A stretch of 64,000 bases of DNA from a virus. Taxonomy: Duplodnaviria > Caudoviricetes. Of this stretch, positions 1-64,000 are shown piece after piece. The position numbers and the translations under genes are program-made. Under the pieces are notes generated by a model. The model saw nothing but the letters and a program-made list of their open reading frames with translations. It ran no database searches and had not been told where the DNA came from. Numbering within the stretch: the first letter of the stretch is position 1; the number at the start of each line of letters is the position of its first letter. The stretch is from the IMG/VR virus record IMGVR_UViG_3300011008_002687, positions 47,270-111,269 of that record, one strand, 5' to 3'.

Positions 1-514
1 AGATAAACTCTGCCACCCAACTGTCTGCGTCGGGGTTGCAGGTGGCTCTCACATATGGAGTAACACCGGAGTCTGTTCTATTTCGGGACAGCATATAAAA
101 AAACTGATGCTCCGTAAAGTGCGTCAGCTCGTCGAAACCGATCATTGCTATCTGTGAACCTTGCCATGATTCGCAATCATCGTCATTATTCAGATGTGCG
201 AAATTGACCGTAGCGCCTTTTGTGAAACACCAATGTAGTTTAGGTGTCTTTAGCGGATAGGCACCTTGCACGTAGCTGTAAACTTTTCTTGCACTATCCC
301 ATAAACCACCGGGGGCGGTTATCTGAGTGTACTCCTTTCGGAATATTACCGCATTGAAGTTTGAATTGTTCATGTGCCGCATTGGTTCCAGGAGTAAGCC
401 GTAGGTCTTTCCTCCACCTGCCGCTCCTCCATAAATACAAATATCTGCAGGAGTAGCCAGGAACCTTTCCTGTGGTCCTTTCTGTGGTGCCAGGATAATC
501 TTATTCTTCGCCAT
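1..514 (-). CDS. terL: Terminase large subunit, N-terminal part (runs off window)
   Basis: Translated by hand from ATG 514: MAKNKIILAPQKGPQERFLATPADICIYGGAAGGGKT (Walker A) ... IGFDELTHF (Walker B) ... RATCNPD. Confidence 0.9.
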   Translation of the reverse strand, partial: MAKNKIILAPQKGPQERFLATPADICIYGGAAGGGKTYGLLLEPMRHMNNSNFNAVIFRKEYTQITAPGGLWDSARKVYSYVQGAYPLKTPKLHWCFTKGATVNFAHLNNDDDCESWQGSQIAMIGFDELTHFTEHQFFYMLSRNRTDSGVTPYVRATCNPDADSWVAEFI

Positions 515-971
515 CGTTATCCCTCCCATTATCCGGAAGATAAATCTGCACTTCCGTATCATCACTGCCACTGTCCGGAAGTTCCATAGGACGGTCTTGC
601 CAACGGTCACGCTGTCTGTTTTTAAGCCAAAAGCACATAGCACCGACATCTGGAGGAACGTGCTTTTTCGTGTTCTCAACTCTGACAGGTTTTACACTTC
701 CGTCTTTGTCATACTCCACGATTTTCTTCTCTTCCACGTAATCATAACCCGTAGCTCTCTCATAGAGACTGCGGATCACCTTCGCATCTGATACGCCTTT
801 TCCCTTTGACAATGCCTCCGCAAATGTCGGATGATCTTTCTTCCAACGGCCTATGGTTCGTTTCGATACACCCATTGCTTCGGCTATCTCTTCCTCGGTG
901 GCACCCATAGCGGCCAAAGACCACGCCCAATCATCATGGTAGTCGGCATTGTACTTTGGTTGTGCCGCCAT
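501..971 (-). CDS. terS: Terminase small subunit (HTH)
   Basis: N-terminal HTH (EEIAEAMGVSKRTIGRWK), PPDVGAMCFWLKNR motif, directly upstream of TerL. Confidence 0.8.
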   Translation of the reverse strand: MAAQPKYNADYHDDWAWSLAAMGATEEEIAEAMGVSKRTIGRWKKDHPTFAEALSKGKGVSDAKVIRSLYERATGYDYVEEKKIVEYDKDGSVKPVRVENTKKHVPPDVGAMCFWLKNRQRDRWQDRPMELPDSGSDDTEVQIYLPDNGRDNDGEE

Positions 972-977
972 ACGCTA

Positions 978-1904
978 TTAACTCCCGGCTATATAGTCAG
1001 CGCAAAGGTACTCAATAAGCTGCCACCGGTTTTTGCTTGTTATGGTGCCTTCTTTCTCCGCTTTCTTGATTGCCTGCTGTATTACCTTAGCCGCCTCGCC
1101 TGGTACTGCGTTGCTGCCAAAGAGCTTTGTCAAGTAGGTCCAATCCTCTTCCTCATTGTACCCTGCGTCGTCCATCTTCTCGTTGACCGACTGCACCATA
1201 GAGTGAACTGCTGCTCCGACATTTCGGATGTCCGTAAATTTCTGATACTTCGCAAGTGCCTCTACGAACTCCTGGCACTGATCGTATGCCGCTACTCCGA
1301 TGATGTCCGGAGAAGTGATTTCCAGGTTCTTCACAAGTGCATCCATATCTTTGACCTGGTGCGGCAGAAACGAAAAGGTCACATTCTTAAAATCAAAAGA
1401 AACCGCAGGGCTGAGCATTTTGTCATACTCAGATAGCGGCTCTTCCAATATGTCCTTGCCTATGAAACTCTCGATCATATCATCAACATCGGTTATCATC
1501 TTCACGATTTCCCGGAGCGTCGAATCATCATCGAATCCGGAGATCGCATTGTGTGCCAACTGCTTTGCGGCAATTTGACTTCGAGATAACCCGCTTTCAT
1601 CCACAAGAGCGATAATCTCTTTCAAACCCGCCGCCCTTGCGCTTTTTATTCGGTGGTGGCCGGATATGATCTCGATTACTCCGTCCACATTCACCAGGAG
1701 AGGCAGGCTTTCAAGCTGTCCTCTCTTCGCTATGTTGGCCGTCAACTGATCCTGCATCTCATTCTTCATAATGCGGGCGTTGATGTCCTGCTCTTTCAAT
1801 TTGTCAATGGGTACCTTCGCTATTACTAAGCCGGAACCCATATCATAAATCACTTCGTAGTTTTTGCTCTGCTCTCCTGCCATTTGATTTCCCTCCTTAG
1901 CCAT
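978..1904 (-). CDS. ParB/Srx-like N-terminal domain protein
   Basis: NAR...LTANI...PLL...IISGHHRIKSA...HN motif pattern; probable start MAGEQ near 1883. Confidence 0.75.
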   Translation of the reverse strand: MAKEGNQMAGEQSKNYEVIYDMGSGLVIAKVPIDKLKEQDINARIMKNEMQDQLTANIAKRGQLESLPLLVNVDGVIEIISGHHRIKSARAAGLKEIIALVDESGLSRSQIAAKQLAHNAISGFDDDSTLREIVKMITDVDDMIESFIGKDILEEPLSEYDKMLSPAVSFDFKNVTFSFLPHQVKDMDALVKNLEITSPDIIGVAAYDQCQEFVEALAKYQKFTDIRNVGAAVHSMVQSVNEKMDDAGYNEEEDWTYLTKLFGSNAVPGEAAKVIQQAIKKAEKEGTITSKNRWQLIEYLCADYIAGS

Positions 1905-3250
1905 TCAATCATTGTCTGATGTTCGTTTCTTCCCTCAACCAGTTCAGCCTCATATGTCAGCTTATAGCCGTTCTGCTTATCCTCTGCCCTATTTACCAGT
2001 TTCATGATGCCCCGTACCTCTTTGTTTTCCGGGTACTTGGTAAGCATAGCAGTCCGCATTTTTACGACCTTTTCCCGGTCTATGGTGTCAAGGAGCGTAT
2101 CAACAAAGCCTCTGTTCTGTGCAAGCATATAGCATAACCGCCCCAAGCGGTATTTCTCGTGTGGTACCTTCATCACATACCACACAAATACGGAATCAGC
2201 CGCCATCTTCGATATGCCGAAAACTCCGGCCACATATCCGTCTATCAGCAACGCCCTGTTCCAAGTAGCTGAGGAACCGACAAAGTTATGCGTCCATAGC
2301 ACTCTGTAATACTGGGCTGTTGCCGCCTTAATCGGTATGATCTGCACCTTGCTTTCCTCGGTTATCACATGGTCCCTGGGTAGCATACTGCAGTCAAGCG
2401 GTTCCAGTTTACTCTCTGCAGGACGCTTGATCTTCTTTCCATTCGCAAGGGCCGTTGCCTCTTCCTCCCGGTTCGTAGTGATGTAAGCATTGAGGTCTGC
2501 CCTGGTACCGGACCGGGCGTATATCGTATAGCCTACTGCCTCGCCTACTTTCTTTTCCTGGTAGCAAAGCACCAATGCCTTTGCGTCCATGCACATATCA
2601 TAGAACTGCTTATGTCCTGTCTCCGGATCAAACAACTGGTACTCCGGTTCCTTCCAGGTCATTTTCCCCTGGGTGTCGTAGAACTTCTCATATCCGGAGA
2701 AGTATGTCGGCGGATTCGCTATCACGATAGCGTGGGGATCATCCAGTACCTCTTCCAAGTGTTTCCACATATCAAGCGGTCTGTAACTCATGCCATGCAG
2801 GAGATTTCTCACAACCTCAATCTGCCGATTGATGCTCTCAATATGTTCTGCTCTTCGCTCTCTGAGGTCAACAAGCATATTGTGAAAATACTCGTTGCCC
2901 GCACTCTTCGATGTTCTGAGGTACAACTGTGCGTACAATGCCGTTGCAGGATCAAGCAGCTCTTCATCACTAAAGCCTTGTGCATGAATTTCCAAAGGCT
3001 CCAATGACTGCCCTGTTATCGCATACCCAAGCACCGTAGGCATCATAGACACATCACTCGTCTCGATCTGCTCCGGCTTAAATCCATTCTGCACTGCAAG
3101 ATTGCTCATTGCGAATGTTCCGGCACAAGGCTCAACGAACCTCGTATAGCCCGACTTCGCTGCTGTCTCAATCAATTTCACGAGAAAACGCTGCTCGGAT
3201 GTTCCCAGGCACCCAAGAAACATTGCTCCCGGATTCATAAAAAATGCCAT
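1850..3250 (-). CDS. Adenine DNA methyltransferase-like domain fused to a probable Mom-like/GNAT C-terminal domain
   Basis: FVEPCAGT (SAM-binding motif I) and IANPPTY (motif IV-like); C-terminal IPIKAATAQYYRVLWTH...LLIDGYVAGVFG resembles the start of Mom-family proteins. Confidence 0.6.
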   Translation of the reverse strand: MAFFMNPGAMFLGCLGTSEQRFLVKLIETAAKSGYTRFVEPCAGTFAMSNLAVQNGFKPEQIETSDVSMMPTVLGYAITGQSLEPLEIHAQGFSDEELLDPATALYAQLYLRTSKSAGNEYFHNMLVDLRERRAEHIESINRQIEVVRNLLHGMSYRPLDMWKHLEEVLDDPHAIVIANPPTYFSGYEKFYDTQGKMTWKEPEYQLFDPETGHKQFYDMCMDAKALVLCYQEKKVGEAVGYTIYARSGTRADLNAYITTNREEEATALANGKKIKRPAESKLEPLDCSMLPRDHVITEESKVQIIPIKAATAQYYRVLWTHNFVGSSATWNRALLIDGYVAGVFGISKMAADSVFVWYVMKVPHEKYRLGRLCYMLAQNRGFVDTLLDTIDREKVVKMRTAMLTKYPENKEVRGIMKLVNRAEDKQNGYKLTYEAELVEGRNEHQTMIEWLRREIKWQESRAKTTK

Positions 3251-3288
3251 TGCCCTCTGTCACTCCTTTCTTTTTGTTCAAAATATAC

Positions 3289-3344
3289 AAAAAGCTGAGG
3301 TCAGCCAAAGTATCAACCCCGTAATTTTTGATACCCACCTCAGC
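3289..3344 (-). terminator. Long hairpin with U-tract upstream of the MTase-fusion gene
   Basis: GCTGAGGT...GTATCAA-N11-TTGATAC...ACCTCAGC-TTTTT on minus strand. Confidence 0.55.
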
Positions 3345-3353
3345 ACATTGCAC

Positions 3354-3387
3354 AAAAAAGGCACCGTACCCTGCCGGATGCGATGCC
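3354..3387 (-). terminator. Intrinsic terminator just downstream of the tRNA-like gene
   Basis: GGCATCGCATCC-GGCA-GGGTACGGTGCC followed by TTTTTT. Confidence 0.7.
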
Positions 3388-3395
3388 GTTGTTTT

Positions 3396-3467
3396 TGGAC
3401 CGGAACCCCACAATGAAGTGGAATCTCTCTGATGGAATCAGAACGTGCTACTTTACACCAGTTCCGG
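3396..3467 (-). tRNA. Atypical tRNA-Gly (anticodon TCC), CCA encoded
   Basis: Cloverleaf folded by hand: acceptor CCGGAAC/GTTCCGG, D arm GTGT-AAAGTA-GCAC, anticodon arm TTCTG-ATTCCAT-CAGAG, T arm TCCAC-TTCATT-GTGGG, discriminator T, CCA end. D loop lacks GG and T loop is 6 nt. Confidence 0.75.
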
Positions 3468-3472
3468 ATATA

Positions 3473-3988
3473 TTAAATCCCTGCCCCTACCAAATCGAAG
3501 ATGCTCATTTGCTTTGCCTCTTCCTGTGCAGGTTTCTTATTGTCAACCTTACTCTCTGCCTTTTTCTCCGCAGGCTTAGGTTTCTTTACCTTCGGCTCCG
3601 ACGGATCGGGCAGCTCTTCAATCAACTCGCCTGTGTTCTCAGCCCACCATTCTGCGAATACCGTTCTGTGACACCAATCTTCCGGGATTCTCACATCCTC
3701 ATAACAGAGCAGGACTAACTCTTTTCCTTCGTCCTGGGCTTTCTTATCGAGCCTCTCGACCATGTTTATGATCTTCTCTGTGCCGATGTCCTCTAACTTT
3801 CCGTAGTATGCAGGCTTGAAATCTTCAAGGCTCATGTTCAGCATATATCCCTTCGGTGCCAGGGAGAAACACTGCTCTCTCAGCTCGTAGCCAAGCGGCC
3901 ACTTTGGTTTCCCTATACTGATCCCTACCGGATAATACTTACCACTCTGCAATTCTTTGTTGCTGTACCGACTAACCCAAATAGCCAT
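3473..3988 (-). CDS. DUF488-like protein
   Basis: LAP...Y...LVLLCYE...WCHR motif pattern; AAGGAG RBS. Confidence 0.6.
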   Translation of the reverse strand: MAIWVSRYSNKELQSGKYYPVGISIGKPKWPLGYELREQCFSLAPKGYMLNMSLEDFKPAYYGKLEDIGTEKIINMVERLDKKAQDEGKELVLLCYEDVRIPEDWCHRTVFAEWWAENTGELIEELPDPSEPKVKKPKPAEKKAESKVDNKKPAQEEAKQMSIFDLVGAGI

Positions 3989-4025
3989 TTCAAATCACTC
4001 CTTTAACCAGTTATTCTTTGATAAT

Positions 4026-4034
4026 ATTATACCA
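4026..4034. other. Probable att core (left junction), which is also an extended -10 element TGGTATAAT on the minus strand
   Basis: ATTATACCA also at 50009..50017 after the integrase and its terminator. Confidence 0.65.
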
Positions 4035-4129
4035 CAATTTTTCCCGTTCTTAAAGTCTGCAATATGCTGAATTTTCGCCATTTGTTCAGTATTTCAGACG
4101 GCAGAAAACGATATAAAACGGTGGTATTT

Positions 4130-4147
4130 AGTAACAAATTAGAAACA
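4130..4147 (+). repeat. 18-bp direct repeat AGTAACAAATTAGAAACA, copy 1 (probable integrase arm-type site)
   Basis: Exact match at 49940..49957. Confidence 0.85.
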
Positions 4148-4164
4148 CGGTTCCGACATCCGGA

Positions 4165-5049
4165 TCAGACCTTCTTCAGGTACAGACTGGACGTGAAACC
4201 AGTGTACTTGGTGCCGTTGTAGGTCACCTGAATGTACAGCCACTTTCGGCCATTGGACTTGTCCACACTGTAGTAGCCGTAGTTCATGACCTTCAGACCA
4301 ACAGGCAGGACAACCATGGCCTTGTTTCCGGTACCGGCACCGTGCCGCATATAAACGGCAGCAGTGGTGACGTACTGTCCGGCCAGCTTCTTGTCAAAGC
4401 CCGTGGCATAGCCGGTTGCCCTGACTTCCTTCACCTTGCCGCTGGTGCTTCCGGATCCTGAACCGGATCCGCTGCCGGAACCAGTTCCGGAACCGCTGCT
4501 GGATCCACCAGCCTTGGCACCATCATCAAGTGCCATGACGGTATGACCGGAACTGACAAGCACGTCACCACGCTTCAGGTAGTCAGAAGATCCGGTGTAC
4601 TTCTTATCCGTCAGGATTTCATACTTGCCGGTCTTCTGATAGGCATTCTTCATGGTGCTGCACACCAGGGCATTTCCGGTATATTCCAGTTCCTTGACAC
4701 CGGCCAGGATAGCCAGCACGGTCTGGAAAGAACTGCAATCCGCTTCCGTGGCCACCTTGGACTTGATGTACTTGTCCACGTCATAGCCGTTTGCCTTCAG
4801 CTGATCATGCAGCGTGTTCCGCTGGGACTGGTCATAGCCTACCAGGTTGCTGTTGCACAGCTTTTCACATGCAGCGGCAGACTTTTCTGCCACAGCCGGA
4901 TCCTTCGGTCTAATGACAACCAGCCAGTCCTTGTTGTACCAGTAGGAAATCTTCACTTCAAGGCCGGTCTGGTCACCAGCCTTGGCACGTCCGTCCCATC
5001 CGGCATTGCCGTTTTCAGAAATGGACGCATGTCCGATTCTCACAGCCAT
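4165..5049 (-). CDS. Endolysin (NlpC/P60-CHAP-like catalytic domain, Gly/Ser linker, SH3b-like C-terminus)
   Basis: DCSS and GHT catalytic motifs, GSGSGSGS linker, last gene of late operon after holins. Confidence 0.8.
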   Translation of the reverse strand: MAVRIGHASISENGNAGWDGRAKAGDQTGLEVKISYWYNKDWLVVIRPKDPAVAEKSAAACEKLCNSNLVGYDQSQRNTLHDQLKANGYDVDKYIKSKVATEADCSSFQTVLAILAGVKELEYTGNALVCSTMKNAYQKTGKYEILTDKKYTGSSDYLKRGDVLVSSGHTVMALDDGAKAGGSSSGSGTGSGSGSGSGSGSTSGKVKEVRATGYATGFDKKLAGQYVTTAAVYMRHGAGTGNKAMVVLPVGLKVMNYGYYSVDKSNGRKWLYIQVTYNGTKYTGFTSSLYLKKV

Positions 5050-5059
5050 TGTGTTCACC

Positions 5060-5365
5060 TCACTTCTTTTCAAAATAAGCCATCAGCTTGTCAAAGCCGA
5101 ACATTGCAGCATAGGCCACCATGATGCCCACAATGACGAATGCAGCAACCAGATACCATGTCAGCATCATGCCATTCATCTGCCAGTAGGCAATGAACAC
5201 ACCCACCGTCAGAACAATGGACAGGCACAGCACAAAGATGTTGATCACCTTGGACGTACTAAGCCAGCTGAAGGATTTCTTCATCACTTCAGTGATGATG
5301 TTGACAAAAATGGTCAGAATTCCGACAATGATCAGAACCTGACTGATGATAGTTGAATAGTCCAT
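5060..5365 (-). CDS. Holin (3 predicted TM segments)
   Basis: Small hydrophobic protein directly upstream of endolysin. Confidence 0.7.
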   Translation of the reverse strand: MDYSTIISQVLIIVGILTIFVNIITEVMKKSFSWLSTSKVINIFVLCLSIVLTVGVFIAYWQMNGMMLTWYLVAAFVIVGIMVAYAAMFGFDKLMAYFEKK

Positions 5366-5383
5366 ATAGACGCACTTCCTTTC

Positions 5384-5707
5384 TTATCCCTTGGGTTCTT
5401 CTTCAGATGCAGAAAGATCAGGATCCGGCTGATCACCGGATCCCGTCTTCCTGATTTTGAACACGTTTTCAGCGCCTGCCTTGATGAAGTACCCAAAGAC
5501 ACAGGTGATCAGCACGTTGGTGGACAGTTCCATGAACGTCCCCAGATTGCTGTAATCACCGGAAACCATCATCACGATTGCAGAATAAAAGAAGGCTATG
5601 ACGTACAGCACAAAGCACGTGGCCACAACCTTCTTTGAAAATTCCCACAACCATGACAGCTTGGTCTGTTTCTTCTTTGAATGCTTATCCTTCATCCACA
5701 GCGCCAC
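5384..5707 (-). CDS. Small membrane protein of lysis cassette
   Basis: Two hydrophobic segments; position. Confidence 0.5.
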   Translation of the reverse strand: MALWMKDKHSKKKQTKLSWLWEFSKKVVATCFVLYVIAFFYSAIVMMVSGDYSNLGTFMELSTNVLITCVFGYFIKAGAENVFKIRKTGSGDQPDPDLSASEEEPKG

Positions 5708-6008
5708 TTGTTCCTTTCCCTTCCAAGAAGTTGATCCGTTTCCATGCAGATTTCAGGGATTCATCCAGACGGATGATCTTTTCAGTGTTTCCCTTCACGT
5801 CTTCTTTCAGGCTTTTCAGATCATTCTTGATTTCAGCAGTGTCACGGCCTATGCCTTCCAGCTTGACAATGACGGTGGTCAGGTCACTGGCTTCCCGTTT
5901 GTCATCAGAAGACTTGTTCCTTTTCAGATTGGCAATACCTGTGTAGATGCTGAAGGCAAGGGAAACAGCGGAAATCAGCAGTGCAATTTCAATAGTCATG
6001 TTGTTCAC
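5685..6008 (-). CDS. TM plus coiled-coil protein (holin-associated/XhlA-like)
   Basis: N-terminal TM followed by heptad coiled coil. Confidence 0.5.
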   Translation of the reverse strand: MNNMTIEIALLISAVSLAFSIYTGIANLKRNKSSDDKREASDLTTVIVKLEGIGRDTAEIKNDLKSLKEDVKGNTEKIIRLDESLKSAWKRINFLEGKGTSGAVDEG

Positions 6009-6089
6009 CTTTCCCTTCCGTCAGAAAGTGCCGTCAGACCTTATATAACGGTCATATACGGCACTTTCCAGCGTACTTGATATTTTCCC

Positions 6090-6224
6090 TTATCCTTCAT
6101 CAGGAACCTTGTCAGGATAGCCAGCATCAATGACAGCCTGTCTGACAGCAGGCTTCAGGGCAGCAGGCACCTGTTCAAAGGTCATCCGGTCATGAATGAT
6201 CAGGTTGGCATACACTTTTACCAT
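6090..6224 (-). CDS. Small phage protein, CD1375-like (44 aa; not in ORF track)
   Basis: MVKVYANLIIHDRMTFEQVPAALKPAVRQAV...; RBS AAGGAAGG. Confidence 0.65.
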   Translation of the reverse strand: MVKVYANLIIHDRMTFEQVPAALKPAVRQAVIDAGYPDKVPDEG

Positions 6225-6242
6225 GGTTCACACCTTCCTTTC

Positions 6243-6512
6243 TTACACCGTCAGAAGTCCGTAGACTTCCACCAGGCCTTCCTGGGTGTCCAGGATCTGA
6301 CTTTCAAGATCAGCCTGCTTGTCAGACTGCATCTTGATGTATTCATCCTTGTCATACTGCACCAGGTCATATTCATAACCGGTGAAGCCAGGTTCATCAT
6401 CCGTGCCTTCGGTGTTGATTGCCGTCACGTTGCTGGCAATCCAAACACTGAATTCATCCACCACAAGGGGTTCAGGCTGCACGGTTGCCTGTACACGTCC
6501 ATGATTGATCAT
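6243..6512 (-). CDS. Tail-fibre-associated small protein
   Basis: Likely start MINHG after AAGG RBS; overlaps 3' end of RT. Confidence 0.55.
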   Translation of the reverse strand: MINHGRVQATVQPEPLVVDEFSVWIASNVTAINTEGTDDEPGFTGYEYDLVQYDKDEYIKMQSDKQADLESQILDTQEGLVEVYGLLTV

Positions 6513-7662
6513 TTTCCTTACTTCCTTTCTTGATGTGTTTGAAATAGTATGCATCAGCGTATGGCTGAAGCGGATCCAGATACTTTTCAGTCAGACGGTG
6601 ACTGTCACAGTGGATCAGCCAGCCCTTATAGGAAGCAATGCTGCACCACTCTGAATAGTTCATTTCCTTGCCGGATTCCACCTTCTTCAGCAATCTGGTC
6701 ATCTTGTCCTTCATCTGATTGCAAGTGGACTTTCTAAGAAGGGTGTATTCCTTGAAGATCCGGTATCCAACAAAATCCACACCACGCTGATACGTGGGGA
6801 AGATCTGATAATTCCCTTTGATCCTCAAATTCAGTTCAGACTTCAGGTAGTCACCCATAGCTGCCAGGATCCTGTGAAGTTCTTCCTTGGTACTGGCAAA
6901 CACACAGATGTCATCCATGTATCTGTAGTAGTGCTTCACGTGAAGCACTTCCTTCATGAAGTGATCAAAGTCCGACAGGTAGAAGTTGCCGTCATATTGT
7001 GAAAAGTAGTTGCCTATGGGAATGCCAATACCATCAATGAACTGTTCATCCTTTCGCTGAACAATGGCAACGGTCTTTCCCAGTGACCTGTAAAACGCTA
7101 TGTTTTCATCCGTGGCCGGACAGGTGCTGATACTGTCAATGATTTCATCAATGACCTGAAGCAGTTCAGGATCCTTGTATTTCTTCCGGTACTTTGCCTT
7201 CAGGATGTCATGGTCAATGCTTGGATAGAACTTCTGACAGTCAATCTTGCAGCAGAACCGCAATTCATCAGGCACGGTGTCCACAGCGTTCCGAAGTTTC
7301 TTGAAGGCTGCATGTATTCCTTTATTTGGTATGGCTGAATAGGTATCATCCGTAAAGTGTGCCAACAGCTGTGGTTCAATCACCTGAATGATTGCCCATT
7401 GTGCTATCCTGTCAGGGAAGAACGGCAGCTTGTAGATTTCACGGACTTTGTTTCCCTCTTTCCGAAGGAACATTTCATAGCTGGAAGTGTGATAATCATG
7501 GTTGATCATCATTTCCTGAAGCAGCCCTAAGTAGTACCAGATATTCTTTTCAATTTCCCTTACTTCTTGATACCAGCCTTTTCCTTTCTTGGCATTCTTA
7601 TATGCCCGGTACAGATTGTCCATTGAAACAATCTTTTCAAATAAATAACCATAACGCTTCAC
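6472..7662 (-). CDS. DGR reverse transcriptase
   Basis: KxR-I, PFFPDRIAQ, KIDCQKFYPSI, GIPIGNYFSQ, RYMDD, DFVGY motifs; likely GTG start 7662 (VKRYGYLFEKI) after AAAGGA; adjacent to TR. Confidence 0.95.
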   Translation of the reverse strand: MKRYGYLFEKIVSMDNLYRAYKNAKKGKGWYQEVREIEKNIWYYLGLLQEMMINHDYHTSSYEMFLRKEGNKVREIYKLPFFPDRIAQWAIIQVIEPQLLAHFTDDTYSAIPNKGIHAAFKKLRNAVDTVPDELRFCCKIDCQKFYPSIDHDILKAKYRKKYKDPELLQVIDEIIDSISTCPATDENIAFYRSLGKTVAIVQRKDEQFIDGIGIPIGNYFSQYDGNFYLSDFDHFMKEVLHVKHYYRYMDDICVFASTKEELHRILAAMGDYLKSELNLRIKGNYQIFPTYQRGVDFVGYRIFKEYTLLRKSTCNQMKDKMTRLLKKVESGKEMNYSEWCSIASYKGWLIHCDSHRLTEKYLDPLQPYADAYYFKHIKKGSKENDQSWTCTGNRAA

Positions 7663-7872
7663 AGTGTTTCCTTTGTATGCACTAAGCCGAACCTTCGACA
7701 CGCACCGGAACCGGTGCATCCTACCAGTACAGCCTGTTTAGAATTTTGTCAGTGTTTTGCCAAGCGGCACGGTGACACGGTTGCAGTTCAAACTGGATGC
7801 AGAACACGCTGCATCACTTATTTATTGAAACACCCACCCGGTGTTGACCGGATGGGTGCTTTTTAGTGCATG

Positions 7873-8005
7873 TACTGACTGCCTGGAGATATTCCGATTA
7901 CGATTAGAAGACGAATTATTCAGATTCCGATTGAAGATCCTGGCTTTCAAGGCATTATTCCATTTACCACTGGATTTAGCTACATGCCAACTGGTGTTAC
8001 CATTT
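7873..8005 (-). repeat. DGR template repeat (TR)
   Basis: 133-bp ungapped match to 8153..8285; all 25 mismatches are at TR adenines (coding strand). Confidence 0.97.
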
Positions 8006-8113
8006 AGACTTTTTTGCTTTTTTCCAGTAGCCATGTGTGGTCTTCCACCTATCTTGCAAATAATCCGACTGTATAACCACGTCACCTATAGTTCTATGTT
8101 TCAGGCTATTGCC

Positions 8114-9949
8114 TTACGCAGCGTCAAGTTCCGCCTTCCTGCTGGGAATGAACACCGACCGCCCGGAGACATTCCGACCACGATAAGAAGACGAATAATG
8201 CAGATTCCGATAGAAGATCCCGGCCGCCAAGGCATTAGTCCACATACCACCGGATATAGCCACAAGCCAACCGGCGTTACCATTCCAGGTGTAATCACCA
8301 ACAGGCAGGGCACTGGTGCCGGAGAATTCCACACCAACAAAGATCCAGTCATAGTCTTCACTATAACCAAAAGCGCTGATGTAGTTGCCGCTGGTGTACG
8401 GAATACGGATGCCGGTGTCTTCATAGGGTGTAGCACCGGTGTCATCAGTAAAGCCGTGATCAGCCACATAAACAGTGCCGAACATGCCAGCCGCAAAACC
8501 GGAAGGATTCTGGATGTTGAAGCCGTCTTCCCACTTCCAGATGTTGCCCAACAGGTTTTCCTCACCACGATAGGACACAGCCTTCTGATGGTTGGCATTC
8601 TCTGCTTCACCGGAAGCGTTGCCAAGGTTCACCGTGGCACCGGTCAGTTCAGCCATGTTGGTGCTGCCGTCATCGGTCTTGTCCACAATGCCCTTGCCAA
8701 TGACGGTCTGACTGTTGAAGCTGCCGTACTCAATCAGCATCAGCAGCTGGGTACCGGCCAGCATGACAGCGTTCTGCTGTTCCCAGCCGTTGCCCATGTT
8801 GTGTGCCAGCTTTCTGGTGTTCGCCCTGGTCAGATTCTGTGTCAGGCCGGAAATGGGCTTGGCATTGGCAATGGAAGCCAGCTTGTCACCCGTGCTGACC
8901 GTGAAGTCAGCAACCTGATCATCATCCAAGATGTAGGCAGAAGCAGACACGTCATACAGGCAGCCTTCAAAGGCAGACTTGTAGATGAAGTCATCAACGG
9001 TTTTCCCCTCATTCATAGTGAACTGGGGATGGATCTTGAAGCCCTTCTTCGGCACGTCAGACACGTAGTATCTGATCTTCTTGGTCTTCCAGCCCTGGCT
9101 GACACCGTTGGCATCAAAGACTTCTTCAATGGACAGCGGCACAACCTTGTAGTAGAACTTCGGCTGTTCCACCATGACCTGAACCATGGTGCCGATAGGA
9201 TAGGTGACACCGCCTTTTTCCACGGCCTGAAGCAGTGCACCACCGGTGGTGTATGCAGTGTCACCCTGGTATGCCAGGACAACACCGTCAGCCGTCATGA
9301 TGCAGCGCTTTCTGCCGCCGAAGGCATTGATGCTGTCAAAACCAGCACCACCGGACTTGTTGACTGCACCGGCCAGACGGGTGAACTTCTTGTTGGCAAA
9401 GTCCACTTCAACACCATAGATGTCATTGTCAGAATATCCGACAAAACCCTTCAGGTCAGCAATTTCATCTTCCAGGGCATCAATGTCTTCAACCGTTGCA
9501 TAGGCACCGGAATAGACGCTGATGTCCACATCATCAGAATTGCCAACCGTGGTGTAGATCTGAATATAGGCAGAAGACACGGTGACACCTTTGTATGCAG
9601 GCATGTAGCAGAAACCGGAAGTTTCCACACACACGGCATACAGGATTTCACCAATGTCAGGATCCGTGGCATACAGGCCAAGGGAACGGAGATAGTACCC
9701 GGCAGCCAGTGCTTCATTGGTGAAGGCCGTTTCAACCTTCACAGAAGTGTGATTGGTGATGGTCACCCTGGTCACGCTGTTGGTCTGCTTGATCTGTTCC
9801 AGTGCAGTCAGACTTTCCAGCTGACTTTCTGCATAGGTCTTGGAAGACGTGCAGACCTTAGTGAAGACCAGGCTTGCCTGACCAGCAATGATCTTGGCAA
9901 CAAGTGCCTGACCTCTTGTGGTCAAATAAAGTTTGCTAAATTCAGCCAT
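8114..9949 (-). CDS. Tail fibre / receptor-binding protein, DGR target (C-terminal CLec/FGE-like domain)
   Basis: Tail-collar-like N-terminus; GNIWKWEDG and SGGxW...GRSV C-terminus containing VR; follows baseplate genes. Confidence 0.9.
   Translation of the reverse strand: MAEFSKLYLTTRGQALVAKIIAGQASLVFTKVCTSSKTYAESQLESLTALEQIKQTNSVTRVTITNHTSVKVETAFTNEALAAGYYLRSLGLYATDPDIGEILYAVCVETSGFCYMPAYKGVTVSSAYIQIYTTVGNSDDVDISVYSGAYATVEDIDALEDEIADLKGFVGYSDNDIYGVEVDFANKKFTRLAGAVNKSGGAGFDSINAFGGRKRCIMTADGVVLAYQGDTAYTTGGALLQAVEKGGVTYPIGTMVQVMVEQPKFYYKVVPLSIEEVFDANGVSQGWKTKKIRYYVSDVPKKGFKIHPQFTMNEGKTVDDFIYKSAFEGCLYDVSASAYILDDDQVADFTVSTGDKLASIANAKPISGLTQNLTRANTRKLAHNMGNGWEQQNAVMLAGTQLLMLIEYGSFNSQTVIGKGIVDKTDDGSTNMAELTGATVNLGNASGEAENANHQKAVSYRGEENLLGNIWKWEDGFNIQNPSGFAAGMFGTVYVADHGFTDDTGATPYEDTGIRIPYTSGNYISAFGYSEDYDWIFVGVEFSGTSALPVGDYTWNGNAGWLVAISGGMWTNALAAGIFYRNLHYSSSYRGRNVSGRSVFIPSRKAELDAA
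8153..8285 (-). repeat. DGR variable repeat (VR) at 3' end of tail-fibre gene
   Basis: A-to-N-only differences from TR. Confidence 0.97.
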
Positions 9950-10093
9950 AACATTTCTTCCTTTCTTGAAAACTATGATAGTGTATTATTTCAATGACCA
10001 TCATCAGGGACACCGTATGCCTTCCCATAACCACCTGCAAGCAGGGACACCGTATGGTCTGACATAACCACCTGGATCCGGATCACGGAAACC

Positions 10094-10723
10094 TTAGTGA
10101 TTATCAGATGTGATCTGATACATTTCTGTGCTGCTGATGACACCGGCAGACACACCGCCACTTGGCCGGAAGGTTTCACACCAGTCCTGTGTCAAGGTGA
10201 TCTGTGCATGGGTGGTCAGCCTTGCAGCAAAGGTATTGTTGCTGATTATGGTGCACATGATCTGATTGATGGAATACACCACGATGTTGCACGGCAGCAC
10301 TTCATTGAACAGTTCATTCAGTTCATCCACCTGGCCAAGGTTTTCCAGGTATGTTGTGATGGACAGCAGATATTCTTCAGTGAAACTGCCGCTGACAATG
10401 TAGTGATTGGCACCACACAGCACGTTCAGTTTCTGAAGAAATGTCTTCATGGTGTACGGCAGCAGATTCACCCAGTTCACCTGCACCCTGGATCTTCTGG
10501 ATTCCAGGTTGTCATGTTCATCTGGGATGATACCCATGATCTTTTCATATCTGCTGATGCCATATTCATCTGCCGTGCTGATGAAATGATTATACAGGCA
10601 GTGATCCACGGCATCCCATATCAGGATGAATTCCGGATTTTCTGCTTCCAGGGCAGCAACCTGTTCTTTGTATATCTGCAAATATGGGGGAAGGTATGAA
10701 ACCAGATCAACCTGTCTAACCAT
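10094..10723 (-). CDS. Baseplate/tail protein (XkdU/YmfQ-like)
   Basis: YLPPYL...F..TA...G..RYEK pattern; follows baseplate J. Confidence 0.7.
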   Translation of the reverse strand: MVRQVDLVSYLPPYLQIYKEQVAALEAENPEFILIWDAVDHCLYNHFISTADEYGISRYEKIMGIIPDEHDNLESRRSRVQVNWVNLLPYTMKTFLQKLNVLCGANHYIVSGSFTEEYLLSITTYLENLGQVDELNELFNEVLPCNIVVYSINQIMCTIISNNTFAARLTTHAQITLTQDWCETFRPSGGVSAGVISSTEMYQITSDNH

Positions 10724-11939
10724 TGATCACACCCCCAAACGTAGGAATCTGATACTTGGTCAAGGTGATGTTGTTTTCAGATCCGTTCAGCAGGACGCTT
10801 TCAATATCCAGCACACCTTCCACGGCCAGCACCCTGGATTCAATCTGGGAAACACGGACAACCAGATAGTCACTGTCTTCCCAGTCTTCACGCAAAGACT
10901 GAAGGTATTCATCAACAGTGCCTTCAATAGCATCCTTGCAAGCTGACCAGCTGTAGCCGGTATTAAACTGAAGACCTGTCAGCTTGACACTGATGGTCAC
11001 CGGTGAAGCAGATCTGACATTCACAACATGGCCGATTGGTGACAGGCCATAACCTTCACCAGTCATGGCATCCGGATCCAACGTGTTCTTCACAGAACTG
11101 ATCAGTGCAGGACTGGCTTCACCATAGTCATCACTGTCAATGATAGTGATCAGCACTGTGCCGCCAACAGTCAGCTTTCTGGATGCAGCTGCCGTATAAA
11201 CAGCAGTCAGCCATGTAGCCACTTCATCAGACAGGCCGCTGATCACCGATTCATACCAGGTATCCACATCTTCAGAAGGTACCAGGTCAGCAGGCTTGAT
11301 GTCACCATTCCAGACACGTTCAACTTTCACGGCACCAACACCGTTGATGCTTTTGACCTTATCAATATAGTCAGCACGGTTGCCGCCGAAGGCAAAGGTA
11401 CCAAAAGAATTGAAATACCGTGTCCGTAGGACTTCAGTGTCTTCTTCATCTTCACCAGGTATCAGCACTTCATCCAGTGTGGCCGTTTCCAGTCCCTGAA
11501 TGTATTCCATTGGAATCAGGTTGCCAAAATGCTGATTGCCGGTGATTCCAGCCGTTTCACACTGCACCTGATAGGTTCCGGCAGCGGCATTGATTGCAGA
11601 CAACACCACGTAGTTCAGACTGTCCAGGTTGAAACGCTGACCGATCAGTGCAGCGGATCCAACACTGGCCGGTGTGAATGTGGCCTTCAGCACCGCCTTG
11701 GTTGCCGGTTCAGGTTCTATGCCACGGTCTTTGCACAGAAGGATCAGGAAGTCACGTGATGCAGTGTCACCATAGCCGTCCTTGATCATCTGATCCAGTT
11801 CAATGTACAGCGTCTTCAGTTCAATGGCCGTAGGTGAATGTGTATCATAGATGACGGATCCTTCACGCTTGTCCAGGGAAGACGGCACCCGTGCCAGCAT
11901 TCTGTCCCTGATTTCTTCATAGGTCACATCTTCATACAT
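10716..11939 (-). CDS. Baseplate J/gp47 (XkdT-like)
   Basis: DKREGS..YD, G.DEE..E.LR.R, GGNRADY, PIGH motifs. Confidence 0.88.
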   Translation of the reverse strand: MYEDVTYEEIRDRMLARVPSSLDKREGSVIYDTHSPTAIELKTLYIELDQMIKDGYGDTASRDFLILLCKDRGIEPEPATKAVLKATFTPASVGSAALIGQRFNLDSLNYVVLSAINAAAGTYQVQCETAGITGNQHFGNLIPMEYIQGLETATLDEVLIPGEDEEDTEVLRTRYFNSFGTFAFGGNRADYIDKVKSINGVGAVKVERVWNGDIKPADLVPSEDVDTWYESVISGLSDEVATWLTAVYTAAASRKLTVGGTVLITIIDSDDYGEASPALISSVKNTLDPDAMTGEGYGLSPIGHVVNVRSASPVTISVKLTGLQFNTGYSWSACKDAIEGTVDEYLQSLREDWEDSDYLVVRVSQIESRVLAVEGVLDIESVLLNGSENNITLTKYQIPTFGGVING

Positions 11940-12343
11940 CAGAAATTCACCGTCCTTTCTTCTTTTATGTCACCAAAGACGGTGTGAACAGTGAATTTCA
12001 CGGCCACAACACCCTTCCTGGACAGATCAAATTCAAAGTCCGTCACGGACAGGATCCGTTCATCCCATGTCAACGCTTCAGTGATTCTTCTTTGCAGTTC
12101 AGGGCACACCCATGAAACAGGTTCCCCAAACAGATCCATCAGTTCAACACCGTAGTTCCATGAATACATTGGATACTTGTACCGCTCTGTGTTCAGTATC
12201 TTGAAGACAGCCTGTTTCATGGCATCAAGGCCGTCAACATATCCCCTGGTGGTGTTTCCTTCAAGATTCATCTTGTATGTTTTGCTTGGCTGTTCAGTGA
12301 TTTCAAAATCACTGGCTAAAAATCCGGAATTGGAAGGTATCAT
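11939..12343 (-). CDS. Baseplate wedge protein (XkdS/DUF2634-like)
   Basis: KILNTERYKY..YSWNYGVEL motif. Confidence 0.8.
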   Translation of the reverse strand: MIPSNSGFLASDFEITEQPSKTYKMNLEGNTTRGYVDGLDAMKQAVFKILNTERYKYPMYSWNYGVELMDLFGEPVSWVCPELQRRITEALTWDERILSVTDFEFDLSRKGVVAVKFTVHTVFGDIKEERTVNF

Positions 12344-12741
12344 GATTTCTTACCTATCCTGTCTATGATCACGAATTTCTGACCACCAAACTTCCGTATC
12401 AAGACCACTTCATCACCGACAGCCAAGCCATTGTGCACGGTGATCTGTTTCTTTCCGGAAATTCCGTGGTTATGGGATGCAAAGGACGCTTCCCCTGATC
12501 CACCTGATCTGTATCCGGTTGCCCAGTCAACAGTGACGTTTGTTGTGAAGTCCATCACGTTTCTGGTCAGCACTAACTGCTTTTCACCAAGGATGAACTG
12601 CTGTTCAACATTGATCTGAAGGGGTGATACTGAAATCACCTTGCCAAACAGCACGTCCGTTGGTTTTTCAGCCATCAGTGCATCAAGTGCAGCCTTCTTC
12701 AGTGTTTTCAATAATTCCGTTGCATCAGGCAATGAATTCAC
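12340..12741 (-). CDS. XkdR/DUF2577-like spike protein
   Basis: GKVISVSPL...L.VGDEV....GGQKF motif. Confidence 0.75.
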   Translation of the reverse strand: MNSLPDATELLKTLKKAALDALMAEKPTDVLFGKVISVSPLQINVEQQFILGEKQLVLTRNVMDFTTNVTVDWATGYRSGGSGEASFASHNHGISGKKQITVHNGLAVGDEVVLIRKFGGQKFVIIDRIGKKS

Positions 12742-13705
12742 CCCCTCTTAAAGTCAAGTCCATCCAATGTTCTGATTCATTGAAGGTATGGACGCATTTT
12801 TCCACCAGCATGAAGTTCTTCACGTTGATGTCACCAAGGCCAAGGTTGATGACCACCATGGATCCGGCACGGACACGGCAGTCACCGAAGGCCTTTTTTA
12901 CCACCAGTTTTCTGGTCTTCTGATTGTACAGCTTCAGCAGGGCATCAGCCTTGGCCTGACCGTTTTCACCCTTCTGAAGGGTGTCAAAGTATTGCAGGAT
13001 GCCCCATTTGTTGATGTTTTCACCGGACTGTGCCACATAGACTTCACGGATACCGGTTTCATCATTGTCATAGGTCAGCTTTATCCTGTTGAATGTCGCA
13101 TCATCAATGCTGCTGGTATAGTCAAAGTTCTGGCCTGTTTCTTCATCAATCATCAGGTATTGGCCATTGCTGCCCACACGCATCTGATCAAGGCTTTTCA
13201 GCGTTAGACTGCCGAAGTCATCATAAAGGATGAACATGTTGCCTGTGTTGGTCAGTGTCAGATCCAGTGCATTGCCGATCATGTCAAATAGGGAAGTGTT
13301 TTCTTCCACCCTTGATTCAATGACATAACCTGTATCAGCAATGGATCCAAGGTTCAGCGTATAGTCATTTGCCAGCATCCGGATGAATTCTGATGCCTTC
13401 TTGCCTTCATAGGTCTTTGTGTCCTTGTTCTGAAGATACCGCATCTGGTCATAGGCAGTCACGCTTATGATCTGATCACGGTTCCTGGATTTCTTGAACA
13501 CCCAGCCATAGAAGATTTTCTGGCCATCAACTGTCATCCGGACTGGTGATCCTTCCTGAAAACTGATGATTTCATCCTTCAGGACTTTGAATTCCAGCTT
13601 TCCAGGTGTACCAAACCGCTGTGTTGTCCACTTTATACCGTCTTCCACAGCAGGCTGGTACACCGTATTTCCATTTGCAATCAAAAGTTCAACCATGTTC
13701 ACCAT
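12725..13705 (-). CDS. Baseplate hub (XkdQ-like)
   Basis: AYDQMRYL, WGILQY motifs; position. Confidence 0.78.
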   Translation of the reverse strand: MVNMVELLIANGNTVYQPAVEDGIKWTTQRFGTPGKLEFKVLKDEIISFQEGSPVRMTVDGQKIFYGWVFKKSRNRDQIISVTAYDQMRYLQNKDTKTYEGKKASEFIRMLANDYTLNLGSIADTGYVIESRVEENTSLFDMIGNALDLTLTNTGNMFILYDDFGSLTLKSLDQMRVGSNGQYLMIDEETGQNFDYTSSIDDATFNRIKLTYDNDETGIREVYVAQSGENINKWGILQYFDTLQKGENGQAKADALLKLYNQKTRKLVVKKAFGDCRVRAGSMVVINLGLGDINVKNFMLVEKCVHTFNESEHWMDLTLRGGEFIA

Positions 13706-13710
13706 CCTTT

Positions 13711-14397
13711 CTATGCTGGGGGAATGACCAGCACATCACCGGCATAGATCAGATTGGGACTTCTGCCCTTGAACACGTTTGGGTTTGCATCATAGATCTT
13801 CGGATACAGGGCACCATTGCCGTAGAACTTCCGTGCTATTGCCCACAGGCAATCACCCCTGACCACCGTGTATGTGGTCTGTTGTGGTGGTGCAGGGGAT
13901 GATTCCACAGGTCTTGGTGCAGGTTCCGGTGATGCAACAACCTTCTTCTGCTGAATGGTCATTGCCACTGTTTTGGTTCCGTAGTCCTTCCACTGTTTCA
14001 GGCTGATCTTGACCTTCACATCAAAGCCAATGTCTGCACCTTCCTGGATCTGATAGTCTTCCAGGGACACCTTGATGTTGGTGTTGTACAGCGCCCTGCC
14101 ATTAGGAAAAGCCCTGGTGATGATGAACTGGAATGGTTCCTGTGTGACCTTCAGTTCTTCAAAGTAGTCCAGGAAGTAGGACGCATTCTGAAAGCCGCTG
14201 TTGTACACGGCAAAAGGATACCGCACGTTTGGCAGCAGACATTCAAATTCAATGTCCGTCAGTCCAGGCTTCTTCAGGATGTTGATTTCACCTTCATTGA
14301 TCAGTGTGACCTTCTTGTTTTTCCCATTGATCTTTATCTTGCAATCCTTGGGGGTGACAGGAAGAAGGCCCTTTTTCAGGTAAAACATATATGCCAT
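13711..14397 (-). CDS. LysM tail protein (XkdP-like)
   Basis: C-terminal YTVVRGDCLWAIA...PNLIYAGDVL. Confidence 0.88.
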   Translation of the reverse strand: MAYMFYLKKGLLPVTPKDCKIKINGKNKKVTLINEGEINILKKPGLTDIEFECLLPNVRYPFAVYNSGFQNASYFLDYFEELKVTQEPFQFIITRAFPNGRALYNTNIKVSLEDYQIQEGADIGFDVKVKISLKQWKDYGTKTVAMTIQQKKVVASPEPAPRPVESSPAPPQQTTYTVVRGDCLWAIARKFYGNGALYPKIYDANPNVFKGRSPNLIYAGDVLVIPPA

Positions 14398-17300
14398 TAG
14401 TCATGCACCCCCTCTGTTAGTTCATCCACCGCTTCATTCACCGCATCAGTCAGACCGCTTACAACACCATCAAGATCCATGTCATTGTTGATATTGTTCT
14501 GCATACCGGACATGTCAACGTGAATTTCTGCTGTGGTATATCTGTTTATAGCTTCTTGTTCAGCAATGTCACGTAAATACTTCAGTTCTTCCTTGGTAAC
14601 GTCCAAGGATCCTGCAATAGCTGCCGTATTTCCGGCTATGTCACCAACACCGGATCCAATGTCACCAACACCGTTGGCCAGCTGTGTGGCAAGATCACCA
14701 CGGTCAGACAGACCTTCAACGTCAGTGGAAAACATGTCAGTGAATCCATCAAAGAAGCCGGACACGCTTTCAGAAACACCGTCACCCCATTCAGCACCAG
14801 CGGCAAAGGCATCTGAAGCCCATCCTTCCTGGAATGTGTCAAAGGTGTCCATGCCTGCATCAAAGGCAGCACCGGTGTCCATGTAATTTTCATTCAGCTG
14901 ATAGGTTGACATGCCTTCCTGGAAGGCAGACAGCAGGCTTTTATAGTCTTCTTTTCCTTCATAGGCAGCAGCACTTTTGGCAGCATATTCAGAAGCAGCG
15001 TTTGCAATCCCTGAATAGTCAAATTCCACGAATGGCAGCTTGTTCAGGGCAGCTGCAATTCCGGCAACCACCGTCAGAACATCCGATAACAGTCCATACC
15101 ACCATCCGGTGACGTTTGCAATGACATTGTGAAATGCTATGCCGATGTTATCACACACGGCACCAAGGGCATTCCAGATGCCAAGTGCAATGTTTGCTAT
15201 GGACAGTCCCAGGTTGGAAAATGCTATGCCAATGTTGGTCACCACAGCCTTGATCCAGTTCCAGACACCAATGGCAATATTGGCAATGGACAGGCCAAGG
15301 TTCTTGAAGAATGCGCCCACCGTTGCAATACCACCACAGATGACACCAAAAGCAGAATTGGCAGCGCCTGTAGTGTTGGCAATCCACTGGCAGACGGCAA
15401 TCAATGCCGCAATCAGTGCAATGACGGCCAGTACAATCCAGGTGATAGGACATGCAGCCAATGCAGCATTCAAGCCATACTGTGCAGCCGTTTCAGCAAA
15501 AGTGGCACCAGTAGCCATCATCTGTGCAGCAGCCTTGGCAGCTTCGGAAGCGGCATGAATGCCGTTTGCCACAGCCACAATGCCGGAAATAACGGCATAT
15601 GCAGACAGGGCAGCCACAATTCCAAGCACTATAGGTTCAATCCAAGACCAGTTATCCTGGATGACCTGTGCAAACTCTATGGCACCTTCCAGCATGTTCC
15701 CCAGGATGCCAAGCACCATGGCCAGCGCATCTGTAAAGCCTGCAACCAGTTCAGTGATCTGTGGCCAGTTATCGTTTATGATCTGGACAAAACGGACAAT
15801 GTACGGATACAGCTGCTGTCCAATCATTTCTTTCATATCACCCCATGCATTGGTCATCTGGATAATCTGACCTTCAGGGGTGTTGCTCATTGTTTCATAC
15901 AGATTGCCCCAGGATTCATCAATGACCTGGCTGATCACCAAGGCCGCCTGCATTTCATCAGACAGGGATGCATAATCATCACCAAGCACTGCCGTCAGCT
16001 GATCCTGTGTGGCCGTGCCTTCAATAATGGCCTTCTGGGCTTCCGTAAATTCAAAACCCTTCTTGGTCATGGCATCATAGGATCCTGTCATGATCTTGCC
16101 AAGGTTGGTGGCATAATCGGTCATCTGGGTGGTATCCAGTGCACCACCGCCAGACATACCCATGGCATAGTTGGACAGGGTGTCCATCATGGTTGTGATT
16201 GCATCAGTATCTGTGAAGTAGGTGGCAAATTCAGCACCAGCGGCAATCATGGCTTCATCACCATAAATACCCTTGGACTGAATTTCACTGGCCTTGTTTG
16301 CAACGGCATCAAACTGACCAAGCAGATAGTCAGTTCTCATTTCCGGTGTCACGTCAACCGTGGTGCCGTCAATGGTGCTGACCAGATTGCCAAATTCATC
16401 AAGTGCCAGTGTGTCATCAATGCCCACAATGAATTCAGGCACTTCAGACCAGTCAGCCATGTTTGCCAGAACCGTCATCAGCTGATTTTCTGCATTCAGC
16501 TGTGTATCATACAGTTCAGTGGCTTCCTGGATGAAACCAATGGTCTTCTTGATGCCAGCAACACCAAGGAAGCCAGCAAAGGCCGTCCGGATCATGTTGT
16601 TCAGACCGGAAGCCGCCTGTGTGCCCTGGTTGATTGCATTGTTGAATGCACCCTGTTCACTGACGTTATCCCTGATGTAGCCTTCGGTTCCCCTGATGGT
16701 TCCGGACAGCTGAAGGTATGCAGCATTGATCCGTTCAGGATCAGCGCTGTCAATGGCAGCATTCAGTTCTTCCTGTGCCTGCACCATTCCATGCAACTGT
16801 GTCCGTAACTGTTCCAGTTCAGCATTGGCTTCATCAGTGTCCATGTTCAGCTTATTGCTGCTGATCTGCTGGATCCGCTGCTGAATGCCCTGAAGCCGCT
16901 GTCCAAGATTGGTGATGTCCTGCAAGGCAGCATCCGGTAGAATATCCAGTCCTGAAGCAGTCTGTGCTATATTCTGTTGTGTGGTGTTCAATGTGTTCAG
17001 CATCTGCTGTGCAGACTGAACTTCTGCATTGAACCGTTCAATGCCGGTATTCTGGAAGATCTGGAAGTCCTGCTGCCATTCCACCGGCACGGACATATCC
17101 TTCAGCTGATCACTAAGCTGTGCCTGTGTCTGAAGGGTGTCAGCAATGGACTTATTCAAGGCTTCAATCTGAAGCCTGGTAGTTTCAGAATCCACTTCAA
17201 GTGGATTCTGTTCAATCTGGTTCAATGCCTGCTGCATCTGTTCAATTTGAACAGTGGTGGCATTGATTTCACTTCTGGTTTCATCGGACAGAATATCCAT

Positions 17301-17900
17301 CTGCTGACCGGCAGCAATGATTTCATTCTGTCTTTCTCTTACCTGCTGAAGTGCAGCGGATGCCAACTGGATCTGCTGCTGATACTGTTCCACACCTGAA
17401 AGATCAGGTTCTGTCACTTCTATTTCAGGCTGTTCCGTCACAACTGGTGTGACAGGTACCGTCATTTCTTCAGGAATGTCAATGACAGGCTGATCTGTTA
17501 CAGAAGCAGTAACAGGTACAATTATTTCATCTGGTACATTTATAACCGGCTGATCTGTTACAGCCGGTGTGACCGGCATTGTCACAGGGGGTGGATTGGC
17601 AAGCTGATCATTGGACAGTCTTGGCTGATTAGGCATGACCGTTTCCGGCATGACCGGCTGATCCATGTTGATCACCGGTGCACTGATTCCGGCCAGTGCT
17701 TCAGCCAGTTCCCTGGCAGAAGCGGCAGCAGCATCAATGTCTGCCCTTGCACCGTCCATGTTGCCCGTATCCACACCGGCATTCATGACCTGCTGCATCT
17801 GTTCCATGCTGTGCACGGCATCAGACACAGTGCTGACCATGCTTTCCAGGACAGGGGAAAAGCTGTCCTGAAGTTCAATACCTGTTCTGATACTGGACAT
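14397..17900 (-). CDS. Tape measure protein
   Basis: 1167 aa, Ala/Gln-rich, hydrophobic repeats, follows tail chaperones. Confidence 0.9.
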   Translation of the reverse strand: MSSIRTGIELQDSFSPVLESMVSTVSDAVHSMEQMQQVMNAGVDTGNMDGARADIDAAAASARELAEALAGISAPVINMDQPVMPETVMPNQPRLSNDQLANPPPVTMPVTPAVTDQPVINVPDEIIVPVTASVTDQPVIDIPEEMTVPVTPVVTEQPEIEVTEPDLSGVEQYQQQIQLASAALQQVRERQNEIIAAGQQMDILSDETRSEINATTVQIEQMQQALNQIEQNPLEVDSETTRLQIEALNKSIADTLQTQAQLSDQLKDMSVPVEWQQDFQIFQNTGIERFNAEVQSAQQMLNTLNTTQQNIAQTASGLDILPDAALQDITNLGQRLQGIQQRIQQISSNKLNMDTDEANAELEQLRTQLHGMVQAQEELNAAIDSADPERINAAYLQLSGTIRGTEGYIRDNVSEQGAFNNAINQGTQAASGLNNMIRTAFAGFLGVAGIKKTIGFIQEATELYDTQLNAENQLMTVLANMADWSEVPEFIVGIDDTLALDEFGNLVSTIDGTTVDVTPEMRTDYLLGQFDAVANKASEIQSKGIYGDEAMIAAGAEFATYFTDTDAITTMMDTLSNYAMGMSGGGALDTTQMTDYATNLGKIMTGSYDAMTKKGFEFTEAQKAIIEGTATQDQLTAVLGDDYASLSDEMQAALVISQVIDESWGNLYETMSNTPEGQIIQMTNAWGDMKEMIGQQLYPYIVRFVQIINDNWPQITELVAGFTDALAMVLGILGNMLEGAIEFAQVIQDNWSWIEPIVLGIVAALSAYAVISGIVAVANGIHAASEAAKAAAQMMATGATFAETAAQYGLNAALAACPITWIVLAVIALIAALIAVCQWIANTTGAANSAFGVICGGIATVGAFFKNLGLSIANIAIGVWNWIKAVVTNIGIAFSNLGLSIANIALGIWNALGAVCDNIGIAFHNVIANVTGWWYGLLSDVLTVVAGIAAALNKLPFVEFDYSGIANAASEYAAKSAAAYEGKEDYKSLLSAFQEGMSTYQLNENYMDTGAAFDAGMDTFDTFQEGWASDAFAAGAEWGDGVSESVSGFFDGFTDMFSTDVEGLSDRGDLATQLANGVGDIGSGVGDIAGNTAAIAGSLDVTKEELKYLRDIAEQEAINRYTTAEIHVDMSGMQNNINNDMDLDGVVSGLTDAVNEAVDELTEGVHD

Positions 17901-17906
17901 GACGTT

Positions 17907-18116
17907 TTATCCTTTCTTTCTTTTTCCTTTTGAAGCCTTCCGCTTCAGTTCACGTTCTTCCTTCTTGTCATTTTCGGCCTTGATGTCAATGGCCGCTATA
18001 ATGAAGGCCTTTTCCGGTTCATCCAAGGCAAGAAACTGTGAAGGCAAAATGTGAAGTTTATGCAGACAGTAGTATGCATAATTGGCTTCAGCATCACCTT
18101 CATTTATCAGTTTTTT
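17907..18116 (-). CDS. -1 frameshift extension of tail assembly chaperone
   Basis: Slippery A AAA AAC at 18110..18116 then open -1 frame LINEGDAEANYAYYCLHKLHILPSQFL... to TAA at 17907. Confidence 0.75.
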   Translation of the reverse strand, partial: KKLINEGDAEANYAYYCLHKLHILPSQFLALDEPEKAFIIAAIDIKAENDKKEERELKRKASKGKRKKG

Positions 18117-18538
18117 GCTTCATCCACCTTTTCATCAAGGGTTTTGGTGAATCCCTGGAACTTCTGAAGCCAGACACACAGATCCTGGTATTCACCGGCA
18201 TCATCCACCATGGCATACAGAAGATCTTCCGGTGTCTTCACACCATAGCTGTCCTGAAGTTCTGCATCATACAGATCAGGGGTGACCATGGACTTCACGA
18301 TCAGTTTGGCCAGATACTTGGAAGTGTTCAGCTTCGGTCTGAACAGGTTAGGCTTGCCGGTGATGGGAACATCAATGGTGCAGTCTTCCCTGATCTGTTC
18401 ATTGTCCTTGGAAGAAATGGGCTTGAATTCAAACTGAAGCGGATCACCGTTTTCATCACACAGGGAAGCAGTAGGGGCATAGAAGCCGTTTTCCTTCTGC
18501 TTCTTATTGGCCTTCATGAATCTGCTGAAATTGGACAT
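18107..18538 (-). CDS. Tail assembly chaperone (XkdN-like)
   Basis: PDL.DAELQDSYGV...AGEY...EAKN. Confidence 0.8.
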   Translation of the reverse strand: MSNFSRFMKANKKQKENGFYAPTASLCDENGDPLQFEFKPISSKDNEQIREDCTIDVPITGKPNLFRPKLNTSKYLAKLIVKSMVTPDLYDAELQDSYGVKTPEDLLYAMVDDAGEYQDLCVWLQKFQGFTKTLDEKVDEAKN

Positions 18539-18642
18539 ATCTTTTTCCTTCCTTTCCGGTTGTTGATATAACAGAAATACCCGTCATATGAAGCCCATAT
18601 AAGCCCATATGACGGGTTTTCCGTATTCCTTGGTATTTCTTA

Positions 18643-19131
18643 TCAGCCAGCTACGAAACCAGCCAGTTCCGTGAAACTTTCAGGGATGCTGAAGTCATCA
18701 AAAGTGCCTTCAATGGATTCATCCAGGGATTCACTGTCAGAACCGGCATCAAACTTGGCCAGCACACCACCGTCAGTCAGGCAGTCATAGAAAATGACGG
18801 TCTGACGCTCTGCATCAGATGCAGGATCATCATTGGTGATCTGGATCTCAAAGTAGGTGTCTTCACCCGTCTTCTTGAAGTCGGCCATCAGTTCACGCAT
18901 GACGGAAGTGTTGTAGTGCATGGTACCGCTGAAGGTACCTTCCATGCCATAGGACTTATGACCGGCCATGATAGCACCAAGACGGGAAATAGTCCCCTTG
19001 GTCTTCTCAATTTTGAATTCCACGTCAATCATCTGCATGAAGTTGTACCTTCTGCCGTTGATGGTGACATAGCATTCAGCCAGCCTTGCGGAAATCGCAT
19101 CCTTGGCCTTCATAACAGTAATGTTAGGCAT
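18643..19131 (-). CDS. Tail tube (XkdM-like)
   Basis: Follows sheath; GHK, NDDP motifs. Confidence 0.82.
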   Translation of the reverse strand: MPNITVMKAKDAISARLAECYVTINGRRYNFMQMIDVEFKIEKTKGTISRLGAIMAGHKSYGMEGTFSGTMHYNTSVMRELMADFKKTGEDTYFEIQITNDDPASDAERQTVIFYDCLTDGGVLAKFDAGSDSESLDESIEGTFDDFSIPESFTELAGFVAG

Positions 19132-19152
19132 TCTTGTTCACCTTCCTTTCCC

Positions 19153-20463
19153 TTACGCAACCACGGTGGTCATGTACAGCTTGGACATGGCACCAACAGT
19201 GGTGACGGCATCAGTGACCACAACGGCCTTCTTGGTGTCACCCTGTTCCACCGTGACATCAGACGGATCAAAGTCTTCAATGGCACGGATTTCCTGAAGC
19301 TGTTCATGATGCTTCACGATGTCAGACCACAGGCTGATCCGTCCGGCCTTGTCATTGGGCACCACACCAAGGTACTTGGTGGCAAACAGCACGGCAATGT
19401 CATTGCCAATCTGGTCAATGACACGGATGCACTGATTGTCCTTGAAGATGTCACCACATTCATCCGTGGTGGTCAGCATGGTGTTGATGTCATCCAGGAC
19501 ACGGACATCACCGTTCACGTTGTGGAACACGAACTTGCCAGCCAGAATTGCAGCAGCCAGGTCAGACTGGGTGTAGTCCACGTCAACCGTGAATTCACCG
19601 TCATACTTCTTGTTCTGGCAGGACTTGTTGACAGCACAGGCAGCTTCAGCGCCGGACACCCAGTACACCAGGGAAGCAGCAGACCAGCCGCTGTCAGTGG
19701 TGTCATTGTCCACGCTGATCACACCCATGTAGTCAGCACCGGCATAGTCATGAAGCACGGCCTGGAACTTCATGCCGACATCTTCACGCATACGCTTCTG
19801 GAAGGCCTTGACCAGACCTTTGATGGTGGTGTCAGTGGTGACAACACCCATGATGTTGTAACGGTAGGATTCAGCAGCATCCAGGTAGGACTGGTATGCA
19901 GTACCGGAAACACTGCCGTTGGTGCCGCCCGTCAACGGGGTGGCAGCAGTCACCAGAAGGGTAGCCGTCTGATCAAAGTCCACATAGTCATTATCTACCA
20001 GACCGGAAGCGGAAGCCACAGTCTGCATGTCAACTGCCGTGTCACCAAAGTAGGTGTAGCAGTCAAACATGGTAGGATCATCCACGTTGGCCTGGATCAC
20101 GATCTTCAGGCTGTTGCCACGGGTGCCAGCATGTTTTGCAGTTGCAAAGGTGCAGGAAGCCTTGACACCGCCACTGTTCAGACGGTAGGCATAAAGCACC
20201 TTGGCATTCATAAACAGGTCACGAAGACCTTTCATCTTCGGATCACCATACGGATAGCCGAAGAACTTCATGGAATTCTTCAGGAAGTCTTCCTGGGTAA
20301 CCATGAATATCTTGCCTTCAGCACCCCAGTCCAGTTCCAGCGGCATGGTAACCACACCACGATCAGACAGGGTGGCACTGGCAGCAGCCACAGACACGAA
20401 GTTGATGTAGCTGCCAGGAAGGACTTTATTCTGTGTGATAAAAGAACCACCGCCTAATGCCAT
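19153..20463 (-). CDS. Tail sheath (XkdK-like)
   Basis: MALGGGSF.TQNKVLPGSYINF start; IRVIDQI; YLG.VPN. Confidence 0.9.
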   Translation of the reverse strand: MALGGGSFITQNKVLPGSYINFVSVAAASATLSDRGVVTMPLELDWGAEGKIFMVTQEDFLKNSMKFFGYPYGDPKMKGLRDLFMNAKVLYAYRLNSGGVKASCTFATAKHAGTRGNSLKIVIQANVDDPTMFDCYTYFGDTAVDMQTVASASGLVDNDYVDFDQTATLLVTAATPLTGGTNGSVSGTAYQSYLDAAESYRYNIMGVVTTDTTIKGLVKAFQKRMREDVGMKFQAVLHDYAGADYMGVISVDNDTTDSGWSAASLVYWVSGAEAACAVNKSCQNKKYDGEFTVDVDYTQSDLAAAILAGKFVFHNVNGDVRVLDDINTMLTTTDECGDIFKDNQCIRVIDQIGNDIAVLFATKYLGVVPNDKAGRISLWSDIVKHHEQLQEIRAIEDFDPSDVTVEQGDTKKAVVVTDAVTTVGAMSKLYMTTVVA

Positions 20464-20465
20464 TC

Positions 20466-20828
20466 TTAGTCACCTTTCCTTTCTTTGTTTTCGCTGAAAT
20501 CACTGCCAAGGAAGTCACTGATCATTCTGTCCACCATGCTGAAGGTGTACTTTCTTCCATCTTCAAGCAAGGCATAGATCAGATCCCTTCTGGCAGCATA
20601 CTTGGCACTGCCCAAAAGCTGTGCCTTATCATATGCCACTTCCGTGACTGTTTCTGCAACTACGGCTTCAGCATTGGCATCAGCCACAGCTTCAGTAACA
20701 TCCACAGAAGGATTCTTTTTCTGTGCCATAGTTTCATTCCTTTCTTCAATTTGCTGTCTGCTGCAATTCCATGGTTTCCATCTTGTCCTTTTCTTCCACC
20801 TTCCGGATGAAGAATTCATAGTCCACAA
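20466..20828 (-). CDS. Small hypothetical virion-region protein (true start probably MAQKK)
   Basis: In-operon ORF. Confidence 0.45.
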   Translation of the reverse strand: MWTMNSSSGRWKKRTRWKPWNCSRQQIEERNETMAQKKNPSVDVTEAVADANAEAVVAETVTEVAYDKAQLLGSAKYAARRDLIYALLEDGRKYTFSMVDRMISDFLGSDFSENKERKGD

Positions 20829-21189
20829 AGAAGTTCAGGATGCCGTTAACCACTTCAAAGTGCATGTTGGATCCACGGATAGGCCTGTCATCACCGGCAC
20901 ACGTGATCCATTCAAGGATCCACATCAGCCGTTCACCAATGGCATTGCATTCTTCCTGGTAGTCCGTTTCAGATTCCGGGAAATACTGCACCACCATATG
21001 GTTATGTGCCAGGTACCGCTTTCCAAGGAACAGGTTGGTGTCAGGATTGATGGACTGAATGTAGAATGCAGGTGCATTCAGATCCTGGGGGATCTCTTTG
21101 TCATAGATTTCATAGGCATCATCTTCAGCATTAAATTCAGTATCCATAGCCACTGACATTGCCTGAATGATTTCATTGATCATAGTCAC
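20746..21189 (-). CDS. Tail terminator/completion protein
   Basis: IPQDLNAPAFYI motif; position. Confidence 0.6.
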   Translation of the reverse strand: MTMINEIIQAMSVAMDTEFNAEDDAYEIYDKEIPQDLNAPAFYIQSINPDTNLFLGKRYLAHNHMVVQYFPESETDYQEECNAIGERLMWILEWITCAGDDRPIRGSNMHFEVVNGILNFFVDYEFFIRKVEEKDKMETMELQQTAN

Positions 21190-21644
21190 ACCATCCTTTC
21201 CATGTATTTCTTGATCTTCGCTTCCAGCACCTGTGGCGCTATCTGCTGGATCTCCTGTTCAGAAATCGTCATCATGAACCGTCCAGGCACCCAGCCTTTA
21301 TGGTTGGCCGTTCTGTGACCATATTCCACATAGCTGGCATATTCCACGGGGTTCACAATTTCAATCACGTACTTGGTGCCAATGTGCTGCACGTCCATGG
21401 CCGCCGCATAAGCGGCAGCGCCTTCACGCTTTCCGGCAGTCCACCCACGTCTAAGTGTTCCACCCTTCTTTCCGGATGACTTCGGATACTGGCCAACCGG
21501 TGTCCTTTTGATAACCTGTCTAAGCAGCCTTGCCGCCAGTTCTTTTGCACAGGATTCCAGGAAGGCATCCGGATCCGGCAGGGTTTTCAGTTTCCTTTCA
21601 AACTCTTTCAGTTCACGGATGTCCAACCTTCCGAACTTTGCCAT
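21186..21644 (-). CDS. HK97 gp10-like neck protein
   Basis: RTPVG...GTLRRGW...YASYVEYGHR. Confidence 0.82.
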   Translation of the reverse strand: MAKFGRLDIRELKEFERKLKTLPDPDAFLESCAKELAARLLRQVIKRTPVGQYPKSSGKKGGTLRRGWTAGKREGAAAYAAAMDVQHIGTKYVIEIVNPVEYASYVEYGHRTANHKGWVPGRFMMTISEQEIQQIAPQVLEAKIKKYMERMV

Positions 21645-22034
21645 TTATGCCCACTTTTCAAACAGATCCAGCACTATTTCCTGATGTGTGTCATAGACAG
21701 CTGATTTTCCGCTGTGGGTGTACACGTTGGTCACACCTGCCTGTGTCACAGTGATCTTGGATCCAGGCTTGATCTGAAGATCAGGGCTGATGAACAGTTT
21801 TGTGGTCTGTACAATACTGGCAGCTGATGCTGACTGTTCACCAGCTGCTTTTCCCTCAATGGACAGATGACACGGCTGATCCGTCAGAACGACAACTTCA
21901 CCGTGTCCTGTCAACTTGGTTTCTGCATTCTTTGTCTTCTGCCACTCTGACACTGTTGCCAGCCCGTCATAGTGGTATTCCTCATAAGCTGCCCTGGCTG
22001 CCGCTCTTGCAGCCGTCACGTTGGCATTCACCAC
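21645..22034 (-). CDS. Head closure / head-tail adaptor
   Basis: Position; KLF..P...IKPGS. Confidence 0.6.
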   Translation of the reverse strand: MVNANVTAARAAARAAYEEYHYDGLATVSEWQKTKNAETKLTGHGEVVVLTDQPCHLSIEGKAAGEQSASAASIVQTTKLFISPDLQIKPGSKITVTQAGVTNVYTHSGKSAVYDTHQEIVLDLFEKWA

Positions 22035-22453
22035 TTCACCTTCCTGTGATTGTACAGTTCATGCTTTCCGTAGGACAGCAGATAGCGGATAAATGCATCA
22101 AGCCGCTGTTCATCAGTCTGGGATCCTTCCCCGGTGCCAAACACCGTGGTAGTGTCACCAGTTGTTACCTGCTTCACAGCGGCATCCAAGTTCAGACCAG
22201 TCAGATCATTGGGGGCAAAGGTTTTCTTCTGCTGAAGGAATTCACCGGCAGCCATGTCAGCAACAATGTACTTCAGGGCTTCAGGGATGTCTTCAGGATT
22301 ATTCCGGAAATTGCAGAAATTGCAGACGTATTCAGTTGTTTTTCCGATCAGGTAGGACAGCAGGCTGTTGTCTGCTTCCGTCACTGTGTATCCAAAAGTC
22401 AACAACCGCATGGTCACCAGTGTATTCAGTTCTGTTTGTGTCATACGGTTCAC
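22028..22453 (-). CDS. Head-tail connector
   Basis: CN...IPEAL...GDTT motif; follows capsid. Confidence 0.65.
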   Translation of the reverse strand: MNRMTQTELNTLVTMRLLTFGYTVTEADNSLLSYLIGKTTEYVCNFCNFRNNPEDIPEALKYIVADMAAGEFLQQKKTFAPNDLTGLNLDAAVKQVTTGDTTTVFGTGEGSQTDEQRLDAFIRYLLSYGKHELYNHRKVKW

Positions 22454-22466
22454 CGCCTTTCAGATA

Positions 22467-23465
22467 TTAAGCAATCTTATGCTTGAATGCCACAATCCTG
22501 ATCTGCTTCGGCTCATAGACACGAAGCCAGTTTTCAGCGTTGGCCAGTTCAGATTCCAACGGGGTTTCCACGTTAGTTCTGACAGCATCCGTCCACTTGA
22601 TTCCACGGGGATGCATGATGAAGGTCTTCCTGTTGATCAGGTAGTCAATGCCGGATCCCATCTTCTTGTCACGGTCAATTTCAGTAGGCACGAAACCAAC
22701 CGGGGAACCTTCACCAAAGGCAAGGGCACCCTGACCGAACAGGAAGGTGGTATAGACACCACCAACGGTGACCGGACAACCGTCATCAACAATGACACGT
22801 CTGTCCTGATAGGTTTCAAACTCAACGGAATTGCTGTCCCGTTCAGTCTGAATCAGGTTCTGCTTCTTCAGGTAGGACTTGGTGGCGCTGTGCATAGCAA
22901 CGGCAGTCAGATCCTGCTGGGCATCACCCAGAAGCTGAAGCGCATCAATGAAGGCAGAAGCGCTGATCTTGGCAGCCGCACCGGATCCACCGGAAATGTC
23001 CAGGATGTGGTCAGACAGGGGTGTAACCTGCTGGGACTGGGAATTCGTGTAGGTGCCGAAGACACCGCCAAGGATCTTGATCAGGATCCGCTGATACTCA
23101 CGTGCCCAGTATGCAGCCACCTTGTCACCGATTTCCTTCATGGGATCAGCACCGGCCAGGGCGGCAGCCAGGTCAGTGGCAGCCCACATGTTGGCCTTGC
23201 GGATGGTGGTGGACACGTCCTTGTTGGACGTGATCTTCTTGGCCGTCAGGGACTGACCTTCCAGGACATCTTCAGATGCACCGGTCAGATCCTCAAAGAA
23301 CGGCATGTTGTGGATGGGTGCCGCTTCGGAAGCCAGGGAATCAAATTCCGGACTGGAAGTGATGATCCCGGACTGGAACAAAGCGGACAGTTCCTTGGTT
23401 CTGTTGCTCACGTAGGGATTGAACAGAGCAGGAACAATGACATCAGATAAAGTTGTTACAGCCAT
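22467..23465 (-). CDS. Major capsid protein
   Basis: T.LSDVIVP.LF.PY start, MPFF.DL.G, HPRG, NW.RVY..KQI end; follows scaffold. Confidence 0.88.
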   Translation of the reverse strand: MAVTTLSDVIVPALFNPYVSNRTKELSALFQSGIITSSPEFDSLASEAAPIHNMPFFEDLTGASEDVLEGQSLTAKKITSNKDVSTTIRKANMWAATDLAAALAGADPMKEIGDKVAAYWAREYQRILIKILGGVFGTYTNSQSQQVTPLSDHILDISGGSGAAAKISASAFIDALQLLGDAQQDLTAVAMHSATKSYLKKQNLIQTERDSNSVEFETYQDRRVIVDDGCPVTVGGVYTTFLFGQGALAFGEGSPVGFVPTEIDRDKKMGSGIDYLINRKTFIMHPRGIKWTDAVRTNVETPLESELANAENWLRVYEPKQIRIVAFKHKIA

Positions 23466-23489
23466 TTTTATTCCTTCCTTTCATGTTGT

Positions 23490-24107
23490 TTAGATGTTCA
23501 GTGTGACACCGGCAGCAGAAGCAAGCTGTTTGGCCTGCACCGGGTTTTCCTTCAGAATTCTTCCCTGTTCAGTCAGGTTGTAGGTTTCCTTCTTCCAGGG
23601 ATTGGTGGTTCCACCACCAGCGCCTGCACCACCGGCAGGGTTGTAGTCAGCACCTTCCTTCTGCTTGAAAAGGTGTGGTGCAGATTCTTTCAGGGGTTTG
23701 ACCACATCATCAATGCCAATGGGCTTCCCGTCAGCATCAAAGGTGAACTTTTCCAGACCGCCCTGCTTGTAAATCAGGTAGTCCGGATCCAGGGCACCGG
23801 CTTCAGTCAGCTTGGCCTTCAGCGCATAGGTCTTGGCCGTGTCAGCTGCATCCTTCTGAAGTTTCTTCACCTGGTCTTCATACTCTTTGATCTTGGCCTG
23901 AAGGTCAGCATTGTCCTTGGCATCCTTCTTCAGCTGGGTGATGGTGTCATTGGCCGTCTTCAACTCATTGATCTTGCTGTTGAAGTCATCCTTCGGCACC
24001 GCAAACTTGGGAAATTCCGTTTTGACAGCGTTCATGACCGCTGCCACATCCAGCTTTCCATCCGTGATCTTTGCACCTTCCAAAATCGTCTGTAACCATT
24101 CCAACAT
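23490..24107 (-). CDS. Capsid scaffolding protein
   Basis: Coiled coil, VPK..F, HLF, NPW...NLTEQG. Confidence 0.8.
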   Translation of the reverse strand: MLEWLQTILEGAKITDGKLDVAAVMNAVKTEFPKFAVPKDDFNSKINELKTANDTITQLKKDAKDNADLQAKIKEYEDQVKKLQKDAADTAKTYALKAKLTEAGALDPDYLIYKQGGLEKFTFDADGKPIGIDDVVKPLKESAPHLFKQKEGADYNPAGGAGAGGGTTNPWKKETYNLTEQGRILKENPVQAKQLASAAGVTLNI

Positions 24108-24235
24108 AACTTTTACCTTTCCTTTCTTCCTGTTTTATTCCGGTTGGTTCCGGTAGATAGGTTTTTCTGCCAGTTTATTCACATAGCAAGGTGTGATGGT
24201 GGATGAACGGTTTCATGCCATGTTCAGGGCAATTA

Positions 24236-24262
24236 AAAAGGCACCTGTTTCCAGGTGCCTTG
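24236..24262 (-). terminator. Intrinsic terminator after putative immunity gene
   Basis: AAGGCACCTG-GAAA-CAGGTGCCTT-TTT. Confidence 0.7.
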
Positions 24263-24276
24263 ATAATCAAGGATGT

Positions 24277-24495
24277 TTATTCTTCAATTTCCTTGGCATT
24301 CAGGAATGCTTCCATGTGATCCGGTGGAAAGTAGTCATCAACTTCACCGGTTTCCTTGTTCACACAGATAGGTGATTCATCCACTTCTTCATCATACGAA
24401 AAAATGAAGTATTCACCGTCATCCAGTGCTTTTCCCAGCTTCACACCTGAAGCATATTCTTCAGCCTTTTTTCTTGCCTTTTCAATGGTTATCAT
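24277..24495 (-). CDS. Putative immunity protein (Imm35/YrhB-like)
   Basis: 72 aa, acidic, overlaps toxin stop; MITIEKARKKAEEY...ICVNKETGEV. Confidence 0.55.
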   Translation of the reverse strand: MITIEKARKKAEEYASGVKLGKALDDGEYFIFSYDEEVDESPICVNKETGEVDDYFPPDHMEAFLNAKEIEE

Positions 24496-26279
24496 TTCTG
24501 TCCCCCTAACTTATAGAAGCAGCAGTCCTGAATCAAGGTGGTGAATTCTTTGTCATCAATTCTAAGCAGATGGGTTTTATTCACCTTGGCCAGGTCAAAA
24601 TAGTTCAGGCAGTCCATGCTGCCAGTTTGCGGATCCATGAACAGGATGTCATCACCGTGAACTTCAGAAATGAAGACATGACCACCAGTGCCGCCTTTCC
24701 ACTGGACACGGACAATAGACCTGGCACCGTCACCCCATGCTTTCATCTGTTCAATGACTTTCTTTCTGACACCATCCGCTGAATTGCTGAAGCACTGAAC
24801 CAGTTGATCACGGCCATTTTCATAGACATTTGCCCACCCTTTGTCATTCATCATGACAGCCAGCGGATCATTGCTGATTATTCTGGCACCGGCTTCAACG
24901 TCATATCCACGTCTTCTGGCTTCATAGGCATTCACACAACGCTGACAGTTGTTTGTGTACTGCTTGTTCCGCTTTTTCTTGGATTCAGCATAGTGTGGGT
25001 TGACTGCCTTGATGTCCTGTTCATAGGTATGTTCACCATGAATGACCGGATACCTGTCAAGGATCTTCTGGACATCCGGATCAGCTGCTTTCTGTGCCTT
25101 GCTTCTGTCAACAGACGGATCAGGTTCTATTATACCACCGGACTGAACCTGTTGAACAGGCTGAACTTGTTGAAGTCCTGTTTTATTGCCCTGAACAAAA
25201 GCCTTTTCCCACTGCTTATAGGTCATATTGGCAGGCACATAGTATGTCTTGCCTTTTTCATCCTTGGCAGCACGTTCACCAACCAGGCCAAAGTCATCAT
25301 CAAAGGCCGGAACAGTAGTAGTCCGGCACCATGGGTGGAAGGGTGGTGCAGTGACACCAATTTCCCATTCAGACATCTTGAACACCTTGCCATCCATGGA
25401 ACGGCAGATGTCAGAAGTGATGCTGTCCAGCGTGGCCACAATTTCATACTTGTCCACGTCCAGATCCTTGAAGCAGTCATTCTGTGCCATGCTGCTGAAG
25501 TATGCTTCTTCAGTCATGACCAGCCTGCCTGCCTGTGACTTGGACACGTTCAGTCTGGTTGCTATGGCATCAATGGCCTTCTGTGGATCCTTACCCAGAA
25601 TGATGTTCTGTGTCAGCGTCTGATCTATTTCACCAATCAGCTTTTCCTTGCTGTCCCAGATCCGGGTGGAAAAGTTTCTGCCATCCACAGTCCACGGGGT
25701 GTTGATCACCCGGTCAATGTGCTTCGGATCCAGTGCAGAAAAGTCCCATCCAACACCAATGCCCTTCTGAAGTTCAAAGGCATTGTGATAGTACCCGGAC
25801 TTGTAGATGTCACGCATGGCCTGATCAAAAATGTCAGCCTGTGCACCAAACAGGACTTCCACATCCTGCTGGCACTGAACCTTCAATGCTTCCAGCCTAC
25901 TGATGTGAAATCTGGCTGAAGCGTTTTCCAGTTCCTTTGCCCATTGGCCGGAAATGGCATTTTCCTGACCATAGCGGATATAGTCATTAACATCCCACTT
26001 GAATTCAGCCAGCTGCTTGGCATCCAGCATCTTTCTGGCTTCCTGAAGTGTGATTCCCTCATTGTCAGCAAAGCGCCGGTACCAGGCATCAATCTTGGCT
26101 TCAATGTCCTTCTGTGCCTGACGGTACTGTGCATCAATCTTCTGGAAGGCCTGCACACCACGGTCATGCTGTGCCTGTTCCACCTGGCCAAAACGGATCT
26201 TCCAATACTGACCATTCCGGGACAGTCTTGCAGCCTGTTCAGGTGTCAGTCCCAGCTTGATCAGATCAGAAGTCTTCAT
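24492..26279 (-). CDS. MuF/SPP1-gp7 minor head protein with C-terminal papain-fold toxin domain
   Basis: RLVMTE...ATLD..T..IC..MDG...PPFHPWCR (MuF); then NNCQRC...GHVF...DPQ (Cys-His-Asp). Confidence 0.8.
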   Translation of the reverse strand: MKTSDLIKLGLTPEQAARLSRNGQYWKIRFGQVEQAQHDRGVQAFQKIDAQYRQAQKDIEAKIDAWYRRFADNEGITLQEARKMLDAKQLAEFKWDVNDYIRYGQENAISGQWAKELENASARFHISRLEALKVQCQQDVEVLFGAQADIFDQAMRDIYKSGYYHNAFELQKGIGVGWDFSALDPKHIDRVINTPWTVDGRNFSTRIWDSKEKLIGEIDQTLTQNIILGKDPQKAIDAIATRLNVSKSQAGRLVMTEEAYFSSMAQNDCFKDLDVDKYEIVATLDSITSDICRSMDGKVFKMSEWEIGVTAPPFHPWCRTTTVPAFDDDFGLVGERAAKDEKGKTYYVPANMTYKQWEKAFVQGNKTGLQQVQPVQQVQSGGIIEPDPSVDRSKAQKAADPDVQKILDRYPVIHGEHTYEQDIKAVNPHYAESKKKRNKQYTNNCQRCVNAYEARRRGYDVEAGARIISNDPLAVMMNDKGWANVYENGRDQLVQCFSNSADGVRKKVIEQMKAWGDGARSIVRVQWKGGTGGHVFISEVHGDDILFMDPQTGSMDCLNYFDLAKVNKTHLLRIDDKEFTTLIQDCCFYKLGGQK

Positions 26280-27784
26280 TCGGCCTTACCTTCCTTTCCT
26301 TCAGGATCCTTGCCGTCATCATCATCACCTTCACCAGGCTGTTTCTTGGTCATATTCCCAAAAGGATCATACTGCTGATTGAAGGCTTCCTGCGCTTCCT
26401 TCATCTTTTCGGCCTTTTCTTCCTTCAGCCTGTCCATTTCATCCTGGGGATTTTCCACCCACGGATGATTCCGGATGATGGTTTCATCACTGATCACACC
26501 GGCAGATACCTGTGCAATCTGTGCAAGTTCCTGATCATTCTGCACCATGGTTCTTGTCCAGGTCTGAATGATTGCATCATCCTTGATCTGAATGTTATTC
26601 ACACGGCAGATACAGCGGATCAGCCGTCCGAAGGAAGGCCGGAATTCCGTTTCCATCAGGCCGGACTTCAGTTCCAGAAGGGAATACAGGAATTTCAGCG
26701 CAACACCGGAACTGTTGCCAAAATTCTGTGGATCCGGGTCAATACCCATACCCTGTTCAAAGATGCAGCGCCGGGTGATGGTCAGCAGCTTTTCCCTGGC
26801 TTCCACCGGCAGATCAATGGTCAGGGTGGAAACACCGGACTTGTCACCATCACCGTCAGATTCTACTTTAATGGTCTTGTAGTATTTCAGATCTGACAGG
26901 AATTCATTCAGATCTGCGCCACCATAGTTAGTCAGCACAAAGATGACTTCCTGGATGTCTTCCAGATCATTCACAAAACCAGAAAAGACCTTGGCATACA
27001 CGTCAATCAGCGGTTTGATGTTCTTCAGGTCATCCGTGTGGATGTTGTTATTGTCAAAGGCAAAGAACGGTGTTTCACCAATGTCATGCTTGAACTGATT
27101 CACCTGGCTGGACTGACCGTACACGTCAATGAACGTGAAGCAGTTATAGGGAAGCAGACCTTCTTCCAGTGTTTCACCAGCAGGCAGATAGTAGGCTTCA
27201 CATTCTGTATCATTCCACAGTTCATAGACATCAAATTCCTTGCCGGTGTCATCATCAATTTCATGGTATGTCCGAAGGACACCCATCAGATGCCGGTCAA
27301 GGGATTTTGTCCAGATGGGAAAGACCTGTTCAGAAGGAACCACGGCATACTTATAGCTGTTGTCATCCCTACTGAACCAGACGTGGATCCAGCCGGTCTT
27401 CTTATTGGATGCTTCCACACACAGATCCTTGCACACCTTCGGATACTTGTCACCCAGGAAGGCAGTCAAGGCCTTATTTGCCTGTTCAGCACCAATGTCA
27501 AAGACGGGTGGTGCCGTGAACATATAGCTGGCCTTTTGGTTGACCAGCAGTCCATGGAAGTTGAAGGGGATCCGGTTGTCAGCGTTCCGCATTGGTGCAG
27601 CCACGTCCCTGGTGACCAGATTGCCTTCATTATCCTTCACGGTTTCTTCTTTGACCTTCTTCGGTTCAAACAGGATGTCCGTTTCATTCCGGTAGTACCG
27701 TTCAGCTATCATGGATTCATGCACATAGCTTTCACGTCTTCCGGAATACTTCTGTATGATCTTTTTTACAATTTCCAATTCCAT
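26276..27784 (-). CDS. Portal protein (SPP1-like)
   Basis: RYY, DNRI..NF, LID.Y, GNSSGVALKF motifs. Confidence 0.9.
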   Translation of the reverse strand: MELEIVKKIIQKYSGRRESYVHESMIAERYYRNETDILFEPKKVKEETVKDNEGNLVTRDVAAPMRNADNRIPFNFHGLLVNQKASYMFTAPPVFDIGAEQANKALTAFLGDKYPKVCKDLCVEASNKKTGWIHVWFSRDDNSYKYAVVPSEQVFPIWTKSLDRHLMGVLRTYHEIDDDTGKEFDVYELWNDTECEAYYLPAGETLEEGLLPYNCFTFIDVYGQSSQVNQFKHDIGETPFFAFDNNNIHTDDLKNIKPLIDVYAKVFSGFVNDLEDIQEVIFVLTNYGGADLNEFLSDLKYYKTIKVESDGDGDKSGVSTLTIDLPVEAREKLLTITRRCIFEQGMGIDPDPQNFGNSSGVALKFLYSLLELKSGLMETEFRPSFGRLIRCICRVNNIQIKDDAIIQTWTRTMVQNDQELAQIAQVSAGVISDETIIRNHPWVENPQDEMDRLKEEKAEKMKEAQEAFNQQYDPFGNMTKKQPGEGDDDDGKDPEGKEGKAE

Positions 27785-27794
27785 ATTGAATCAC

Positions 27795-29072
27795 CTACTT
27801 CATGACGGATAACCCTGAAGGCTTCCGGATTATTGTGTATGCAAAGTATCTGCTGCTGTCCATGGCATGGTCAAATTTCTTGACCGGCTTGTCTTCACCA
27901 CGTTCAGCGGCCTTTTCATCCCAAACATAGGATGCAAATTCCTGAATGGTCATTTTGCAGTCTGAACTGAACTTCACTGAACCGTTCAGCAGCAGTGAAG
28001 CAAGGAACCGGATACCGTCAAGCACGTCATTCCTGGCCTTCTTGATGCTGTACCCACGTTTCTTCAGTTCCGCAATAAAAGAAGCAGCTGACGGATCCAC
28101 CACTATTTTCTGTGGTTTGATGCCGTCCAGCCACTTCTGAAGGTCATTGGCATATTCAGTATCAGTTTTCTGCTGTTCAGTGTCCCTGCCGGAATAGTAG
28201 TATTCACGGCAGCAGTACCATTTCTTGTCCTGGCCTTGTCCCCACAGAAGGAATACCGTGGCATTCTGTGTGCCGTAGTCACAGGACACGTGCCAGGTGT
28301 TTGGAATGATTGCCGGTATCTGATCAGGCTGCACCACGTGCTTGGCCGGATCAAACATGTCATAGATCAGACCTTCAGCCATCACCCACAGACCAAGGAT
28401 GTACCGCTTGAAGAACACACCACGGTACATGTTCCTGTACCGTTCCTTGATCTTTTCGGACAGTGACAGGTTGTCATCCATGGTGAAGTGCAGGTATATG
28501 ACGTTCTTTTCCTTGCGCTGGTCAATCCATTCCTGCTTGAACCAGTGATATGGTGATCCAGGGTTGCAGTTGAACCAATACTTGGATCCGTCCACGGAAC
28601 AGCGACCTGTGGCCTGTTCCACAAAGGACTTCGGCATCAGTGCCACTTCATCAAAGAATGCACCTGCTGCCGTAATACCCTGAACCAGATCCTGTGAACC
28701 TTCATCCTTGCCGCCGAAGATGTAAAATTCATTGGTGATCTTCCCACGGTGGATCACCAGCACATTGTCAGTCCTTCGGTCTTCAAACGTATAGCCACGG
28801 CTTGTCAGCATCTGCTTCAGCGGCTTAATGACGTTTCTTCGGCAGGATCCCACGGTCTTGCCTGCAATGATGAAGTTTTCCCCATTGAACGTGGACATTG
28901 CCCACATCACGTAGGACAGGGACATGCAGACGGTCTTGCCGGATCTGATAGCACCGTCTGCTATAATGCCATCATAATCCTTGACGGGGGATGAAAGACA
29001 CCACCAGTTCAGGATCTGACGCTGTTTCCTGCTGAATGGTTTGAACTTGAATGAACTAATCTTCATAGTCAT
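27795..29072 (-). CDS. terL: Terminase large subunit (PBSX family)
   Basis: DGAIRSGKT, FFDEVA, NCNP, DYG, VDPSA, DHAMD. Confidence 0.95.
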   Translation of the reverse strand: MTMKISSFKFKPFSRKQRQILNWWCLSSPVKDYDGIIADGAIRSGKTVCMSLSYVMWAMSTFNGENFIIAGKTVGSCRRNVIKPLKQMLTSRGYTFEDRRTDNVLVIHRGKITNEFYIFGGKDEGSQDLVQGITAAGAFFDEVALMPKSFVEQATGRCSVDGSKYWFNCNPGSPYHWFKQEWIDQRKEKNVIYLHFTMDDNLSLSEKIKERYRNMYRGVFFKRYILGLWVMAEGLIYDMFDPAKHVVQPDQIPAIIPNTWHVSCDYGTQNATVFLLWGQGQDKKWYCCREYYYSGRDTEQQKTDTEYANDLQKWLDGIKPQKIVVDPSAASFIAELKKRGYSIKKARNDVLDGIRFLASLLLNGSVKFSSDCKMTIQEFASYVWDEKAAERGEDKPVKKFDHAMDSSRYFAYTIIRKPSGLSVMK

Positions 29073-29940
29073 CCCAGTCTGAAGCTGTTGACCTGTTCAG
29101 GGCATCCAGGAAACCATCATCTTCCGGTTCAGCAGGATCACCGGAAGACTTCTGCTTCAATGCCTGGATCCGTGCCTTCTGTTCTTCAGTGGCCAGATCC
29201 ATGTGGTCAGCCAGCCAGTCAAGTGCCTTCTGTCTATCTGGCAACTTGATCTTGTAACCATACTGTGTTGGTGCTATCTCATTGATCAGGGTGCCGTCTA
29301 CTTCATCCAGGTCACGGATCCGGATGACCTGTCCTTCATCATCTTGGATGACATCCAGATAATCAGTGATATCATTGAAGGCAATGTCCAGGTACTTCTG
29401 GAAGATGTCTTCTTCCTTCAGCAGTTCCCTGGTCATCTTGGCTTGTTTCAGTTCATTGATGGTCTGAACTATTTCAGCTTTTTTCAGCAGACGGCCAGCG
29501 TTTGTGGCTGCCGTCCAATAATCACAGCCATATGCCTTCATATATGACTTTGTTGCATTGAATGACCTGACGTAATAAGTGCAGAAAAGCCTTTGTTTTT
29601 CAGTCAATTCAGGGTTTTCACATACAACTTGGACTTCAACGGCAACAGATTCCTTCTTCTGTCTTTCCCTTCTGGGTTTTCTGTTTGCAACATTTGCAAC
29701 GGTCTTTTCCGTTGCATTTGTTCCGTTGCATTCGTTGCATTCCCACTTACCACGGTTTTTCCATGACCGGACTGTGCTTTCCGGAACCTGAAGCAGGTCA
29801 GCAATGTCTTTCAGGGAATGCCCTTGCCTATATAACTGAAGGGCATCCGCTGTTTTTGCGTTCTTTGCCCTTGGCAAGAGATCACCCACTTTCTTATCTC
29901 CACAAACAAAGTAGCTGCCGAAGGCAGGAGATTTTAGCAC
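29056..29940 (-). CDS. terS: Terminase small subunit
   Basis: HTH plus LTEKQRLFC..Y...FNAT; true start probably near 29873. Confidence 0.85.
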   Translation of the reverse strand: MLKSPAFGSYFVCGDKKVGDLLPRAKNAKTADALQLYRQGHSLKDIADLLQVPESTVRSWKNRGKWECNECNGTNATEKTVANVANRKPRRERQKKESVAVEVQVVCENPELTEKQRLFCTYYVRSFNATKSYMKAYGCDYWTAATNAGRLLKKAEIVQTINELKQAKMTRELLKEEDIFQKYLDIAFNDITDYLDVIQDDEGQVIRIRDLDEVDGTLINEIAPTQYGYKIKLPDRQKALDWLADHMDLATEEQKARIQALKQKSSGDPAEPEDDGFLDALNRSTASDWDDYED

Positions 29941-29989
29941 CCTTCGGCAGCCCGGTCAGTCTATTTTGCAGTGTGCAAATTTGCACGGT

Positions 29990-30030
29990 ATCAGTATAAC
30001 ACAGGTGAATGTGGCATTGTGTGTCAACTT
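29990..30030 (-). promoter_or_regulatory. Probable late promoter (extended -10 TGTTATACT)
   Basis: Between activator gene and terS, as in RinA/ArpU-controlled phages. Confidence 0.5.
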
Positions 30031-30479
30031 TTCAGATCACCCTTCAGATCATCATGGTATGTCCGTTCAAAATCAAGCAGGGCATAACCGTGAAGCCTTC
30101 TGGTGTGGTCATAGCTGAAGTTCATTTCCACGCTGATGACTTCAAGCCGCTTGAATTCAACATACCTTTTGTAAAGCAGCTTCATGTGGTTCACGTTCTT
30201 GATGCCGTGGATCTGATTGATGATCCTGTTCTTCAGGTCAACGTACCTGTCAATGTCAGCATTTACTTCATTTTCAAGGTCAATGTACTTGATGATCTTG
30301 TTGGTTCCTGCATCAGCTGACACGGAAGTCTGAACTGGATCCTTGTCATAGCGGATCCCCATTCCCCCACCCATTGCCATTTCCCTTAATTCATCAACCT
30401 GTGACACCTTCTGATTGATCATTTCATTCAGCAGTTCAAGCTGCTTCAAATACTCTTTTGCAGTCATTTCTTCACCCAT
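30024..30479 (-). CDS. RinA/ArpU-like late transcription activator
   Basis: MTAKEYL.Q...LLYKRYV...I..EMNFS...LHG.AL. Confidence 0.75.
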   Translation of the reverse strand: MGEEMTAKEYLKQLELLNEMINQKVSQVDELREMAMGGGMGIRYDKDPVQTSVSADAGTNKIIKYIDLENEVNADIDRYVDLKNRIINQIHGIKNVNHMKLLYKRYVEFKRLEVISVEMNFSYDHTRRLHGYALLDFERTYHDDLKGDLKS

Positions 30480-30494
30480 TATCTTTCCTTTCCG

Positions 30495-30815
30495 GTACCG
30501 GTTCAGGTACCACTTAACTTTTTTATCCGTTACCGCCTTCAGGCCTTATGTATCAACGGTTTTCAGAAAAGGTAACGGTTGGTTACGGTTAAAGTGCCCA
30601 CTCTACTATATATTTTCTTTTTTATTTTTTCTTTCAGACGGTTTAGATTGATAATTTTTTTAATTTCAGATAAAAAGATGATTTAACCGTTACCAACCGT
30701 TACCGCCTTATATTTCAAGGGTTTTAACCGTTACCTTCAACTGTTACCAACTATGTCCGCAACCGTTACCAAGTCCATTTTTCAGTCAACTACCAGTCAA
30801 CTACCAGTCAACTAT
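30495..30815. repeat. Probable replication origin: ACCGTTACC/GGTAACGGT iterons around AT-rich tract, plus 3x CAGTCAACTA
   Basis: Multiple direct and inverted copies, non-coding, downstream of primase operon. Confidence 0.65.
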
Positions 30816-30830
30816 TCCGAAAAACCACCA

Positions 30831-31142
30831 TCAACCACCACGGGTTTTCTTTCCGAAGATCAGGTCATTGGTTTCCTGAAGTGATACCTGCCGGATCCGT
30901 TCCAGTTCACCTGCATCCATGCACAGCAGATACTTCAGTTCGTCAATCATGATGCCGACATCCACCAGTTCCTTCTTCAGCATGGCCATGGCATCTTCAT
31001 ATGTACAGGCAGGGCGCTTGCCACGGCCACCGGCACGAAGAACCTTGTTGCAGGCCTGAATCAGTTCACCGCATTCTTCCATGGTCTGTGTCAGGCAGTT
31101 TTCAGTGCCAAACAGCTTGGCATTCTGTTCAAGTATGCTCAT
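30831..31142 (-). CDS. MazG-like nucleotide pyrophosphohydrolase
   Basis: MEECGELIQA...ELVDV. Confidence 0.65.
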   Translation of the reverse strand: MSILEQNAKLFGTENCLTQTMEECGELIQACNKVLRAGGRGKRPACTYEDAMAMLKKELVDVGIMIDELKYLLCMDAGELERIRQVSLQETNDLIFGKKTRGG

Positions 31143-31346
31143 TTCCTCTATCCTTTCTATCCATAGAAACATTCCATTTCTGAAAATACAGACATCAGCC
31201 ATTTTTCCATTCCCTTCTGAAGTATTTTCTGATCCAGTCCACCATGGCATTCCAGTGATAGTGAATCATGGTCTTGTAGAACTGCTTTTCCTTCTGCTGA
31301 CTTCGCCACTGTGTCAGCCATTCAAGCTGATCTTCATCATCCTGTT

Positions 31347-31565
31347 TCATTTGTATTCCCTTCCTGACTTCACGTCCCTGATCTGGATCCGGGTGATCAG
31401 TTCACAGCCAGACTGCCGGATGATGAACTTCAGCACCTTGATCAGTTCATTCACACGCTTGTCCGCTTCGGATTCTTCCCGGATGATTTCCCTTGTCCCA
31501 TAGTAGGCTGTAGGATCCGCATATCCTTCAGCGTTCTTCCTTGGATCCTTGTTCATAGTTTTCAT
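31347..31565 (-). CDS. Hypothetical phage protein
   Basis: KNAEGYADPTAY motif common in Firmicute phages. Confidence 0.55.
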   Translation of the reverse strand: MKTMNKDPRKNAEGYADPTAYYGTREIIREESEADKRVNELIKVLKFIIRQSGCELITRIQIRDVKSGREYK

Positions 31566-31797
31566 TCTCCATAGTCATGGTGAAGGTGCCGTCACCGTTG
31601 TCATTCATCTTTGCCTTTCCAGACAGAATCAGTGGATAATAAGAAACTACAACCACTATCTTTCTGTGAATCAGCAGTTTCAGAATGCCCTTCCAGCCAA
31701 GTTTGATGGTTGCCCTATCCAGGTTCCGTTTTGTGTTTCTCTGTGCCTTGACCACAATGACCGGCACGGCCATGATTTTAGTCCACCACTTTTTCAT
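31528..31797 (-). CDS. Hypothetical protein
   Basis: In-operon overlapping ORF. Confidence 0.45.
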   Translation of the reverse strand: MKKWWTKIMAVPVIVVKAQRNTKRNLDRATIKLGWKGILKLLIHRKIVVVVSYYPLILSGKAKMNDNGDGTFTMTMENENYEQGSKEER

Positions 31798-33682
31798 CTT
31801 CTTTCCACCTTACAAAAATTTTGATGACCTTACCATTGATCTTCCTGCATTTCACTTCAAAGTTCAGCCGTTTGTTCACCTGTTTACTGAACACAATGTT
31901 GGACATGGGTGTCAGGGCATTGTCTGCACAGAAGACCTGATAACGCTTGTACACTTCGGCTGTGGGCTGGTTTTCAATCATTTCCACACCCTGGTCTTCA
32001 ATGAATGCAGCAATGGGATTGTTTTCTTCCTCATAGTCCCTGATTTCTTTTTCCACCTTTTCAGACTTGGTGAACTTATTGTGGGCAATGACACGCTTCA
32101 GGCCTTCAATGCCGATCCGGATCAGGTATTCCACTGATTCCTGTTCACACAGCCTGTACTTGATGAACGGATCATAGTCAGGATCCTGGTCACTGAAGGT
32201 TGCATTGAAGGGAATAATGACCAAGCGCCGAAGAACGGCACCTGTCTTGTCCTTCATCCTGGGGATGTCATTGGCAGAGAACAGCATCTTGATGTACGGA
32301 TTAAATTCAAACGGTGTCAGGCCTTTGTATTCACCCTTGATCCGGTTGCCGGTGACAATCTTCTTGAATATGGCCACCTGACTGCCCTGAAGGAAGTCAT
32401 CACCAATGTCATCACCAATGTTGGCCATCTTGCCAAACATCATGGCAGTGTTGAAACGGTCACCAAGTTCCTTCAGATCCAACGCTGATATGTTCTGTTC
32501 ACCCAGTATGGCCTTGACCACTTCCAGGAAGGTTGACTTGCCGTTGGACTTATCCCCGGTCAGAATGAATGCCTTTCCAAGTTCATTCCTTCTGAAGAAA
32601 CAGTATCCAATGCATTCTTCCAGCAGCGCACGGATGGAAGCATCATCACAGGCCAGCTTGTTCAGCGTTTTATCTGCCAGTTCATTGACGGCATCCGGAT
32701 TGTAGTTCCACGGTATTTTGTTGGTGATCACGTATTCAGGATTGAACGGAAGCAAGTGATCATCAACAATGTCATATATGCCATTCTGGAAGGCAATGAA
32801 TCTGGCATCTGCCGGTTGAAGCTGTTCTGCAATCAGTTCCATGTAGTCCAGGACTTCACGGCGCTGTGTCTTCTTCAGGTTTGGGATCAGCTCTATCATG
32901 CTGTGTTCAATCTGCCTGTAGCCTGGTGCATAGGTGCCATCCTGATAGATGTGCAGCTGGCCATTGATGTTCACCACGTGGTTATTGCTGACCATGTAAT
33001 GGGCAAATCTATCAAACAGGAAGCTGGCACCAATGAAGAACACCGGCTTCTGAAACGCTTCATCCCTTAGAATGACTTCCAGTTCATCATCCGGCAGCGG
33101 TTCATGCAGCACAAAGCGATTCAGGATCCGGATGCATTCCCGGCATTCGTCCACGCTGTAGTCACTGCCCTGAAGTGTCAGGATGTAGTTGAACAGTGCC
33201 TGATTCCTTCCGTCACCAGCTGACATGTCAAGAAAGTCTGCCGAAGATCTGACCGGTGTCAGCCATTTTGGAAGTTCCTGATATTCCACACCCGGTTCCA
33301 CGTCCCATTCCACAAAACGGTCTTGACCGTCTATCCTGATGACTTCCGTGGACAGCTTGGATCCAACCTTGATGTCTGCCGTCAGGCCTATTCCAAGTGG
33401 CACGTGTGTCCGGTTCCTTGTTACCTGGTGGTTCTTGAACAGAAAGTGCTTTCCCCTGGTTGTGCAGATCACCTTGCAGTTCAGCTGCCGATCTTCCACG
33501 ATCTTCATCAGAATTTCAGCCTGATCCCCATCATCAATGTCAATCAGGATGACATCATCAGCCAGAACACCTGCATAGCCATTGCAGTCCTTCACTTCAG
33601 CAAGGGTTTTCCAGGTCTTCCTGTTCTTCAGTTGTTCAATGGGGCGCTTGCCCTTGGTTTCCACATAACCCTTGTAAAGCAC
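31778..33682 (-). CDS. Primase-helicase (prim-pol plus D5/P4-type SF3 helicase)
   Basis: IDID, TTRGKH, GRN, GDKSNGKST, SANDIP. Confidence 0.88.
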   Translation of the reverse strand: MLYKGYVETKGKRPIEQLKNRKTWKTLAEVKDCNGYAGVLADDVILIDIDDGDQAEILMKIVEDRQLNCKVICTTRGKHFLFKNHQVTRNRTHVPLGIGLTADIKVGSKLSTEVIRIDGQDRFVEWDVEPGVEYQELPKWLTPVRSSADFLDMSAGDGRNQALFNYILTLQGSDYSVDECRECIRILNRFVLHEPLPDDELEVILRDEAFQKPVFFIGASFLFDRFAHYMVSNNHVVNINGQLHIYQDGTYAPGYRQIEHSMIELIPNLKKTQRREVLDYMELIAEQLQPADARFIAFQNGIYDIVDDHLLPFNPEYVITNKIPWNYNPDAVNELADKTLNKLACDDASIRALLEECIGYCFFRRNELGKAFILTGDKSNGKSTFLEVVKAILGEQNISALDLKELGDRFNTAMMFGKMANIGDDIGDDFLQGSQVAIFKKIVTGNRIKGEYKGLTPFEFNPYIKMLFSANDIPRMKDKTGAVLRRLVIIPFNATFSDQDPDYDPFIKYRLCEQESVEYLIRIGIEGLKRVIAHNKFTKSEKVEKEIRDYEEENNPIAAFIEDQGVEMIENQPTAEVYKRYQVFCADNALTPMSNIVFSKQVNKRLNFEVKCRKINGKVIKIFVRWKEDEKVVD

Positions 33683-33694
33683 ACTATCACCACC

Positions 33695-34201
33695 TTATCC
33701 CAGAAGACCGGAAACTTCCTGAAGGAATGCCTTGTCCTTATCCAGCTTGTCCAGGATCCGCTTATTGGCAGCCAGATCCTTCTTCAGTGATTTCCATTCT
33801 TCATCACGTTGTTTCACAATGTCATTCAGCTTTTCCCATGCCGGATTGACCTTGCCTTTACCTGCAAAACGCTTCACACGGTTCCTGTTCTGCCGGTCTG
33901 CATCCAGCATCTTTTCAGCCAGCCTGACCTTGCTTTCCAGACTGATCACCATGTTGCTGGTGTGCTTCTTTGTTTCTGTAAATTCTTCATTGAACTGTTC
34001 AATGAACTGCTGAACCTGCCCCATGATGATGTCCACGGATGGATTGATGCATTCCACTGTCCTGGTGATCTTCAGTAGCTTCTTCACCTTTCCCATTCCA
34101 CGGCCTTCACCAAGCAGGAACTGGAACAACACTATGGTCATTTCACCATGTGACCTGAAACTTCCATATGTGAAATGAATTGTCTGATCTTTCAATTCCA
34201 T
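33695..34201 (-). CDS. Hypothetical coiled-coil protein
   Basis: In-operon ORF with RBS. Confidence 0.5.
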   Translation of the reverse strand: MELKDQTIHFTYGSFRSHGEMTIVLFQFLLGEGRGMGKVKKLLKITRTVECINPSVDIIMGQVQQFIEQFNEEFTETKKHTSNMVISLESKVRLAEKMLDADRQNRNRVKRFAGKGKVNPAWEKLNDIVKQRDEEWKSLKKDLAANKRILDKLDKDKAFLQEVSGLLG

Positions 34202-34217
34202 TGATGTCCTGTCCTTT

Positions 34218-36182
34218 CTATACGGTGATTCCGAAGGCCTTCAATCGTTCCTTTGCCTTCTGTATGTACCATTCCCTGTCCAGCTTGGCCGGAATGGTGG
34301 ATGCTGTCATGTCGCTGTTGTCCACAAAGCAATGATCAGGCGTGCCGCCAAACTTTTCAGGCTTCCCACGGCTGCCGCCGCATTTCATCAGCCTGCCATC
34401 TTCACGGATCCGGCTGGCAAACACCCTGTAGCACTTGAACTGATACCGTTCACTGGAAGGATAGGACAGCACTTCCGTTCTGGATCCGTCACGGTGATTG
34501 GTCACCTTCAGGACTGTTGGCACACCGGTTTCATGTTCCACGTGCTTATATTTTCCGGACAGCTTCACTATCTTCTGGAACATCAGAAGATCCGTGCATT
34601 CACTGATGGTCTTTTCCACCGGAACCTTCTTCACCATGAAGTCAACCACGGCCTTGTTCAGAATGGGAAGGTCATTGTCTATCCTGGACAATTCCTTCAG
34701 ATAGGCACCGATCCTTTCCACACTGCCGTCCTGACCTATCCACAGATAGTTGTTCACGTCCTTCTGGAAGATCTCACTGATGTTATCCAAGGCCAGCAGG
34801 ATTTCACATTTTTCAGTGCTGCACCGCTGTTCCCATTCCCAGCAGATGTCATCCACCATGTTAAAGGCTTCATCCGTGTCAGGCACCAGGATGATTAGGC
34901 CATCCGTGTTGGACTGGATCAGCTGGAATCCAGGAATCACTTCAAGGTGTTCAATCAGATCCAGCAGCATCAGCTGACCATTGATGCACATGGAATTGTT
35001 GTTCCTGGGATCAAAGGCCGGATTGGTCTTGTCCTTCATGGCACCTGACAGGGCATTCAGCATTTTCTTATACGGCAGTTGCTGCTTCTTGTAGTGCTTG
35101 GCCATTGCCTTGTCACCGGCAGCAGCCGCTTCCTGCTGTTTGACCTTCAGCGCCTTCCTGGTCTTATAGACCACGGTGTAATTGTCATTTGTGGCCGTCC
35201 TGGTGACCAGATCCCACGCAATCAGCATGGAAGGGTAGTAGTTGTTCACGTCAACATGTAGCAGCTGTCCCTTCACGTGAATGGGCTGATCAGGTGCACC
35301 GTGCAGGCCGCCAAAACCAAAGGTGTGTGGAATGCCTGCCACAGTGGTTGTCAGTGATCTGGAATAGAAATACTTTGACCACCAGTACAGATCCTTCACG
35401 TCATATTTATGCCGTTCTGAAGGCTTGGTCTTCGGATCATTGAACAGCTGCTGCATTTCCCGTGAACAGTCAATGATTGCATTCCTGAACCAGTCCTGCA
35501 CATACTTGTATTTCTTCAGCCGAAGACAGGGAAGGAAGGTATATGCAAATTCATCATCCCATGCCGTCTTTACGCATCCAAGCACCTTGGAAGTGATTCT
35601 GGCTTCCGTGTCACCAATGTCCCTGATGCTGACCTGATGGGGGAATGCCTTCACAATGCCATACATGGCATTGAACTGGTCAATCTGTTCCATGAATACC
35701 TTGATGGTTTCATGAACGTCATGGCGGCAATAGAAGACAGTCCGTTCAATCTCTGCCGGTGTCAGCTTCCTGTCAATGTCAAAGGGAACTTCCGTTTCCT
35801 GAATGTCTGATCCCATGAAACCTTCCAGCGTCTTCAGACCAACAGTTGCCATTTCTTCATTGTTGGAAGGCATCACATCATAGTTGATCATCTGGATTTT
35901 GTTAAATGCACTGCTGATCTGCCAGCCTTCTTCATGGTTGATGATGATCCGGTCATTGATGTCCTTCGGATCCATGCCAAGCATGATGCCCTTCATGATG
36001 TACTGGTCATAATGCTTATTGTTATATCCACCCCAGATGTCCTTGCAGTTGGCTTCATACAGGATCTTCAGTGCTTCCGGATCATTGATGATCACATGTT
36101 CTTTTCTGGCGGTCATGTCCACAAACACTGCCAGCCAGTCATACTTGAAGACCTCAAAGTCATAGAAGATCATGCCGTTCAC
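34218..36182 (-). CDS. Family B-like DNA polymerase
   Basis: YDFE (ExoI), YCRHDV (ExoIII), DVNNYYPS, KKMLNALSG, NTDG. Confidence 0.85.
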   Translation of the reverse strand: MNGMIFYDFEVFKYDWLAVFVDMTARKEHVIINDPEALKILYEANCKDIWGGYNNKHYDQYIMKGIMLGMDPKDINDRIIINHEEGWQISSAFNKIQMINYDVMPSNNEEMATVGLKTLEGFMGSDIQETEVPFDIDRKLTPAEIERTVFYCRHDVHETIKVFMEQIDQFNAMYGIVKAFPHQVSIRDIGDTEARITSKVLGCVKTAWDDEFAYTFLPCLRLKKYKYVQDWFRNAIIDCSREMQQLFNDPKTKPSERHKYDVKDLYWWSKYFYSRSLTTTVAGIPHTFGFGGLHGAPDQPIHVKGQLLHVDVNNYYPSMLIAWDLVTRTATNDNYTVVYKTRKALKVKQQEAAAAGDKAMAKHYKKQQLPYKKMLNALSGAMKDKTNPAFDPRNNNSMCINGQLMLLDLIEHLEVIPGFQLIQSNTDGLIILVPDTDEAFNMVDDICWEWEQRCSTEKCEILLALDNISEIFQKDVNNYLWIGQDGSVERIGAYLKELSRIDNDLPILNKAVVDFMVKKVPVEKTISECTDLLMFQKIVKLSGKYKHVEHETGVPTVLKVTNHRDGSRTEVLSYPSSERYQFKCYRVFASRIREDGRLMKCGGSRGKPEKFGGTPDHCFVDNSDMTASTIPAKLDREWYIQKAKERLKAFGITV

Positions 36183-36240
36183 CGCCTTTCTGCATCAGAT
36201 GCAGGTGTCAGTTTTCACCGACACCTGCACCGCTTATAGT

Positions 36241-36729
36241 TTAGATGTCAAACGCTTCATTGATGGTGATGGGATTGAAGTCATCAGCCTTATAGGTGAC
36301 ATCCAGTTCCACCGTGCCTTGAACTTCCTGGAAGATGTCCAGAACCTGTTCAGCAAAGTCTGAATAGTTCACAAAGACCAGATCATCAATGCCCATCTTG
36401 CTGATCCAGGTGATGACGGACTTGATTGCACGGCCATCATTCCAGTTTTCACTGGTCTTGTTGCCGCTGATCACACGGTTGAAGAAGATCTTTCTGCCCT
36501 TCTGGGTGCAGGTGCTGCCGTCACTGTTTTCCTTGATGGACAGCTGTGCAGAAAACATCAGCTTGTCCTTGGCCTTGGTCAGCTTCACTTCCATCCGGTC
36601 AATGCCAACGATATAGTCACCGTTGGGTACGTCTGCAAATTCTTTTGCGTTCTTCACGTCTTCCTGAAGATTGGGATCCATCATTGCATCAAAAGCACTG
36701 AAATCAACTGCCATTTTTATATACCTCAC
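36241..36729 (-). CDS. Probable ssDNA-binding protein (DUF669-like)
   Basis: VPNGDY.V.I motif; position. Confidence 0.55.
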   Translation of the reverse strand: MRYIKMAVDFSAFDAMMDPNLQEDVKNAKEFADVPNGDYIVGIDRMEVKLTKAKDKLMFSAQLSIKENSDGSTCTQKGRKIFFNRVISGNKTSENWNDGRAIKSVITWISKMGIDDLVFVNYSDFAEQVLDIFQEVQGTVELDVTYKADDFNPITINEAFDI

Positions 36730-36744
36730 TTTCTTTGTTGTCCC

Positions 36745-37908
36745 TTAGAAGGGAATGTCTTCATCATCAAGGGCTTCAGCATTGGCTGCCGCCTGTGTAC
36801 GGGATCTTCTGGTTCTTCTCTGTCTGCCGGATGTAGCAGGTGCCGGTTCCGGATCAGCAGGGGGATTCATGGCACCGGCCAGCTGATCTTCAGCTTCCAG
36901 CGCCTTCATTTCTTCAGCAGTGGCACCAACAATGGTTCCGGTGCCGGTGTCCACGCTGGCAACTTCGGCCTTACGTTCCTTCCTGGTTCTTCTGGGAACC
37001 TTTTCAAGTTCCGGTGCAGGAACCGTGGCAGCAGCTGCCGCTGCTTCTTCAAAAGGAATTTCTTCACGGCCATCAGCAATGGCATCCACGGCAGCCTGCT
37101 GTGCATCCATATAGGCGGCAACTTTTTCCTGATTGGACTTAACCACTTCATCATGGGTTTTCGGCTGTTCACCAGTGGATGCATTCTTTCCAGTTCTTGC
37201 CCTTCTGCCAGATCCGTCAGGCTTCTGGATGTCAGCGGCAACAGCAGCATCAGCGGCAGCCATTTCAGCATCAGACACGGCACCGTCCAGTTCATAGTAG
37301 TTTCTGATCTTGTCCACCACATAGGCCAGATCATTGTCAATGGCATAGGTGGGGAACATGCCCATGGGGGACTTCACCGTGTCCTTGCCGCTGTTCTGGG
37401 TGTAGAAGTAGTATTTTGCTTCATAGCAGCCAGTCCGAAGAACGATAGTGAACAGGCCTTCAATGGTGATCTTCTCACGAAGCATCTTTCCGATCAGCTT
37501 CACGGTGGTCAGGCCGGTGTCCAGGGTTTCCAGGTGTGTCATGTACACCACAATCACGTCATCCGGAAGTTCCTTGCAGACTTCAATGATGTCATAGTAA
37601 TTAGCACCAAAATCATTCCACTTGTCCCAGCCGGATTCCTTGATCCTGTTCATATAGGGGACTGCCAGCATATACTGGAAGTCATCCACCACAATCAGCT
37701 TCTTTCCGGCTGCTGCCTGTTCCTTCATCCATCTGGTGATCTTCCTGGCATCCGTCACGCTGTTCAGCATTTCAAACTTGCCGGATCCCTTGAAGGGAAG
37801 GGGCTTGCCAACAGGATTGACCACAGCGGTTGTGGCCGGATCACAGTTCCGAAGGGAAGCGGATTTTCCGGTGCCGCTTTCACCCATGATCAAAACTTTC
37901 TGTGCCAT
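36745..37908 (-). CDS. AAA (Sak4-like) ATPase
   Basis: GESGTGKS, VVDD, KSP.GMF; long disordered tail ending EDIPF. Confidence 0.75.
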   Translation of the reverse strand: MAQKVLIMGESGTGKSASLRNCDPATTAVVNPVGKPLPFKGSGKFEMLNSVTDARKITRWMKEQAAAGKKLIVVDDFQYMLAVPYMNRIKESGWDKWNDFGANYYDIIEVCKELPDDVIVVYMTHLETLDTGLTTVKLIGKMLREKITIEGLFTIVLRTGCYEAKYYFYTQNSGKDTVKSPMGMFPTYAIDNDLAYVVDKIRNYYELDGAVSDAEMAAADAAVAADIQKPDGSGRRARTGKNASTGEQPKTHDEVVKSNQEKVAAYMDAQQAAVDAIADGREEIPFEEAAAAAATVPAPELEKVPRRTRKERKAEVASVDTGTGTIVGATAEEMKALEAEDQLAGAMNPPADPEPAPATSGRQRRTRRSRTQAAANAEALDDEDIPF

Positions 37909-37926
37909 TCTTTTATCCTCTCTTTC

Positions 37927-38730
37927 TTAATCTTCAATGTCATTTGCAGTGCCTTCCTGAACGTGTGATGCCCACATGTCAGCCCAGTGAATGATCATCA
38001 ACAGCTGGGTTTCATGTCCAGGAATGACAGCCCTGTTTGACGGTTCATACATGCCATCATGAAAGCAGATAGCATATTCTTCATCTTCGGTCAGTTCAAA
38101 CCACCTATTGGCAATGATTGCTGACCGGATGCCGTGTGGAATGTTGGTCAGATCCGTGTTCCGCTTGTACGGCTTCTTTTCTGACTGTTTGTAGTGCTGA
38201 ATGGGATCTGCCTTGGTAGGCCGTCCATCCTGCACCATGTTGGGAACATAGAACTGTTTCCCATAGTCGCCAACCTTACCAAGGTCATGCAGAATGGCTG
38301 CAATGATCACGCTGTTCTGGATCAGGTTGTATCCGGCACCGCCAAGCAGGGCAACACCGATTTTTTCAGCATTGTGCATGACATTCAGCGTGTGTTCAGC
38401 CAGTCCACCAGGCTGATTGCTGTGGTATCCACCGGATGCCGGTGCACGGAAGAATCCGTCATCATCCATTTCTTCAATCAGAATGTCAATTCTGTCCCTG
38501 CCGGTCTTCTTCAGCAGGTCAACAATCATCTGACGGTTGTCCTGGATCTTCTTTTCAGCTTCAGCCTTTTTCTTTTCTTCCAGATTGGCAAGGTATTCTT
38601 CTGTGATTGCCCTGCCGTCCTTCTTTTCCGGTTCCGGCTGCTGTTCAACAGGTTCAACCTGCTGAACGTCCACCGTCATTGTGCCTTCTGCTACAGGCAC
38701 GGCTTCTTTTTTCTTTGCCATGTTCTTCAT
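37927..38730 (-). CDS. HD-domain phosphohydrolase
   Basis: APAS..YH...GGLAEH, LHDLGK, H.ADM. Confidence 0.85.
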   Translation of the reverse strand: MKNMAKKKEAVPVAEGTMTVDVQQVEPVEQQPEPEKKDGRAITEEYLANLEEKKKAEAEKKIQDNRQMIVDLLKKTGRDRIDILIEEMDDDGFFRAPASGGYHSNQPGGLAEHTLNVMHNAEKIGVALLGGAGYNLIQNSVIIAAILHDLGKVGDYGKQFYVPNMVQDGRPTKADPIQHYKQSEKKPYKRNTDLTNIPHGIRSAIIANRWFELTEDEEYAICFHDGMYEPSNRAVIPGHETQLLMIIHWADMWASHVQEGTANDIED

Positions 38731-38741
38731 TCCTTTCTTGG

Positions 38742-39146
38742 TTATCCTTTATTCCAACCATTTTCCAGACCGGCCTGTCTGACCAGATCAGGGAAATGGT
38801 TTGGTACTGATTTGATTGACAGTATCAGCCTTTTGAAATTCTCAAAATCATGTGGGAAGACAACCACCGCAATGCACCCGGACTTGTCCACCTGATTCAG
38901 CTTCTGCTTCTGAAGGTCTGAAGGCCTTCCGGTTTCAGACTTCAGTTCAGCTTCAATGCTGATACCGTTCACTACAATGTGCATGTCAGGCATTCCTGAC
39001 TTGATGTACTTGCCACCACCCCAGCGCTTTTCCCAGTAACCGCACGGGGGAACCGTGATTTTCTGCTGTTCTTCTCCAAGCGGATAGATCCCTTCAGACA
39101 CCAGCCAGTTCTTCAGACGGGTTTCAAACTGCTTTTCTGCTGCCAT
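38742..39146 (-). CDS. VRR-NUC nuclease
   Basis: GMPD...ELK...G..S.LQ. Confidence 0.8.
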   Translation of the reverse strand: MAAEKQFETRLKNWLVSEGIYPLGEEQQKITVPPCGYWEKRWGGGKYIKSGMPDMHIVVNGISIEAELKSETGRPSDLQKQKLNQVDKSGCIAVVVFPHDFENFKRLILSIKSVPNHFPDLVRQAGLENGWNKG

Positions 39147-39498
39147 AGCGCTTCACCGTCTTCTTTTTCCTGCACAGACCTGTGTCATATGCATGTTGCG
39201 TGTTCTCTGACATGGTGCACCATTCCAGCTGGGATGCACGGCAGTCATGCTTCTTGCCATGCTTATGGTTCACAATGGTCTTGTTTTCCGGATCATCATT
39301 GACCACAAAGGCCATGGCCACCAGAATATGCACACGGCAGTTGTCCCTGTCCAGTTTCACACGCAGGTATCCGGATCCGTCATCATATGGCTTCAGCGGT
39401 TTGCCTGTTTTGGCATTCCTGACGTTTCCCATGTTGCTGACTTCATATCCAGGATGATTTTCAATCACCTTCCACGATTCACGCATTTTCTTCACCAC
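39124..39498 (-). CDS. NUMOD4-HNH endonuclease-like protein
   Basis: YEVSNMGNVR, VH.LVA.AF, VNH, LEWCT.SEN..H. Confidence 0.8.
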   Translation of the reverse strand: MVKKMRESWKVIENHPGYEVSNMGNVRNAKTGKPLKPYDDGSGYLRVKLDRDNCRVHILVAMAFVVNDDPENKTIVNHKHGKKHDCRASQLEWCTMSENTQHAYDTGLCRKKKTVKRYGSRKAV

Positions 39499-40384
39499 CT
39501 TCCTTCATCATTTCAATGATCTGCCGCTGATGATACAGCACGTTTTCCACATAACTGGTGGAATAAATATCTTGTTTCCACAGCCTTCCGGCACCGCTTT
39601 CACCCATGTTGTAGGCCATCAGCACCATGGACGGATCCTGGTACTTTTCAAACAGCTTCCGAAGGATGAAGGTGCCTGCACGGATGTTCTGATAGGGATC
39701 CAGAAAGTCAGTCACACCAATGGTCTGTGTCAGCCATTCATGATTGCACTTGTTGATCTGCATCAGGCCATAGTCATTGGATCCGCTGATCACGTCAGTT
39801 CTGAACGTGCTTTCCTGCCATATCATTCCCATGACCAGGCTGAAGTCCAGATTGTATCCTTTGCATAACCACCAGATGAACTGCTGAATGTCAGGATCAA
39901 GGTCAACCGGAAGGACAGTGAATTCAGGATCATTGGCTTCCCAGTCCATTGACACTTCATGGGTGAAGATCCGGTCATCATATGCACCGAAGACTTCCCA
40001 TTCAGTAGCCGCTGACGTGGCTTCTGGTGAAGGTTCCGTTGCAGGTGGTACATTTTCCTGTCCTTCGACAGAAACCTTGTCAGATGGGCTTATATGACCT
40101 GTCACGGCATACGTGACGGCACTTCCGGCAACTGCTGAAGCCAGCATCAGCATTGCAATGAAGATGATGAAGCGTCTGTTCAGCCGGTATGCCTTTCTGT
40201 TCCTTTCGTATGTACTCATTTCTTTTTCCTCTTTTCTATCCAAGCCCGGATGATTCCATATGGGTAGTGTGTCCAGGCTATTGCCAGCATGATGATCCCT
40301 GAACCGGCCAGGAAGATCACCACCAAGATTCCCAGAATGATCAGCATTGTCTTCATCACCTGTACCTGTACCTGTCTTTCGCAA
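39479..40384 (-). CDS. Membrane-anchored lytic transglycosylase (SLT); true start probably MSTYE
   Basis: TM segment, QES, GLMQIN, AYNMG. Confidence 0.8.
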   Translation of the reverse strand: MRKTGTGTGDEDNADHSGNLGGDLPGRFRDHHAGNSLDTLPIWNHPGLDRKEEKEMSTYERNRKAYRLNRRFIIFIAMLMLASAVAGSAVTYAVTGHISPSDKVSVEGQENVPPATEPSPEATSAATEWEVFGAYDDRIFTHEVSMDWEANDPEFTVLPVDLDPDIQQFIWWLCKGYNLDFSLVMGMIWQESTFRTDVISGSNDYGLMQINKCNHEWLTQTIGVTDFLDPYQNIRAGTFILRKLFEKYQDPSMVLMAYNMGESGAGRLWKQDIYSTSYVENVLYHQRQIIEMMKEGGEENA

Positions 40385-40571
40385 CTACATAGATGCCACC
40401 AGGAAGAAACATGACCATTCCCGGAATCATGGACTTCACCAGGTCTTCAAACGGCTGATACTGACCAATTTCCGTCAAGTAGTCAGATGTTCCGACAGCA
40501 CCCAGCATCAGGATGAAGCCAATGAAGGCCAGAATGCCAAGCACCGTTTCAAGGATTTTCAAACAATTCAT
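40356..40571 (-). CDS. Small membrane protein
   Basis: Two hydrophobic segments. Confidence 0.5.
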   Translation of the reverse strand: MNCLKILETVLGILAFIGFILMLGAVGTSDYLTEIGQYQPFEDLVKSMIPGMVMFLPGGIYVVAKDRYRYR

Positions 40572-41907
40572 CTGTCAGTTCCTTTCCAACCTTCAGCATC
40601 TGAAGGTTTCTTTCCTCTATGGATCCAGACACCAGCAGATAGTAGTAAAAGCACGTTCTGTCCTGACCTATCCGGTGGATCCGTTTCTTTGACTGTTCCC
40701 ACAGGTCACAGCTGCCTTTTCCAAGCGGAAGGGTGAAGTATATGATCCTGTTGGCCTTCTGGAAGTTGCCGCCCATGGCACCAGCCTGGTACTGAATGAA
40801 GGTGATGGAATCGCTGCATTTCTCATAGGCCATCAGATCCTTTGTGGATCCATTCAGCACTGAATACGGTCTTTCCAGTTCATTCAGATGGTTCTTCATC
40901 TGCCGCAATTCCTCATTGAAATTGTAGAAGATGATGATCCGGTCTTCCGTGGACTGTACCAAGTCCCGAAGGGCTTGCAGCTTTTCCTTGTGATACTGAC
41001 CACACAGCTGTCTGGCATGAAGGATCTTTGTCAGTTGGTTGTCACCAATCAGTTCAATGCAGTCACCTTCATTGGTTCCATAGAAATCAGAATCCAGTTG
41101 AAATTCATTCAGACTTGCCTTGCTGATCTGCACGTATCCGGTTTTCATAAACTGGACATAGGTCTTGGTCTTTCTGACCTTGACCACTTGTTCAATCTGT
41201 TCAGGCAAGTTCATCACTTCTGAAGTCTTCATGAACACTGCACCGTACTGTGCCAGCCGTTTCTTCAGGTGTGGCACGTTTTTATAACCGGTGATGACTT
41301 CCTGCATGAATCCGTCACTGTTTTCCACCCATTCCGTGTCAACATAGGATTTCCAGAAGGCCTGTTTGGTGATGTTCCATCCAAGCAACTTCAGCTGTGA
41401 CCACAGCTTTTCATATTTTCCTGCCGTTGGTGTTCCGGACAGAAGGATCACTGCTGCCGGATCCAGCTTCAGGATGAACTTTGACCTTTTGGCATTCTCA
41501 TTGCTGATCAGGGAAGATTCATCCAGCATCAGGGTGAAGCCGTGCATCTTCAGGTAGGCTGACCGTCTGAAGATCAGGTCATAGTTGATGATGCCAACAA
41601 TCATGTCATCATCCTTGATGCCTGCCTGCTGAAGATTCTTGAAGTTGATGGAAGAAGTCTTCTTTGTCAGGTCAAACACCCTGATGTCCGGATAGTAGGT
41701 CTGAAAGTGCTGGATCCAGTCATCAATCTTGGATTTCTGACAGACCACAATGTTCACAGGCCTGTTCAGTTCCCACATCTTTTCAGATCCAACAAAGGTC
41801 TTGCCAAGTCCCATGTCCAGATAGTAGGCCACTCGGATAAAGTCTTCAGTGATTTCAAGCACCTTGTTTTGGTGGGGCATCAGTACCAGATCAGGCATTG
41901 ATGTCAA
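40549..41907 (-). CDS. SNF2-family helicase
   Basis: DMGLGKT, LDES, SGTP, RIHRIGQ. Confidence 0.88.
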   Translation of the reverse strand: MTSMPDLVLMPHQNKVLEITEDFIRVAYYLDMGLGKTFVGSEKMWELNRPVNIVVCQKSKIDDWIQHFQTYYPDIRVFDLTKKTSSINFKNLQQAGIKDDDMIVGIINYDLIFRRSAYLKMHGFTLMLDESSLISNENAKRSKFILKLDPAAVILLSGTPTAGKYEKLWSQLKLLGWNITKQAFWKSYVDTEWVENSDGFMQEVITGYKNVPHLKKRLAQYGAVFMKTSEVMNLPEQIEQVVKVRKTKTYVQFMKTGYVQISKASLNEFQLDSDFYGTNEGDCIELIGDNQLTKILHARQLCGQYHKEKLQALRDLVQSTEDRIIIFYNFNEELRQMKNHLNELERPYSVLNGSTKDLMAYEKCSDSITFIQYQAGAMGGNFQKANRIIYFTLPLGKGSCDLWEQSKKRIHRIGQDRTCFYYYLLVSGSIEERNLQMLKVGKELTDELFENP

Positions 41908-42658
41908 TTCCAGTGCATTCCTTGAAGATCACGGGATCAAAGTTAGGCAAGGCAAGGATGATGTCCCTGTATTCCTGGCACAGTCCGTCCCACCAAAGCT
42001 GTGCACAGTCACTTTCATCCAGTACCTTCAGATAACCACCCGTTGTCTTATATTCCGGATACTGCTGCTTTTCTTCATCCGTCATGTCACAGGCATATAC
42101 CCATTCCACAACATTCTTCGGAATCTGGTTCAGCAGATGGTATGCCTTGCTGTTCCACCAGTCACGCAGCGTCCAGTCAGACGGTTTGTTGAACATGGTG
42201 ATCTTCGGTTCAATCGTCATGAAACATCCGTTATTGAAAGAAGATTTGTTCCAGTCCCCGGTGTTCCAGTCCCCGGTGTTGCAGTCCCCGGTGTTCCTGT
42301 TCCCGGTGTTCCTGTTCCCGGTGTTCCTGTTCCCGGTGTTCCTGTTCCCGGTGTTCCTGTTCCCGGTGTTGCAGCCTTTCTGGACTTCATCCCAGGACAG
42401 TTCACGGATGATCAGCAGCTTGTTGGTGCAGAACTTGATGTCATCATCAGTCTTCACGTCACCAATGGCTTCCACTTCGGCCACAACCGTCTGATCAGGA
42501 TCAAAGGTGTAGAAGTTGAACACGTCCGGCAGCCGTTCACAGAAACGCATTCCGGATTCACACGGGATCAGCTGCACATCTTCTTCAAAGGTTTCACCAA
42601 CCTTGTACTGCTTGCCACGGCAAGTCCAGTCTTTATTAAATGCCTTGAATCCTTTCAT
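41891..42658 (-). CDS. Phage protein with NTG(N/D)x pentapeptide repeats
   Basis: KGFK.F...CRG.QY..G N-terminus and 8 pentapeptides. Confidence 0.7.
   Translation of the reverse strand: MKGFKAFNKDWTCRGKQYKVGETFEEDVQLIPCESGMRFCERLPDVFNFYTFDPDQTVVAEVEAIGDVKTDDDIKFCTNKLLIIRELSWDEVQKGCNTGNRNTGNRNTGNRNTGNRNTGNRNTGDCNTGDWNTGDWNKSSFNNGCFMTIEPKITMFNKPSDWTLRDWWNSKAYHLLNQIPKNVVEWVYACDMTDEEKQQYPEYKTTGGYLKVLDESDCAQLWWDGLCQEYRDIILALPNFDPVIFKECTGIDINA
42251..42370. repeat. 8 x 15-bp coding tandem repeat (5 identical CCTGTTCCCGGTGTT)
   Basis: Read directly. Confidence 0.95.
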
Positions 42659-42661
42659 GGC

Positions 42662-44011
42662 TTATTTCTCCTTTACGTTTACTTCAGCAATTTTCATGGC
42701 CATAATGGGCACCACGCTGTTTCCGATCTTGGCCACCTGTTCCTTCACCGGATACCTGTGACCGTCAATGTCACGGTCAATCACATATTCCTTCGGGAAT
42801 CCCTGTGCCAGCTTCAGTTCTTCAGGTTTCAGCATCCGGAACCAGATGTCTGCAATCACGTAGTGATCACCTTTTCTGGTCATAATGGTGCTGACCATTC
42901 CAAACCTGTCCTTGGTGGTGATGGTTGCCAGCGGTTCATCCACCGTCTGACCGCATCCCTGTCCGTAGTATTTCAGCAGGAACACCGACACCAAACCGAA
43001 GTGACCAGGGGAAGTGGTGATGGTGTGAAGCGGTTCCGTGACTTCCTGACCGGTTCCGGTCTTGTAGAACTTGGTAATGAACACGGACACCAGACCATAC
43101 CTGTTGGAAGTGTCAATGGTCTGAATCGGTTCATTCACGGTCTGTCCACGGCTGTCACCTTCCTTGGTTTCACTGTGATACTGGATCAGGAATGGCATGG
43201 CAGTCTGATCTGGCAGGAAATATGGATCAGGATTTTCAATCACATACTTCCGGATCCCGTTTGCAATTCGCTTCAACGTGGCATCTGCCAGTGGTTTCTT
43301 CCGTTCAAAGATAGAAGATCCCAGGTCAGTGAAGTCCAGCTTTTCAGCGACAGGTACCCACGGAAGCAGGCCGCCTTCACCGTTCTTGCTGTGTGTAGGC
43401 ACCGGCCAGCGGATTTCCTTACCGTCAGATCTGAATACTGCATACCAGCGTTTCCTGGTAGTTGGTGCACCGAAGTCAGCAGCCACCAGTGTCCGGCATT
43501 CAAAGCTGAAACCAAGATCCTTCATGGAAGTGATAAAGCGCTGATATTCCAGACCTTTCTTTTCCGGAATCGGATGTCCTTTGTCATCCAGGTCACCCCA
43601 TTCCTGGATTTCTTCCACGTTTTCCATGAACAGAACGGTGGGAAGATGTCCGGTGATGGTCAGGATCTGTTTGCATAGCCTGTGCACTGCCCACGGAAGA
43701 ATCCGAAGACCGGCTTCACGTGGCTGGCCACCCTTGGCCTTGCTGTGGCTGGTGCAGTCAGGACTTGCCCACATCACATCCACCGTGTCATCCGGATCCA
43801 GATAGTTGGCCAGATCAACCTGGAAGATGTCTTCAGTCAGGTGCAGTGTTCTGGGATGGTTCACTGTGTGCATCCGGATAGCGGCAGGATCATGGTTGAT
43901 TGCTATGTTCACTTCAATGCCTGCCATCCGTAGGCCTTCAGAAGCACCGCCGCCACCGGCAAAGCCGTCTATTGATACATGCTTCATAATCAGCACCATC
44001 CTTTCAGCCAT
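42662..44011 (-). CDS. C5-cytosine DNA methyltransferase
   Basis: FAGGGG, SPDC, ENV, R.R, IGNSV. Confidence 0.9.
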   Translation of the reverse strand: MAERMVLIMKHVSIDGFAGGGGASEGLRMAGIEVNIAINHDPAAIRMHTVNHPRTLHLTEDIFQVDLANYLDPDDTVDVMWASPDCTSHSKAKGGQPREAGLRILPWAVHRLCKQILTITGHLPTVLFMENVEEIQEWGDLDDKGHPIPEKKGLEYQRFITSMKDLGFSFECRTLVAADFGAPTTRKRWYAVFRSDGKEIRWPVPTHSKNGEGGLLPWVPVAEKLDFTDLGSSIFERKKPLADATLKRIANGIRKYVIENPDPYFLPDQTAMPFLIQYHSETKEGDSRGQTVNEPIQTIDTSNRYGLVSVFITKFYKTGTGQEVTEPLHTITTSPGHFGLVSVFLLKYYGQGCGQTVDEPLATITTKDRFGMVSTIMTRKGDHYVIADIWFRMLKPEELKLAQGFPKEYVIDRDIDGHRYPVKEQVAKIGNSVVPIMAMKIAEVNVKEK

Positions 44012-44895
44012 TCAATGGTTTCATGGTAGTTATCTTCCACCATCCGAAGTTCAGCCTTTTCCTGCTTTTCTCTGTCACAGATCTGCTGATACAGGTCATC
44101 ATCACGATAGGCAGTCACTTCATCACGGATCAGCTGTGTCAGCATTTGCGGTTCCAGTGCATCCAGTTCCCATGATTCTTCACCATATTCCTGGATGTAC
44201 TTATCACACCTGCTGTCAGTGATCTTTGCAGGATTGGGTGGTGGGTTGTATGTATCAACCTGATCCATGGTTAAAGCCACACGCTTCACATATACGTCTG
44301 CACCAAACATGTTCAGCCTGTCCTGAATATCCCTGGTCATATCAATTCCGGAAGGATCATGATCACCAAGATGAATGATGATCCGCTGTTCCCGGTGTTG
44401 CTGACTGATGAAGCGCTGTGCAGCTGACCACATTTCAGACTGGGAAGTATAACCACGGCAGCTGAAGTGTGGTGTGTCTATAGGTCTGCAAGCCTGACTT
44501 ACAATGTCAATCAGGGCATCCTTTTCCACCCAGACTTCCACATAGTTTGGTTGACCTTTCCACTTATCCAGCAGGTAGGAATACCTTGCCGAAGCAATCA
44601 CGTCTTCAGGACGTTCCCAGTGACTGTTCCCACGGATATATCTGGTTCTGTCAGTGATGCTGTTCCAATCAATCAGACCGGCCAATCTGCCATCATTGAT
44701 CAGATTGCCAATGTTCTTGTATGACCGTTCATTGTTTGGAATGTAACCACGTGCAACCAGTTGATAATAGGCCTGACGCAATGTCAGTTCATATCCTTGA
44801 TTGCTGTATTCGCTGACAACACCATTGATCAGTTTGATCAGATCCAGGCTGGACTTTCTGAAGTTGATTTCCCTGTACTGGATCTTAGGCATCAA
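43990..44895 (-). CDS. Toprim-domain (TopoVI-A/JetD-like) protein
   Basis: TLRQAYYQ, VEVWVEKD, GDHDPSG, WELDAL. Confidence 0.7.
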   Translation of the reverse strand: MMPKIQYREINFRKSSLDLIKLINGVVSEYSNQGYELTLRQAYYQLVARGYIPNNERSYKNIGNLINDGRLAGLIDWNSITDRTRYIRGNSHWERPEDVIASARYSYLLDKWKGQPNYVEVWVEKDALIDIVSQACRPIDTPHFSCRGYTSQSEMWSAAQRFISQQHREQRIIIHLGDHDPSGIDMTRDIQDRLNMFGADVYVKRVALTMDQVDTYNPPPNPAKITDSRCDKYIQEYGEESWELDALEPQMLTQLIRDEVTAYRDDDLYQQICDREKQEKAELRMVEDNYHETIEWLKGWC

Positions 44896-45313
44896 CTTTC
44901 ACCCCCTCTATCTGTTCCAGCCGGTCACCATTGATCACGTATGTCCAACTGTGATCCGTGGTCTTGATGCCATACCCCCAAGGGAAAACACCCTGCTGAA
45001 GTCCCTTAGACACCGTGTCCTTGTCAATGCCCATGGCCTTGGCTGCCTGTTTTACTGTCAGCCTTCTGATGGATCCTGCCTTCTTGGTCACCGGCATCAC
45101 ACCGAAGGCCGGAAGTTGATCATCTTCCTTGGTGAAGTAGTCCGGATCCAGTCCAAGTGACACTGCCATATCACGCTGAACGTCTTCCGGGGGAATCTGC
45201 TTGCCAGACAGGTACTGACTGATTGATCCCTTGGACTTTCCAGTCAGACCACAAACCTGTGTCTGCTTCAGATTCAGATCCTGCATAGCCTTTTTCAGTC
45301 TTTCATTGAACAT
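44885..45313 (-). CDS. Double HTH protein (XRE plus excisionase-like)
   Basis: SISQYLSG; LTVKQAAKAMG...GLQQG.FPWG. Confidence 0.65.
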   Translation of the reverse strand: MFNERLKKAMQDLNLKQTQVCGLTGKSKGSISQYLSGKQIPPEDVQRDMAVSLGLDPDYFTKEDDQLPAFGVMPVTKKAGSIRRLTVKQAAKAMGIDKDTVSKGLQQGVFPWGYGIKTTDHSWTYVINGDRLEQIEGVKVDA

Positions 45314-45346
45314 TCCTTGATACCTTCCTTTCTTTGCGGTTGATTA

Positions 45347-45571
45347 TTATTCCACCTTGTTGGCAAAAAAAATGGCTTCAAATTCTTCAGAAGTCATGTT
45401 CAGAAGATCCCGGAGAATGCAGGCTTCAGACATGGTGAATTCTGTCTTGTTGTTCAGCTTGTTCAGGAATCCCTGATGTGTCAGGCCACACTTTTCAGCA
45501 ATGAATGCAATCTTGTAGCCAGAATCATCAATCTTCTTCCGAAGAAGTTCAGTGTTGGTCATTGTTGCCAC
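45347..45571 (-). CDS. Cro-like HTH regulator
   Basis: IAEKCGL...NKLN...EF...E. Confidence 0.7.
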   Translation of the reverse strand: MATMTNTELLRKKIDDSGYKIAFIAEKCGLTHQGFLNKLNNKTEFTMSEACILRDLLNMTSEEFEAIFFANKVE

Positions 45572-45580
45572 CTTCCTTTC

Positions 45581-45781
45581 TTAAATATCACAGTTGCCGT
45601 CTTCCGGAAACTGGTTCTTGTTGTACTGCTTCCTGATCTGGACAAAGACCTTGCCTTCAGTGTCAGTCCGTTCAGACATTATGCTAAACTTTCCAGTCAG
45701 GCTTTTCTTGTAGTCCTGATATTCAGCCTGATTGTCAAACTGGATCACCTGTTCAATCCAGGCCAGTAGAATCTTTTTCAT
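45581..45781 (-). CDS. Hypothetical protein
   Basis: In-operon ORF. Confidence 0.45.
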   Translation of the reverse strand: MKKILLAWIEQVIQFDNQAEYQDYKKSLTGKFSIMSERTDTEGKVFVQIRKQYNKNQFPEDGNCDI

Positions 45782-45953
45782 GCTTCACCTGCTTTCCATT
45801 ACTTATGTAAAACCCTATGGGATTCTGCTTGTCTTTCTCATAAATCAGATCCGTTCCATCCTTCAAATTGATTTCAATTTTCAGATGCCGGTATGGTAAC
45901 CGTTCAACCCATTGTTCAATTTTGTTCAGTATTTTCCATTCTTCCTGCTTCAC
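45753..45953 (-). CDS. Hypothetical protein
   Basis: In-operon ORF. Confidence 0.45.
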   Translation of the reverse strand: MKQEEWKILNKIEQWVERLPYRHLKIEINLKDGTDLIYEKDKQNPIGFYISNGKQVKHEKDSTGLD

Positions 45954-46394
45954 TTTACGCTTGCACCCCTAAAGATGACCACCATGGAAGGAAATGGTGC
46001 TGCATTCTTCTGACTTCCAAACTTCAACCTTCCCTTCACAAACCGGATTTCAGACCGGTGCATGATGTAATTGTGGAAGTACCTGGTGTCAGTTCTGGAA
46101 GGAATCAGCAGCACAACCACCGTGTTGTCCTTCCTGGTTTCATAGAATGCCTTGGCCACCCACTTTTCAATCTCTGAATACGGTGGATTGCAGAAAACGA
46201 CATCCCCCCCCCCAGTCAGCTTTCAGGCCGTCATCTTCTTTGCTGAAATACCTGTTGCATTTATGGTTTTCTGCCGTTGCACACGGATCCAGGGTGAAAT
46301 GAAATTCTGCATCCAGTTCATTGAAGAAGTCCTGTGGTGTTGACCATTCATCAGATTTCTTGCTGAACATCACTTCAGTGTTCATAAGCATCAC
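45950..46394 (-). pseudogene. Phage N6-adenine DNA methyltransferase, frameshifted at G10 tract (46204..46213)
   Basis: WSTPQ..F...F.LDPCA in first ORF; removing one G gives DWGGDVVFCNPPYS continuing into second ORF (LIPSRTDT...APFPS). Confidence 0.85.
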
Positions 46395-46648
46395 CCCTTT
46401 TCACGCCACCGGAAGAAGTCATCTGCACGGTACAGCATGACAAAATCACCTTCCAGATCATCCAGATCATAATACTGACCAACTTCACGATCCATGGCCA
46501 CGATCACCAGCATGTAGAAGTCCTGTTCATATTCCATGCAGGCATCCCTGATTTCATCCAGTGTCAGCCGTCCACGGCTTTTCTTGATGTTCAGGATCCA
46601 CTGGCCGGTCTTGTCATAGTCAGACCAGACTTCAATTCCTTTCTTCAT
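46391..46648 (-). CDS. Hypothetical protein
   Basis: In-operon ORF. Confidence 0.5.
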   Translation of the reverse strand: MKKGIEVWSDYDKTGQWILNIKKSRGRLTLDEIRDACMEYEQDFYMLVIVAMDREVGQYYDLDDLEGDFVMLYRADDFFRWREKG

Positions 46649-46917
46649 GCCTGTGCTTCCTCTAAGCTGCTGGACACGTCATCAATCTGACCTTTCAGAT
46701 CATCCAAGGTGTTCCATGCATCATCCATGTTGCTGACGGCATCTTCTGCCATGCTGTACTTTTCCGATCCCTGAAGGTTTTCAGGCATGTTGTCCAGATA
46801 TTCCTGTTCTTCATCCTTAATAGATTCAATGTCATCCAAGATGGATTCCATTTCAGACTGAACTTCGGCCAACCTTTTGATCACGTCATCAATGGCTTTT
46901 CTTCTGATCTTGTTCAT
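46645..46917 (-). CDS. Hypothetical acidic coiled-coil protein
   Basis: MNK.RRK...EQE..DNMPENLQ. Confidence 0.55.
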   Translation of the reverse strand: MNKIRRKAIDDVIKRLAEVQSEMESILDDIESIKDEEQEYLDNMPENLQGSEKYSMAEDAVSNMDDAWNTLDDLKGQIDDVSSSLEEAQA

Positions 46918-46988
46918 AGTTCACATTCCTTTCTTTATAGTGTGAAGGGTGGTCTGTTATCCACCCTTCACGGTGCCTGCATTGGTTA

Positions 46989-47468
46989 TCACTTAATAGT
47001 GTAGAGGGTGTCAACTGCTTCCTTCCGGATCAAAAACATCACGTTTTCAACAGTCTGATCTTCACTGTGCTTCACAATGTCCTGTGCAATTTCATAGATC
47101 CAGTGAACTGTAGGATCCTGCACACCAACAGTGTTCAGCATGAAGTTGTAGTCAGACACGCTGCCACAGGTGTACAGGTTGTGCTTGATGCACATGCAGC
47201 GGATGCTGTCCGGATCCCACTTGGTTTCTTCAATGATTTCCGGTTCCTGTTCAATGTAGATCCGGATGGTCTTGATCCCTTTGCCTTCCTGGATGTTCAG
47301 TTCCAGGGAAGTGTTCAGGTCACTGATCCAGCTGTTGTTTCCTTCGGCAGCGCTCATGAAGATAGGGTATCCTGCATTTTCACTGGCCTTATAGTCCTTT
47401 TCCCAGTCTGTGGGGAAAAGTCTTTCAGCTTCCTTCCAAGCTGCTTCACGGTTCCTGACTTTAATCAT
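46989..47468 (-). CDS. First gene of early lytic operon, hypothetical
   Basis: Follows leftward promoter; RBS AAAGGAATGTGA. Confidence 0.6.
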   Translation of the reverse strand: MIKVRNREAAWKEAERLFPTDWEKDYKASENAGYPIFMSAAEGNNSWISDLNTSLELNIQEGKGIKTIRIYIEQEPEIIEETKWDPDSIRCMCIKHNLYTCGSVSDYNFMLNTVGVQDPTVHWIYEIAQDIVKHSEDQTVENVMFLIRKEAVDTLYTIK

Positions 47469-47529
47469 GATTCACATTCCTTTCATTGGTTATCACTTGG
47501 ACTTTTTCTGGATGCTGCTACATCCGGAA

Positions 47530-47549
47530 GGTTGATTATTGTTCCACCT
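47530..47549. promoter_or_regulatory. Probable repressor operator GGTTGATTATTRTTCCACCT (second copy 45338..45357)
   Basis: 19/20 identity between copies; quasi-palindromic; just downstream of the early promoter. Confidence 0.6.
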
Positions 47550-47555
47550 GCTGCT

Positions 47556-47584
47556 ATCTTACCACCACGGGGAATGCCTGTCAA
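47556..47584 (-). promoter_or_regulatory. Early lytic promoter
   Basis: TTGACA-17 bp-TAAGAT with extended TG. Confidence 0.75.
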
Positions 47585-47612
47585 CTATTTTTTCAGGAAA
47601 TTGAAAAAATTA

Positions 47613-47641
47613 TTGAACATAGGGCAACCACGTGGTAAAAT
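47613..47641 (+). promoter_or_regulatory. Repressor promoter
   Basis: TTGAAC-17 bp-TAAAAT with extended TG. Confidence 0.65.
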
Positions 47642-47666
47642 GGTACCTATGAAAGGGGGTGATCAT

Positions 47667-48092
47667 ATGGGTGCCAGCAAAGATCCTTATCTTCAGACGC
47701 TTGGCCAAAACATCAAATACCTTCGGATTCAACATGGCTGGTCACAGGAAGAACTGGCTGAAAAATGTGGATATACTTCTGACACCAGAAAGTCAACCAT
47801 CAGCAAAATTGAAAACGGTCAATCAGACCTTCCCATTTCAAAACTGAAGATCTTTGCCAAGGTTCTTGGTGTGACATGTTCAGATCTTTGTGACAGCGTT
47901 CAGGACAAAGAACAAAAGATCATCTGTGATCTGATGGAAAAATGCTATGGCCAGGATGCATACAGAATGGTGCAGACGTTTCTGAAGCTGGATCAGGATG
48001 ACCGGCTGATCATCTATGGTGAAATGCTGGGAATGATGAAGGCTGACAAGTATGCTGTGAAAAAAGAATCATCAGAACAGAAGGCAATGTGA
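47667..48092 (+). CDS. CI-like XRE repressor
   Basis: IKYLR...WSQEELAEKCGY...STISKIENG; divergent from early operon; start reassigned after GGGGGTGA RBS. Confidence 0.85.
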   Translation: MGASKDPYLQTLGQNIKYLRIQHGWSQEELAEKCGYTSDTRKSTISKIENGQSDLPISKLKIFAKVLGVTCSDLCDSVQDKEQKIICDLMEKCYGQDAYRMVQTFLKLDQDDRLIIYGEMLGMMKADKYAVKKESSEQKAM

Positions 48093-48114
48093 TCTATGTT
48101 GACTTTTCACATGA

Positions 48115-48310
48115 CAGGTAACGGTTGGTAACGGGTAACGGTTGCTTTTTCTACTCTTATATTTTCACTTTTTTCAAAATTATTCTAAGTACACTTATAG
48201 TAATTTACTGCAAAAATGAAAACAGCCGTAACCAAGCGTTACCACCTGTAAAATCAACGCTTTTCAACCGTTACCTGAACCGTTACCAAGTAGTGATTCA
48301 ACCGTAACCA
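48115..48310. repeat. Second GGTAACGG/ACCGTTACC array flanking AT-rich tract
   Basis: Same motif and layout as 30495..30815. Confidence 0.75.
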
Positions 48311-48332
48311 ATGCCAAGAAAGGGGTGTTTTT

Positions 48333-48773
48333 ATGTTTGGGAAGAAGAAAAATGACAAGCCGGATGCAGTTGGCAATCATGTTTCCGGTCTTGATCTGCC
48401 TGAAGGCCAGCTTGTATCCGTTACCTTGACAGATGAACAGGTAATCATCAAGGCACCTGCCGCAAAAAAGGAATACAGCATCACGCTGGACAGGGTGACA
48501 GGGGTTTCACAGTATGATGATGTGGAAATTCAAAGCCACATGAAGTCATCATTGGCCAGGGGAATTGCCGGTGCTGTCGCCTTCGGTCTTGCCGGTGCTG
48601 TTATTGGCAGTCAGCCAAAGGAAAAGAAGAAACGTGTGATCCACATGTTCCTGGTGATTGACTATGTTGACGGTCAGATCATTATCACGTCTGATGTATG
48701 CTACAGGTTTTCAGATGTAGTGAAAAAGTTCAATGAACTGAAGCCGCAGACTGAACAAAAGATTTCACTGTAA
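48333..48773 (+). CDS. Lysogeny-module protein with glycine-rich hydrophobic segment
   Basis: RGIAGAVAFGLAGAVIG; between cI and int. Confidence 0.6.
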   Translation: MFGKKKNDKPDAVGNHVSGLDLPEGQLVSVTLTDEQVIIKAPAAKKEYSITLDRVTGVSQYDDVEIQSHMKSSLARGIAGAVAFGLAGAVIGSQPKEKKKRVIHMFLVIDYVDGQIIITSDVCYRFSDVVKKFNELKPQTEQKISL

Positions 48774-48856
48774 ACAAAAAAGAGGACATCCGGTGTAGCA
48801 GCACCGGATGTCCAAGTGATAACCAATTCAAGGAATGTGTTGAATTGGGCTATGCA
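48774..48856 (-). ncRNA. Putative ~80-nt antisense RNA upstream of integrase
   Basis: Promoter TTGCTA-17-TATGAT (48863..48891) and terminator GGACATCCGGTG-CTGCTA-CACCGGATGTCC-TCTTTTTT; complementary to early leader. Confidence 0.6.
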
Positions 48857-48898
48857 CCCTTAATCATAGCACACATTCCTTGAAATAGCAAGGAAGGA

Positions 48899-49921
48899 AT
48901 GTCTATGGGAAGAAGGAATCCAAACGGCTATGGCTGTGTGACAAAGCTGTCCGGCCATAGAACCAGACCATGGGTGGTGAAGGTGACCATCTATGATGAA
49001 GAAGGCAAGGCCAAGCAAACACCTGTGGCCTATGCAGCCACGGAACAGGAAGCCATGATCCTGCTGGCCAAGTACAACAATAATCCGTGGGAAGTGGACA
49101 GGGAAACCATCACCCTGGCTTCACTCTATCAGCGCTGGTCAAAGATCAAGCTGCCGAAGCTGGGGATCAGCACACAGCAGTCATTGAAGTCAGCCTTCAG
49201 GCACTGTTCCAAGTATTACGGCACCAAGTACCGGCAGATCAAGTCCTATCAGATGCAGGATACCATTGACAACTGTGGCAAGGGATATTCCACCCAGGGC
49301 GCAATCAAGGCACTGTGGGGACACCTTGACCGGTTTGCCTTTGAACTGGACATCATTGACAAGATGTACAGCCAGCTGACATCAGCTGCACCAATTCCTG
49401 AAACCACCAGGGAACCATTCACCCAGGAACAGATAGATGACCTGTGGAAGATCTCTGATCAGCCATATGTGAACACCGTGCTGATTTATCTGTACACCGG
49501 CTTCAGACTGACTGAACTTCTAACCATGAAGGCTGAACAGGTGAACATGGATGAACTGTACTTCCAAGGTGGGATCAAGACGGCATCAGGCAAAGGCAGA
49601 ATTGTTCCCATCCATCACAGGATCCAACCATTTGTGAAGGATCTGGTCAGCACCGGCAGCACGTACCTGTTCACCTATGACGGGAAGAAGATCAGCAATG
49701 CAAAATACTATGAACTGTGGAACACCGTGATGCAGGCCATTGGTGCAGACAAGACACCGCATGAAGCCAGACACACATTTGAAACCAGGCTGGATAATGC
49801 CAACGGCAACCGGAAGTGTATTGACATGCTGATGGGACATAAGTCAAAAGACGTGGGAAACAGGGTGTATAATCACAAAACCGTGAACCAGCTGAAGGAA
49901 ACCATTGAACTGTTGCAGTAA
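48899..49921 (+). CDS. int: Tyrosine integrase (inner prophage)
   Basis: YTGFR..E, K, HEARHT, MGH, VYNH. Confidence 0.95.
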   Translation: MSMGRRNPNGYGCVTKLSGHRTRPWVVKVTIYDEEGKAKQTPVAYAATEQEAMILLAKYNNNPWEVDRETITLASLYQRWSKIKLPKLGISTQQSLKSAFRHCSKYYGTKYRQIKSYQMQDTIDNCGKGYSTQGAIKALWGHLDRFAFELDIIDKMYSQLTSAAPIPETTREPFTQEQIDDLWKISDQPYVNTVLIYLYTGFRLTELLTMKAEQVNMDELYFQGGIKTASGKGRIVPIHHRIQPFVKDLVSTGSTYLFTYDGKKISNAKYYELWNTVMQAIGADKTPHEARHTFETRLDNANGNRKCIDMLMGHKSKDVGNRVYNHKTVNQLKETIELLQ

Positions 49922-49939
49922 TGATTTTCCCATTGAACC

Positions 49940-49957
49940 AGTAACAAATTAGAAACA
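49940..49957 (+). repeat. 18-bp direct repeat, copy 2
   Basis: Exact match to 4130..4147. Confidence 0.85.
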
Positions 49958-49962
49958 AAAAT

Positions 49963-50000
49963 AAGCGGAAGTCATTGAAAATCAAGGACTTCCGCTTTTT
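49963..50000 (+). terminator. Terminator-like hairpin after int
   Basis: AAGCGGAAGTC...GACTTCCGCTT-TTT. Confidence 0.65.
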
Positions 50001-50008
50001 GAAGGCAC

Positions 50009-50017
50009 ATTATACCA
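50009..50017. other. Probable att core (right junction)
   Basis: ATTATACCA; CTC/CGA-containing sequence resumes right after. Confidence 0.65.
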
Positions 50018-50268
50018 TATTACCGCTCCTAAGTACACTGAAAATGCCGATTTATCAGCGTTTCAAGGCTTTTTGGCAGGCCCTCATTGACCTGCCCTTC
50101 TGCCTTCGGGAAGAAAAACAACTGGCTGTTTTTTAGGGGTGACATTTGGGTTATCGGCTGATACCATATTACCATTTGGTAATTCGCACGTAAACCTACG
50201 ATTTTTCTACACCCCTAATCAGAGATACCTCTGTCACTTCGTTACAGCCCCAGGATGCCGTTATTTAC

Positions 50269-50823
50269 TCACATTCCAAGTAAATATGTTGCCACGATTT
50301 TGCAGGCAATTCCGAGGTCTTTATAGACCGTTTTCTCCGTTATGCCTTCCATCTCTGCAATCTCAGCTACCGTCTTTTCCTCTTCCTCAATGTACTTTGC
50401 CATTACTTCCCTATACCTGCGCTTGAACTCTTCGCTTGCGCTCCGCTCTGCCTCCGCTGCATACAGCTCCATCGCCCTGTCTATGCTTTGGATTTCAAAC
50501 CGGTCCCTCTTCCTCTTTTTCTCTATGCTGAGGATCGTATTCTCCGACTTTACCATTTCGGACGCTGATCCCATTAAGTCCTCCACGAACTTCCAACGGT
50601 ATTCTATCTTCTCGTCCTCTGTAAATTCCTCTGTCTCCACAAGCGATGCTTTCACTCTCCGGTATGATGCCAGTTTTTTCTTCGTTACGGAAACCTTCTC
50701 ATTGGACCGCCTTGTTTCCGTTTTCCTCTGCTCCGCTTTGTAGGCGGCTACCGCCTCTTTGCTTGCCAGTGCTGCTACCCTGTTCAAATCCTCTTGTGTC
50801 AGTACATACCTTTTCTCGCCCAT
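50269..50823 (-). CDS. Probable late transcription regulator (C-terminal sigma-4-like HTH)
   Basis: TVAEIAEMEGITEKTVYKDL; last early gene before late operon. Confidence 0.6.
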   Translation of the reverse strand: MGEKRYVLTQEDLNRVAALASKEAVAAYKAEQRKTETRRSNEKVSVTKKKLASYRRVKASLVETEEFTEDEKIEYRWKFVEDLMGSASEMVKSENTILSIEKKRKRDRFEIQSIDRAMELYAAEAERSASEEFKRRYREVMAKYIEEEEKTVAEIAEMEGITEKTVYKDLGIACKIVATYLLGM

Positions 50824-50840
50824 TGTTTTCTTCCGCCTCC

Positions 50841-50869
50841 TTGACTTTCTCGCAAATGCGAGGTATAAT
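50841..50869 (+). promoter_or_regulatory. Near-consensus antisense promoter with palindrome CTCGCA-AA-TGCGAG in spacer
   Basis: TTGACT-17 bp-TATAAT. Confidence 0.7.
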
Positions 50870-50919
50870 CCAATTACCAGTTGGGGCTGTCTCGGAAACG
50901 GACGGCTCTTTTCTTTTGC

Positions 50920-51207
50920 TTATTTTCTGCGATGCTGTGCCGCATTAGGGCAGGTTGCAAAGTGTGAGATGTAACCATATCCGTCGGCATTGTCTCCGTC
51001 TGATCTGTTGGCAGAGATTACCTCTCCTGTCGGCGTTACTATCTTCTCTGTCGCTTTCTCTCCCTCCTTCGGCAGCTTGTAGTCAATATAGGTCGTGTCA
51101 ACCGGCATATTCTTTCCGGCTGTCGTCTTAATCCATAGTATCTGTCTGCCACAACTCCTGCATCTTCCAAAAGAGCCATTTCCCATGAGCCTCGTTCCTC
51201 CTTTCAT
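50920..51207 (-). CDS. Small Zn-binding phage protein
   Basis: CRSC...HFATC. Confidence 0.6.
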   Translation of the reverse strand: MKGGTRLMGNGSFGRCRSCGRQILWIKTTAGKNMPVDTTYIDYKLPKEGEKATEKIVTPTGEVISANRSDGDNADGYGYISHFATCPNAAQHRRK

Positions 51208-51527
51208 CCGTTCTCAATTCTCTTCAATTCCTCTATGCCTATCAGCCTGCAGTCCGGTAGCATTATCAGACAATCTCCCAGGACTACCTTCGGCCCTTCA
51301 ATGTGCCATTTCGGATAATTCACAATCACGCTACACTCCTGGGCTATGCAGTATGAGGAATCGAGGATAATCTGCTTTACCCGCTTTAAGTCTGCCTGGG
51401 ATGTCCTCTTTCCGTTGATAGGCATTTTCTCAAAGCGTCTCTGCATCAACTTCTCTTCTTTGTATATCCTCTCGTACACATACATGAAACCTCTTGCCAT
51501 TAAATCACTCTCTTTCGCTTTTATCAT
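51204..51527 (-). CDS. Hypothetical protein
   Basis: In-operon ORF. Confidence 0.4.
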   Translation of the reverse strand: MIKAKESDLMARGFMYVYERIYKEEKLMQRRFEKMPINGKRTSQADLKRVKQIILDSSYCIAQECSVIVNYPKWHIEGPKVVLGDCLIMLPDCRLIGIEELKRIENG

Positions 51528-51666
51528 ACGCCGCCGACAAGTTCTTTCTACATTGTACTATGGTCATTTCGTCACAAAGGGCTTCGCATGATGTGCATTT
51601 CAAAGGACACTCTTCGTATGTGATTTTCCGAATCTCCGATGCACTCATATCTTTATATTTCACGCT

Positions 51667-51978
51667 CTACCTCCTGTTCGGCTTTTTGATCTTCTCCGTC
51701 TCTTTCAGCTCCGGCTTTCCGACAATATTTTTCATGCCCTCGTAAAGTTCCTTCGCTCCGGGATTGTTCTTCTCTACCTCGTCCGCAAGGTGGCGCAGGA
51801 CTAAGACTATTAGCCCCGCATCCGCCTTTGCGTATGGAGATATGGCGTCGATTATTCTCTTCGTGTAATACTGTAGACCAGTCTCTACCAACTTCATAGC
51901 CTCCGGTGTCTTTCCTTTGGCTATAAGCTGATTGCCTCGATCCACATAACTACTCATTCTCGGCTTGCCTATCTTCAT
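51667..51978 (-). CDS. Hypothetical protein
   Basis: In-operon ORF. Confidence 0.5.
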   Translation of the reverse strand: MKIGKPRMSSYVDRGNQLIAKGKTPEAMKLVETGLQYYTKRIIDAISPYAKADAGLIVLVLRHLADEVEKNNPGAKELYEGMKNIVGKPELKETEKIKKPNRR

Positions 51979-52595
51979 TCTTCGCTCCCTTCGTCGTCCT
52001 CTTCCGGATCGTCGTACTTGTAATCGTCGCCTCCAAGCAGCTCGTCCGTAATATCTTCCAGGTCCTCTCCCGGTTCCCCTGCAGGTTCTTCGCCTTCCGG
52101 ATCATTCTCTCCGTCCTCTTCGCCGGGACCAGGGAGCAGAGGTCTTACGCTGCCTTCGATATAGGAACCGCCGTCAATGATGTTTTCCTCGTCGTCCTCT
52201 TTGGTCTCGTAGTTCGGCTTGAAATCAGAATCAAAAATACTTCTCTGCTGAGTGTTGGCGATAGGACGCAGCTCATAGACTCCATCCTCATTCATCACCA
52301 GTTCCATCTCCGTATCATACTTTCCGGATTTCTCGTCGTTGATCTTGACTGCAGATGTCACCTTATGCTTAAACTGAGGCTTGCTTACCTCCCTGCTCTC
52401 TCCCTCAATCTCAGGATCGTAGTTCGGGATAAACTCCTTAATCATCGTGACATCGATCTTGATTGTCATACTGCCCTCGTTGGTTCCCTTTTCAAGCATA
52501 TTGCCAAGCAACCTCTGCAGGACAAAATTCATATCAACTTTCATCTGCTCAAATGTGTCACTGTCAAAGTCCAGTCTCTTTACATATTCGTTCAT
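51975..52595 (-). CDS. Hypothetical protein with acidic tail
   Basis: In-operon ORF. Confidence 0.55.
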   Translation of the reverse strand: MNEYVKRLDFDSDTFEQMKVDMNFVLQRLLGNMLEKGTNEGSMTIKIDVTMIKEFIPNYDPEIEGESREVSKPQFKHKVTSAVKINDEKSGKYDTEMELVMNEDGVYELRPIANTQQRSIFDSDFKPNYETKEDDEENIIDGGSYIEGSVRPLLPGPGEEDGENDPEGEEPAGEPGEDLEDITDELLGGDDYKYDDPEEDDEGSEE

Positions 52596-53650
52596 TTGTC
52601 AATCCTCCCGTATTCAATGTTATTATCCTTCATATACTGGATAAGACCGTTCAACTGATCTTTGGTACCCAGTGCGTAGAATCTTGTGCGGTATCTCTTC
52701 GGTTCTTCCTTTGGAGCCTCTGCTTTCTGAGCGAATGGATCAACTACCGCATCCTCTGACTTCTGTTCTTCCGGCTGTTCTGCAGGAGTTTCCGGAGCAA
52801 GAGTTTCAGCCTTCGGTTCCTCGGCTACCTTTGCCGCCTCTTCCGCTTTTCTCTCTTCCTCCGCTTTCCTGCGTTCCTCTTCAAGTCTCTTGCGTTCTGC
52901 CTCTTCCTCGGCCTTGCGTCTCTTCTCTGCCTCCAACTTCTCTTCAAGCTCCATAAGGCGCTTATTCTCTGCCAAAGCCTGGGACAAATCCATTGTCTTA
53001 ATATAGACATCCTTTGCGTTCAGCTTATACTTGCTATCGAGGCCGTCTATCGTGTCGAGGTCTCTCCTTACCCTCTCCACCTTTTCTCTGACTTCGCCCT
53101 GTGCCTTGCTGAGTGCATAGGTCGCATTGAGGTATCTCGGATCAAACACCTTCTCAAATGGAAGTACGGATGCAAGGTCGCCTATCACTTCATCGTACAC
53201 AGCAACAATCTTCTGTTTCTTCTCTTCTTTCTGCTGATTCTCGTAATCCTTGATCGTGGTGTCTATCATGCCTACCGGCTTTTTGATAAGTTCCAGGACC
53301 TCCTTGATCTCGCCCTCAAAGGTCGTGTACGGCTCCATGATGATGTTTTTAACCATCTTCCGGCGGTCCTCGATTGCCTTCGTGAGCTTATTCAGCTCTG
53401 CCCTGTCTGCCTTTGCCTGCTGAATGTTCTCGTCCGTATAGACCACATTCTCATACATGGCCACTTTCTGCTTGATTGCCGCCTCCAACTCTGCCCGGTT
53501 CCATTTGATCTCTCGCAGGAAACCGTCCTCTGTCGGGTTAATCAGACGGAACTCCATTTCCGCCGGAGCTGCAGGTACAATCTCTGTACCCATAACCTCG
53601 CCTTCCACCCTTTCCAAATCTGCCGCCTTTGTCGTTTTTCTTGCTGCCAT
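52592..53650 (-). CDS. DUF1351-like coiled-coil protein
   Basis: AKADRAELNK...RRK.VK...PY..FE. Confidence 0.65.
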   Translation of the reverse strand: MAARKTTKAADLERVEGEVMGTEIVPAAPAEMEFRLINPTEDGFLREIKWNRAELEAAIKQKVAMYENVVYTDENIQQAKADRAELNKLTKAIEDRRKMVKNIIMEPYTTFEGEIKEVLELIKKPVGMIDTTIKDYENQQKEEKKQKIVAVYDEVIGDLASVLPFEKVFDPRYLNATYALSKAQGEVREKVERVRRDLDTIDGLDSKYKLNAKDVYIKTMDLSQALAENKRLMELEEKLEAEKRRKAEEEAERKRLEEERRKAEEERKAEEAAKVAEEPKAETLAPETPAEQPEEQKSEDAVVDPFAQKAEAPKEEPKRYRTRFYALGTKDQLNGLIQYMKDNNIEYGRIDK

Positions 53651-53702
53651 TGTTCTTCCTCCTTTTATTCTCATTGGCGGCTTAACAGCCGCCTTACAGT
53701 TA

Positions 53703-54782
53703 TCAGTTTTCAGTATTCAGTTTGCAGTAATAAGCGGAGCGGAAACCGATGTAGCCGTACGAGTACGACCGGGCAATGTTGAGGTACACGTTGAACACGC
53801 CCGCACGGGCGGCAGAGTTCCAGTAGCCCCCGCAAATCGGCAAACGCTCGCCTTCTGTATCTGCGTACAGATAAGCCTCCGGCTCTCCCGGATATAACGC
53901 AAGTTCTTTCATCTGCTCCGTAATCTCAATATCCATCACCGCATCCTGCCACTCGCAACCGTCATAATCTGCCTGGATGTCCTCGTCCGTTGTGAATCTC
54001 ACACATCCGTCGGTACAATCCAGTCTGATGATCTTTCCGTCGTTTGTCAGTAGCGGTTTCCACTTGTCGCTGTTCTCCGATAAATCAATATCCATGGCTG
54101 CATCGTTGTTCTCCGGTGCCTGCAGGACTCCGTTCATAAGACGCAAGCCTCTGAACCATTCATATATGTTTCCGCAAAGGTCGGACACTCCAAATACCGT
54201 ATAGTCATGATTCCATGTTGCCGGACCGGTTCCGGTCAGCGTCCTTCCGTACTCGTATGTCTCACCTTGCTCCTCCTCGTCTCCATGCCACTTACCGTAA
54301 TTCGTATTTCCATGAGGCAGGGTGTCATTCTTCTTGCAGATGTTCGCAAGCAGACCTCTCTCCATTGCCGTCCAAAGATGCCACCCCTCGCCTTTTGAAA
54401 AGCAGGCTTTCTCTGCCTCTGTATATGTCACACTTGTTGCCGGTTTCTGATATGGCAGACTGTACGCCTTCCCGTTTATGATCGTATTCGGGTACTTGCT
54501 GATGTAGATTTCATCATAAACCTGGTCGCCGATGATGAAGGCAGGAAACACCTTGTCTGAACCTCCGAACAGCTCCTTATCCGTCACCCTCGAAAACCGA
54601 ACCATGATTGACGGAATCCCTGCCTTATCGAATACCACAACATTATCTGCCCTTATCGGCTCGTACTCCGGTGCAGGCTTAAAGCATACGCACCTGCCCT
54701 CTGCATTGATTACAAGCTGAGGAATCTGACACACTCCCTTGCAATCCTTACTCTTACAGTTCCTTTCGCATTTAACACTCAT
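53703..54782 (-). CDS. FGE/CLec-fold protein with VR-like C-terminus
   Basis: DLCGNIYEW, GGYW...AGVF...GFRSA. Confidence 0.75.
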   Translation of the reverse strand: MSVKCERNCKSKDCKGVCQIPQLVINAEGRCVCFKPAPEYEPIRADNVVVFDKAGIPSIMVRFSRVTDKELFGGSDKVFPAFIIGDQVYDEIYISKYPNTIINGKAYSLPYQKPATSVTYTEAEKACFSKGEGWHLWTAMERGLLANICKKNDTLPHGNTNYGKWHGDEEEQGETYEYGRTLTGTGPATWNHDYTVFGVSDLCGNIYEWFRGLRLMNGVLQAPENNDAAMDIDLSENSDKWKPLLTNDGKIIRLDCTDGCVRFTTDEDIQADYDGCEWQDAVMDIEITEQMKELALYPGEPEAYLYADTEGERLPICGGYWNSAARAGVFNVYLNIARSYSYGYIGFRSAYYCKLNTEN

Positions 54783-55237
54783 TGAGCCACCTCCACTACT
54801 TTTATTAACACGTCTACCCTCGGTGTTTCCGAGTAGAATTTTCTTACCTGTGCATCTACAACAGCCGAGTCGTCGTGATACGCTATCTTATTCAGACTGT
54901 CGCAGATGATCTTCCCTATGTTGTCCCAGTCCGGCTTTTTCGTTGGTCGCAGTTTATGCTCCAACATAAGCCTCTGTTTCTTCTTGCTGATCGATTTTGG
55001 AATGCCGTAATATGCGATCACTCTCACATCGAACATTGCATCCTCCGGAAACTTCTTACCCTTTGCCGCCTGCTGATACATCAGCTTTACAAGATTCTCA
55101 TATGATGTTGTCTCGTCCGGCGTATAGGTTTTCACATAATTTCCTGCCCTTGAAAACTTCGGGCGCTGCTTTCCGAATGGCTCTCCCGGTATCGTAAATC
55201 TGATCTGCCTCAATACGTCCTCCTTTTCCACTTCCAT
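54779..55237 (-). CDS. rusA: RusA Holliday junction resolvase
   Basis: KQRP, KPDWDNIGK..CDSLN...DD. Confidence 0.88.
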   Translation of the reverse strand: MEVEKEDVLRQIRFTIPGEPFGKQRPKFSRAGNYVKTYTPDETTSYENLVKLMYQQAAKGKKFPEDAMFDVRVIAYYGIPKSISKKKQRLMLEHKLRPTKKPDWDNIGKIICDSLNKIAYHDDSAVVDAQVRKFYSETPRVDVLIKVVEVAQ

Positions 55238-55246
55238 GCCGCCCTC

Positions 55247-55429
55247 CTACCTGCTCGTGTCGGCATTTTCAGCATCCAGTGATACCTTTAGGAAGTAGTC
55301 CAACTGCTTTCCGGTTTCGGTTTTCTTCCTCTTGCCCTGTGCCACCGTATAACCATTCTTGACAAGAATCTGAGCTACCGCCAGTCTGTCCTCCTGGTTA
55401 TAAATCACCAGTTCCATTTCATTCGCCAT
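55247..55429 (-). CDS. Hypothetical protein
   Basis: DR..VA.ILVKNGY. Confidence 0.55.
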   Translation of the reverse strand: MANEMELVIYNQEDRLAVAQILVKNGYTVAQGKRKKTETGKQLDYFLKVSLDAENADTSR

Positions 55430-55431
55430 CG

Positions 55432-56307
55432 CTATTCCTCCATCAATTTCTTCATGTTGTCAAATCTTCGTGCCGCCTCCTGTTCTCTCCAGGACCTTCC
55501 TGCCGCCCTAACCGGATAACACATTTCAAAGATGCGGTCATAAATCCTCTTGTACCGGATATCCGGTGTGTCCTGCATTTCCTGCAGGCTGAGGTTTGTT
55601 GTTAGGATCAGCGGCTTTCTTACTCTGTACCGGCTGTCGATCACGTTATATACCTTCTCTAAGGCATACTCCGTATTCCTCTCCGTTCCCAAATCATCAA
55701 TGATAAGTAGTCTCGGAGAGTTCAGCTTTGCCATAAACTCGCTTTCGTCCGTCTGAGGTTTCTGTATCTCCTGCAGAATCTTCACAAAAGATGTCATAAC
55801 CACCGATGTCCGATTGTTCAAAAGCTCGTTTGCAATGCAGGCTGCCGTAAAACTCTTTCCAGTACCGACCACTCCGTAAAACAACAATCCTTGGTTCTCC
55901 TGCTCCATCTGAGGAAAATTTTCAATGTACTTCTTTGCTACTGCATACAGCTTTTGGTTATCCTCTGTCTTTTGGAAGTTTGCAAGCGTTGCACTCCGGA
56001 ACTTCTCTTCGATTAGGCTGCTTTTTCTCAAAGCGTTCAGCCTTTGCATTTCTTCCTCGTGTTTTCGCCTTTCCTCTTCGGCCTCCATTTCCTCTTTCTT
56101 GCACTGGCAGATAACCGGTACCACTGTTTCTCTCTTTGCTCCGTCGTCTCTTCTGAAATCCGGAACCATGATCCTGCTTTCTTTCTTCGTCCGGCACTTC
56201 CCACAATAGAGCAGGCCGTCCTCTCCGTAATAATCATCTCCTTCCGGCTGTCGCCTGTCCGGGATCAGATTCTCGATGATGTCCTTAATTCCTTCCATCC
56301 TGCTCAC
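55432..56307 (-). CDS. DnaC/IstB-like helicase loader
   Basis: GVVGTGKS, IIDDLG, TTN. Confidence 0.88.
   Translation of the reverse strand: MSRMEGIKDIIENLIPDRRQPEGDDYYGEDGLLYCGKCRTKKESRIMVPDFRRDDGAKRETVVPVICQCKKEEMEAEEERRKHEEEMQRLNALRKSSLIEEKFRSATLANFQKTEDNQKLYAVAKKYIENFPQMEQENQGLLFYGVVGTGKSFTAACIANELLNNRTSVVMTSFVKILQEIQKPQTDESEFMAKLNSPRLLIIDDLGTERNTEYALEKVYNVIDSRYRVRKPLILTTNLSLQEMQDTPDIRYKRIYDRIFEMCYPVRAAGRSWREQEAARRFDNMKKLMEE

Positions 56308-64000: not shown

Follow-up and report, generated by a model that had tools for sequence, protein, structure and literature searches.

Gene Order and Features of the Locus

The window (the whole 64,000-nt stretch of gut phage DNA that was analysed) carries on its minus strand a DUF488-like gene, a tRNA-Gly-like gene, a gene for a 466-aa Dam-like/GNAT fusion protein, a ParB-like gene, terS, and terL, in that order (Table 1); the coordinates and gene order of the original prediction were recovered at every position. 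The tRNA 3' end is 146 nt from the enzyme start codon, with two terminator-like hairpins in between. In relatives, the stem of the first is preserved and its loop altered. The 5' end of the ParB-like gene lies within the 3' end of the enzyme gene. The putative promoter is weak evidence alone, with two promoter-type sites seen and 1.6 expected by chance; its -10 is also where a second prophage inserted by crossover, and its -35 is now prophage-derived. The DUF488-N3a-like protein has the C..E...CHR motif, and any role given to it here is presumptive.

Table 1. Features at the left end of the window, in order of transcription.
Feature	Position	Strand	Evidence
Sigma70-like promoter, extended -10 (TG-N-TATAAT)	4026..4053	-	10/12 match
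DUF488-N3a-like protein, 171 aa	3473..3988	-	E=7.5e-4, short of cut-off
Atypical tRNA-Gly(UCC)	3396..3467	-	Relaxed ARAGORN, cloverleaf fold, conservation
Terminator-like hairpin and U-run, directly 3' of tRNA	3352..3391	-	z -3.65
Second hairpin and U-run, 5' of enzyme ribosome-binding site	3285..3345	-	z -3.9
466-aa fusion enzyme	1850..3250	-	Pfam PF22555 and PF22559, AF2 model, fold searches
ParB/Srx-like protein, SGHHR box intact	978..1904	-	Domain searches
Terminase small subunit, terS	501..971	-	PHROG 309, E=7.5e-46
Terminase large subunit start, exits left window edge	1..514	-	Walker A GGAAGGGKT, from sequence

Among 50 representatives of clusters of enzyme homologues, a DUF488 homologue is found upstream in 40 (and in mycobacteriophage Jeon) and a ParB-like gene downstream in 48; a terL-like family recurs 3' of terS, and a SAM synthetase is within 4 kb in 11, as well as in FP_Brigit. 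No integrase is found beside the tRNA. The neighbourhood is the one known for the PF22555 and PF22559 family, with DUF488-N3a (PF22751) and ParB, and the position of the enzyme next to ParB and terminase is also that of described ParB-terminase modification loci (PMC4738411).

An Atypical tRNA

Neither Rfam nor ARAGORN at default settings calls a tRNA upstream of the enzyme gene. At a relaxed threshold (-ps95), ARAGORN finds tRNA-Gly(TCC) there, the sole tRNA in the 111-kb contig. The RNA folds as a cloverleaf (z -2.8) with an encoded CCA, and has further canonical tRNA-Gly features in C35/C36, discriminator U73, and the C2-G71 and G3-C70 pairs. Missing are G18G19, G1-C72 (here C1-G72), and G53-C61 with its TTCRA loop: a 6-nt T-loop closed by C53-G61 replaces GTTCRA. 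A32 is present. The four tRNA-Gly genes read from a clostridial genome each begin with G. Bacterial GlyRS is reported to depend on G1-C72 as a determinant (PMC9976931), so charging of the phage tRNA is not assured.

The tRNA is not a chance structure, since every same-clade locus with at least 400 nt of upstream sequence (88/88) carries it with covarying stems. Among 69 distinct tRNAs of this Gly clade, C35/C36 are constant and U73 is found in 68; all four bases occur at position 34, 17 tRNAs have lost U33, 31 have a pyrimidine at position 37, and none has GTTCRA. This distribution suggests selection at positions read by synthetases and not at those read by ribosomes, for which the tRNA is apparently unfit. 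The idea of a tRNA dedicated to something other than translation is supported by the eroded T-loop, G18G19, U33, and R37 and by the free wobble base. The table of 69 presupposes CCG/CGG ends, whose invariance there is by construction; in an unbiased count of acceptor stems, C2-G71 is present in 45/45 and C1-G72 in 44/45, with the remaining pairs covarying freely. Four distant Gly members (L059, L306, L313, and L314) retain G1-C72. Tandem copies, two or three per locus, occur at 18 loci, which fits expectation for a donor that is consumed.

Pairing and tRNA Type Across Homologues

Conservation upstream of homologues, a check proposed with the original prediction, extends well past the Gly clade: an own upstream tRNA is present at 250 of 256 redundant loci and in 49 of 50 clusters, across several bacterial phyla. 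Within 1.2 kb upstream on the same strand, ARAGORN detects a tRNA in 32 of the 50 representatives by default and in 40 with -ps95, compared with none in 240 kb of downstream sequence and none or one in 409 kb of opposite strand. The tRNA model (R1) was trained on the cluster representatives, and only its matches at other loci count as tests. Among 10 distant homologues left out of model building, five keep the pairing; in L312 the match is weak, in L309 the tRNA is beyond ParB on the opposite strand, and L308, L311, and L315 have none by the model. Jeon, whose homologue is 24% identical, has an annotated tRNA-Gly(tcc) adjoining the gene. An early acceptor-stem regular expression gave ~20% false positives in controls and was kept out of the statistics, and a quick tree gave long-branch warnings, so that no order of events is drawn. 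No publication on the pairing was found in the part of the literature that could be searched.

The tRNA is of Gly, Lys, Arg, Pro, or Glu type according to clade, with an acceptor end (mostly CCG/CGG) common across types. Identity elements track the anticodon: U73 in 10/10 Gly, A73 in 15/15 Lys and 6/6 Pro, and A20 in 13/13 Arg tRNAs, all in agreement with the bacterial identity table of PMC9976931. Several Arg-type tRNAs have a 6-nt or insertion-bearing anticodon loop, and some Lys-type copies are interrupted by insertions. A glycyl donor, as originally predicted, may hold for the tRNA-Gly of this locus, but the family is not glycine-specific: most sampled clusters have Lys, Arg, Pro, or Glu types.

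The Fusion Enzyme

Profile matches place the 466-aa protein fully within two families, PF22555 (DAM-like-phage1; E=7e-72, 242 bits) and PF22559 (GNAT-phage-like; E=2e-34, 119.5 bits), each with a gathering cut-off of 27. These families probably stem from the 2023 work of Burroughs and Aravind. In the part of the literature that could be searched, neither a tested function nor a tRNA partner was found for these proteins, and PADLOC does not match the enzyme.

The AF2 model (pLDDT 94.6) has an alpha-class DNA amino-methyltransferase fold at residues ~9-281, a Rossmann methyltransferase with motifs I and II. Its best four structural matches are EcoDam (Z 13.2), M.CbeI (12.9), DpnM (12.7), and T4Dam (11.6), which share the fold of residues 9-264 and the motif I/II residues; the alignment to DNA amino-methyltransferases spans ~200 residues. 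SAM-binding residues are well kept (G44 and D66 each in 98/100 homologues). EPCAG and NPPTY, the motifs on which adenine methylation had been predicted, are confirmed in the ORF, but a canonical adenine methylase is not what they indicate: NPPTY has an extra residue compared to (D/N)PPY, position 179 is Asn in only 66/100 homologues (Asp in 3), and position 182 is mostly T, S, A, or G. Asn179 is replaced in the other 34, and in all seven Pro-type enzymes, where C, M, A, or G takes its place. Inteins are inserted directly after NPPTY in some homologues, which marks the loop as functionally critical. Alongside the proposed aminoacyl transfer, the enzyme might also methylate. Motif IV, the fused GNAT domain, and the tRNA partner all set it apart from other alpha-class methyltransferases.

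Residues ~297-454 have a GNAT fold in the AF2 model and fold searches; a single-sequence fold of this domain alone reached a pLDDT of 38.5 and was left out of the latter. In the homologues examined this domain comes attached to a Dam-like fold, and its conservation (R368, T400, R413) equals that of the methylase half. Acetyl-CoA-dependent GNATs, such as RimI and the TacT/AtaT toxins, are marked by a Q/R-x-x-G-x-G/A pyrophosphate-binding loop. The G-x-G element is missing here, the region being PHxxxRLxRL with no conserved glycines; R368 is present in 97/100 homologues, and position 370 is mostly T, N, or G. A search of the GNAT domain for positions that specify the amino acid found none that does so cleanly in independent lineages. 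Position 359 (V/T in 10/12 Gly enzymes, G/A/S/C in others) and position 402 (Q/E in every Lys and Arg enzyme) are hints only, and their patterns, to which counter-examples exist, are mostly clade effects.

Comparison with Known Systems

Phage Mu Mom (PF25680, PDB 8bv8) is a GNAT for which Gly-tRNA-Gly is the proposed donor in DNA modification (Silva et al., 2026, PMC13219725), which agrees with the original prediction on this point. The C-terminal domain was predicted to be Mom-like, which holds for the GNAT fold and not for membership in the Mom family: searches with the PF25680 profile and the Mu Mom sequence gave no match to the fusion enzyme, and profile comparison with Mu Mom gave a probability of 0.3%. 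The structural match to Mom, with a Z of 10.6 and an rmsd of 3.3 across 137 residues, has a Z within 1 of those to generic GNATs (11.1, 10.8, 10.4). Both proteins are late phage gene products with a proposed Gly-tRNA-Gly-based role in DNA modification. Mom, however, stands alone as a dimer, carries a DNA-binding insertion of its own, and draws on any tRNA-Gly of the host, whereas the fusion enzyme has an attached Dam-like fold and a private tRNA of clade-dependent type. As a separate observation, the Atlas lists a cluster with 21%-Mom at 0.85, which is a lead only.

A non-proteogenic tRNA-Gly of staphylococci serves the Fem transferases FmhB, FemA, and FemB (PMC7826273). As is proposed for the phage, a GNAT-fold transferase there uses a tRNA-Gly set aside for it and changed in its D and T arms, but the system is chromosomal and restricted to glycine, with peptidoglycan as the acceptor and G1-C72 kept. 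EF-Tu avoidance is reported for the staphylococcal tRNA (PMC7826273), where the phage tRNA has only the corresponding sequence pattern.

Possible Functions

The proposed mechanism, with a probability of roughly 0.6, is that a private aminoacyl-tRNA serves as the amino-acid donor for a DNA base in the manner of Mom, as an anti-restriction measure. Its basis is anatomy, folds, conservation, covariation, and the identity-element pattern; the DNA acceptor, the anti-restriction role, and the coupling to packaging are what we infer. The tRNA would be transcribed from the promoter 5' of the DUF488 gene, with the two hairpins probably making it commoner than the enzyme mRNA, and could be charged by the host glycyl-tRNA synthetase through C35/C36, U73, C2-G71, and G3-C70. 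By the staphylococcal precedent, its broken D/T elbow and T-arm would exclude it from EF-Tu and the ribosome. The Dam-like domain would bind double-stranded phage DNA and flip out a base, for which adenine is the likeliest candidate and cytosine a possible one, and the GNAT domain would move the aminoacyl group from the tRNA 3' end to the exocyclic amine, yielding with glycine and adenine N6-carbamoylmethyl-adenine or a related adduct, as with Mom. The ParB-like NTP-binding protein and DUF488 may be accessory factors in late expression and packaging, and the DNA mark would stop host restriction. Clades with Lys, Arg, Pro, or Glu tRNAs would do the same by swaps of anticodon and synthetase identity element. 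More tentatively, at somewhat less than even odds, this would be a widespread phage family that writes all five amino acids onto bases, with a ribosome-excluded phage tRNA selecting which; equally tentative is the corollary of a single enzyme scaffold and shared acceptor end, with anticodon swaps re-programming the tRNA. The product would not be identical in all clades, as a Mom-type rearrangement with proline leaves no N6-H for base pairing. By analogy, one argument tells against a private donor: ordinary host tRNA-Gly suffices for Mom, so a private copy would seem unneeded. Other points against the proposed mechanism are the inverted C1-G72 pair, the missing sequence kinship to Mom, the distant homologues whose tRNA is undetected by the model, weak, or displaced, and the failure of any GNAT position to predict the amino acid cleanly.

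It is rather unlikely that the tRNA is uncharged or is itself a target, whether as structural or allosteric cofactor, GNAT or methylase substrate, or decoy for tRNA-attacking defences. The inverted GlyRS determinant would fit such a role, as would the shared CCG/CGG, which indicates that the acceptor end is read by a non-synthetase factor, and aminoacyl-tRNA is a substrate of GNAT toxins (PMC13219725). An uncharged cofactor, however, would need no switch of discriminator or A20 with the anticodon, yet the switch matches synthetase demands; the GNAT domain lacks the CoA-binding loop of the acetylating toxins; a decoy would not require adjacency to one gene across phyla; and the distant Gly members have kept G1-C72. 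The aminoacyl-tRNA could also have a non-base acceptor: a protein (ParB-like, terminase, or virion), a DUF488-processed DNA end, or a small molecule. Most known aminoacyl-tRNA-dependent GNATs do act on peptides, proteins, or lipids, Pro and Glu variants suit adenine chemistry less easily, and motif IV is degenerate; but fusion to a fold whose best matches are DNA amino-methyltransferases, and the inteins at the NPPTY loop, make this distinctly unlikely.

With its conserved SAM-binding motifs, a SAM synthetase nearby in some representatives, and precedents in ParB-terminase loci with methylases, the enzyme might instead be an orphan m6A or m4C methyltransferase whose GNAT domain and tRNA act separately. 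Given the extra residue and replaced Asn of motif IV and the equal conservation of the GNAT half, this is quite improbable, and it leaves the tRNA unexplained. Very improbable is an ordinary phage tRNA supplementing translation, or an integration-site relic: GGA outnumbers every other Gly codon in the phage late genes (140/376 Gly codons), and insertions split some Lys-type copies, but the positions that ribosomes read are lost or free, there is no adjacent integrase, and the position beside the enzyme gene is fixed.

Implications

The Pfam families of both domains were known already. Their pairing with a tRNA suggests that these phages may load their own DNA with amino acids brought by that tRNA. 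Among described enzymes, Mom, with host tRNA-Gly, was the sole one found that modifies DNA by way of a tRNA. If the aminoacyl-transfer reading is correct, this would be a second family, with no detectable sequence kinship to Mom, its own donor tRNA, and a diversified amino acid. Undescribed modified nucleosides, their identity legible from the tRNA gene, would be predicted in phages of the gut, of soil, and of mycobacteria, and the family might also yield a tRNA-programmable DNA labelling tool. The reading is open to direct test in the cultured phages Jeon, Taptic, and ValentiniPuff, the last a Microbacterium phage with the Arg type. It could also explain the presence of a lone tRNA-Gly in cluster W mycobacteriophages, which are of Gly type (PMC5356062).

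Gene order and promoter

The gene order of the original prediction, with a DUF488-like gene, a tRNA-Gly-like element, a fusion gene, a ParB-like gene, terS and terL, is present in full on the minus strand, in the first 4 kb of the window. Leftward beyond the window, the 111 kb source virus record continues through terL to head and tail genes. A second prophage of ~46 kb (window ~4040-50010) is inserted in the phage carrying this module. Its insertion point is the TGGTATAAT -10 element of the module operon, to whose promoter it contributes a new -35; in a relative, L178, the sequence runs through this point without interruption.

Features of the module operon and of the inserted prophage (window coordinates)
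Feature	Position	Strand
Promoter-like site	4053-4026	minus
DUF488-like gene	3988-3473	minus
tRNA-like element, 72 nt	3467-3396	minus
Two hairpins with U-runs	between tRNA-like element and 466-aa gene	minus
466-aa enzyme gene	3250-1850	minus
ParB-like gene, overlapping enzyme gene	1904-978	minus
terS	971-501	minus
terL	begins at 514	minus
Endolysin, inserted prophage	4165-5073	
terL, inserted prophage	27795-29072	
Primase, inserted prophage	31778-33682	
Integrase, inserted prophage	48899-49921	

The private tRNA

The window tRNA, missed by Rfam and by ARAGORN at default settings, is called as tRNA-Gly(TCC) by ARAGORN -ps95, the sole tRNA call in the whole contig, and folds as a cloverleaf. Conservation upstream of homologues, proposed as a check, was borne out: the element is present in 88/88 loci of the window clade (close relatives with Gly-type tRNAs) having at least 400 nt upstream, as 69 distinct sequences. 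For the wider family, 269 loci were fetched from viral, genome and metagenome collections, forming 50 clusters at 85% identity that span Bacillota, Actinomycetota, Chloroflexota, Bacteroidota, Synergistota, and Acidobacteriota. Patterns plus a covariance model place a tRNA upstream in 250/256 loci with enough flank (49/50 clusters). ARAGORN alone finds one on the same strand within 1.2 kb upstream in 32/50 representatives by default and 40/50 at -ps95, and none downstream of the enzyme in 240 kb from these representatives. ParB lies 3′ of the enzyme in 48/50, DUF488 upstream in 40/50, and a SAM synthetase close by in 11/50. Four of the loci without a detected tRNA retain a 3′ half, interrupted by insertion; at L090, L202, L205, and L245, foreign sequence replaces the 5′ part of a private tRNA-Lys, ~160-220 nt upstream of the enzyme, as if another element were integrating into it.

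Among ten distant homologues outside the covariance-model training, an upstream tRNA is clear in five (L306, L314, and L313, Gly, the last at 2.5 kb; L307, Pro; L310, Glu), L312 has a weak Gly-like match, L309 has a CCG-type tRNA beyond ParB on the opposite strand, and the model finds none at L308, L311, and L315; the pairing is therefore strong, not universal. Members without their own tRNA could use a host tRNA as donor, as Mom does.

The proposed tRNA-Gly type is found in the window clade and in mycobacteriophage Jeon (where it is annotated); elsewhere the type is Lys(CUU) in the FP_Brigit clade, Arg chiefly in actinobacterial phages, or Pro or Glu. On a quick tree, with long-branch warnings and with kin sharing labels, the types require eight changes, among them an Arg tRNA within the Lys clade. 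Identity elements track the anticodon (Gly U73 10/10, Lys A73 15/15, Pro A73 6/6, Arg A20 13/13), and the acceptor stem is shared (C2-G71 45/45, C1-G72 44/45, G3-C70 42/45). Two-sided changes occur in 20/21 tRNA base pairs, the sole change at 1-72 being in Jeon. Bulged T-stems or unusual anticodon loops are seen in many copies. The tRNAs of L188 (2546-2638), L146, L160, and L065 (293-385) have an additional hairpin inserted, in the anticodon loop in the Arg type and the D-loop in what is probably the Pro type.

In the window clade, stems covary, C35/C36 are constant in the 69 sequences (a shift caused one row to be mis-parsed), and 68 of them have U73; position 34 may be any base, 17 sequences lack U33, 31 have a pyrimidine at position 37, and none contains GTTCRA. 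Synthetase-read positions are retained and decoding positions are not, as in a staphylococcal non-proteogenic tRNA-Gly (PMC7826273). Eighteen loci have two or three tandem copies. At L131, L133, L163, and L122, two to three private tRNA-Gly genes cluster ~0.1-1.2 kb upstream of the enzyme, in several loci interspersed with canonical-looking tRNA-Trp, -Leu or -Ser.

The fusion enzyme

Residues 11-281 of the 466-aa protein match Pfam DAM-like-phage1 and residues 300-454 GNAT-phage-like; the family has 819 representatives at 50% clustering. In a confident AlphaFold model (pLDDT 94.6), the N-terminal part best matches EcoDam, M.CbeI, DpnM, and T4Dam (Z 13.2-11.6, ~200 residues). The adenine methyltransferase originally proposed here is upheld in its Dam-like fold and conserved SAM-site residues (G44, D66) but not in motif IV, which has one extra residue and retains its Asn in 66/100 homologues and in none of seven Pro-type enzymes. 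Likewise, the supposedly Mom-like C-terminal domain has a GNAT fold, but Mom (Z 10.6) ranks level with generic acetyltransferases and no sequence kinship with it was found. The GNAT domain lacks the glycine-rich CoA loop and retains R368, R371, T400, and R413. In our reading, the enzyme couples a putative module for DNA binding and base flipping to a transferase with a non-CoA donor.

Some homologues, of ~620-790 aa, carry inteins directly after the NPPTYK motif, as seen in P0157 and P0181. A 695-aa phage protein named amidoligase (BFVD A0A8S5SJK3) matches the full two-domain model (E 2e-22, TM 0.58), which suggests variants with an extra ligase domain.

Possible function

A CoA-less GNAT joined in one protein to a Dam-like fold is paired with a tRNA seemingly fit for a synthetase and unfit for the ribosome; the simplest account of this, to which we give a probability of about 0.6, is aminoacyl transfer from the private tRNA to a flipped DNA base. 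The Dam-like module would bind DNA and flip the base, and the GNAT would pass the aminoacyl group to it. Since M.CbeI, an N4-cytosine enzyme, matches as well as Dam, the base could be cytosine.

Bacterial GlyRS is reported to require G1-C72 (PMC9976931), of which the window-clade C1-G72 is an inversion; distant Gly members retain G1-C72, and so bear all known GlyRS determinants. In a clostridial genome with the module, 2/50 tRNAs read start with CCG, both tRNA-Pro. A private RNA that works uncharged, as a substrate or as a decoy is unlikely beside identity elements that follow the anticodon, and an acceptor other than a DNA base, for an enzyme with a Dam-like fold, somewhat less likely still. 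Plain methylation, with the SAM site conserved and motif IV altered, is improbable, and an ordinary tRNA, with decoding positions not retained, highly so.

Aminoacyl transfer has a precedent in Mom, which takes Gly-tRNA-Gly as donor and places its glycine on N6 of adenine in dsDNA, with subsequent rearrangement, and can use all host isoacceptors (PMC13219725), whereas the window module encodes its own tRNA-Gly. In our judgement the module is real; its proposed chemistry would be that of Mom in a new form, and the enzyme shares a fold with Mom without belonging to its family. The proteins have been noticed before, since Pfam families exist for them; in the searchable literature, outside which some relevant work lies, neither a tested function nor a paper on the tRNA partner was found. 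The Taptic genome note records a single tRNA-Gly and a ParB homologue, drawing no link between them (PMC5356062).

Other features of the window

Window 6472-8284 looks like a diversity-generating retroelement of the inserted phage, with a reverse-transcriptase-like ORF (6472-7719), an Rfam RT-17 match (7673-7774) and nearby a 131-nt repeat pair (7874-8004 and 8154-8284, 82% identical). A 115-nt repeat at 53733-53847 recurs in the host phage's tail region (G000:C1 21783-21897 and 22447-22561), where there is also a reverse-transcriptase-like ORF (C1 20389-21528); this may be another retroelement, one whose target lies far off. A tandem repeat of a 15-nt unit (42217-42396), within ORF 41891-42658, encodes a Pro-Gly-Thr-rich stretch.

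Follow-up and report, generated by a model that had tools for sequence, protein, structure and literature searches.

What is the function of a tRNA-Gly-like gene that standard tRNA scanners overlook, and that a prophage of a gut bacterium keeps upstream of the gene for a putative DNA-modifying enzyme? The gene is 72 nt long and is located at 3396..3467 on the minus strand of the window, by which we mean the whole 64,000-nt stretch, taken from a 111-kb provirus record, that was analyzed. An earlier, sequence-only reading had taken this RNA for a non-translational aminoacyl carrier rather than a decayed tRNA. We propose that it is a private, non-translational glycyl donor kept for the phage's own DNA-modifying enzyme, and we put the probability of this reading, which is drawn from the comparison of sequences, at about 60%.

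The tRNA-Gly-like gene and its neighbors

On the minus strand, the 5' end of the element is at 3467, the anticodon UCC is at 3434-3436, U73 is at 3399, and the encoded CCA is at 3396-3398. The 7-bp acceptor stem, CCGGAAC/GUUCCGG, is followed by U8 and G9, and then by a 4-bp D stem, GUGU/GCAC, which includes one U-G pair and closes a 6-nt D loop, AAAGUA, without GG. The anticodon stem has 5 bp, UUCUG/CAGAG, and its loop, AUUCCAU, contains A32, U33, UCC, and A37. After a variable region of 4 nt, AGAU, there is a 5-bp T stem, UCCAC/GUGGG, with a 6-nt loop, UUCAUU, and then U73 before the CCA. The minimum free energy fold is exactly this cloverleaf, at -26.2 kcal/mol (z = -3.4), and none of 200 shuffled sequences folded as well. 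Sequence and fold thus agree on a four-stemmed cloverleaf that has a discriminator base and ends in CCA. What is missing is the elbow of a canonical elongator tRNA: there is no G18 G19, the T loop deviates from T54-Psi55-C56-R57-A58, and the A58 position is occupied by U. The features that had been listed from the letters alone, both those retained (U73, C2:G71, G3:C70, C35/C36, the encoded CCA, and four paired stems) and those altered (no GG in the D loop, a 6-nt T loop, TTCATT, and A32), are all confirmed in the sequence.

It had also been predicted that standard scanners would score the element as a pseudogene or miss it, and they do miss it. Neither the window nor the complete 111-kb record yields a tRNA with ARAGORN at its default setting, and the Rfam tRNA model (RF00005) has no match at E <= 10 in 261 nt around the element and none at E <= 1 in five homologous loci. 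When the ARAGORN threshold is relaxed to 95%, the element is called as tRNA-Gly(tcc), the sole call in 111 kb. Default ARAGORN picks the element in 19 of the 57 homologous IMG/VR loci described below. Our own Gly-type covariance model, R1, gives the element in the window 80.8 bits. The assignment as a tRNA-Gly-like gene is based on the sequence, the fold, relaxed ARAGORN, the covariance model, and covariation.

All of the neighboring features are also on the minus strand. The element starts 5 nt past the stop codon of a DUF488-like gene (3473..3988, 171 aa) and opens a 222-nt gap on the coding strand. The DUF488-like product matches phrog_2450, and PF22751 (DUF488-N3a) with E = 7.5e-4, which is below the Pfam cut-off. 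A consensus scan placed a promoter-like site ahead of this gene at 4026..4053, with TTAAGA, a 16-nt spacer, and a TG-extended TATAAT (10 of 12 consensus matches); this is a pattern match only. The order of the genes suggests that the DUF488-like gene is probably co-transcribed with the tRNA element. Folding of 3245-3400 gave an intrinsic-terminator-like structure at 3354..3387, a GC-rich hairpin at 3360-3387 with U6 at 3354-3359, which starts 8 nt past the CCA. A second hairpin with a U tract was found at 3288..3344, ahead of the ribosome-binding site of the enzyme gene. These two terminator-like hairpins between the tRNA and the enzyme gene count against a donor model, since co-expression at a fixed ratio may fail. 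The partner enzyme (1850..3250, 466 aa) combines a Dam-like domain with a GNAT domain, according to PF22555, PF22559, and an AlphaFold2 model. The end of its gene is overlapped by a gene for a protein resembling the ParB N-terminal domain (978..1904; PF02195 at 1.4e-4, below the Pfam cut-off, and phrog_7405 at 3.8e-78). Directly downstream of this cassette are the genes for the small and large terminase subunits (2..971; phrog_309, phrog_979, and PF03237). The 111-kb record contains no host tRNAs and no GlyRS. A coding sequence at the element was considered and rejected, since only short reading frames overlap it (3383-3718 on the plus strand and 3168-3413 on the minus strand) and its substitutions are like those of RNA stems.

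Conservation of the element and its linkage to the enzyme

Homologues of the enzyme were found at 57 IMG/VR loci, with 76-91% identity, and at 18 genome loci, with up to 96% identity, in Lachnospiraceae (Blautia, Acetatifactor), Oscillospiraceae, and other Clostridia. Blautia fusiformis CLA-AA-H217, for example, harbors a prophage of the Gly type (L123). We aligned 40 distinct versions of the element with MAFFT (alignment A4) and specified the cloverleaf pairs ourselves. Standard pairs occupy 99.8% of the 800 pair cells, and both sides have changed in 13 of the 20 pairs, giving 39 extra pair types. None of 500 shuffles reached these values, and when the partner columns were slid by 1-3 positions the pairing fell to 21-50%. 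Covariation extends to every one of the five anticodon-stem pairs and the four T-stem pairs. Even relative to its nearest relative (locus L117), the element in the window has a different T stem, fully compensated. The element is far more diverged than the flanking genes. Its typical length in the homologues is 70 nt, vs 72 nt in the window, and an extra T-stem C of the window copy is absent in 37 of 39 homologues; in these, the T stem is 4 bp long, the T loop has 7 nt (in rare cases more) and mostly reads UUCAUYG, and the D loop has 5 nt.

The invariant positions in the 40 versions are pairs 1-4 (C:G, C:G, G:C, and G:C), U8, G10, C35, C36, A44/G45, U73, C74, and A76. The variable positions among the Gly-type homologues include 34, which is U, C, or G, and 33, which is U, G, or A, and close relatives alternate between the anticodons UCC, CCC, and GCC. 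From this comparison of sequences, selection is on the fold and on the bases read by the synthetase, not on decoding. Because the pairing is kept by compensatory changes and the bases that face the synthetase are fixed, the element is not a decayed tRNA. The failure of standard scanners to find it would fit a decaying tRNA pseudogene, an att-site remnant, or a chance cloverleaf, but such an origin is refuted: the covariation rules out a pseudogene or att remnant, and the comparison of the homologues excludes a chance cloverleaf. In addition, the element has a fixed operon position in phages of several bacterial families, and ARAGORN makes no other sub-threshold call in the 111 kb. This part of the sequence-only reading, for which covariation across homologues had been suggested as a check, has now been demonstrated directly. 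Its other part, the non-translational aminoacyl carrier, is the best-supported explanation of what such an RNA might do.

The linkage of the element to the enzyme holds in both directions. The element is present at every locus with a 76-96%-identity enzyme and enough upstream DNA. In the reverse search, IMG/VR was scanned with a pattern taken from the RNA only, consisting of the acceptor stem and the start of the D stem, a gap, and the 3' end of the acceptor with CCA. This gave 60 loci, 55 of which have an enzyme gene on the same strand within 1.5 kb downstream; the remaining 5 have too little DNA to judge, and no locus with room for the enzyme was found to lack it. In some relatives, the tRNA is retained even though 0.4-1.1 kb with small genes separates it from the enzyme. 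Two loci (L048 and L126) have two tandem Gly-type copies each. PF22559 itself is rare, with 2 occurrences in 401 genomes sampled from the phylum of the host.

The partner enzyme and its sister clades

The N-terminal domain of the enzyme matches PF22555, 'phage DNA adenine methylase-like' (7.4e-72), and carries the Dam-like motif NPPTY, and the C-terminal domain, which matches PF22559, 'phage GNAT-like' (1.7e-34), has a GNAT fold. In the AlphaFold2 model (pLDDT 92.5), the N-terminal domain aligns with E. coli Dam with Z = 13.9 over 195 residues. The C-terminal domain aligns with Mu Mom (8bv8) with Z = 10.6 and an rmsd of 3.2 Å over 137 residues, a match that is tied with those to ordinary acetyl-CoA GNATs (Z = 10-11.6). 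Comparison of PF22559 with the Mom profile by hhalign gave a probability of 0.2%, and thus no sequence or profile similarity; Mu Mom matches PF25680, and the partner enzyme matches only PF22555 and PF22559. That PF22559 is unlike Mom in sequence, with a structural match no better than that to acetyl-CoA GNATs, is an observation against the donor model. A phmmer search of the PDB sequences gave no match. The enzyme family does not conserve the usual motif for acetyl-CoA, Q/R-x-x-G-x-G/A, and has RL-x-RL there, although this was judged by eye and is weak evidence. The Dam-like domain keeps the motif I glycine and the acidic residue after strand 2, and may have a role for SAM. Only the proline of NPPTY is invariant across the family.

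A HMMER search against 1.8 billion representatives found 819 relatives of the enzyme, mostly full-length fusions at 29-46% identity. Distant loci were sampled from several enzyme clades in IMG/VR, metagenomes, and GenBank phages, with a 13-sequence subset of the enzyme alignment (A3) among the queries. With ARAGORN at the 90% threshold, a tRNA on the same strand directly upstream was found at 201 of the 210 loci with a defined enzyme start, with enzyme identities as low as 26%. The other loci are accounted for by Gly-type copies that escaped ARAGORN but are found by a regular expression or R1, by loci that end early upstream, and by one locus (L173) whose tRNA is detected only at a lower threshold. 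'Plastid-ycf2' matches of Rfam were discarded as antisense reads of tRNA genes.

These upstream tRNAs are of four types, and all four occur with the distant enzymes, at 23-60% identity. By number of loci, the anticodons are UCG (62), UCU (2), CCG (1), and GCG (1) in the Arg type; CUU (57) and UUU (1) in the Lys type; UCC (51), CCC (13), and GCC (1) in the Gly type; and UGG (3) and CGG (2) in the Pro type. Anticodon positions 35 and 36 do not vary within a class, in contrast to position 34, which is free. The synthetase determinants of the class, using the sets in PMC9976931, are also kept, with A20 and C35 with G/U36 in Arg and A73 in Lys and Pro. U33, which is present in 48 of 48 host tRNAs checked, is missing from 24 of 27 distinct Arg-type partners, where it is C, A, or G instead. 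It is also missing from 3 of 34 distinct Gly-type copies, as well as from 74-nt variants; the copy in the window has U33. A few other partner tRNAs have anticodon loops of 6 or 8 nt. The Arg and Pro partners are otherwise largely canonical, with GG in the D loop and a UUCRA T loop. As these near-canonical tRNAs could also serve translation, they are a point against the donor model.

What the four classes have in common is the acceptor end. A CCG start and a CGG-N73-C end are found in 196 of the 201 upstream tRNAs, so that C1:G72, C2:G71, and G3:C70 are common to four amino-acid classes with otherwise unrelated bodies. The Gly model R1 fails to detect the Lys, Arg, and Pro partners, which share only the acceptor end with it. 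The rule is not universal, since the tRNA-Gly of mycobacteriophage Jeon has G1 and one of the two tandem elements at L048 starts with GCG.

The type of tRNA tracks the enzyme clade. In a quick maximum-likelihood tree of 36 enzyme representatives there are 8 label changes, vs 20.8 in shuffles, a result that means clustering and not co-evolution as such, because related sequences share labels. The Arg clade has a support of 98, the Pro clade 99, and the Gly clade, which is nested in a Lys grade, 100. The order DUF488-like gene, tRNA, enzyme, and ParB-like gene, near the terminase genes, recurs across all classes. In the Lys, Arg, and Pro classes, the DNA ahead of the tRNA again gives weak DUF488 matches, only one of which reaches the Pfam cut-off, and ParB_N-type genes are downstream of the enzyme in most classes.

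Proposed role of the RNA

Could the element be charged with glycine? The host features used here were taken from genomes of Blautia and Lachnospiraceae with related prophages. The GlyRS alpha-subunit family, PF02091, was not found in the Lachnospiraceae hosts examined, and the host GlyRS is thus of the dimeric type. The glycine identity set for bacterial GlyRS has been described (PMC9976931), and the element has U73, C2:G71, C35, C36, G3:C70, and the (G10-Y25):G45 triple. Only one base of this set varies among the 40 versions: position 25, which pairs with G10, is always a pyrimidine (37 versions with C and 3 with U). On the other hand, C1:G72 is present in 40 of the 40 versions, vs G1 in the host tRNA-Gly genes. 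In Blautia, tRNA-Gly, tRNA-Lys, and tRNA-Arg have G1 and normal D and T loops, and tRNA-Pro alone starts with C. According to PMC9976931, the tRNA-Gly consensus includes a single acceptor-stem pair, G1:C72, which is important for glycylation by the E. coli and T. thermophilus GlyRS, so C1:G72 argues against easy charging. The sequence-only reading had correctly noted C1:G72, but the pair is not a neutral detail: it may cost charging efficiency, and charging may be poor.

To our knowledge, Mom, which takes its tRNA-Gly from the host, is the one enzyme for which tRNA-dependent DNA modification has been demonstrated so far. With Gly-tRNAGly as the donor, Mu Mom, a GNAT, places glycine on N6 of adenine in dsDNA, and a rearrangement on the base follows (Silva et al., Nat Commun 2026, PMC13219725). 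Mom accepts all three E. coli tRNA-Gly isoacceptors, Gly-tRNAAla is inactive, and the terminal riboadenosine of the tRNA is essential (PMC13219725). That paper does not mention phage tRNA genes, as the terms 'tRNA-like' and 'encoded tRNA' appear in it 0 times. Like Mom (PF25680, 8bv8), the enzyme studied here would be a late phage GNAT-fold enzyme, with tRNA-Gly as its likely donor and DNA adenine as its likely target. Unlike Mom, which works with every tRNA-Gly isoacceptor of the host and is not accompanied by a tRNA gene, it belongs to the PF22559 family, is fused to a Dam-like domain, and is accompanied by DUF488-like and ParB-like genes and a private tRNA, with Lys, Arg, and Pro tRNAs in the sister clades.

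A second comparison is with the NP1, NP2, and NEW tRNA-Gly of Staphylococcus, which lack G18G19, bind EF-Tu weakly, and are glycine donors for the FemXAB peptidoglycan ligases (PMC4574755). Like these non-proteinogenic tRNA-Gly(UCC), the element has no G18G19 and has kept its glycine identity. In Staphylococcus, the normal GlyRS charges these tRNAs, which are believed to supply a GNAT-fold aminoacyl transferase instead of the ribosome. They are, however, chromosomal host genes with otherwise full-size arms, and the analogy rests on EF-Tu binding measured for them, whereas the element is phage-encoded, 70-72 nt long, and linked to a DNA enzyme, with C1:G72 and an encoded CCA. The element resembles ordinary phage tRNAs in being a tRNA-shaped gene in a phage genome. 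In contrast to them, it is missed by RF00005 and by default ARAGORN, it is tied to a single enzyme gene, and its type tracks the enzyme clade. The element would join two known kinds of system, non-proteinogenic tRNAs and tRNA-dependent DNA modification. Full-text searches of PMC and bioRxiv returned papers on Mom; none dealt with a phage-encoded tRNA linked to a DNA-modifying GNAT, or with PF22555 or PF22559.

We favor the reading as a non-translational carrier because of the strict two-way linkage to the Dam-like/GNAT enzyme, because the tRNAs of other identity in the sister clades share the CCG/CGG acceptor end, because U33, constant in hosts, is lost in many partner tRNAs, and because Mom is a published precedent for the transfer of glycine from tRNA to DNA (PMC13219725). 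In the proposed mechanism, the RNA would be transcribed late, together with the DUF488-like gene; of this step, the gene order alone is read from the sequence. The RNA would then be excised by RNase P and trimmed at its 3' end, where the CCA is already encoded. The host dimeric GlyRS would glycylate it by way of U73, C2:G71, G3:C70, C35, and C36. The GNAT domain of the 466-aa enzyme would take the glycyl group from the CCA end, while the Dam-like domain would hold a flipped-out adenine of the phage DNA, and the glycine would be transferred to N6, as in Mu Mom. The missing elbow, with no G18G19 and a short T arm, together with C1:G72, would exclude the RNA from the ribosomal pool, and a free position 33 would likewise bar it from translation. 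C1-C2-G3, in the CCG/CGG end, may be a mark that is recognized by the enzyme or by a partner protein. Expression, processing, charging, and escape from EF-Tu are steps that we infer for this RNA.

Might the RNA instead be an odd but working translational tRNA, which decodes GGA and GGG in late genes or replaces a host tRNA-Gly hit by a defense? In favor of this, tRNA genes are frequent in phages, the window copy has an anticodon loop of ordinary form (U33, UCC, and A37), the Arg and Pro partners of the sister enzymes look canonical, and defenses that hit tRNA-Gly exist, such as FaRel2 (PMC11559606). We nevertheless consider this unlikely, given the absence of G18G19 and a T arm of 4-5 bp with a 6-7-nt loop without A58, the replacement of U33 in several close relatives, the partners with 6- or 8-nt anticodon loops, and the switching of close relatives among UCC, CCC, and GCC. 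Furthermore, it is the enzyme clade, not the host, with which the amino-acid type changes; the element was never without the enzyme at loci with enough DNA in the RNA-only scan; and translation offers no rationale for a CCG/CGG end common to four amino-acid types.

It is quite unlikely that the element is a cis-acting tRNA-like RNA, acting either as RNase P/Z punctuation between the DUF488 and enzyme messages or as a sensor of charging or amino-acid supply. Punctuation by tRNA-like structures is known from other systems, and the location of the element 5 nt past a stop codon, with two terminator-like hairpins before the enzyme gene, would suit it. However, punctuation needs no fixed positions 35 and 36, discriminator, CCA, or class-specific determinants, all of which are conserved, and in some relatives the tRNA is kept despite 0.6-1.1 kb with small genes before the enzyme. 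Linkage alone also gives no direction of reaction, and the RNA could be a substrate of the enzyme (TacT/AtaT-like acylation) or the scaffold of an enzyme-ParB complex rather than a donor. GNAT toxins acetylate charged tRNAs, and the U73 and G71 that TacT reads on tRNA-Gly (PMC9976931) are kept in the element. TacT, however, acetylates charged tRNA to block translation, whereas the Dam-like domain and the ParB and terminase context here indicate a DNA target. A toxin role would also be out of place in a late, packaging-linked operon with no antitoxin-like neighbor, and this alternative is very unlikely.

If the glycyl-donor reading is correct, a phage with its own minimal tRNA would show that the chemistry of Mom exists in an unrelated enzyme family, and this would be the first virus-encoded tRNA known for a use beyond translation or counter-defense. 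More tentatively, we consider it possible that there is a widespread class, in which each Dam-like/GNAT clade owns a private Gly, Lys, Arg, or Pro tRNA with a C1-C2-G3 end, which would be charged by the host and whose amino acid would be transferred to phage adenines. The Lys, Arg, and Pro sister systems would then predict DNA base modifications that have so far not been described, a family of amino-acid-decorated bases, some positively charged, that has so far been unseen. Scanners miss or mis-score such tRNAs, which matters for annotation. The CCG/CGG end would be a natural example of a tRNA that may stay outside the translational pool, and could be of use in the design of orthogonal tRNAs.

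The cassette is also present in cultured phages and is thus testable. Cultured phages with the enzyme at 23-58% identity likewise have an upstream tRNA. An annotated tRNA-Gly(tcc) is found in Mycobacterium phage Jeon and in its relatives. In Microbacterium phage ValentiniPuff the enzyme is gene 1, and an Arg-type tRNA is located at the opposite end of the genome. Faecalibacterium phage FP_Brigit has a tRNA-Lys(CUU) 4 nt past gp20, which is unannotated in RefSeq, and a gene for methionine adenosyltransferase is located 2 kb upstream in this phage.

tRNAs and enzyme genes in named phages

The tRNA-Gly of Mycobacterium phage Jeon is annotated at 2306–2377 of its locus (L244, NC_070934.1), and gene 68, which encodes the homologue of the Dam-like/GNAT enzyme, is annotated at 2360–3748, so that the tRNA and the annotated start of the gene overlap by 18 nt. 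The start of the gene 68 coding sequence has probably been annotated too far upstream.

In Faecalibacterium phage FP_Brigit, a cultured phage, ARAGORN at its default settings finds a tRNA-Lys(CUU) with the 5' end CCGCCGA at 2262–2338 of the locus (L242, NC_047909.1), corresponding to 13917–13993 of the record. The RefSeq record has no tRNA annotation at 13917–13993. The gene gp20 ends 4 nt before this tRNA, and the Dam-like/GNAT gene, gp21, follows 162 nt after it. FP_Brigit also has a gene for a methionine adenosyltransferase, situated 2 kb upstream.

The enzyme of Microbacterium phage ValentiniPuff is gene 1, at the left genome end (10–1446 of locus L243), and an Arg-type tRNA with a 6-nt anticodon loop, CUCGUU, is located close to the right end, at a distance of about 90 nt (1855–1927 of locus L245, MH825712.1). 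The two are at opposite genome ends and therefore become neighbours only when the genome is circular or concatemeric.

Tandem elements and antisense Rfam matches

Tandem pairs of Gly-type elements are present in some relatives, at 2722–2795 and 2859–2929 in homologous locus L048 and at 125–197 and 202–272 in locus L126. The first element of L048 has the anticodon GCC, G1:C72 at its start, and a T loop of canonical form. The second L048 element belongs to the CCG type and has A33.

Sub-threshold Rfam matches to 'Plastid-ycf2 5'UTR' (25–35 bits) were seen antisense to tRNA genes, on the minus strand of homologous loci L060, L091, and L109. We rejected these matches as an antisense artefact, which is a point of caution for relaxed Rfam searches over tRNA genes.

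Genes bordering the tRNA/enzyme block in the window

In the region 3989–4171 and 4165–5073 (minus strand), about 180 nt separate an endolysin-like gene (PF25309) from the promoter-like site that belongs to the DUF488/tRNA/enzyme/ParB/terminase block. This gene is the last of a series of tail, tail-fibre, and reverse-transcriptase genes. More packaging-type genes are found past 24 kb.

An RT-17 RNA at 7673–7774 (Rfam match, 50.9 bits against a gathering score of 40.4) is located immediately 5' of the 415-aa reverse transcriptase gene at 6472–7719, with a small overlap, and may be the template-region RNA of an element that includes this reverse transcriptase. A tail-fibre gene (8114–9949) adjoins, and all three are on the minus strand.

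Follow-up and report, generated by a model that had tools for sequence, protein, structure and literature searches.

The window analysed here, a stretch of 64,000 nucleotides, contains a temperate siphophage (4035..50008, minus strand) that occupies 45,974 bp between two copies of a short core sequence. Its genes include those for an endolysin, a DGR reverse transcriptase, a tape measure protein, an SPP1-type portal and the large and small terminase subunits, together with a primase, a polB-like protein, an HTH repressor and an integrase. The latter is a tyrosine integrase of 340 aa encoded on the plus strand (48899..49921; PF00589, E 2.8e-18), and the catalytic residues of tyrosine recombinases (R..HxxR..H..Y) were read from the alignment as FRLTE, HEARHT, GHK and VYNH. 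The same protein was found with 100% identity on an independent viral contig, L169, and about 120 relatives share 45–81% identity with it. Pfam revealed no arm-binding domain in the integrase; putative arm sites of 18 nt are conserved in the relatives, one 69 nt ahead of the core and one 104 nt past its start. No tRNA was detected within the window by ARAGORN.

According to the Pfam maps, genes of an outer phage lie on either side of this insert. A DUF488-like gene (3473..3988, minus strand, 171 aa) stands at the head of some 50 kb of outer genes on the minus strand, among them those for DNA modification, terminase, Mu-type portal, sheath, tape measure and endolysin, and it is the first gene past a promoter-like element that the insert has split. 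The minus-strand target of the insertion, TATGGTATAAT, is the sole exact TATGRTATAAT in the 111-kb record. We found that 89 of 94 outer relatives conserve the promoter-like element, TTTCAGTGTACTTAG followed after 16–17 nt by TATAAT, in agreement with the original prediction, which identified the core as a TGnTATAAT promoter motif. Its conserved upstream half, TTTCAGTGTACTTAG, is located at 50029..50043 (minus strand) and carries a -35-like TGTACT at 50032–50037. The recurrence of the 13-mer ATACCATATTACC at 50012 and 50161 was confirmed as well, and the second copy (50161..50173) falls in a conserved element, GGTAATATGGTA on the minus strand, in the upstream part of the intergenic DNA of the outer phage. 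The gene at 50269..50823 (minus strand), immediately upstream of the promoter, codes for a 184-aa protein that had been taken for the late regulator of the outer phage. This assignment is a weak one: the matches to sigma-70 region 4 (a weak HTH signal) were below curated cut-offs, the PHROG of the protein has no known function, and PHROGs and NCBIfam gave no confirmation of it as a late regulator. Its position suggests such a role.

The core ATTATACCA has the same orientation at both ends of the inner prophage. The attL copy (4026..4034, minus strand TGGTATAAT) retains the -10 adjoining the outer late operon, and the attR copy (50009..50017) forms the minus-strand TATGGTATAAT together with positions 50018–50019. 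With a third copy at 25129, within the inner MuF gene, the 9-mer occurs three times in the window versus 0.15 expected, and none of 100 shuffles got to three. By itself this copy number is weak evidence; it is homology that establishes the junction. When the flanks were joined, the minus strand read TGTACT-17 nt-TATAAT, with TGG directly 5' of TATAAT and the ATG of the 3473–3988 gene 37 nt on, so both the repeat and the rebuilt promoter were as described before. In comparison with the outer relatives, the flank homology ends precisely at 50009 and 4034. The uninterrupted outer phage that the original prediction suggested looking for was found in nine relatives: the reconstructed empty site is collinear with eight of them, and the remaining one, L238, gave a single unbroken alignment of 1,529 bp over the joined flanks (83% identity). 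The joined attP was found on L169, where positions 504–3621 correspond to 46908–50019 of the window (95%) and positions 3611–5958 to 4026–6384 (81%), the overlap being the core. This attP and the nine empty sites come from relatives and not from an identical phage pair. Exact-pattern scans of viral contigs yielded no attP, empty attB or attL of exactly the present pair, scans of metagenome contigs gave no match to the empty attB or to the right flank, and in the GenBank phage collection the flanks had no close relative, with only a 107-bp match to Faecalibacterium phage FP_Brigit. Given the outer genes on both sides and the relatives collinear over the joined flanks, sequence comparison confirms the observation that a complete temperate siphophage is nested in a myovirus-like prophage of about 65 kb. 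A tandem rather than nested arrangement of the two prophages was considered and rejected.

About 100 relatives of the integrase share one layout, consisting of the integrase gene, an arm site, a covarying hairpin terminator and the core ATTATAYCATA. The integrase stop codon is followed by the 18-bp arm, then by the hairpin, by the core at 69 nt past the arm start, and by a second arm. The arm motif was present in 98 of 120 family loci. Its distance to the core was 69 nt in 75 of 82 cases; for the second arm, the position was +104 nt from the core start in 9 of 11. In the window, the inferred arm-type sites are both copies of AGTAACAAATTAGAAACA on the plus strand, the P arm at 49940..49957, 69 nt before the core, and the P' arm at 4130..4147, whose first base is 104 nt past that of the core. 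The intrinsic terminator (hairpin 49963–49997 and T-run 49950–49962, read on the minus strand) is situated 11 nt downstream of the -10. Across the family, 14 of the 15 hairpin pairs show compensatory changes and a T-run follows; the window hairpin has a fold of about -19 to -21 kcal/mol (z -4.6). The hairpin at 49950..49997 also has a plus-strand T-run in the window. At the level of the family, the integrase belongs to a large and widespread clade of gut-Clostridia phages with a fixed attP design. Cultured isolates with relatives of it include Clostridium sp. OF03-18AA and Coprococcus comes.

The place of the crossover had to be decided between two repeats, considering that the 18-mer at 4130 and 49940 is the longer exact direct repeat close to both ends and could be the true attachment site, the 9-mer being coincidental. 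However, the attP of the free-phage contig L169 has both 18-mers in its interior, as do about 10 further attP-type contigs, and the outer-phage homology, which stops at 50009 and 4034, leaves out 49958–50008 and 4035–4129. Moreover, an 18-bp attachment site would give an outer intergenic region of 470 bp, whereas the 9-bp core gives 297 bp, which better matches the 291 bp of one relative. The probability of an 18-bp attachment site is therefore negligible, and we consider it refuted by these sequences. The attP on L169, the unbroken rebuilt site and the fixed distances of the 18-mers within attP place the crossover in the 9-bp core, and the 18-mers resemble arm-type sites. That an assembly chimera of two phages produced the nesting is also very improbable. 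The record is a metagenome-derived provirus and its exact junctions were absent from the other records searched, both of which would suit a chimera, but 9 bp are too short for an assembler to join contigs, the core keeps one orientation at both junctions, removal of the insert brings the conserved site back base for base, and the arrangement fits the attP geometry of the integrase family. A chimera was rejected on these grounds.

Phage integrases are usually described as picking one long specific site, for example a tRNA gene. Read on the opposite strand, the core ATTATAYCATA of the present family is TATGRTATAAT, the extended -10 of Gram-positive bacteria. Its 69 attR junctions from integrated copies gave 63 distinct flanks, a number that is an upper bound, since the P' arms of divergent phages may have gone unrecognised and some flanks may be their attP. 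In these flanks, information content was high only across the 11-nt core. A -35-like hexamer (at least 4/6, spacing 16–18 nt) was present in 33% of them, versus 4–20% at 24 control offsets. The attL loci were retrieved from genomes by a core-gap-arm DNA pattern, and endolysin-based retrieval of such loci found nothing. Usable attL junctions numbered 15; at least 11 of them had a co-oriented ORF with a ribosome-binding site 24–135 nt downstream, and 4 flanks had no clear downstream gene. Two family attB sites could be fully reconstructed. Exact TATGRTATAAT occurs 16 and 38 times in two host genomes, versus 2–3 times for the reversed control. By sequence criteria, the core logo, the -35 enrichment and the co-oriented genes all correspond to a sigma-A extended -10 target. 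Because 63 flanks share one core and the genes downstream are co-oriented, the family as a whole targets the extended -10 of Gram-positive bacteria (TRTGnTATAAT), and its members occupy dozens of different sites of this type. The idea that the integrase uses TGnTATAAT as attB was therefore borne out, and the survey of insertion sites of integrase homologues that had been proposed for it recovered the -10 core across the 63 flanks. In the literature, no tyrosine integrase with a -10 core was found. Both the layout of the family (arm site, covarying terminator and ATTATAYCATA core) and its targeting of the extended -10 seem to be new here.

The consequences for the outer phage can be outlined from this arrangement. 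The attP core ATTATACCA recombined with the identical 9 bp of the outer TATGGTATAAT, and integration would recreate a -10 at each end of the insert. The resident promoter would remain whole at attR, where its transcripts would encounter the terminator of the inner phage some 11 nt beyond the -10. The genes downstream of attL would retain TGnTATAAT and lose their own -35 and activator site, and the outer late genes would stay severed from their conserved upstream element for as long as the inner phage is integrated. Given the terminator at attR and the lost -35 and activator site at attL, the outer late genes are probably cut off in the window, and the insertion should block late transcription of the outer phage until inner excision. 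Our favoured reading, which we regard as very probable, is that the inner siphophage integrated via its tyrosine integrase into the conserved extended -10 of the outer prophage as an incidental match, with the late genes presumably cut off until excision.

Two other readings concern the effect and the origin of this insertion. Some expression of the outer late genes is possible, since attL carries a hybrid promoter-like site, TTAAGA-16 nt-TGgTATAAT (4026..4053, minus strand), which takes its upstream half from the inner phage and scores 10/12 as a sigma-70-type promoter with a TG extension. Extended -10 promoters can function without a -35. The stretch from the stop codon of the inner endolysin gene (4165) to the core showed no minus-strand terminator, so that read-through from the inner late operon might also keep the outer late genes expressible and the insertion might have little effect. 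Against this, the 15-mer at the -35 position is conserved in 89 of 94 relatives, which implies that the promoter depends on the TTTCAGTGTACTTAG element, and the -35-like hexamer of the P' arm was not conserved in the other family members read; the reading that the P' arm provides a conserved -35 was rejected, as this -35 occurs in the window only and is absent from relatives. It would probably also be harmful to express DNA-modification and lysis genes constitutively, and we consider a minor effect of the insertion rather unlikely. Somewhat less likely still is an evolved switch, that is, active lysogeny between phages, in which timed excision of the inner phage licenses the outer late operon. 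The insertion does part the late genes precisely from the conserved upstream element, outer late transcripts would be halted by the P-arm terminator, precise excision would bring back a perfect promoter, and the composite of about 111 kb exceeds the packaging size of a 65-kb phage. However, the site is occupied in 1 of about 95 outer relatives, that is, only here; members of the integrase family occupy more than 60 unrelated sites, and neither co-occurrence nor co-evolution of the two phages was seen. This promoter is also the only perfect site in the outer genome, and chance integration would therefore fall there. Based on the promiscuity of the family and the single occupied relative, the insertion looks like an incidental match with a regulatory side effect and not like an evolved phage-on-phage switch.

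Tn916-type tyrosine integrases have arm-type and core sites and accept many targets. We know of no insulating terminator in the P arm described for them or for the integrase of the Stx phage Phi24B. The present family resembles the multi-site Phi24B integrase (PMC7581858) and the Tn916 type in combining a tyrosine recombinase, a core site and putative arm-type sites with many targets, but the targets of those enzymes are not promoter elements. The TnGBS, ISLre2 and ISKra4 elements, which use Mutator-like DDE transposases, are likewise Gram-positive mobile elements aimed at sigma-A promoters of many genes in a fixed orientation (Guerillot et al. 2014, PMC3942029). Their insertions, 15–17 bp upstream of the -35, do not damage the promoter and share no conserved target motif (PMC3942029). 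The enzyme here is a tyrosine recombinase, and its insertion falls inside the -10, the 11-nt motif being at once the -10 and the site of the crossover. Prophages that integrate into prophages are known from STEC/EPEC E. coli, where temperate phages likewise use an attB inside a resident prophage and form nested clusters (Nakamura et al. 2021, PMC8112680). The E. coli attB, 21 bp in the main case, is apparently derived from the host chromosome and lies in effector-gene loci (PMC8112680). In contrast, attB here is the -10 of the outer phage's own promoter, the integrase is multi-site, and the host is a Lachnospiraceae-type Clostridia bacterium.

An example of active lysogeny is phi10403S in comK. 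As in that case and in the skin element of sigK, a regulatory-switch prophage (PMC5025042), a functional unit is split here and precise excision would restore it. Both of those elements split a host coding gene at a single dedicated site, whereas here the split unit is a promoter, it belongs to another phage, and the integrase is promiscuous.

A broader proposal is more tentative, and we hold it to be possible rather than likely: the sigma-A extended -10 may have become a universal portable attB for this clade, with the P-arm terminator as an insulator, and the newcomer would then control the late genes of a rival prophage, whose lytic cycle would be completed only after the newcomer leaves. 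For annotation, the window is a warning that "complete proviruses" of 111 kb can represent two phages. A natural recombinase with a short target that is ubiquitous in Gram-positive bacteria is also a possible genetic tool for gut Firmicutes that are hard to engineer. If the 11-nt core is indeed the -10 consensus, this would explain how these phages lysogenize many genera and why their prophages occupy different genes in each strain, and such phages could rewire the adjoining gene, even the late operon of another phage.

The window forms the final 64 kb of a 111,269-bp IMG/VR provirus record, and two sets of phage genes were distinguished in it. Right of 50018, the minus strand of the outer phage carries CI and Cro-like regulators, RecT, a PDDEXK nuclease, a replisome organiser, a DnaC-like loader, RusA, DUF1351 and a 184-aa protein, and a tyrosine integrase (62945-64000) lies at the end of the record. 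Beyond the insert, also on the minus strand, are the DUF488-like gene, a Dam-like/GNAT fusion, a ParB_N protein and the small and large terminases; this array continues through the 47 kb preceding the window with a Mu-type portal, tail sheath, 1,559-aa tape measure and endolysin. Since outer genes stand on both sides of the insert and include the portal, sheath and tape-measure array, we identify the outer element, from its predicted genes, as a ~65-kb myovirus-like prophage, a size matching its uninterrupted relatives (contigs of 60-67 kb). At its far end (record 1644-4033, locus L252), a ParB_N/HTH_ParB protein adjoins one with a PAPS-reductase domain, a combination characteristic of cargo for DNA modification or defence.

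The predicted genes between the repeats (4035-50008) make up a second, complete temperate phage, with an endolysin, reverse transcriptase, tape measure, SPP1-type portal, MuF protein, both terminase subunits, D5-type primase, polB-like protein, HTH repressor and 340-aa tyrosine integrase. An Rfam RT-17 RNA (7673-7774, 50.9 bits) sits immediately upstream of the reverse transcriptase gene, which lies at 6472-7719 on the minus strand. At its C terminus the MuF head protein (24492-26279) bears a glutamine-deamidase domain (papain-fold toxin 1, PF15644), making it a MuF-toxin fusion. The divergent family-B DNA-polymerase-like protein (weak Pfam match) adjoins the D5-type primase-helicase (34218-36182 and 31778-33682), and ~10 tandem copies of the 15-nt unit TGTTCCNGTYCCCGG within an ORF (42217-42396) suggest a five-residue peptide repeat.

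The repeats and the joined promoter-like site of the original prediction were all found in the window at the same positions. The 9-mer ATTATACCA occurs three times (4026, 50009 and 25129) against 0.15 expected, the copy at 25129 being coding, within the MuF gene; the 13-mer ATACCATATTACC lies at 50012 and 50161, and the 18-mer AGTAACAAATTAGAAACA at 4130 and 49940. Joined and read on the minus strand, the flanks give TGTACT-17 nt-TATAAT, with TGG before TATAAT; the ATG at 3988 comes 37 nt later. GC skew shifts at both junctions.

Three independent lines of sequence comparison point to the 9-mer as the crossover. The viral contig L169, whose integrase protein is 100% identical to the inner one, matches window 46908-50019 at 504-3621 (95%) and window 4026-6384 at 3611-5958 (81%); the two matches overlap solely in the core, which identifies this junction as the joined attP with both 18-mers inside. 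Homology to the outer relatives stops exactly at 50009 in the right flank and at 4034 in the left. Finally, flanks joined at the 9-mer align unbroken to 8 uninterrupted relatives, including one 1,529-bp alignment (83% identity) to the closest, L238, a Lachnospiraceae MAG contig with a 92% identical DUF488-like protein, where the site is TGTGGTATAAT. Crossover at the 18-mer, which the original prediction had named as one case against it, was rejected, as both copies lie inside the attP of L169 and flank homology ends at the 9-mer. A chimeric assembly is very unlikely, because 9 bp is too short for an assembler to join contigs and removing the insert restores a conserved site.

Among the outer relatives, TTTCAGTGTACTTAG was present in 89 of 94, with TATAAT following TGTACT by 16 or 17 nt. 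This conserved promoter-like element stands ~35 nt before the DUF488-like gene, leads the entire array from modification and packaging through head and tail to lysis, and is kept where neighbouring proteins are just 55-70% identical. Its position suggests a late promoter. The proposed late regulator, the 184-aa protein, sits ahead of the promoter and by this position could be its activator; family searches gave just weak, sub-threshold sigma-70/HTH matches (region 4) and a PHROG of unknown function. The outer intergenic region 50060-50200, which has no Rfam match, contains a second conserved promoter-like site on the minus strand (TTTACG-17 nt-TGgTAATAT, with the 13-mer within), and the split promoter is preceded by a conserved leader of ~130 nt that has a GC hairpin. 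In the inner phage, CTAAGTACACTTATA (48185-48199, also in L169), between the repressor-like gene and the gene preceding the integrase, matches the conserved upstream element of the outer promoter at 13/15 positions, which may be chance.

Integrase relatives (45-81% identical, L169 aside) were collected both on viral contigs and in Clostridia genomes, including those of Roseburia, Anaerostipes, Coprococcus, Hominiventricola, Acetatifactor and Lachnospira. The 18-mer (≤3 mismatches) was found in 98 of 120 integrase loci, ~20 nt past the integrase stop as read from the sequences. In 82 loci it was followed by a core, which in 75 cases stood 69 nt from the start of the arm, and in 9 of 11 attP-form contigs the start of the second 18-mer lay 104 nt beyond that of the core. 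On the integrase side, 63 distinct flanks were counted at the 69 integrated junctions, and by reading a single lineage with an identical P arm had 17. Aligned, these flanks showed high information content over ATTATAYCATA alone, the reverse complement of which is TATGRTATAAT. The extended -10 consensus of Gram-positive promoters is TRTGnTATAAT, and by this match the family core is a Gram-positive extended -10.

Three tests show that the target sites, as judged from sequence, are promoters and more than look-alike words. A -35-like hexamer (at least 4/6, 16-18 nt spacing) was present in 33% of flanks versus 4-20% at 24 control offsets, with a perfect TTGACA at 17 nt in two. The other prophage end was retrieved from genomes by the core-gap-arm pattern, and in at least 11 of the 15 junctions that were usable, an ORF of the same orientation, with its ribosome-binding site, lay 24-135 nt downstream. 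Two attB sites were fully rebuilt: in Clostridium sp. OF03-18AA, TTGAAG-17 nt-TATAAT precedes a membrane-protein gene, and in Anaerostipes hadrus, TATGGTATAAT lies 59 nt before a glycogen-synthase-like gene. The proposal that the integrase uses TGnTATAAT as attB thus agrees with the distinct flanks, shared core, -35 enrichment and downstream ORFs. Host genomes held 16 and 38 exact sites versus 2-3 for the reversed control. Some promoters may be preferred hot spots, since different genomes (L225, L227 and L233; also L236 and L237) carry insertions at apparently the same orthologous leader; these leaders share CGAACGGCGAAATTAGTGAGTG downstream of the core and may themselves be regulatory RNAs.

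Both the structural and the target-motif readings are therefore supported, and extend to the integrase family. The nested insertion resembles the prophages inside prophages documented in E. coli (PMC8112680), and the family resembles Phi24B in being a multi-site phage integrase (PMC7581858). DDE transposase elements, TnGBS among them, are also known to aim at promoters, entering upstream of the -35 (PMC3942029), whereas the core of this family is the -10 itself. We found no report of a tyrosine integrase with the -10 element as core in mainly non-subscription literature, which is weak evidence of absence.

A hairpin lies between arm site and core in all relatives; its sequence drifts, its pairing is kept, and 14 of 15 pairs show compensatory changes (30 sequences). 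In the window (49950-49997) hairpin and T-run fold at ~-19 to -21 kcal/mol (z -4.6). The T-run follows the hairpin on the strand read from the -10; one on the integrase strand is present in the window and, by reading, absent from the main lineages, so the conserved orientation of the predicted terminator would stop transcripts from the regenerated promoter running antisense into the integrase gene. It may thereby insulate the prophage from the captured promoter.

Integration would have regenerated TGGTATAAT at both sides. At attR, the outer promoter, whole through the -10, would now run up against the terminator. At attL, an extended -10 would remain in front of the late genes, joined upstream to inner-phage DNA, so that TTAAGA-16 nt-TATAAT (10/12) arises by chance. 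The conserved upstream element and candidate regulator gene would lie 46 kb from the genes served, and the 111-kb composite would exceed the capacity of the outer capsid. The outer phage should therefore be able to finish its lytic cycle only once the inner phage has excised, an event that would restore the outer site precisely. A regulatory switch is plausible. As a selected switch it is doubtful, because the family is promiscuous, no interrupted site was found among ~95 outer relatives, and the full 111-kb record has one exact site, the occupied one. An incidental insertion is more likely. Outside the integrase-side junction of other family members lie foreign mobile-element genes, namely large serine recombinases in two (L096, L132) and a GH25/CW_7/LysM phage endolysin in one (L148), which hint at further insertions into or beside other mobile elements, as random hits on resident elements would predict.

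Follow-up and report, generated by a model that had tools for sequence, protein, structure and literature searches.

Near-complete loss of GAG/CTC and TCG/CGA from a nested prophage of gut Clostridia, probably through cumulative restriction-site avoidance

Restriction-site avoidance is classical in Bacillus phages and coliphages. In such genomes the short targets of restriction enzymes are made scarce through synonymous choice, the pattern belongs to the phage and not to its host, and it is relieved at sites covered by the phage's own methylase; the prophage described here resembles these systems in all three respects. Published cases concern fully specified sites of 4-6 bp, however, whereas the minimal unit purged here is a non-palindromic trinucleotide pair, GAG/CTC (pooled observed/expected ratio 0.06), together with a second, TCG/CGA (0.13). 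The prophage also departs from a survey in which avoidance was weaker in temperate phages and mostly confined to orthodox Type II sites (Rusinov et al. 2018, PMC6286503): it is temperate yet deeply purged, and it has lost many asymmetric Type IIS-like words too. No account of purging at the level of trinucleotides came out of literature searches; a paper on gut-phage methylomes includes CGAGG in its m6A motifs but holds nothing decisive.

The window, the whole 64,000-nucleotide stretch that we analysed from an IMG/VR viral record, contains one phage integrated within another. The inner prophage is a member of a temperate siphophage lineage of gut Clostridia (Lachnospiraceae and Faecalibacterium), and an 18-bp direct repeat stands at both of its ends. 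A DNA-level search of a phage collection returned no near relatives of either phage. The features that matter here are the following.

1-4129, unstranded: left flank of the outer phage, a relative of FP_Brigit, with normal GAG/CTC and TCG/CGA and its own set of purged restriction-like words.
1850-3250, minus strand: fusion of a Dam-like and a GNAT-like domain in the outer phage (adenine-modification kit).
4130-4147, plus strand: left att core, one copy of the 18-bp direct repeat AGTAACAAATTAGAAACA.
4148-49939, unstranded: inner prophage, a 45.8-kb compositional island nested inside another phage and purged of GAG/CTC, TCG/CGA, CGCG, CTAG, several pentamers and 33 of 64 hexamer palindromes.
31778-33682, minus strand: D5-type primase-helicase, kept across the lineage.
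34218-36182, minus strand: divergent family-B DNA polymerase, the marker gene of the lineage, with a homologue in Pseudomonas phage 73.
40549-41907, minus strand: SNF2 helicase, adjoining a slot that the methylase occupies here and that is empty in more than 40 relatives.
42662-44011, minus strand: C5 cytosine methyltransferase with three tandem repeats resembling target-recognition domains.
48899-49921, plus strand: inner tyrosine integrase (int), with GAG 0, CTC 2, TCG 0 and CGA 1.
49940-49957, plus strand: right att core, the other copy of the 18-bp repeat.
49958-64000, unstranded: right flank of the outer phage, an internal control like the left one, with normal GAG/CTC and TCG/CGA.

In a 2-kb profile across the full 111-kb record, the depletion forms a sharp island precisely at the inner prophage. 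The island's 45.7 kb (4165-49921) hold 11 GAG, 73 CTC, 73 TCG and 105 CGA, against 139, 592, 330 and 172 in the 18.2 kb of outer DNA, and GAG/CTC recurs on average every 545 bp inside versus every 25 bp outside. Zero-order observed/expected ratios in the island are 0.02 for GAG, 0.08 for CTC, 0.10 for TCG and 0.17 for CGA, and first-order Markov ratios are 0.019, 0.088, 0.168 and 0.325 (z from -12 to -26); relative to expectation, the prophage has lost about 95% of its GAG/CTC and about 85% of its TCG/CGA, on both strands. The strong depletion of the inner phage had been claimed in an earlier note on this DNA, and the counts and Markov z-scores bear it out, the hand counts given there (for int, for the absence of GAG/CTC from 16021-16335, and for four CTC in 52021-52080) being exact. 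None of the 16 NGAGN pentamers exceeds 0.14, and the depletion is at least 5-fold even where the context is most permissive. CpG stands at 0.51 with an excess of TpG/CpA, its loss depending on context (CCGG 2.0, TTCGG 0.88, CGCG 0), and CCA, TCA and TTC are over-represented by 1.6-2.2-fold. The four trinucleotides hit hardest are precisely those that tile CTCGAG (chance about 6%), which we treat as a curiosity because Pseudomonas phage 73, described below, purges GAG/CTC without TCG/CGA.

The trinucleotides were not lost alone. CGCG and CTAG are absent from the inner prophage, TCGA is at 0.01, and GGWCC, CCCGC and GACCC are purged as well. The number of missing hexamer palindromes compares with 29 of 64 in the outer phage; some of the purged ones match what we take, from REBASE prototypes, to be sites of the HindIII, ScaI, MfeI, PstI, AatII, SphI and NaeI type. 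CGCG, CTAG and GACCC are purged from both nested phages, each of which also lacks many words resembling Type IIS sites. That the trinucleotide purge is accompanied by classical restriction-site loss supports restriction avoidance. A-containing words purged from the inner phage persist in the outer one, whose Dam-like/GNAT-like fusion is a possible reason.

Could this be codon usage alone? Under synonymous-codon shuffling, off-frame counts are 9 CTC against 256 expected, 19 GAG against 251, 58 CGA against 653 and 93 TCG against 439 (z from -20 to -33), and intergenic DNA of the inner prophage holds 5 GAG and CTC where 75 are expected and 7 TCG and CGA where 67 are expected. The deficit off-frame and between genes persists after correction for codons and amino acids, in agreement with the earlier judgement that this is not mere codon bias. 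Ribosome-binding sites are affected too, as had also been noticed: GAG occurs in the Shine-Dalgarno region of 6 of the 59 inner genes, which mostly carry AAGGA/AAGGAAGG or GGGGGTG, whereas 16 of 25 outer phage genes use GGAG(G), close to the AGGAG(G) reported for them before. An effect that is exerted at the DNA level, symmetrically on both strands, and that extends over every frame, intergenic DNA and ribosome-binding sites supports a reading as avoidance.

The depletion is a trait of the phage lineage, not of the host. Eighty metagenomic relatives in IMG/VR share the loss of GAG/CTC and TCG/CGA in graded form, and related prophages are sharply depleted relative to flanking and remote host DNA in F. 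prausnitzii (60% GC), Clostridium sp. OF03-18AA (50%) and a Lachnospiraceae MAG (36%). Equal depletion in the host chromosome had been named as a finding that would speak against the claim; these three genomes, the hosts of related prophages to which the comparison extends, are normal, and for the present record the outer phage serves as the control. The purged 4-5-mers vary from member to member (GGCC, CCWGG, AGCT, GCGC, ACGT), as expected if hosts differ in their sets of enzymes. Less-depleted relatives have GAGAC, GAGTC, GAGGC, GAGCT, CTGAG and CGAG near zero and other GAG contexts mildly low, and in one group of relatives, cluster A, the contexts are heterogeneous (TGAGA 1.2, GGAGG 0.05). 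The trinucleotide itself is the minimal purged word in the inner prophage, in cluster C, in the F. prausnitzii prophage and in phage 73. This graded series fits the accumulation of many longer GAG-containing targets. A search of pooled relatives for bipartite targets (GAG, CTC, TCG or CGA plus any trinucleotide, spacers of 2-9 bp) was dropped because near-identical sequences were counted repeatedly.

Polymorphism carries a modest signal that selection against new GAG/CTC is ongoing in the relatives. In three clusters, synonymous polymorphisms creating GAG/CTC reach 0.74, 0.45 and 0.68 of expectation, and such variants are skewed to singletons (combined p = 0.005, a modest effect obtained with minor-allele polarisation and with recombination ignored). 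A low-frequency skew of this kind would not be expected from mutation bias.

We consider it probable that both trinucleotide pairs were purged by restriction-site avoidance that accumulated until it reached a 3-bp core. Defences of the host that target DNA, restriction enzymes above all, would cut short words, and selection would strip these words from the genomes of the lineage through context-dependent synonymous codon choice, altered Shine-Dalgarno sequences and non-coding changes. The words removed would comprise 4-bp palindromes, asymmetric Type IIS-like pentamers and about half of the 6-bp palindromes. Many of them contain GAG/CTC (GAGAC, GAGTC, GAGGC, GAGCT, CTGAG, GGAGG, CTCGAG) or TCG/CGA (TCGA, ATCGAT, TTCGAA, CATCG, CGAG), and their overlap would leave the trinucleotides nearly gone in the most extreme members, the inner prophage included, while words open to protection by the phage's methyltransferase (CCWGG; here also GGCC) would be spared. 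Restriction-type defences as the selective agent, and the enzymes concerned, are what we infer. Long-term avoidance of a host defence recognising very short motifs, one of two alternatives in the earlier note, holds up in its general form, given the DNA-level and lineage-specific effect, the loss of restriction sites and the polymorphism data; its narrower form, a single 3-bp reader, becomes a rival. Two considerations weigh against restriction avoidance as a pure union of longer sites: it needs at least four 4-bp or about 16 5-bp specificities all sharing GAG, and it gives no reason for a GAG/CTC core common to lineages from different phyla. The survey's result on temperate phages and the small size of the polymorphism effect also count against restriction avoidance.

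Might the trinucleotide itself be what is read? A single widespread system would then recognise the 3-bp GAG/CTC and another TCG/CGA, with selection acting directly against the trinucleotide, and candidates for the reader would be nucleases, phosphorothioate-type systems that have 3-nt motifs, and bipartite enzymes in which a constant GAG half-site is combined with variable partners. The depletion of every NGAGN context, the standing of the trinucleotide as minimal purged word in four settings, the convergence across hosts of different phyla, and the behaviour of phage 73, in which GAG/CTC is an independent unit purged while TCG/CGA is enriched, all speak for such a reader. We nonetheless judge it unlikely, as literature searches found no bacterial enzyme with a fully specified 3-bp site, the heterogeneity of cluster A is better fitted by several longer targets, GAG/CTC is at normal frequency in the hosts of related prophages and in the co-resident outer phage, and phages do not generally avoid Type I sites (PMC6286503). 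It is similarly doubtful that several phyla carry an unrecognised GAG/CTC-core defence, or bipartite enzymes with a constant half-site, under which the prophages of gut Clostridia, phage 73 and Acinetobacter phage IMEAB3 have been convergently purged.

Phage 73 (NC_007806, Septimatrevirus) resembles the inner prophage in its GAG/CTC purge (28 against 1432 expected, 0.02), in the purging of 43 other short restriction-like words and in its homologous DNA polymerase (30% identity, E 2e-24), but it infects a proteobacterium, P. aeruginosa, and its TCG/CGA, far from being depleted, is enriched 1.9-fold. No published account of its purge turned up in literature searches. That the GAG/CTC purge recurs in a phage of an unrelated host, again alongside other restriction-like words, favours restriction avoidance. 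Both verified purged lineages thus share a polymerase, and IMEAB3, with a polymerase of the same family, is purged to 0.20, suggesting that the purge could be intrinsic to the replication module, with the family-B polymerase or its partners mutating GAG/CTC preferentially or tolerating none. We regard this as quite improbable. The link between polymerase family and purge is patchy, since 9 of 13 other sampled carriers are unpurged, among them Paenibacillus phage LincolnB (0.90), which is the nearest relative in culture, and a Bacillus prophage (0.85); the frequency skew of GAG/CTC-creating variants is unlike mutation bias; and member-specific purges of palindromes cannot stem from a polymerase.

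Depletion of CRISPR protospacer-adjacent motifs, through which a phage would evade spacer acquisition or interference, is likewise selection against a word of 2-3 nt read by a host defence, and it has been reported for Pseudomonas phages (P. aeruginosa type I-F; PMC12174588). Here we give it very little chance. In the type I-B system of C. difficile, GAG is a non-functional motif that serves as a negative control, the functional one being YCN (PMC8406132, PMC4556805); known motifs of Clostridia are not among the depleted words, CCA, TCA and TTC being enriched instead; and the loss in the inner prophage is far deeper and is accompanied by that of palindromes, which is not an effect of such motifs.

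The second alternative in the earlier note, in which these words would be methylated by the phage's own C5-methyltransferase and then eroded by 5mC deamination, is refuted: erosion of this kind is highly improbable and the methylase is not the cause of the depletion. The gene is present in the inner prophage, and low CpG with high TpG/CpA recalls vertebrate-type CpG depletion by deamination; unlike the latter, the CpG loss here spares CCGG and TTCGG while eliminating CGCG, the depletion is independent of any C5-methyltransferase, and GAG/CTC contains no CpG. The suggested check for co-occurrence of depletion and methylase family did not bear such a link out across the 80 metagenomic and 19 near-complete relatives: the family is absent from all 80, and 12 of the 19 have no PF00145 domain. 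An empty methylase slot is spanned by 43 loci (33 of them metagenomic). Methylase-positive and -negative genomes are alike within clusters, with no 4-mer differences between them and no specificity readout for the 335-aa enzyme that some relatives encode; depletion is absent from a Bacillus prophage whose methylase is 45% identical; and the probable targets CCWGG (2.0 here) and GGCC (1.13) are not eroded.

What, then, does the methylase do? Bacillus phages SPR, phi3T and rho11s encode multispecific C5-methyltransferases with tandem target-recognition modules. The inner enzyme, of about 450 aa, likewise has a variable region with several tandem modules resembling target-recognition domains, and it is probably multispecific and protective (CCWGG, perhaps GGCC), these probable targets being spared from purging; unlike those three enzymes, it falls by sequence into a different family of phage methylases, also widespread, with Bacillus phage phi105 among its nearest cultured matches. 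CCWGG stands at 1.6-2.2 in all four methylase carriers, and most non-carriers have it at 0-0.29 (an exception is cluster A, with 0.96), so that methylation and purging look like alternatives. A PDB sequence search matched the catalytic N-terminus only and gave nothing on specificity. The idea that the methylase spares CCGG was rejected, as CCGG is equally enriched in methylase-less relatives, the outer phage and hosts.

Codon bias or mimicry of host composition has virtually no chance of being the explanation: the words are scarce as codons too (GAG 47 of 940 Glu, CTC 4 of 1079 Leu, TCG 13 of 788 Ser, CGA 9 of 609 Arg), but the deficit is equally strong off-frame and in intergenic DNA, and neither the chromosomes of the related prophages' hosts nor the outer phage is depleted.

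A temperate phage can thus exceed survey expectations in purging, down to rewritten ribosome-binding sites. The nested pair is an internal control of a rare sort: the two phages share a cell but differ in purged sets and modification enzymes, which shows purging and modification as different answers to one problem. A genuine 3-bp reader, should there be one, would represent a defence specificity of a new kind, and phage 73, being cultured, provides an experimental handle. If cumulative restriction avoidance is the true explanation, the lineage would preserve a natural record of which enzyme specificities circulate in gut Clostridia, and lists of purged words could be read as fingerprints of host range and defence for uncultured phages.

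The inner phage, a prophage nested in the outer phage, has lost nearly all of its GAG/CTC and TCG/CGA trinucleotides. Its 45.7 kb contain 11 GAG, 73 CTC, 73 TCG and 105 CGA, corresponding to observed/expected ratios of 0.02-0.17, and first-order Markov expectations agree (z -12 to -26). In the outer DNA the four words stand at 0.78-1.31 of expectation, and in a 2-kb profile of the whole record the edges of the drop coincide exactly with those of the prophage. An earlier note on this DNA had counted these words by hand, exactly as our recount shows, and had argued that codon bias alone could not explain their scarcity, which holds after codon and amino-acid correction: under a shuffle of synonymous codons that preserves the proteins and their codon usage, 251-653 off-frame occurrences were expected and 9-93 are found. 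Intergenic DNA of the inner phage is similarly depleted (GAG+CTC 5 vs 75 expected), as are ribosome-binding sites, where the note had seen the same effect: GAG occurs in the Shine-Dalgarno region of 6 of 59 inner genes, whereas 16 of 25 outer genes have GGAG(G). These off-frame, intergenic and Shine-Dalgarno losses show a strand-symmetric effect at the DNA level, strong enough to reshape translation signals.

The window is the final 64 kb of a virus record of 111,269 bp. Its outer DNA belongs to a phage relative of Faecalibacterium phage FP_Brigit, encoding a fused Dam-like/GNAT-like protein, ParB, RecT, a replisome organiser and an integrase of its own. The inner element is a second, complete temperate siphophage, about 95% coding and on the minus strand nearly throughout, with genes for an integrase, a C5-methyltransferase, an SNF2 helicase, a divergent family-B polymerase, a D5-type primase, a large terminase, a MuF-like protein and a reverse transcriptase. 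Features discussed here are:

4130-4147 and 49940-49957: 18-bp direct repeat bounding the inner phage
6472-9949, minus strand: reverse transcriptase typical of diversity-generating retroelements, with an adjoining 611-aa tail-fibre-like gene
24492-26279, minus strand: MuF-like head protein with a papain-fold glutamine deamidase toxin domain fused at the C terminus
41891-42658, minus strand: DUF7666 and pentapeptide-repeat protein, between the SNF2 helicase and C5-methyltransferase genes

The MuF fusion fits the known MuF polymorphic toxin type of temperate-phage virions. Pentapeptide-repeat proteins can mimic DNA, and this one may counter restriction or act on gyrase. Two of the 11 plus-strand GAGs fall in a sequence repeated near positions 7886 and 8166, the probable template and variable repeats. 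Several of the few survivors (at 12745, 14412, 44906, 42668 and 37918) lie in Shine-Dalgarno sequences, which read AGAGGGGGTG in three cases and AAGGAGAAA in one, and may be retained through selection for translation. Very long plus-strand open frames of 513-718 aa, at 7841-9997, 15129-16808, 18916-20457 and 41849-43678, run antisense to real genes and are probably not genes themselves; they arise because the stop-codon complements TTA and CTA are depleted.

All 80 relatives that a polymerase search recovered from IMG/VR, at 99% and 65-69% identity, are depleted in a graded manner (by cluster, GAG/CTC 0.17-0.61 and TCG/CGA 0.17-0.32). Related prophages reside in F. prausnitzii, Clostridium sp. 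OF03-18AA and one Lachnospiraceae MAG, and precisely over each of the three GAG+CTC falls 4-8-fold and CGCG to zero, while flanking and remote host DNA is normal (GC 60, 50 and 36%, respectively). The possibility that host chromosomes share the depletion, which the earlier note had singled out for checking, is thus answered in the negative for these three genomes. Together, the depleted relatives and the sharp prophage edges against normal host DNA identify the purge as a trait of the phage lineage, found in two orders of Clostridia. This lineage-wide distribution, host-genome prophages included, rules out an assembly artefact, and the codon-shuffle result and the non-depleted host DNA exclude codon bias or mimicry of host composition.

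What could erase a trinucleotide? We think it rather likely that the lineage has cumulatively avoided many restriction-type targets with common GAG/CTC and TCG/CGA cores; several GAG-containing targets would have been purged one after another until the trinucleotide itself was nearly gone. Avoidance of a host defence reading short motifs, one of two causes originally proposed, finds support in its general form; the other, erosion by the phage's own methylase, does not. In cluster A, one of three groups of relatives, GGAGG and GAGGC are near zero and TGAGA and AGAGG normal; cluster B adds losses of GAGAC, GAGTC and CTGAG; and in cluster C, the F. prausnitzii prophage and the inner phage the purge reaches the trinucleotide level. 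The four GAGNC pentamers are lowest everywhere. This graded series fits an accumulation of several GAG-containing targets.

It is doubtful that the pressure comes instead from a reader of a true 3-bp site or constant half-site. In the inner phage none of the 16 NGAGN pentamers exceeds 0.14, and even the most permissive are at least 5-fold depleted, which favours such a reader, but the uneven GAG contexts of less-depleted relatives match several longer targets. Far less probable still is a purge intrinsic to the replication module, as marked by its polymerase family. The purged Pseudomonas phage 73 carries a homologous polymerase, and among 13 further carriers Acinetobacter IMEAB3 (0.20), an Enterousia-binned contig (0.11) and, partly, Enterococcus IME-EF4 (0.52) are purged; however, nine are not, including Paenibacillus LincolnB (0.90), the nearest relative in culture, and a Bacillus prophage (0.85). 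Given so patchy a link, we rate this explanation low but above zero. The contig is 5.3 kb long, was binned to a Candidatus Enterousia MAG and carries a polymerase of 40% identity (GAG/CTC 0.11, TCG/CGA 0.21); it represents another purged lineage or else a Clostridia phage fragment that was mis-binned. Depletion of CRISPR PAMs is an unlikely cause, given that common Clostridia PAM words are enriched in the inner phage and that GAG does not function as a PAM in C. difficile type I-B (PMC8406132, PMC4556805).

Methylase erosion, by deamination of 5mC, is refuted by the distribution of the enzyme and by word contexts. Depletion does not co-occur with the methylase family in relatives: none of the 80 metagenomic loci has a homologue of the 449-aa methylase, and of 43 loci spanning the SNF2-to-HTH slot (33 metagenomic, 10 host-genome) only that of F. 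prausnitzii holds one there. The PF00145 domain is absent throughout 12 of 19 near-complete relatives, methylase-positive and methylase-negative genomes are indistinguishable within clusters, and no depletion is seen in a Bacillus prophage whose methylase is 45% identical (GAG/CTC 0.85, TCG/CGA 0.95). CpG loss in the inner phage depends on context (CGCG 0 and TCGA 0.01, but CCGG 2.0 and TTCGG 0.88). CCWGG stands at 1.6-2.2 in the four carriers of the 449-aa methylase versus 0-0.29 in most non-carriers, cluster A (0.96) being an exception. The variable region of the enzyme (42662-44011, minus strand) contains three repeats in tandem, each about 38 aa long with the pattern GQxVxEPxxTIxT...LVS, which resemble target-recognition modules and would make the enzyme multispecific. 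Most differences of the F. prausnitzii allele lie in the first repeat; GGCC is missing from that prophage and stands at 1.13 in the inner phage. From the retained CCWGG and the three repeats, the methylase looks protective and multispecific, sparing words from purging instead of eroding them. It is predicted to target CCWGG and, in the inner-phage allele though not the F. prausnitzii one, also GGCC. Certain phages with a polymerase of the inner phage's divergent family have 7-deazaguanine DNA-modification genes (DpdA/QueC/QueD/FolE) beside it; two such phages, Sphingomonas phage MMDA13 and Rhizobium phage RHph_N17, are not purged (GAG/CTC 0.70 and 0.93), a hint in the same direction that modification and purging are alternatives.

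Present-day diversity gives modest signs of selection. In codon alignments of four conserved genes from three clusters of relatives, with expectations from the observed mutation spectrum, the rate of synonymous polymorphisms creating GAG/CTC is 0.74, 0.45 and 0.68 times that expected, and for those creating TCG/CGA it is 0.80, 0.38 and 0.30 times. With alleles polarised by minor allele and statistics that ignore recombination, singletons are modestly commoner among GAG/CTC-creating alleles than among other synonymous alleles (combined p = 0.005). Because mutation bias leaves allele frequencies unshifted, this skew lends modest support to purifying selection against GAG/CTC that is weak at each site and still acting.

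Minimal purged words, sought separately in each phage, comprise GAG/CTC, TCG/CGA, CGCG, CTAG, ACGCC, CCCGC, GACCC, GGWCC, GGCCC and eight hexamer palindromes in the inner phage, and CGCG, CTAG, five pentamers and 22 hexamers in the outer, where neither GAG/CTC nor TCGA is among them. Across the window flanks and the remainder of the 111-kb record, words purged from the outer phage include CGCG, CTAG, ACGT, CACGG, CCAGA, CCAGC, GAAGC and GACCC. Hexamer palindromes are missing in similar measure (33 of 64 inner, 29 of 64 outer), and the purged 4-5-mers vary among relatives (GGCC, CCWGG, AGCT, GCGC, ACGT). Many purged words match classical recognition sites of enzyme prototypes (FnuDII, AvaII, FauI, HindIII, ScaI, MfeI, PstI, AatII, SphI, NaeI, BbsI, XhoI, SacI and others). 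This varied loss of 4-5-mers and palindromes is the signature of restriction-site avoidance, in both nested phages and with different word sets; the near absence of GACCC/GGGTC from both suggests a single host enzyme common to the two.

Restriction-site avoidance is the closest known phenomenon. Its largest survey found mainly orthodox Type II sites to be avoided, and only weakly in temperate phages (PMC6286503), whereas the inner phage lineage is temperate and avoids many asymmetric words, down to a non-palindromic trinucleotide. Our literature searches found no description of a trinucleotide-level purge of this sort. Pseudomonas phage 73 shares the GAG/CTC purge (28 vs 1432 expected, with 43 other words purged) together with the homologous polymerase, but unlike the inner phage is enriched in TCG/CGA. 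Both Pseudomonas phage 73, which is in culture, and lysogens of F. prausnitzii allow the purge to be tested.
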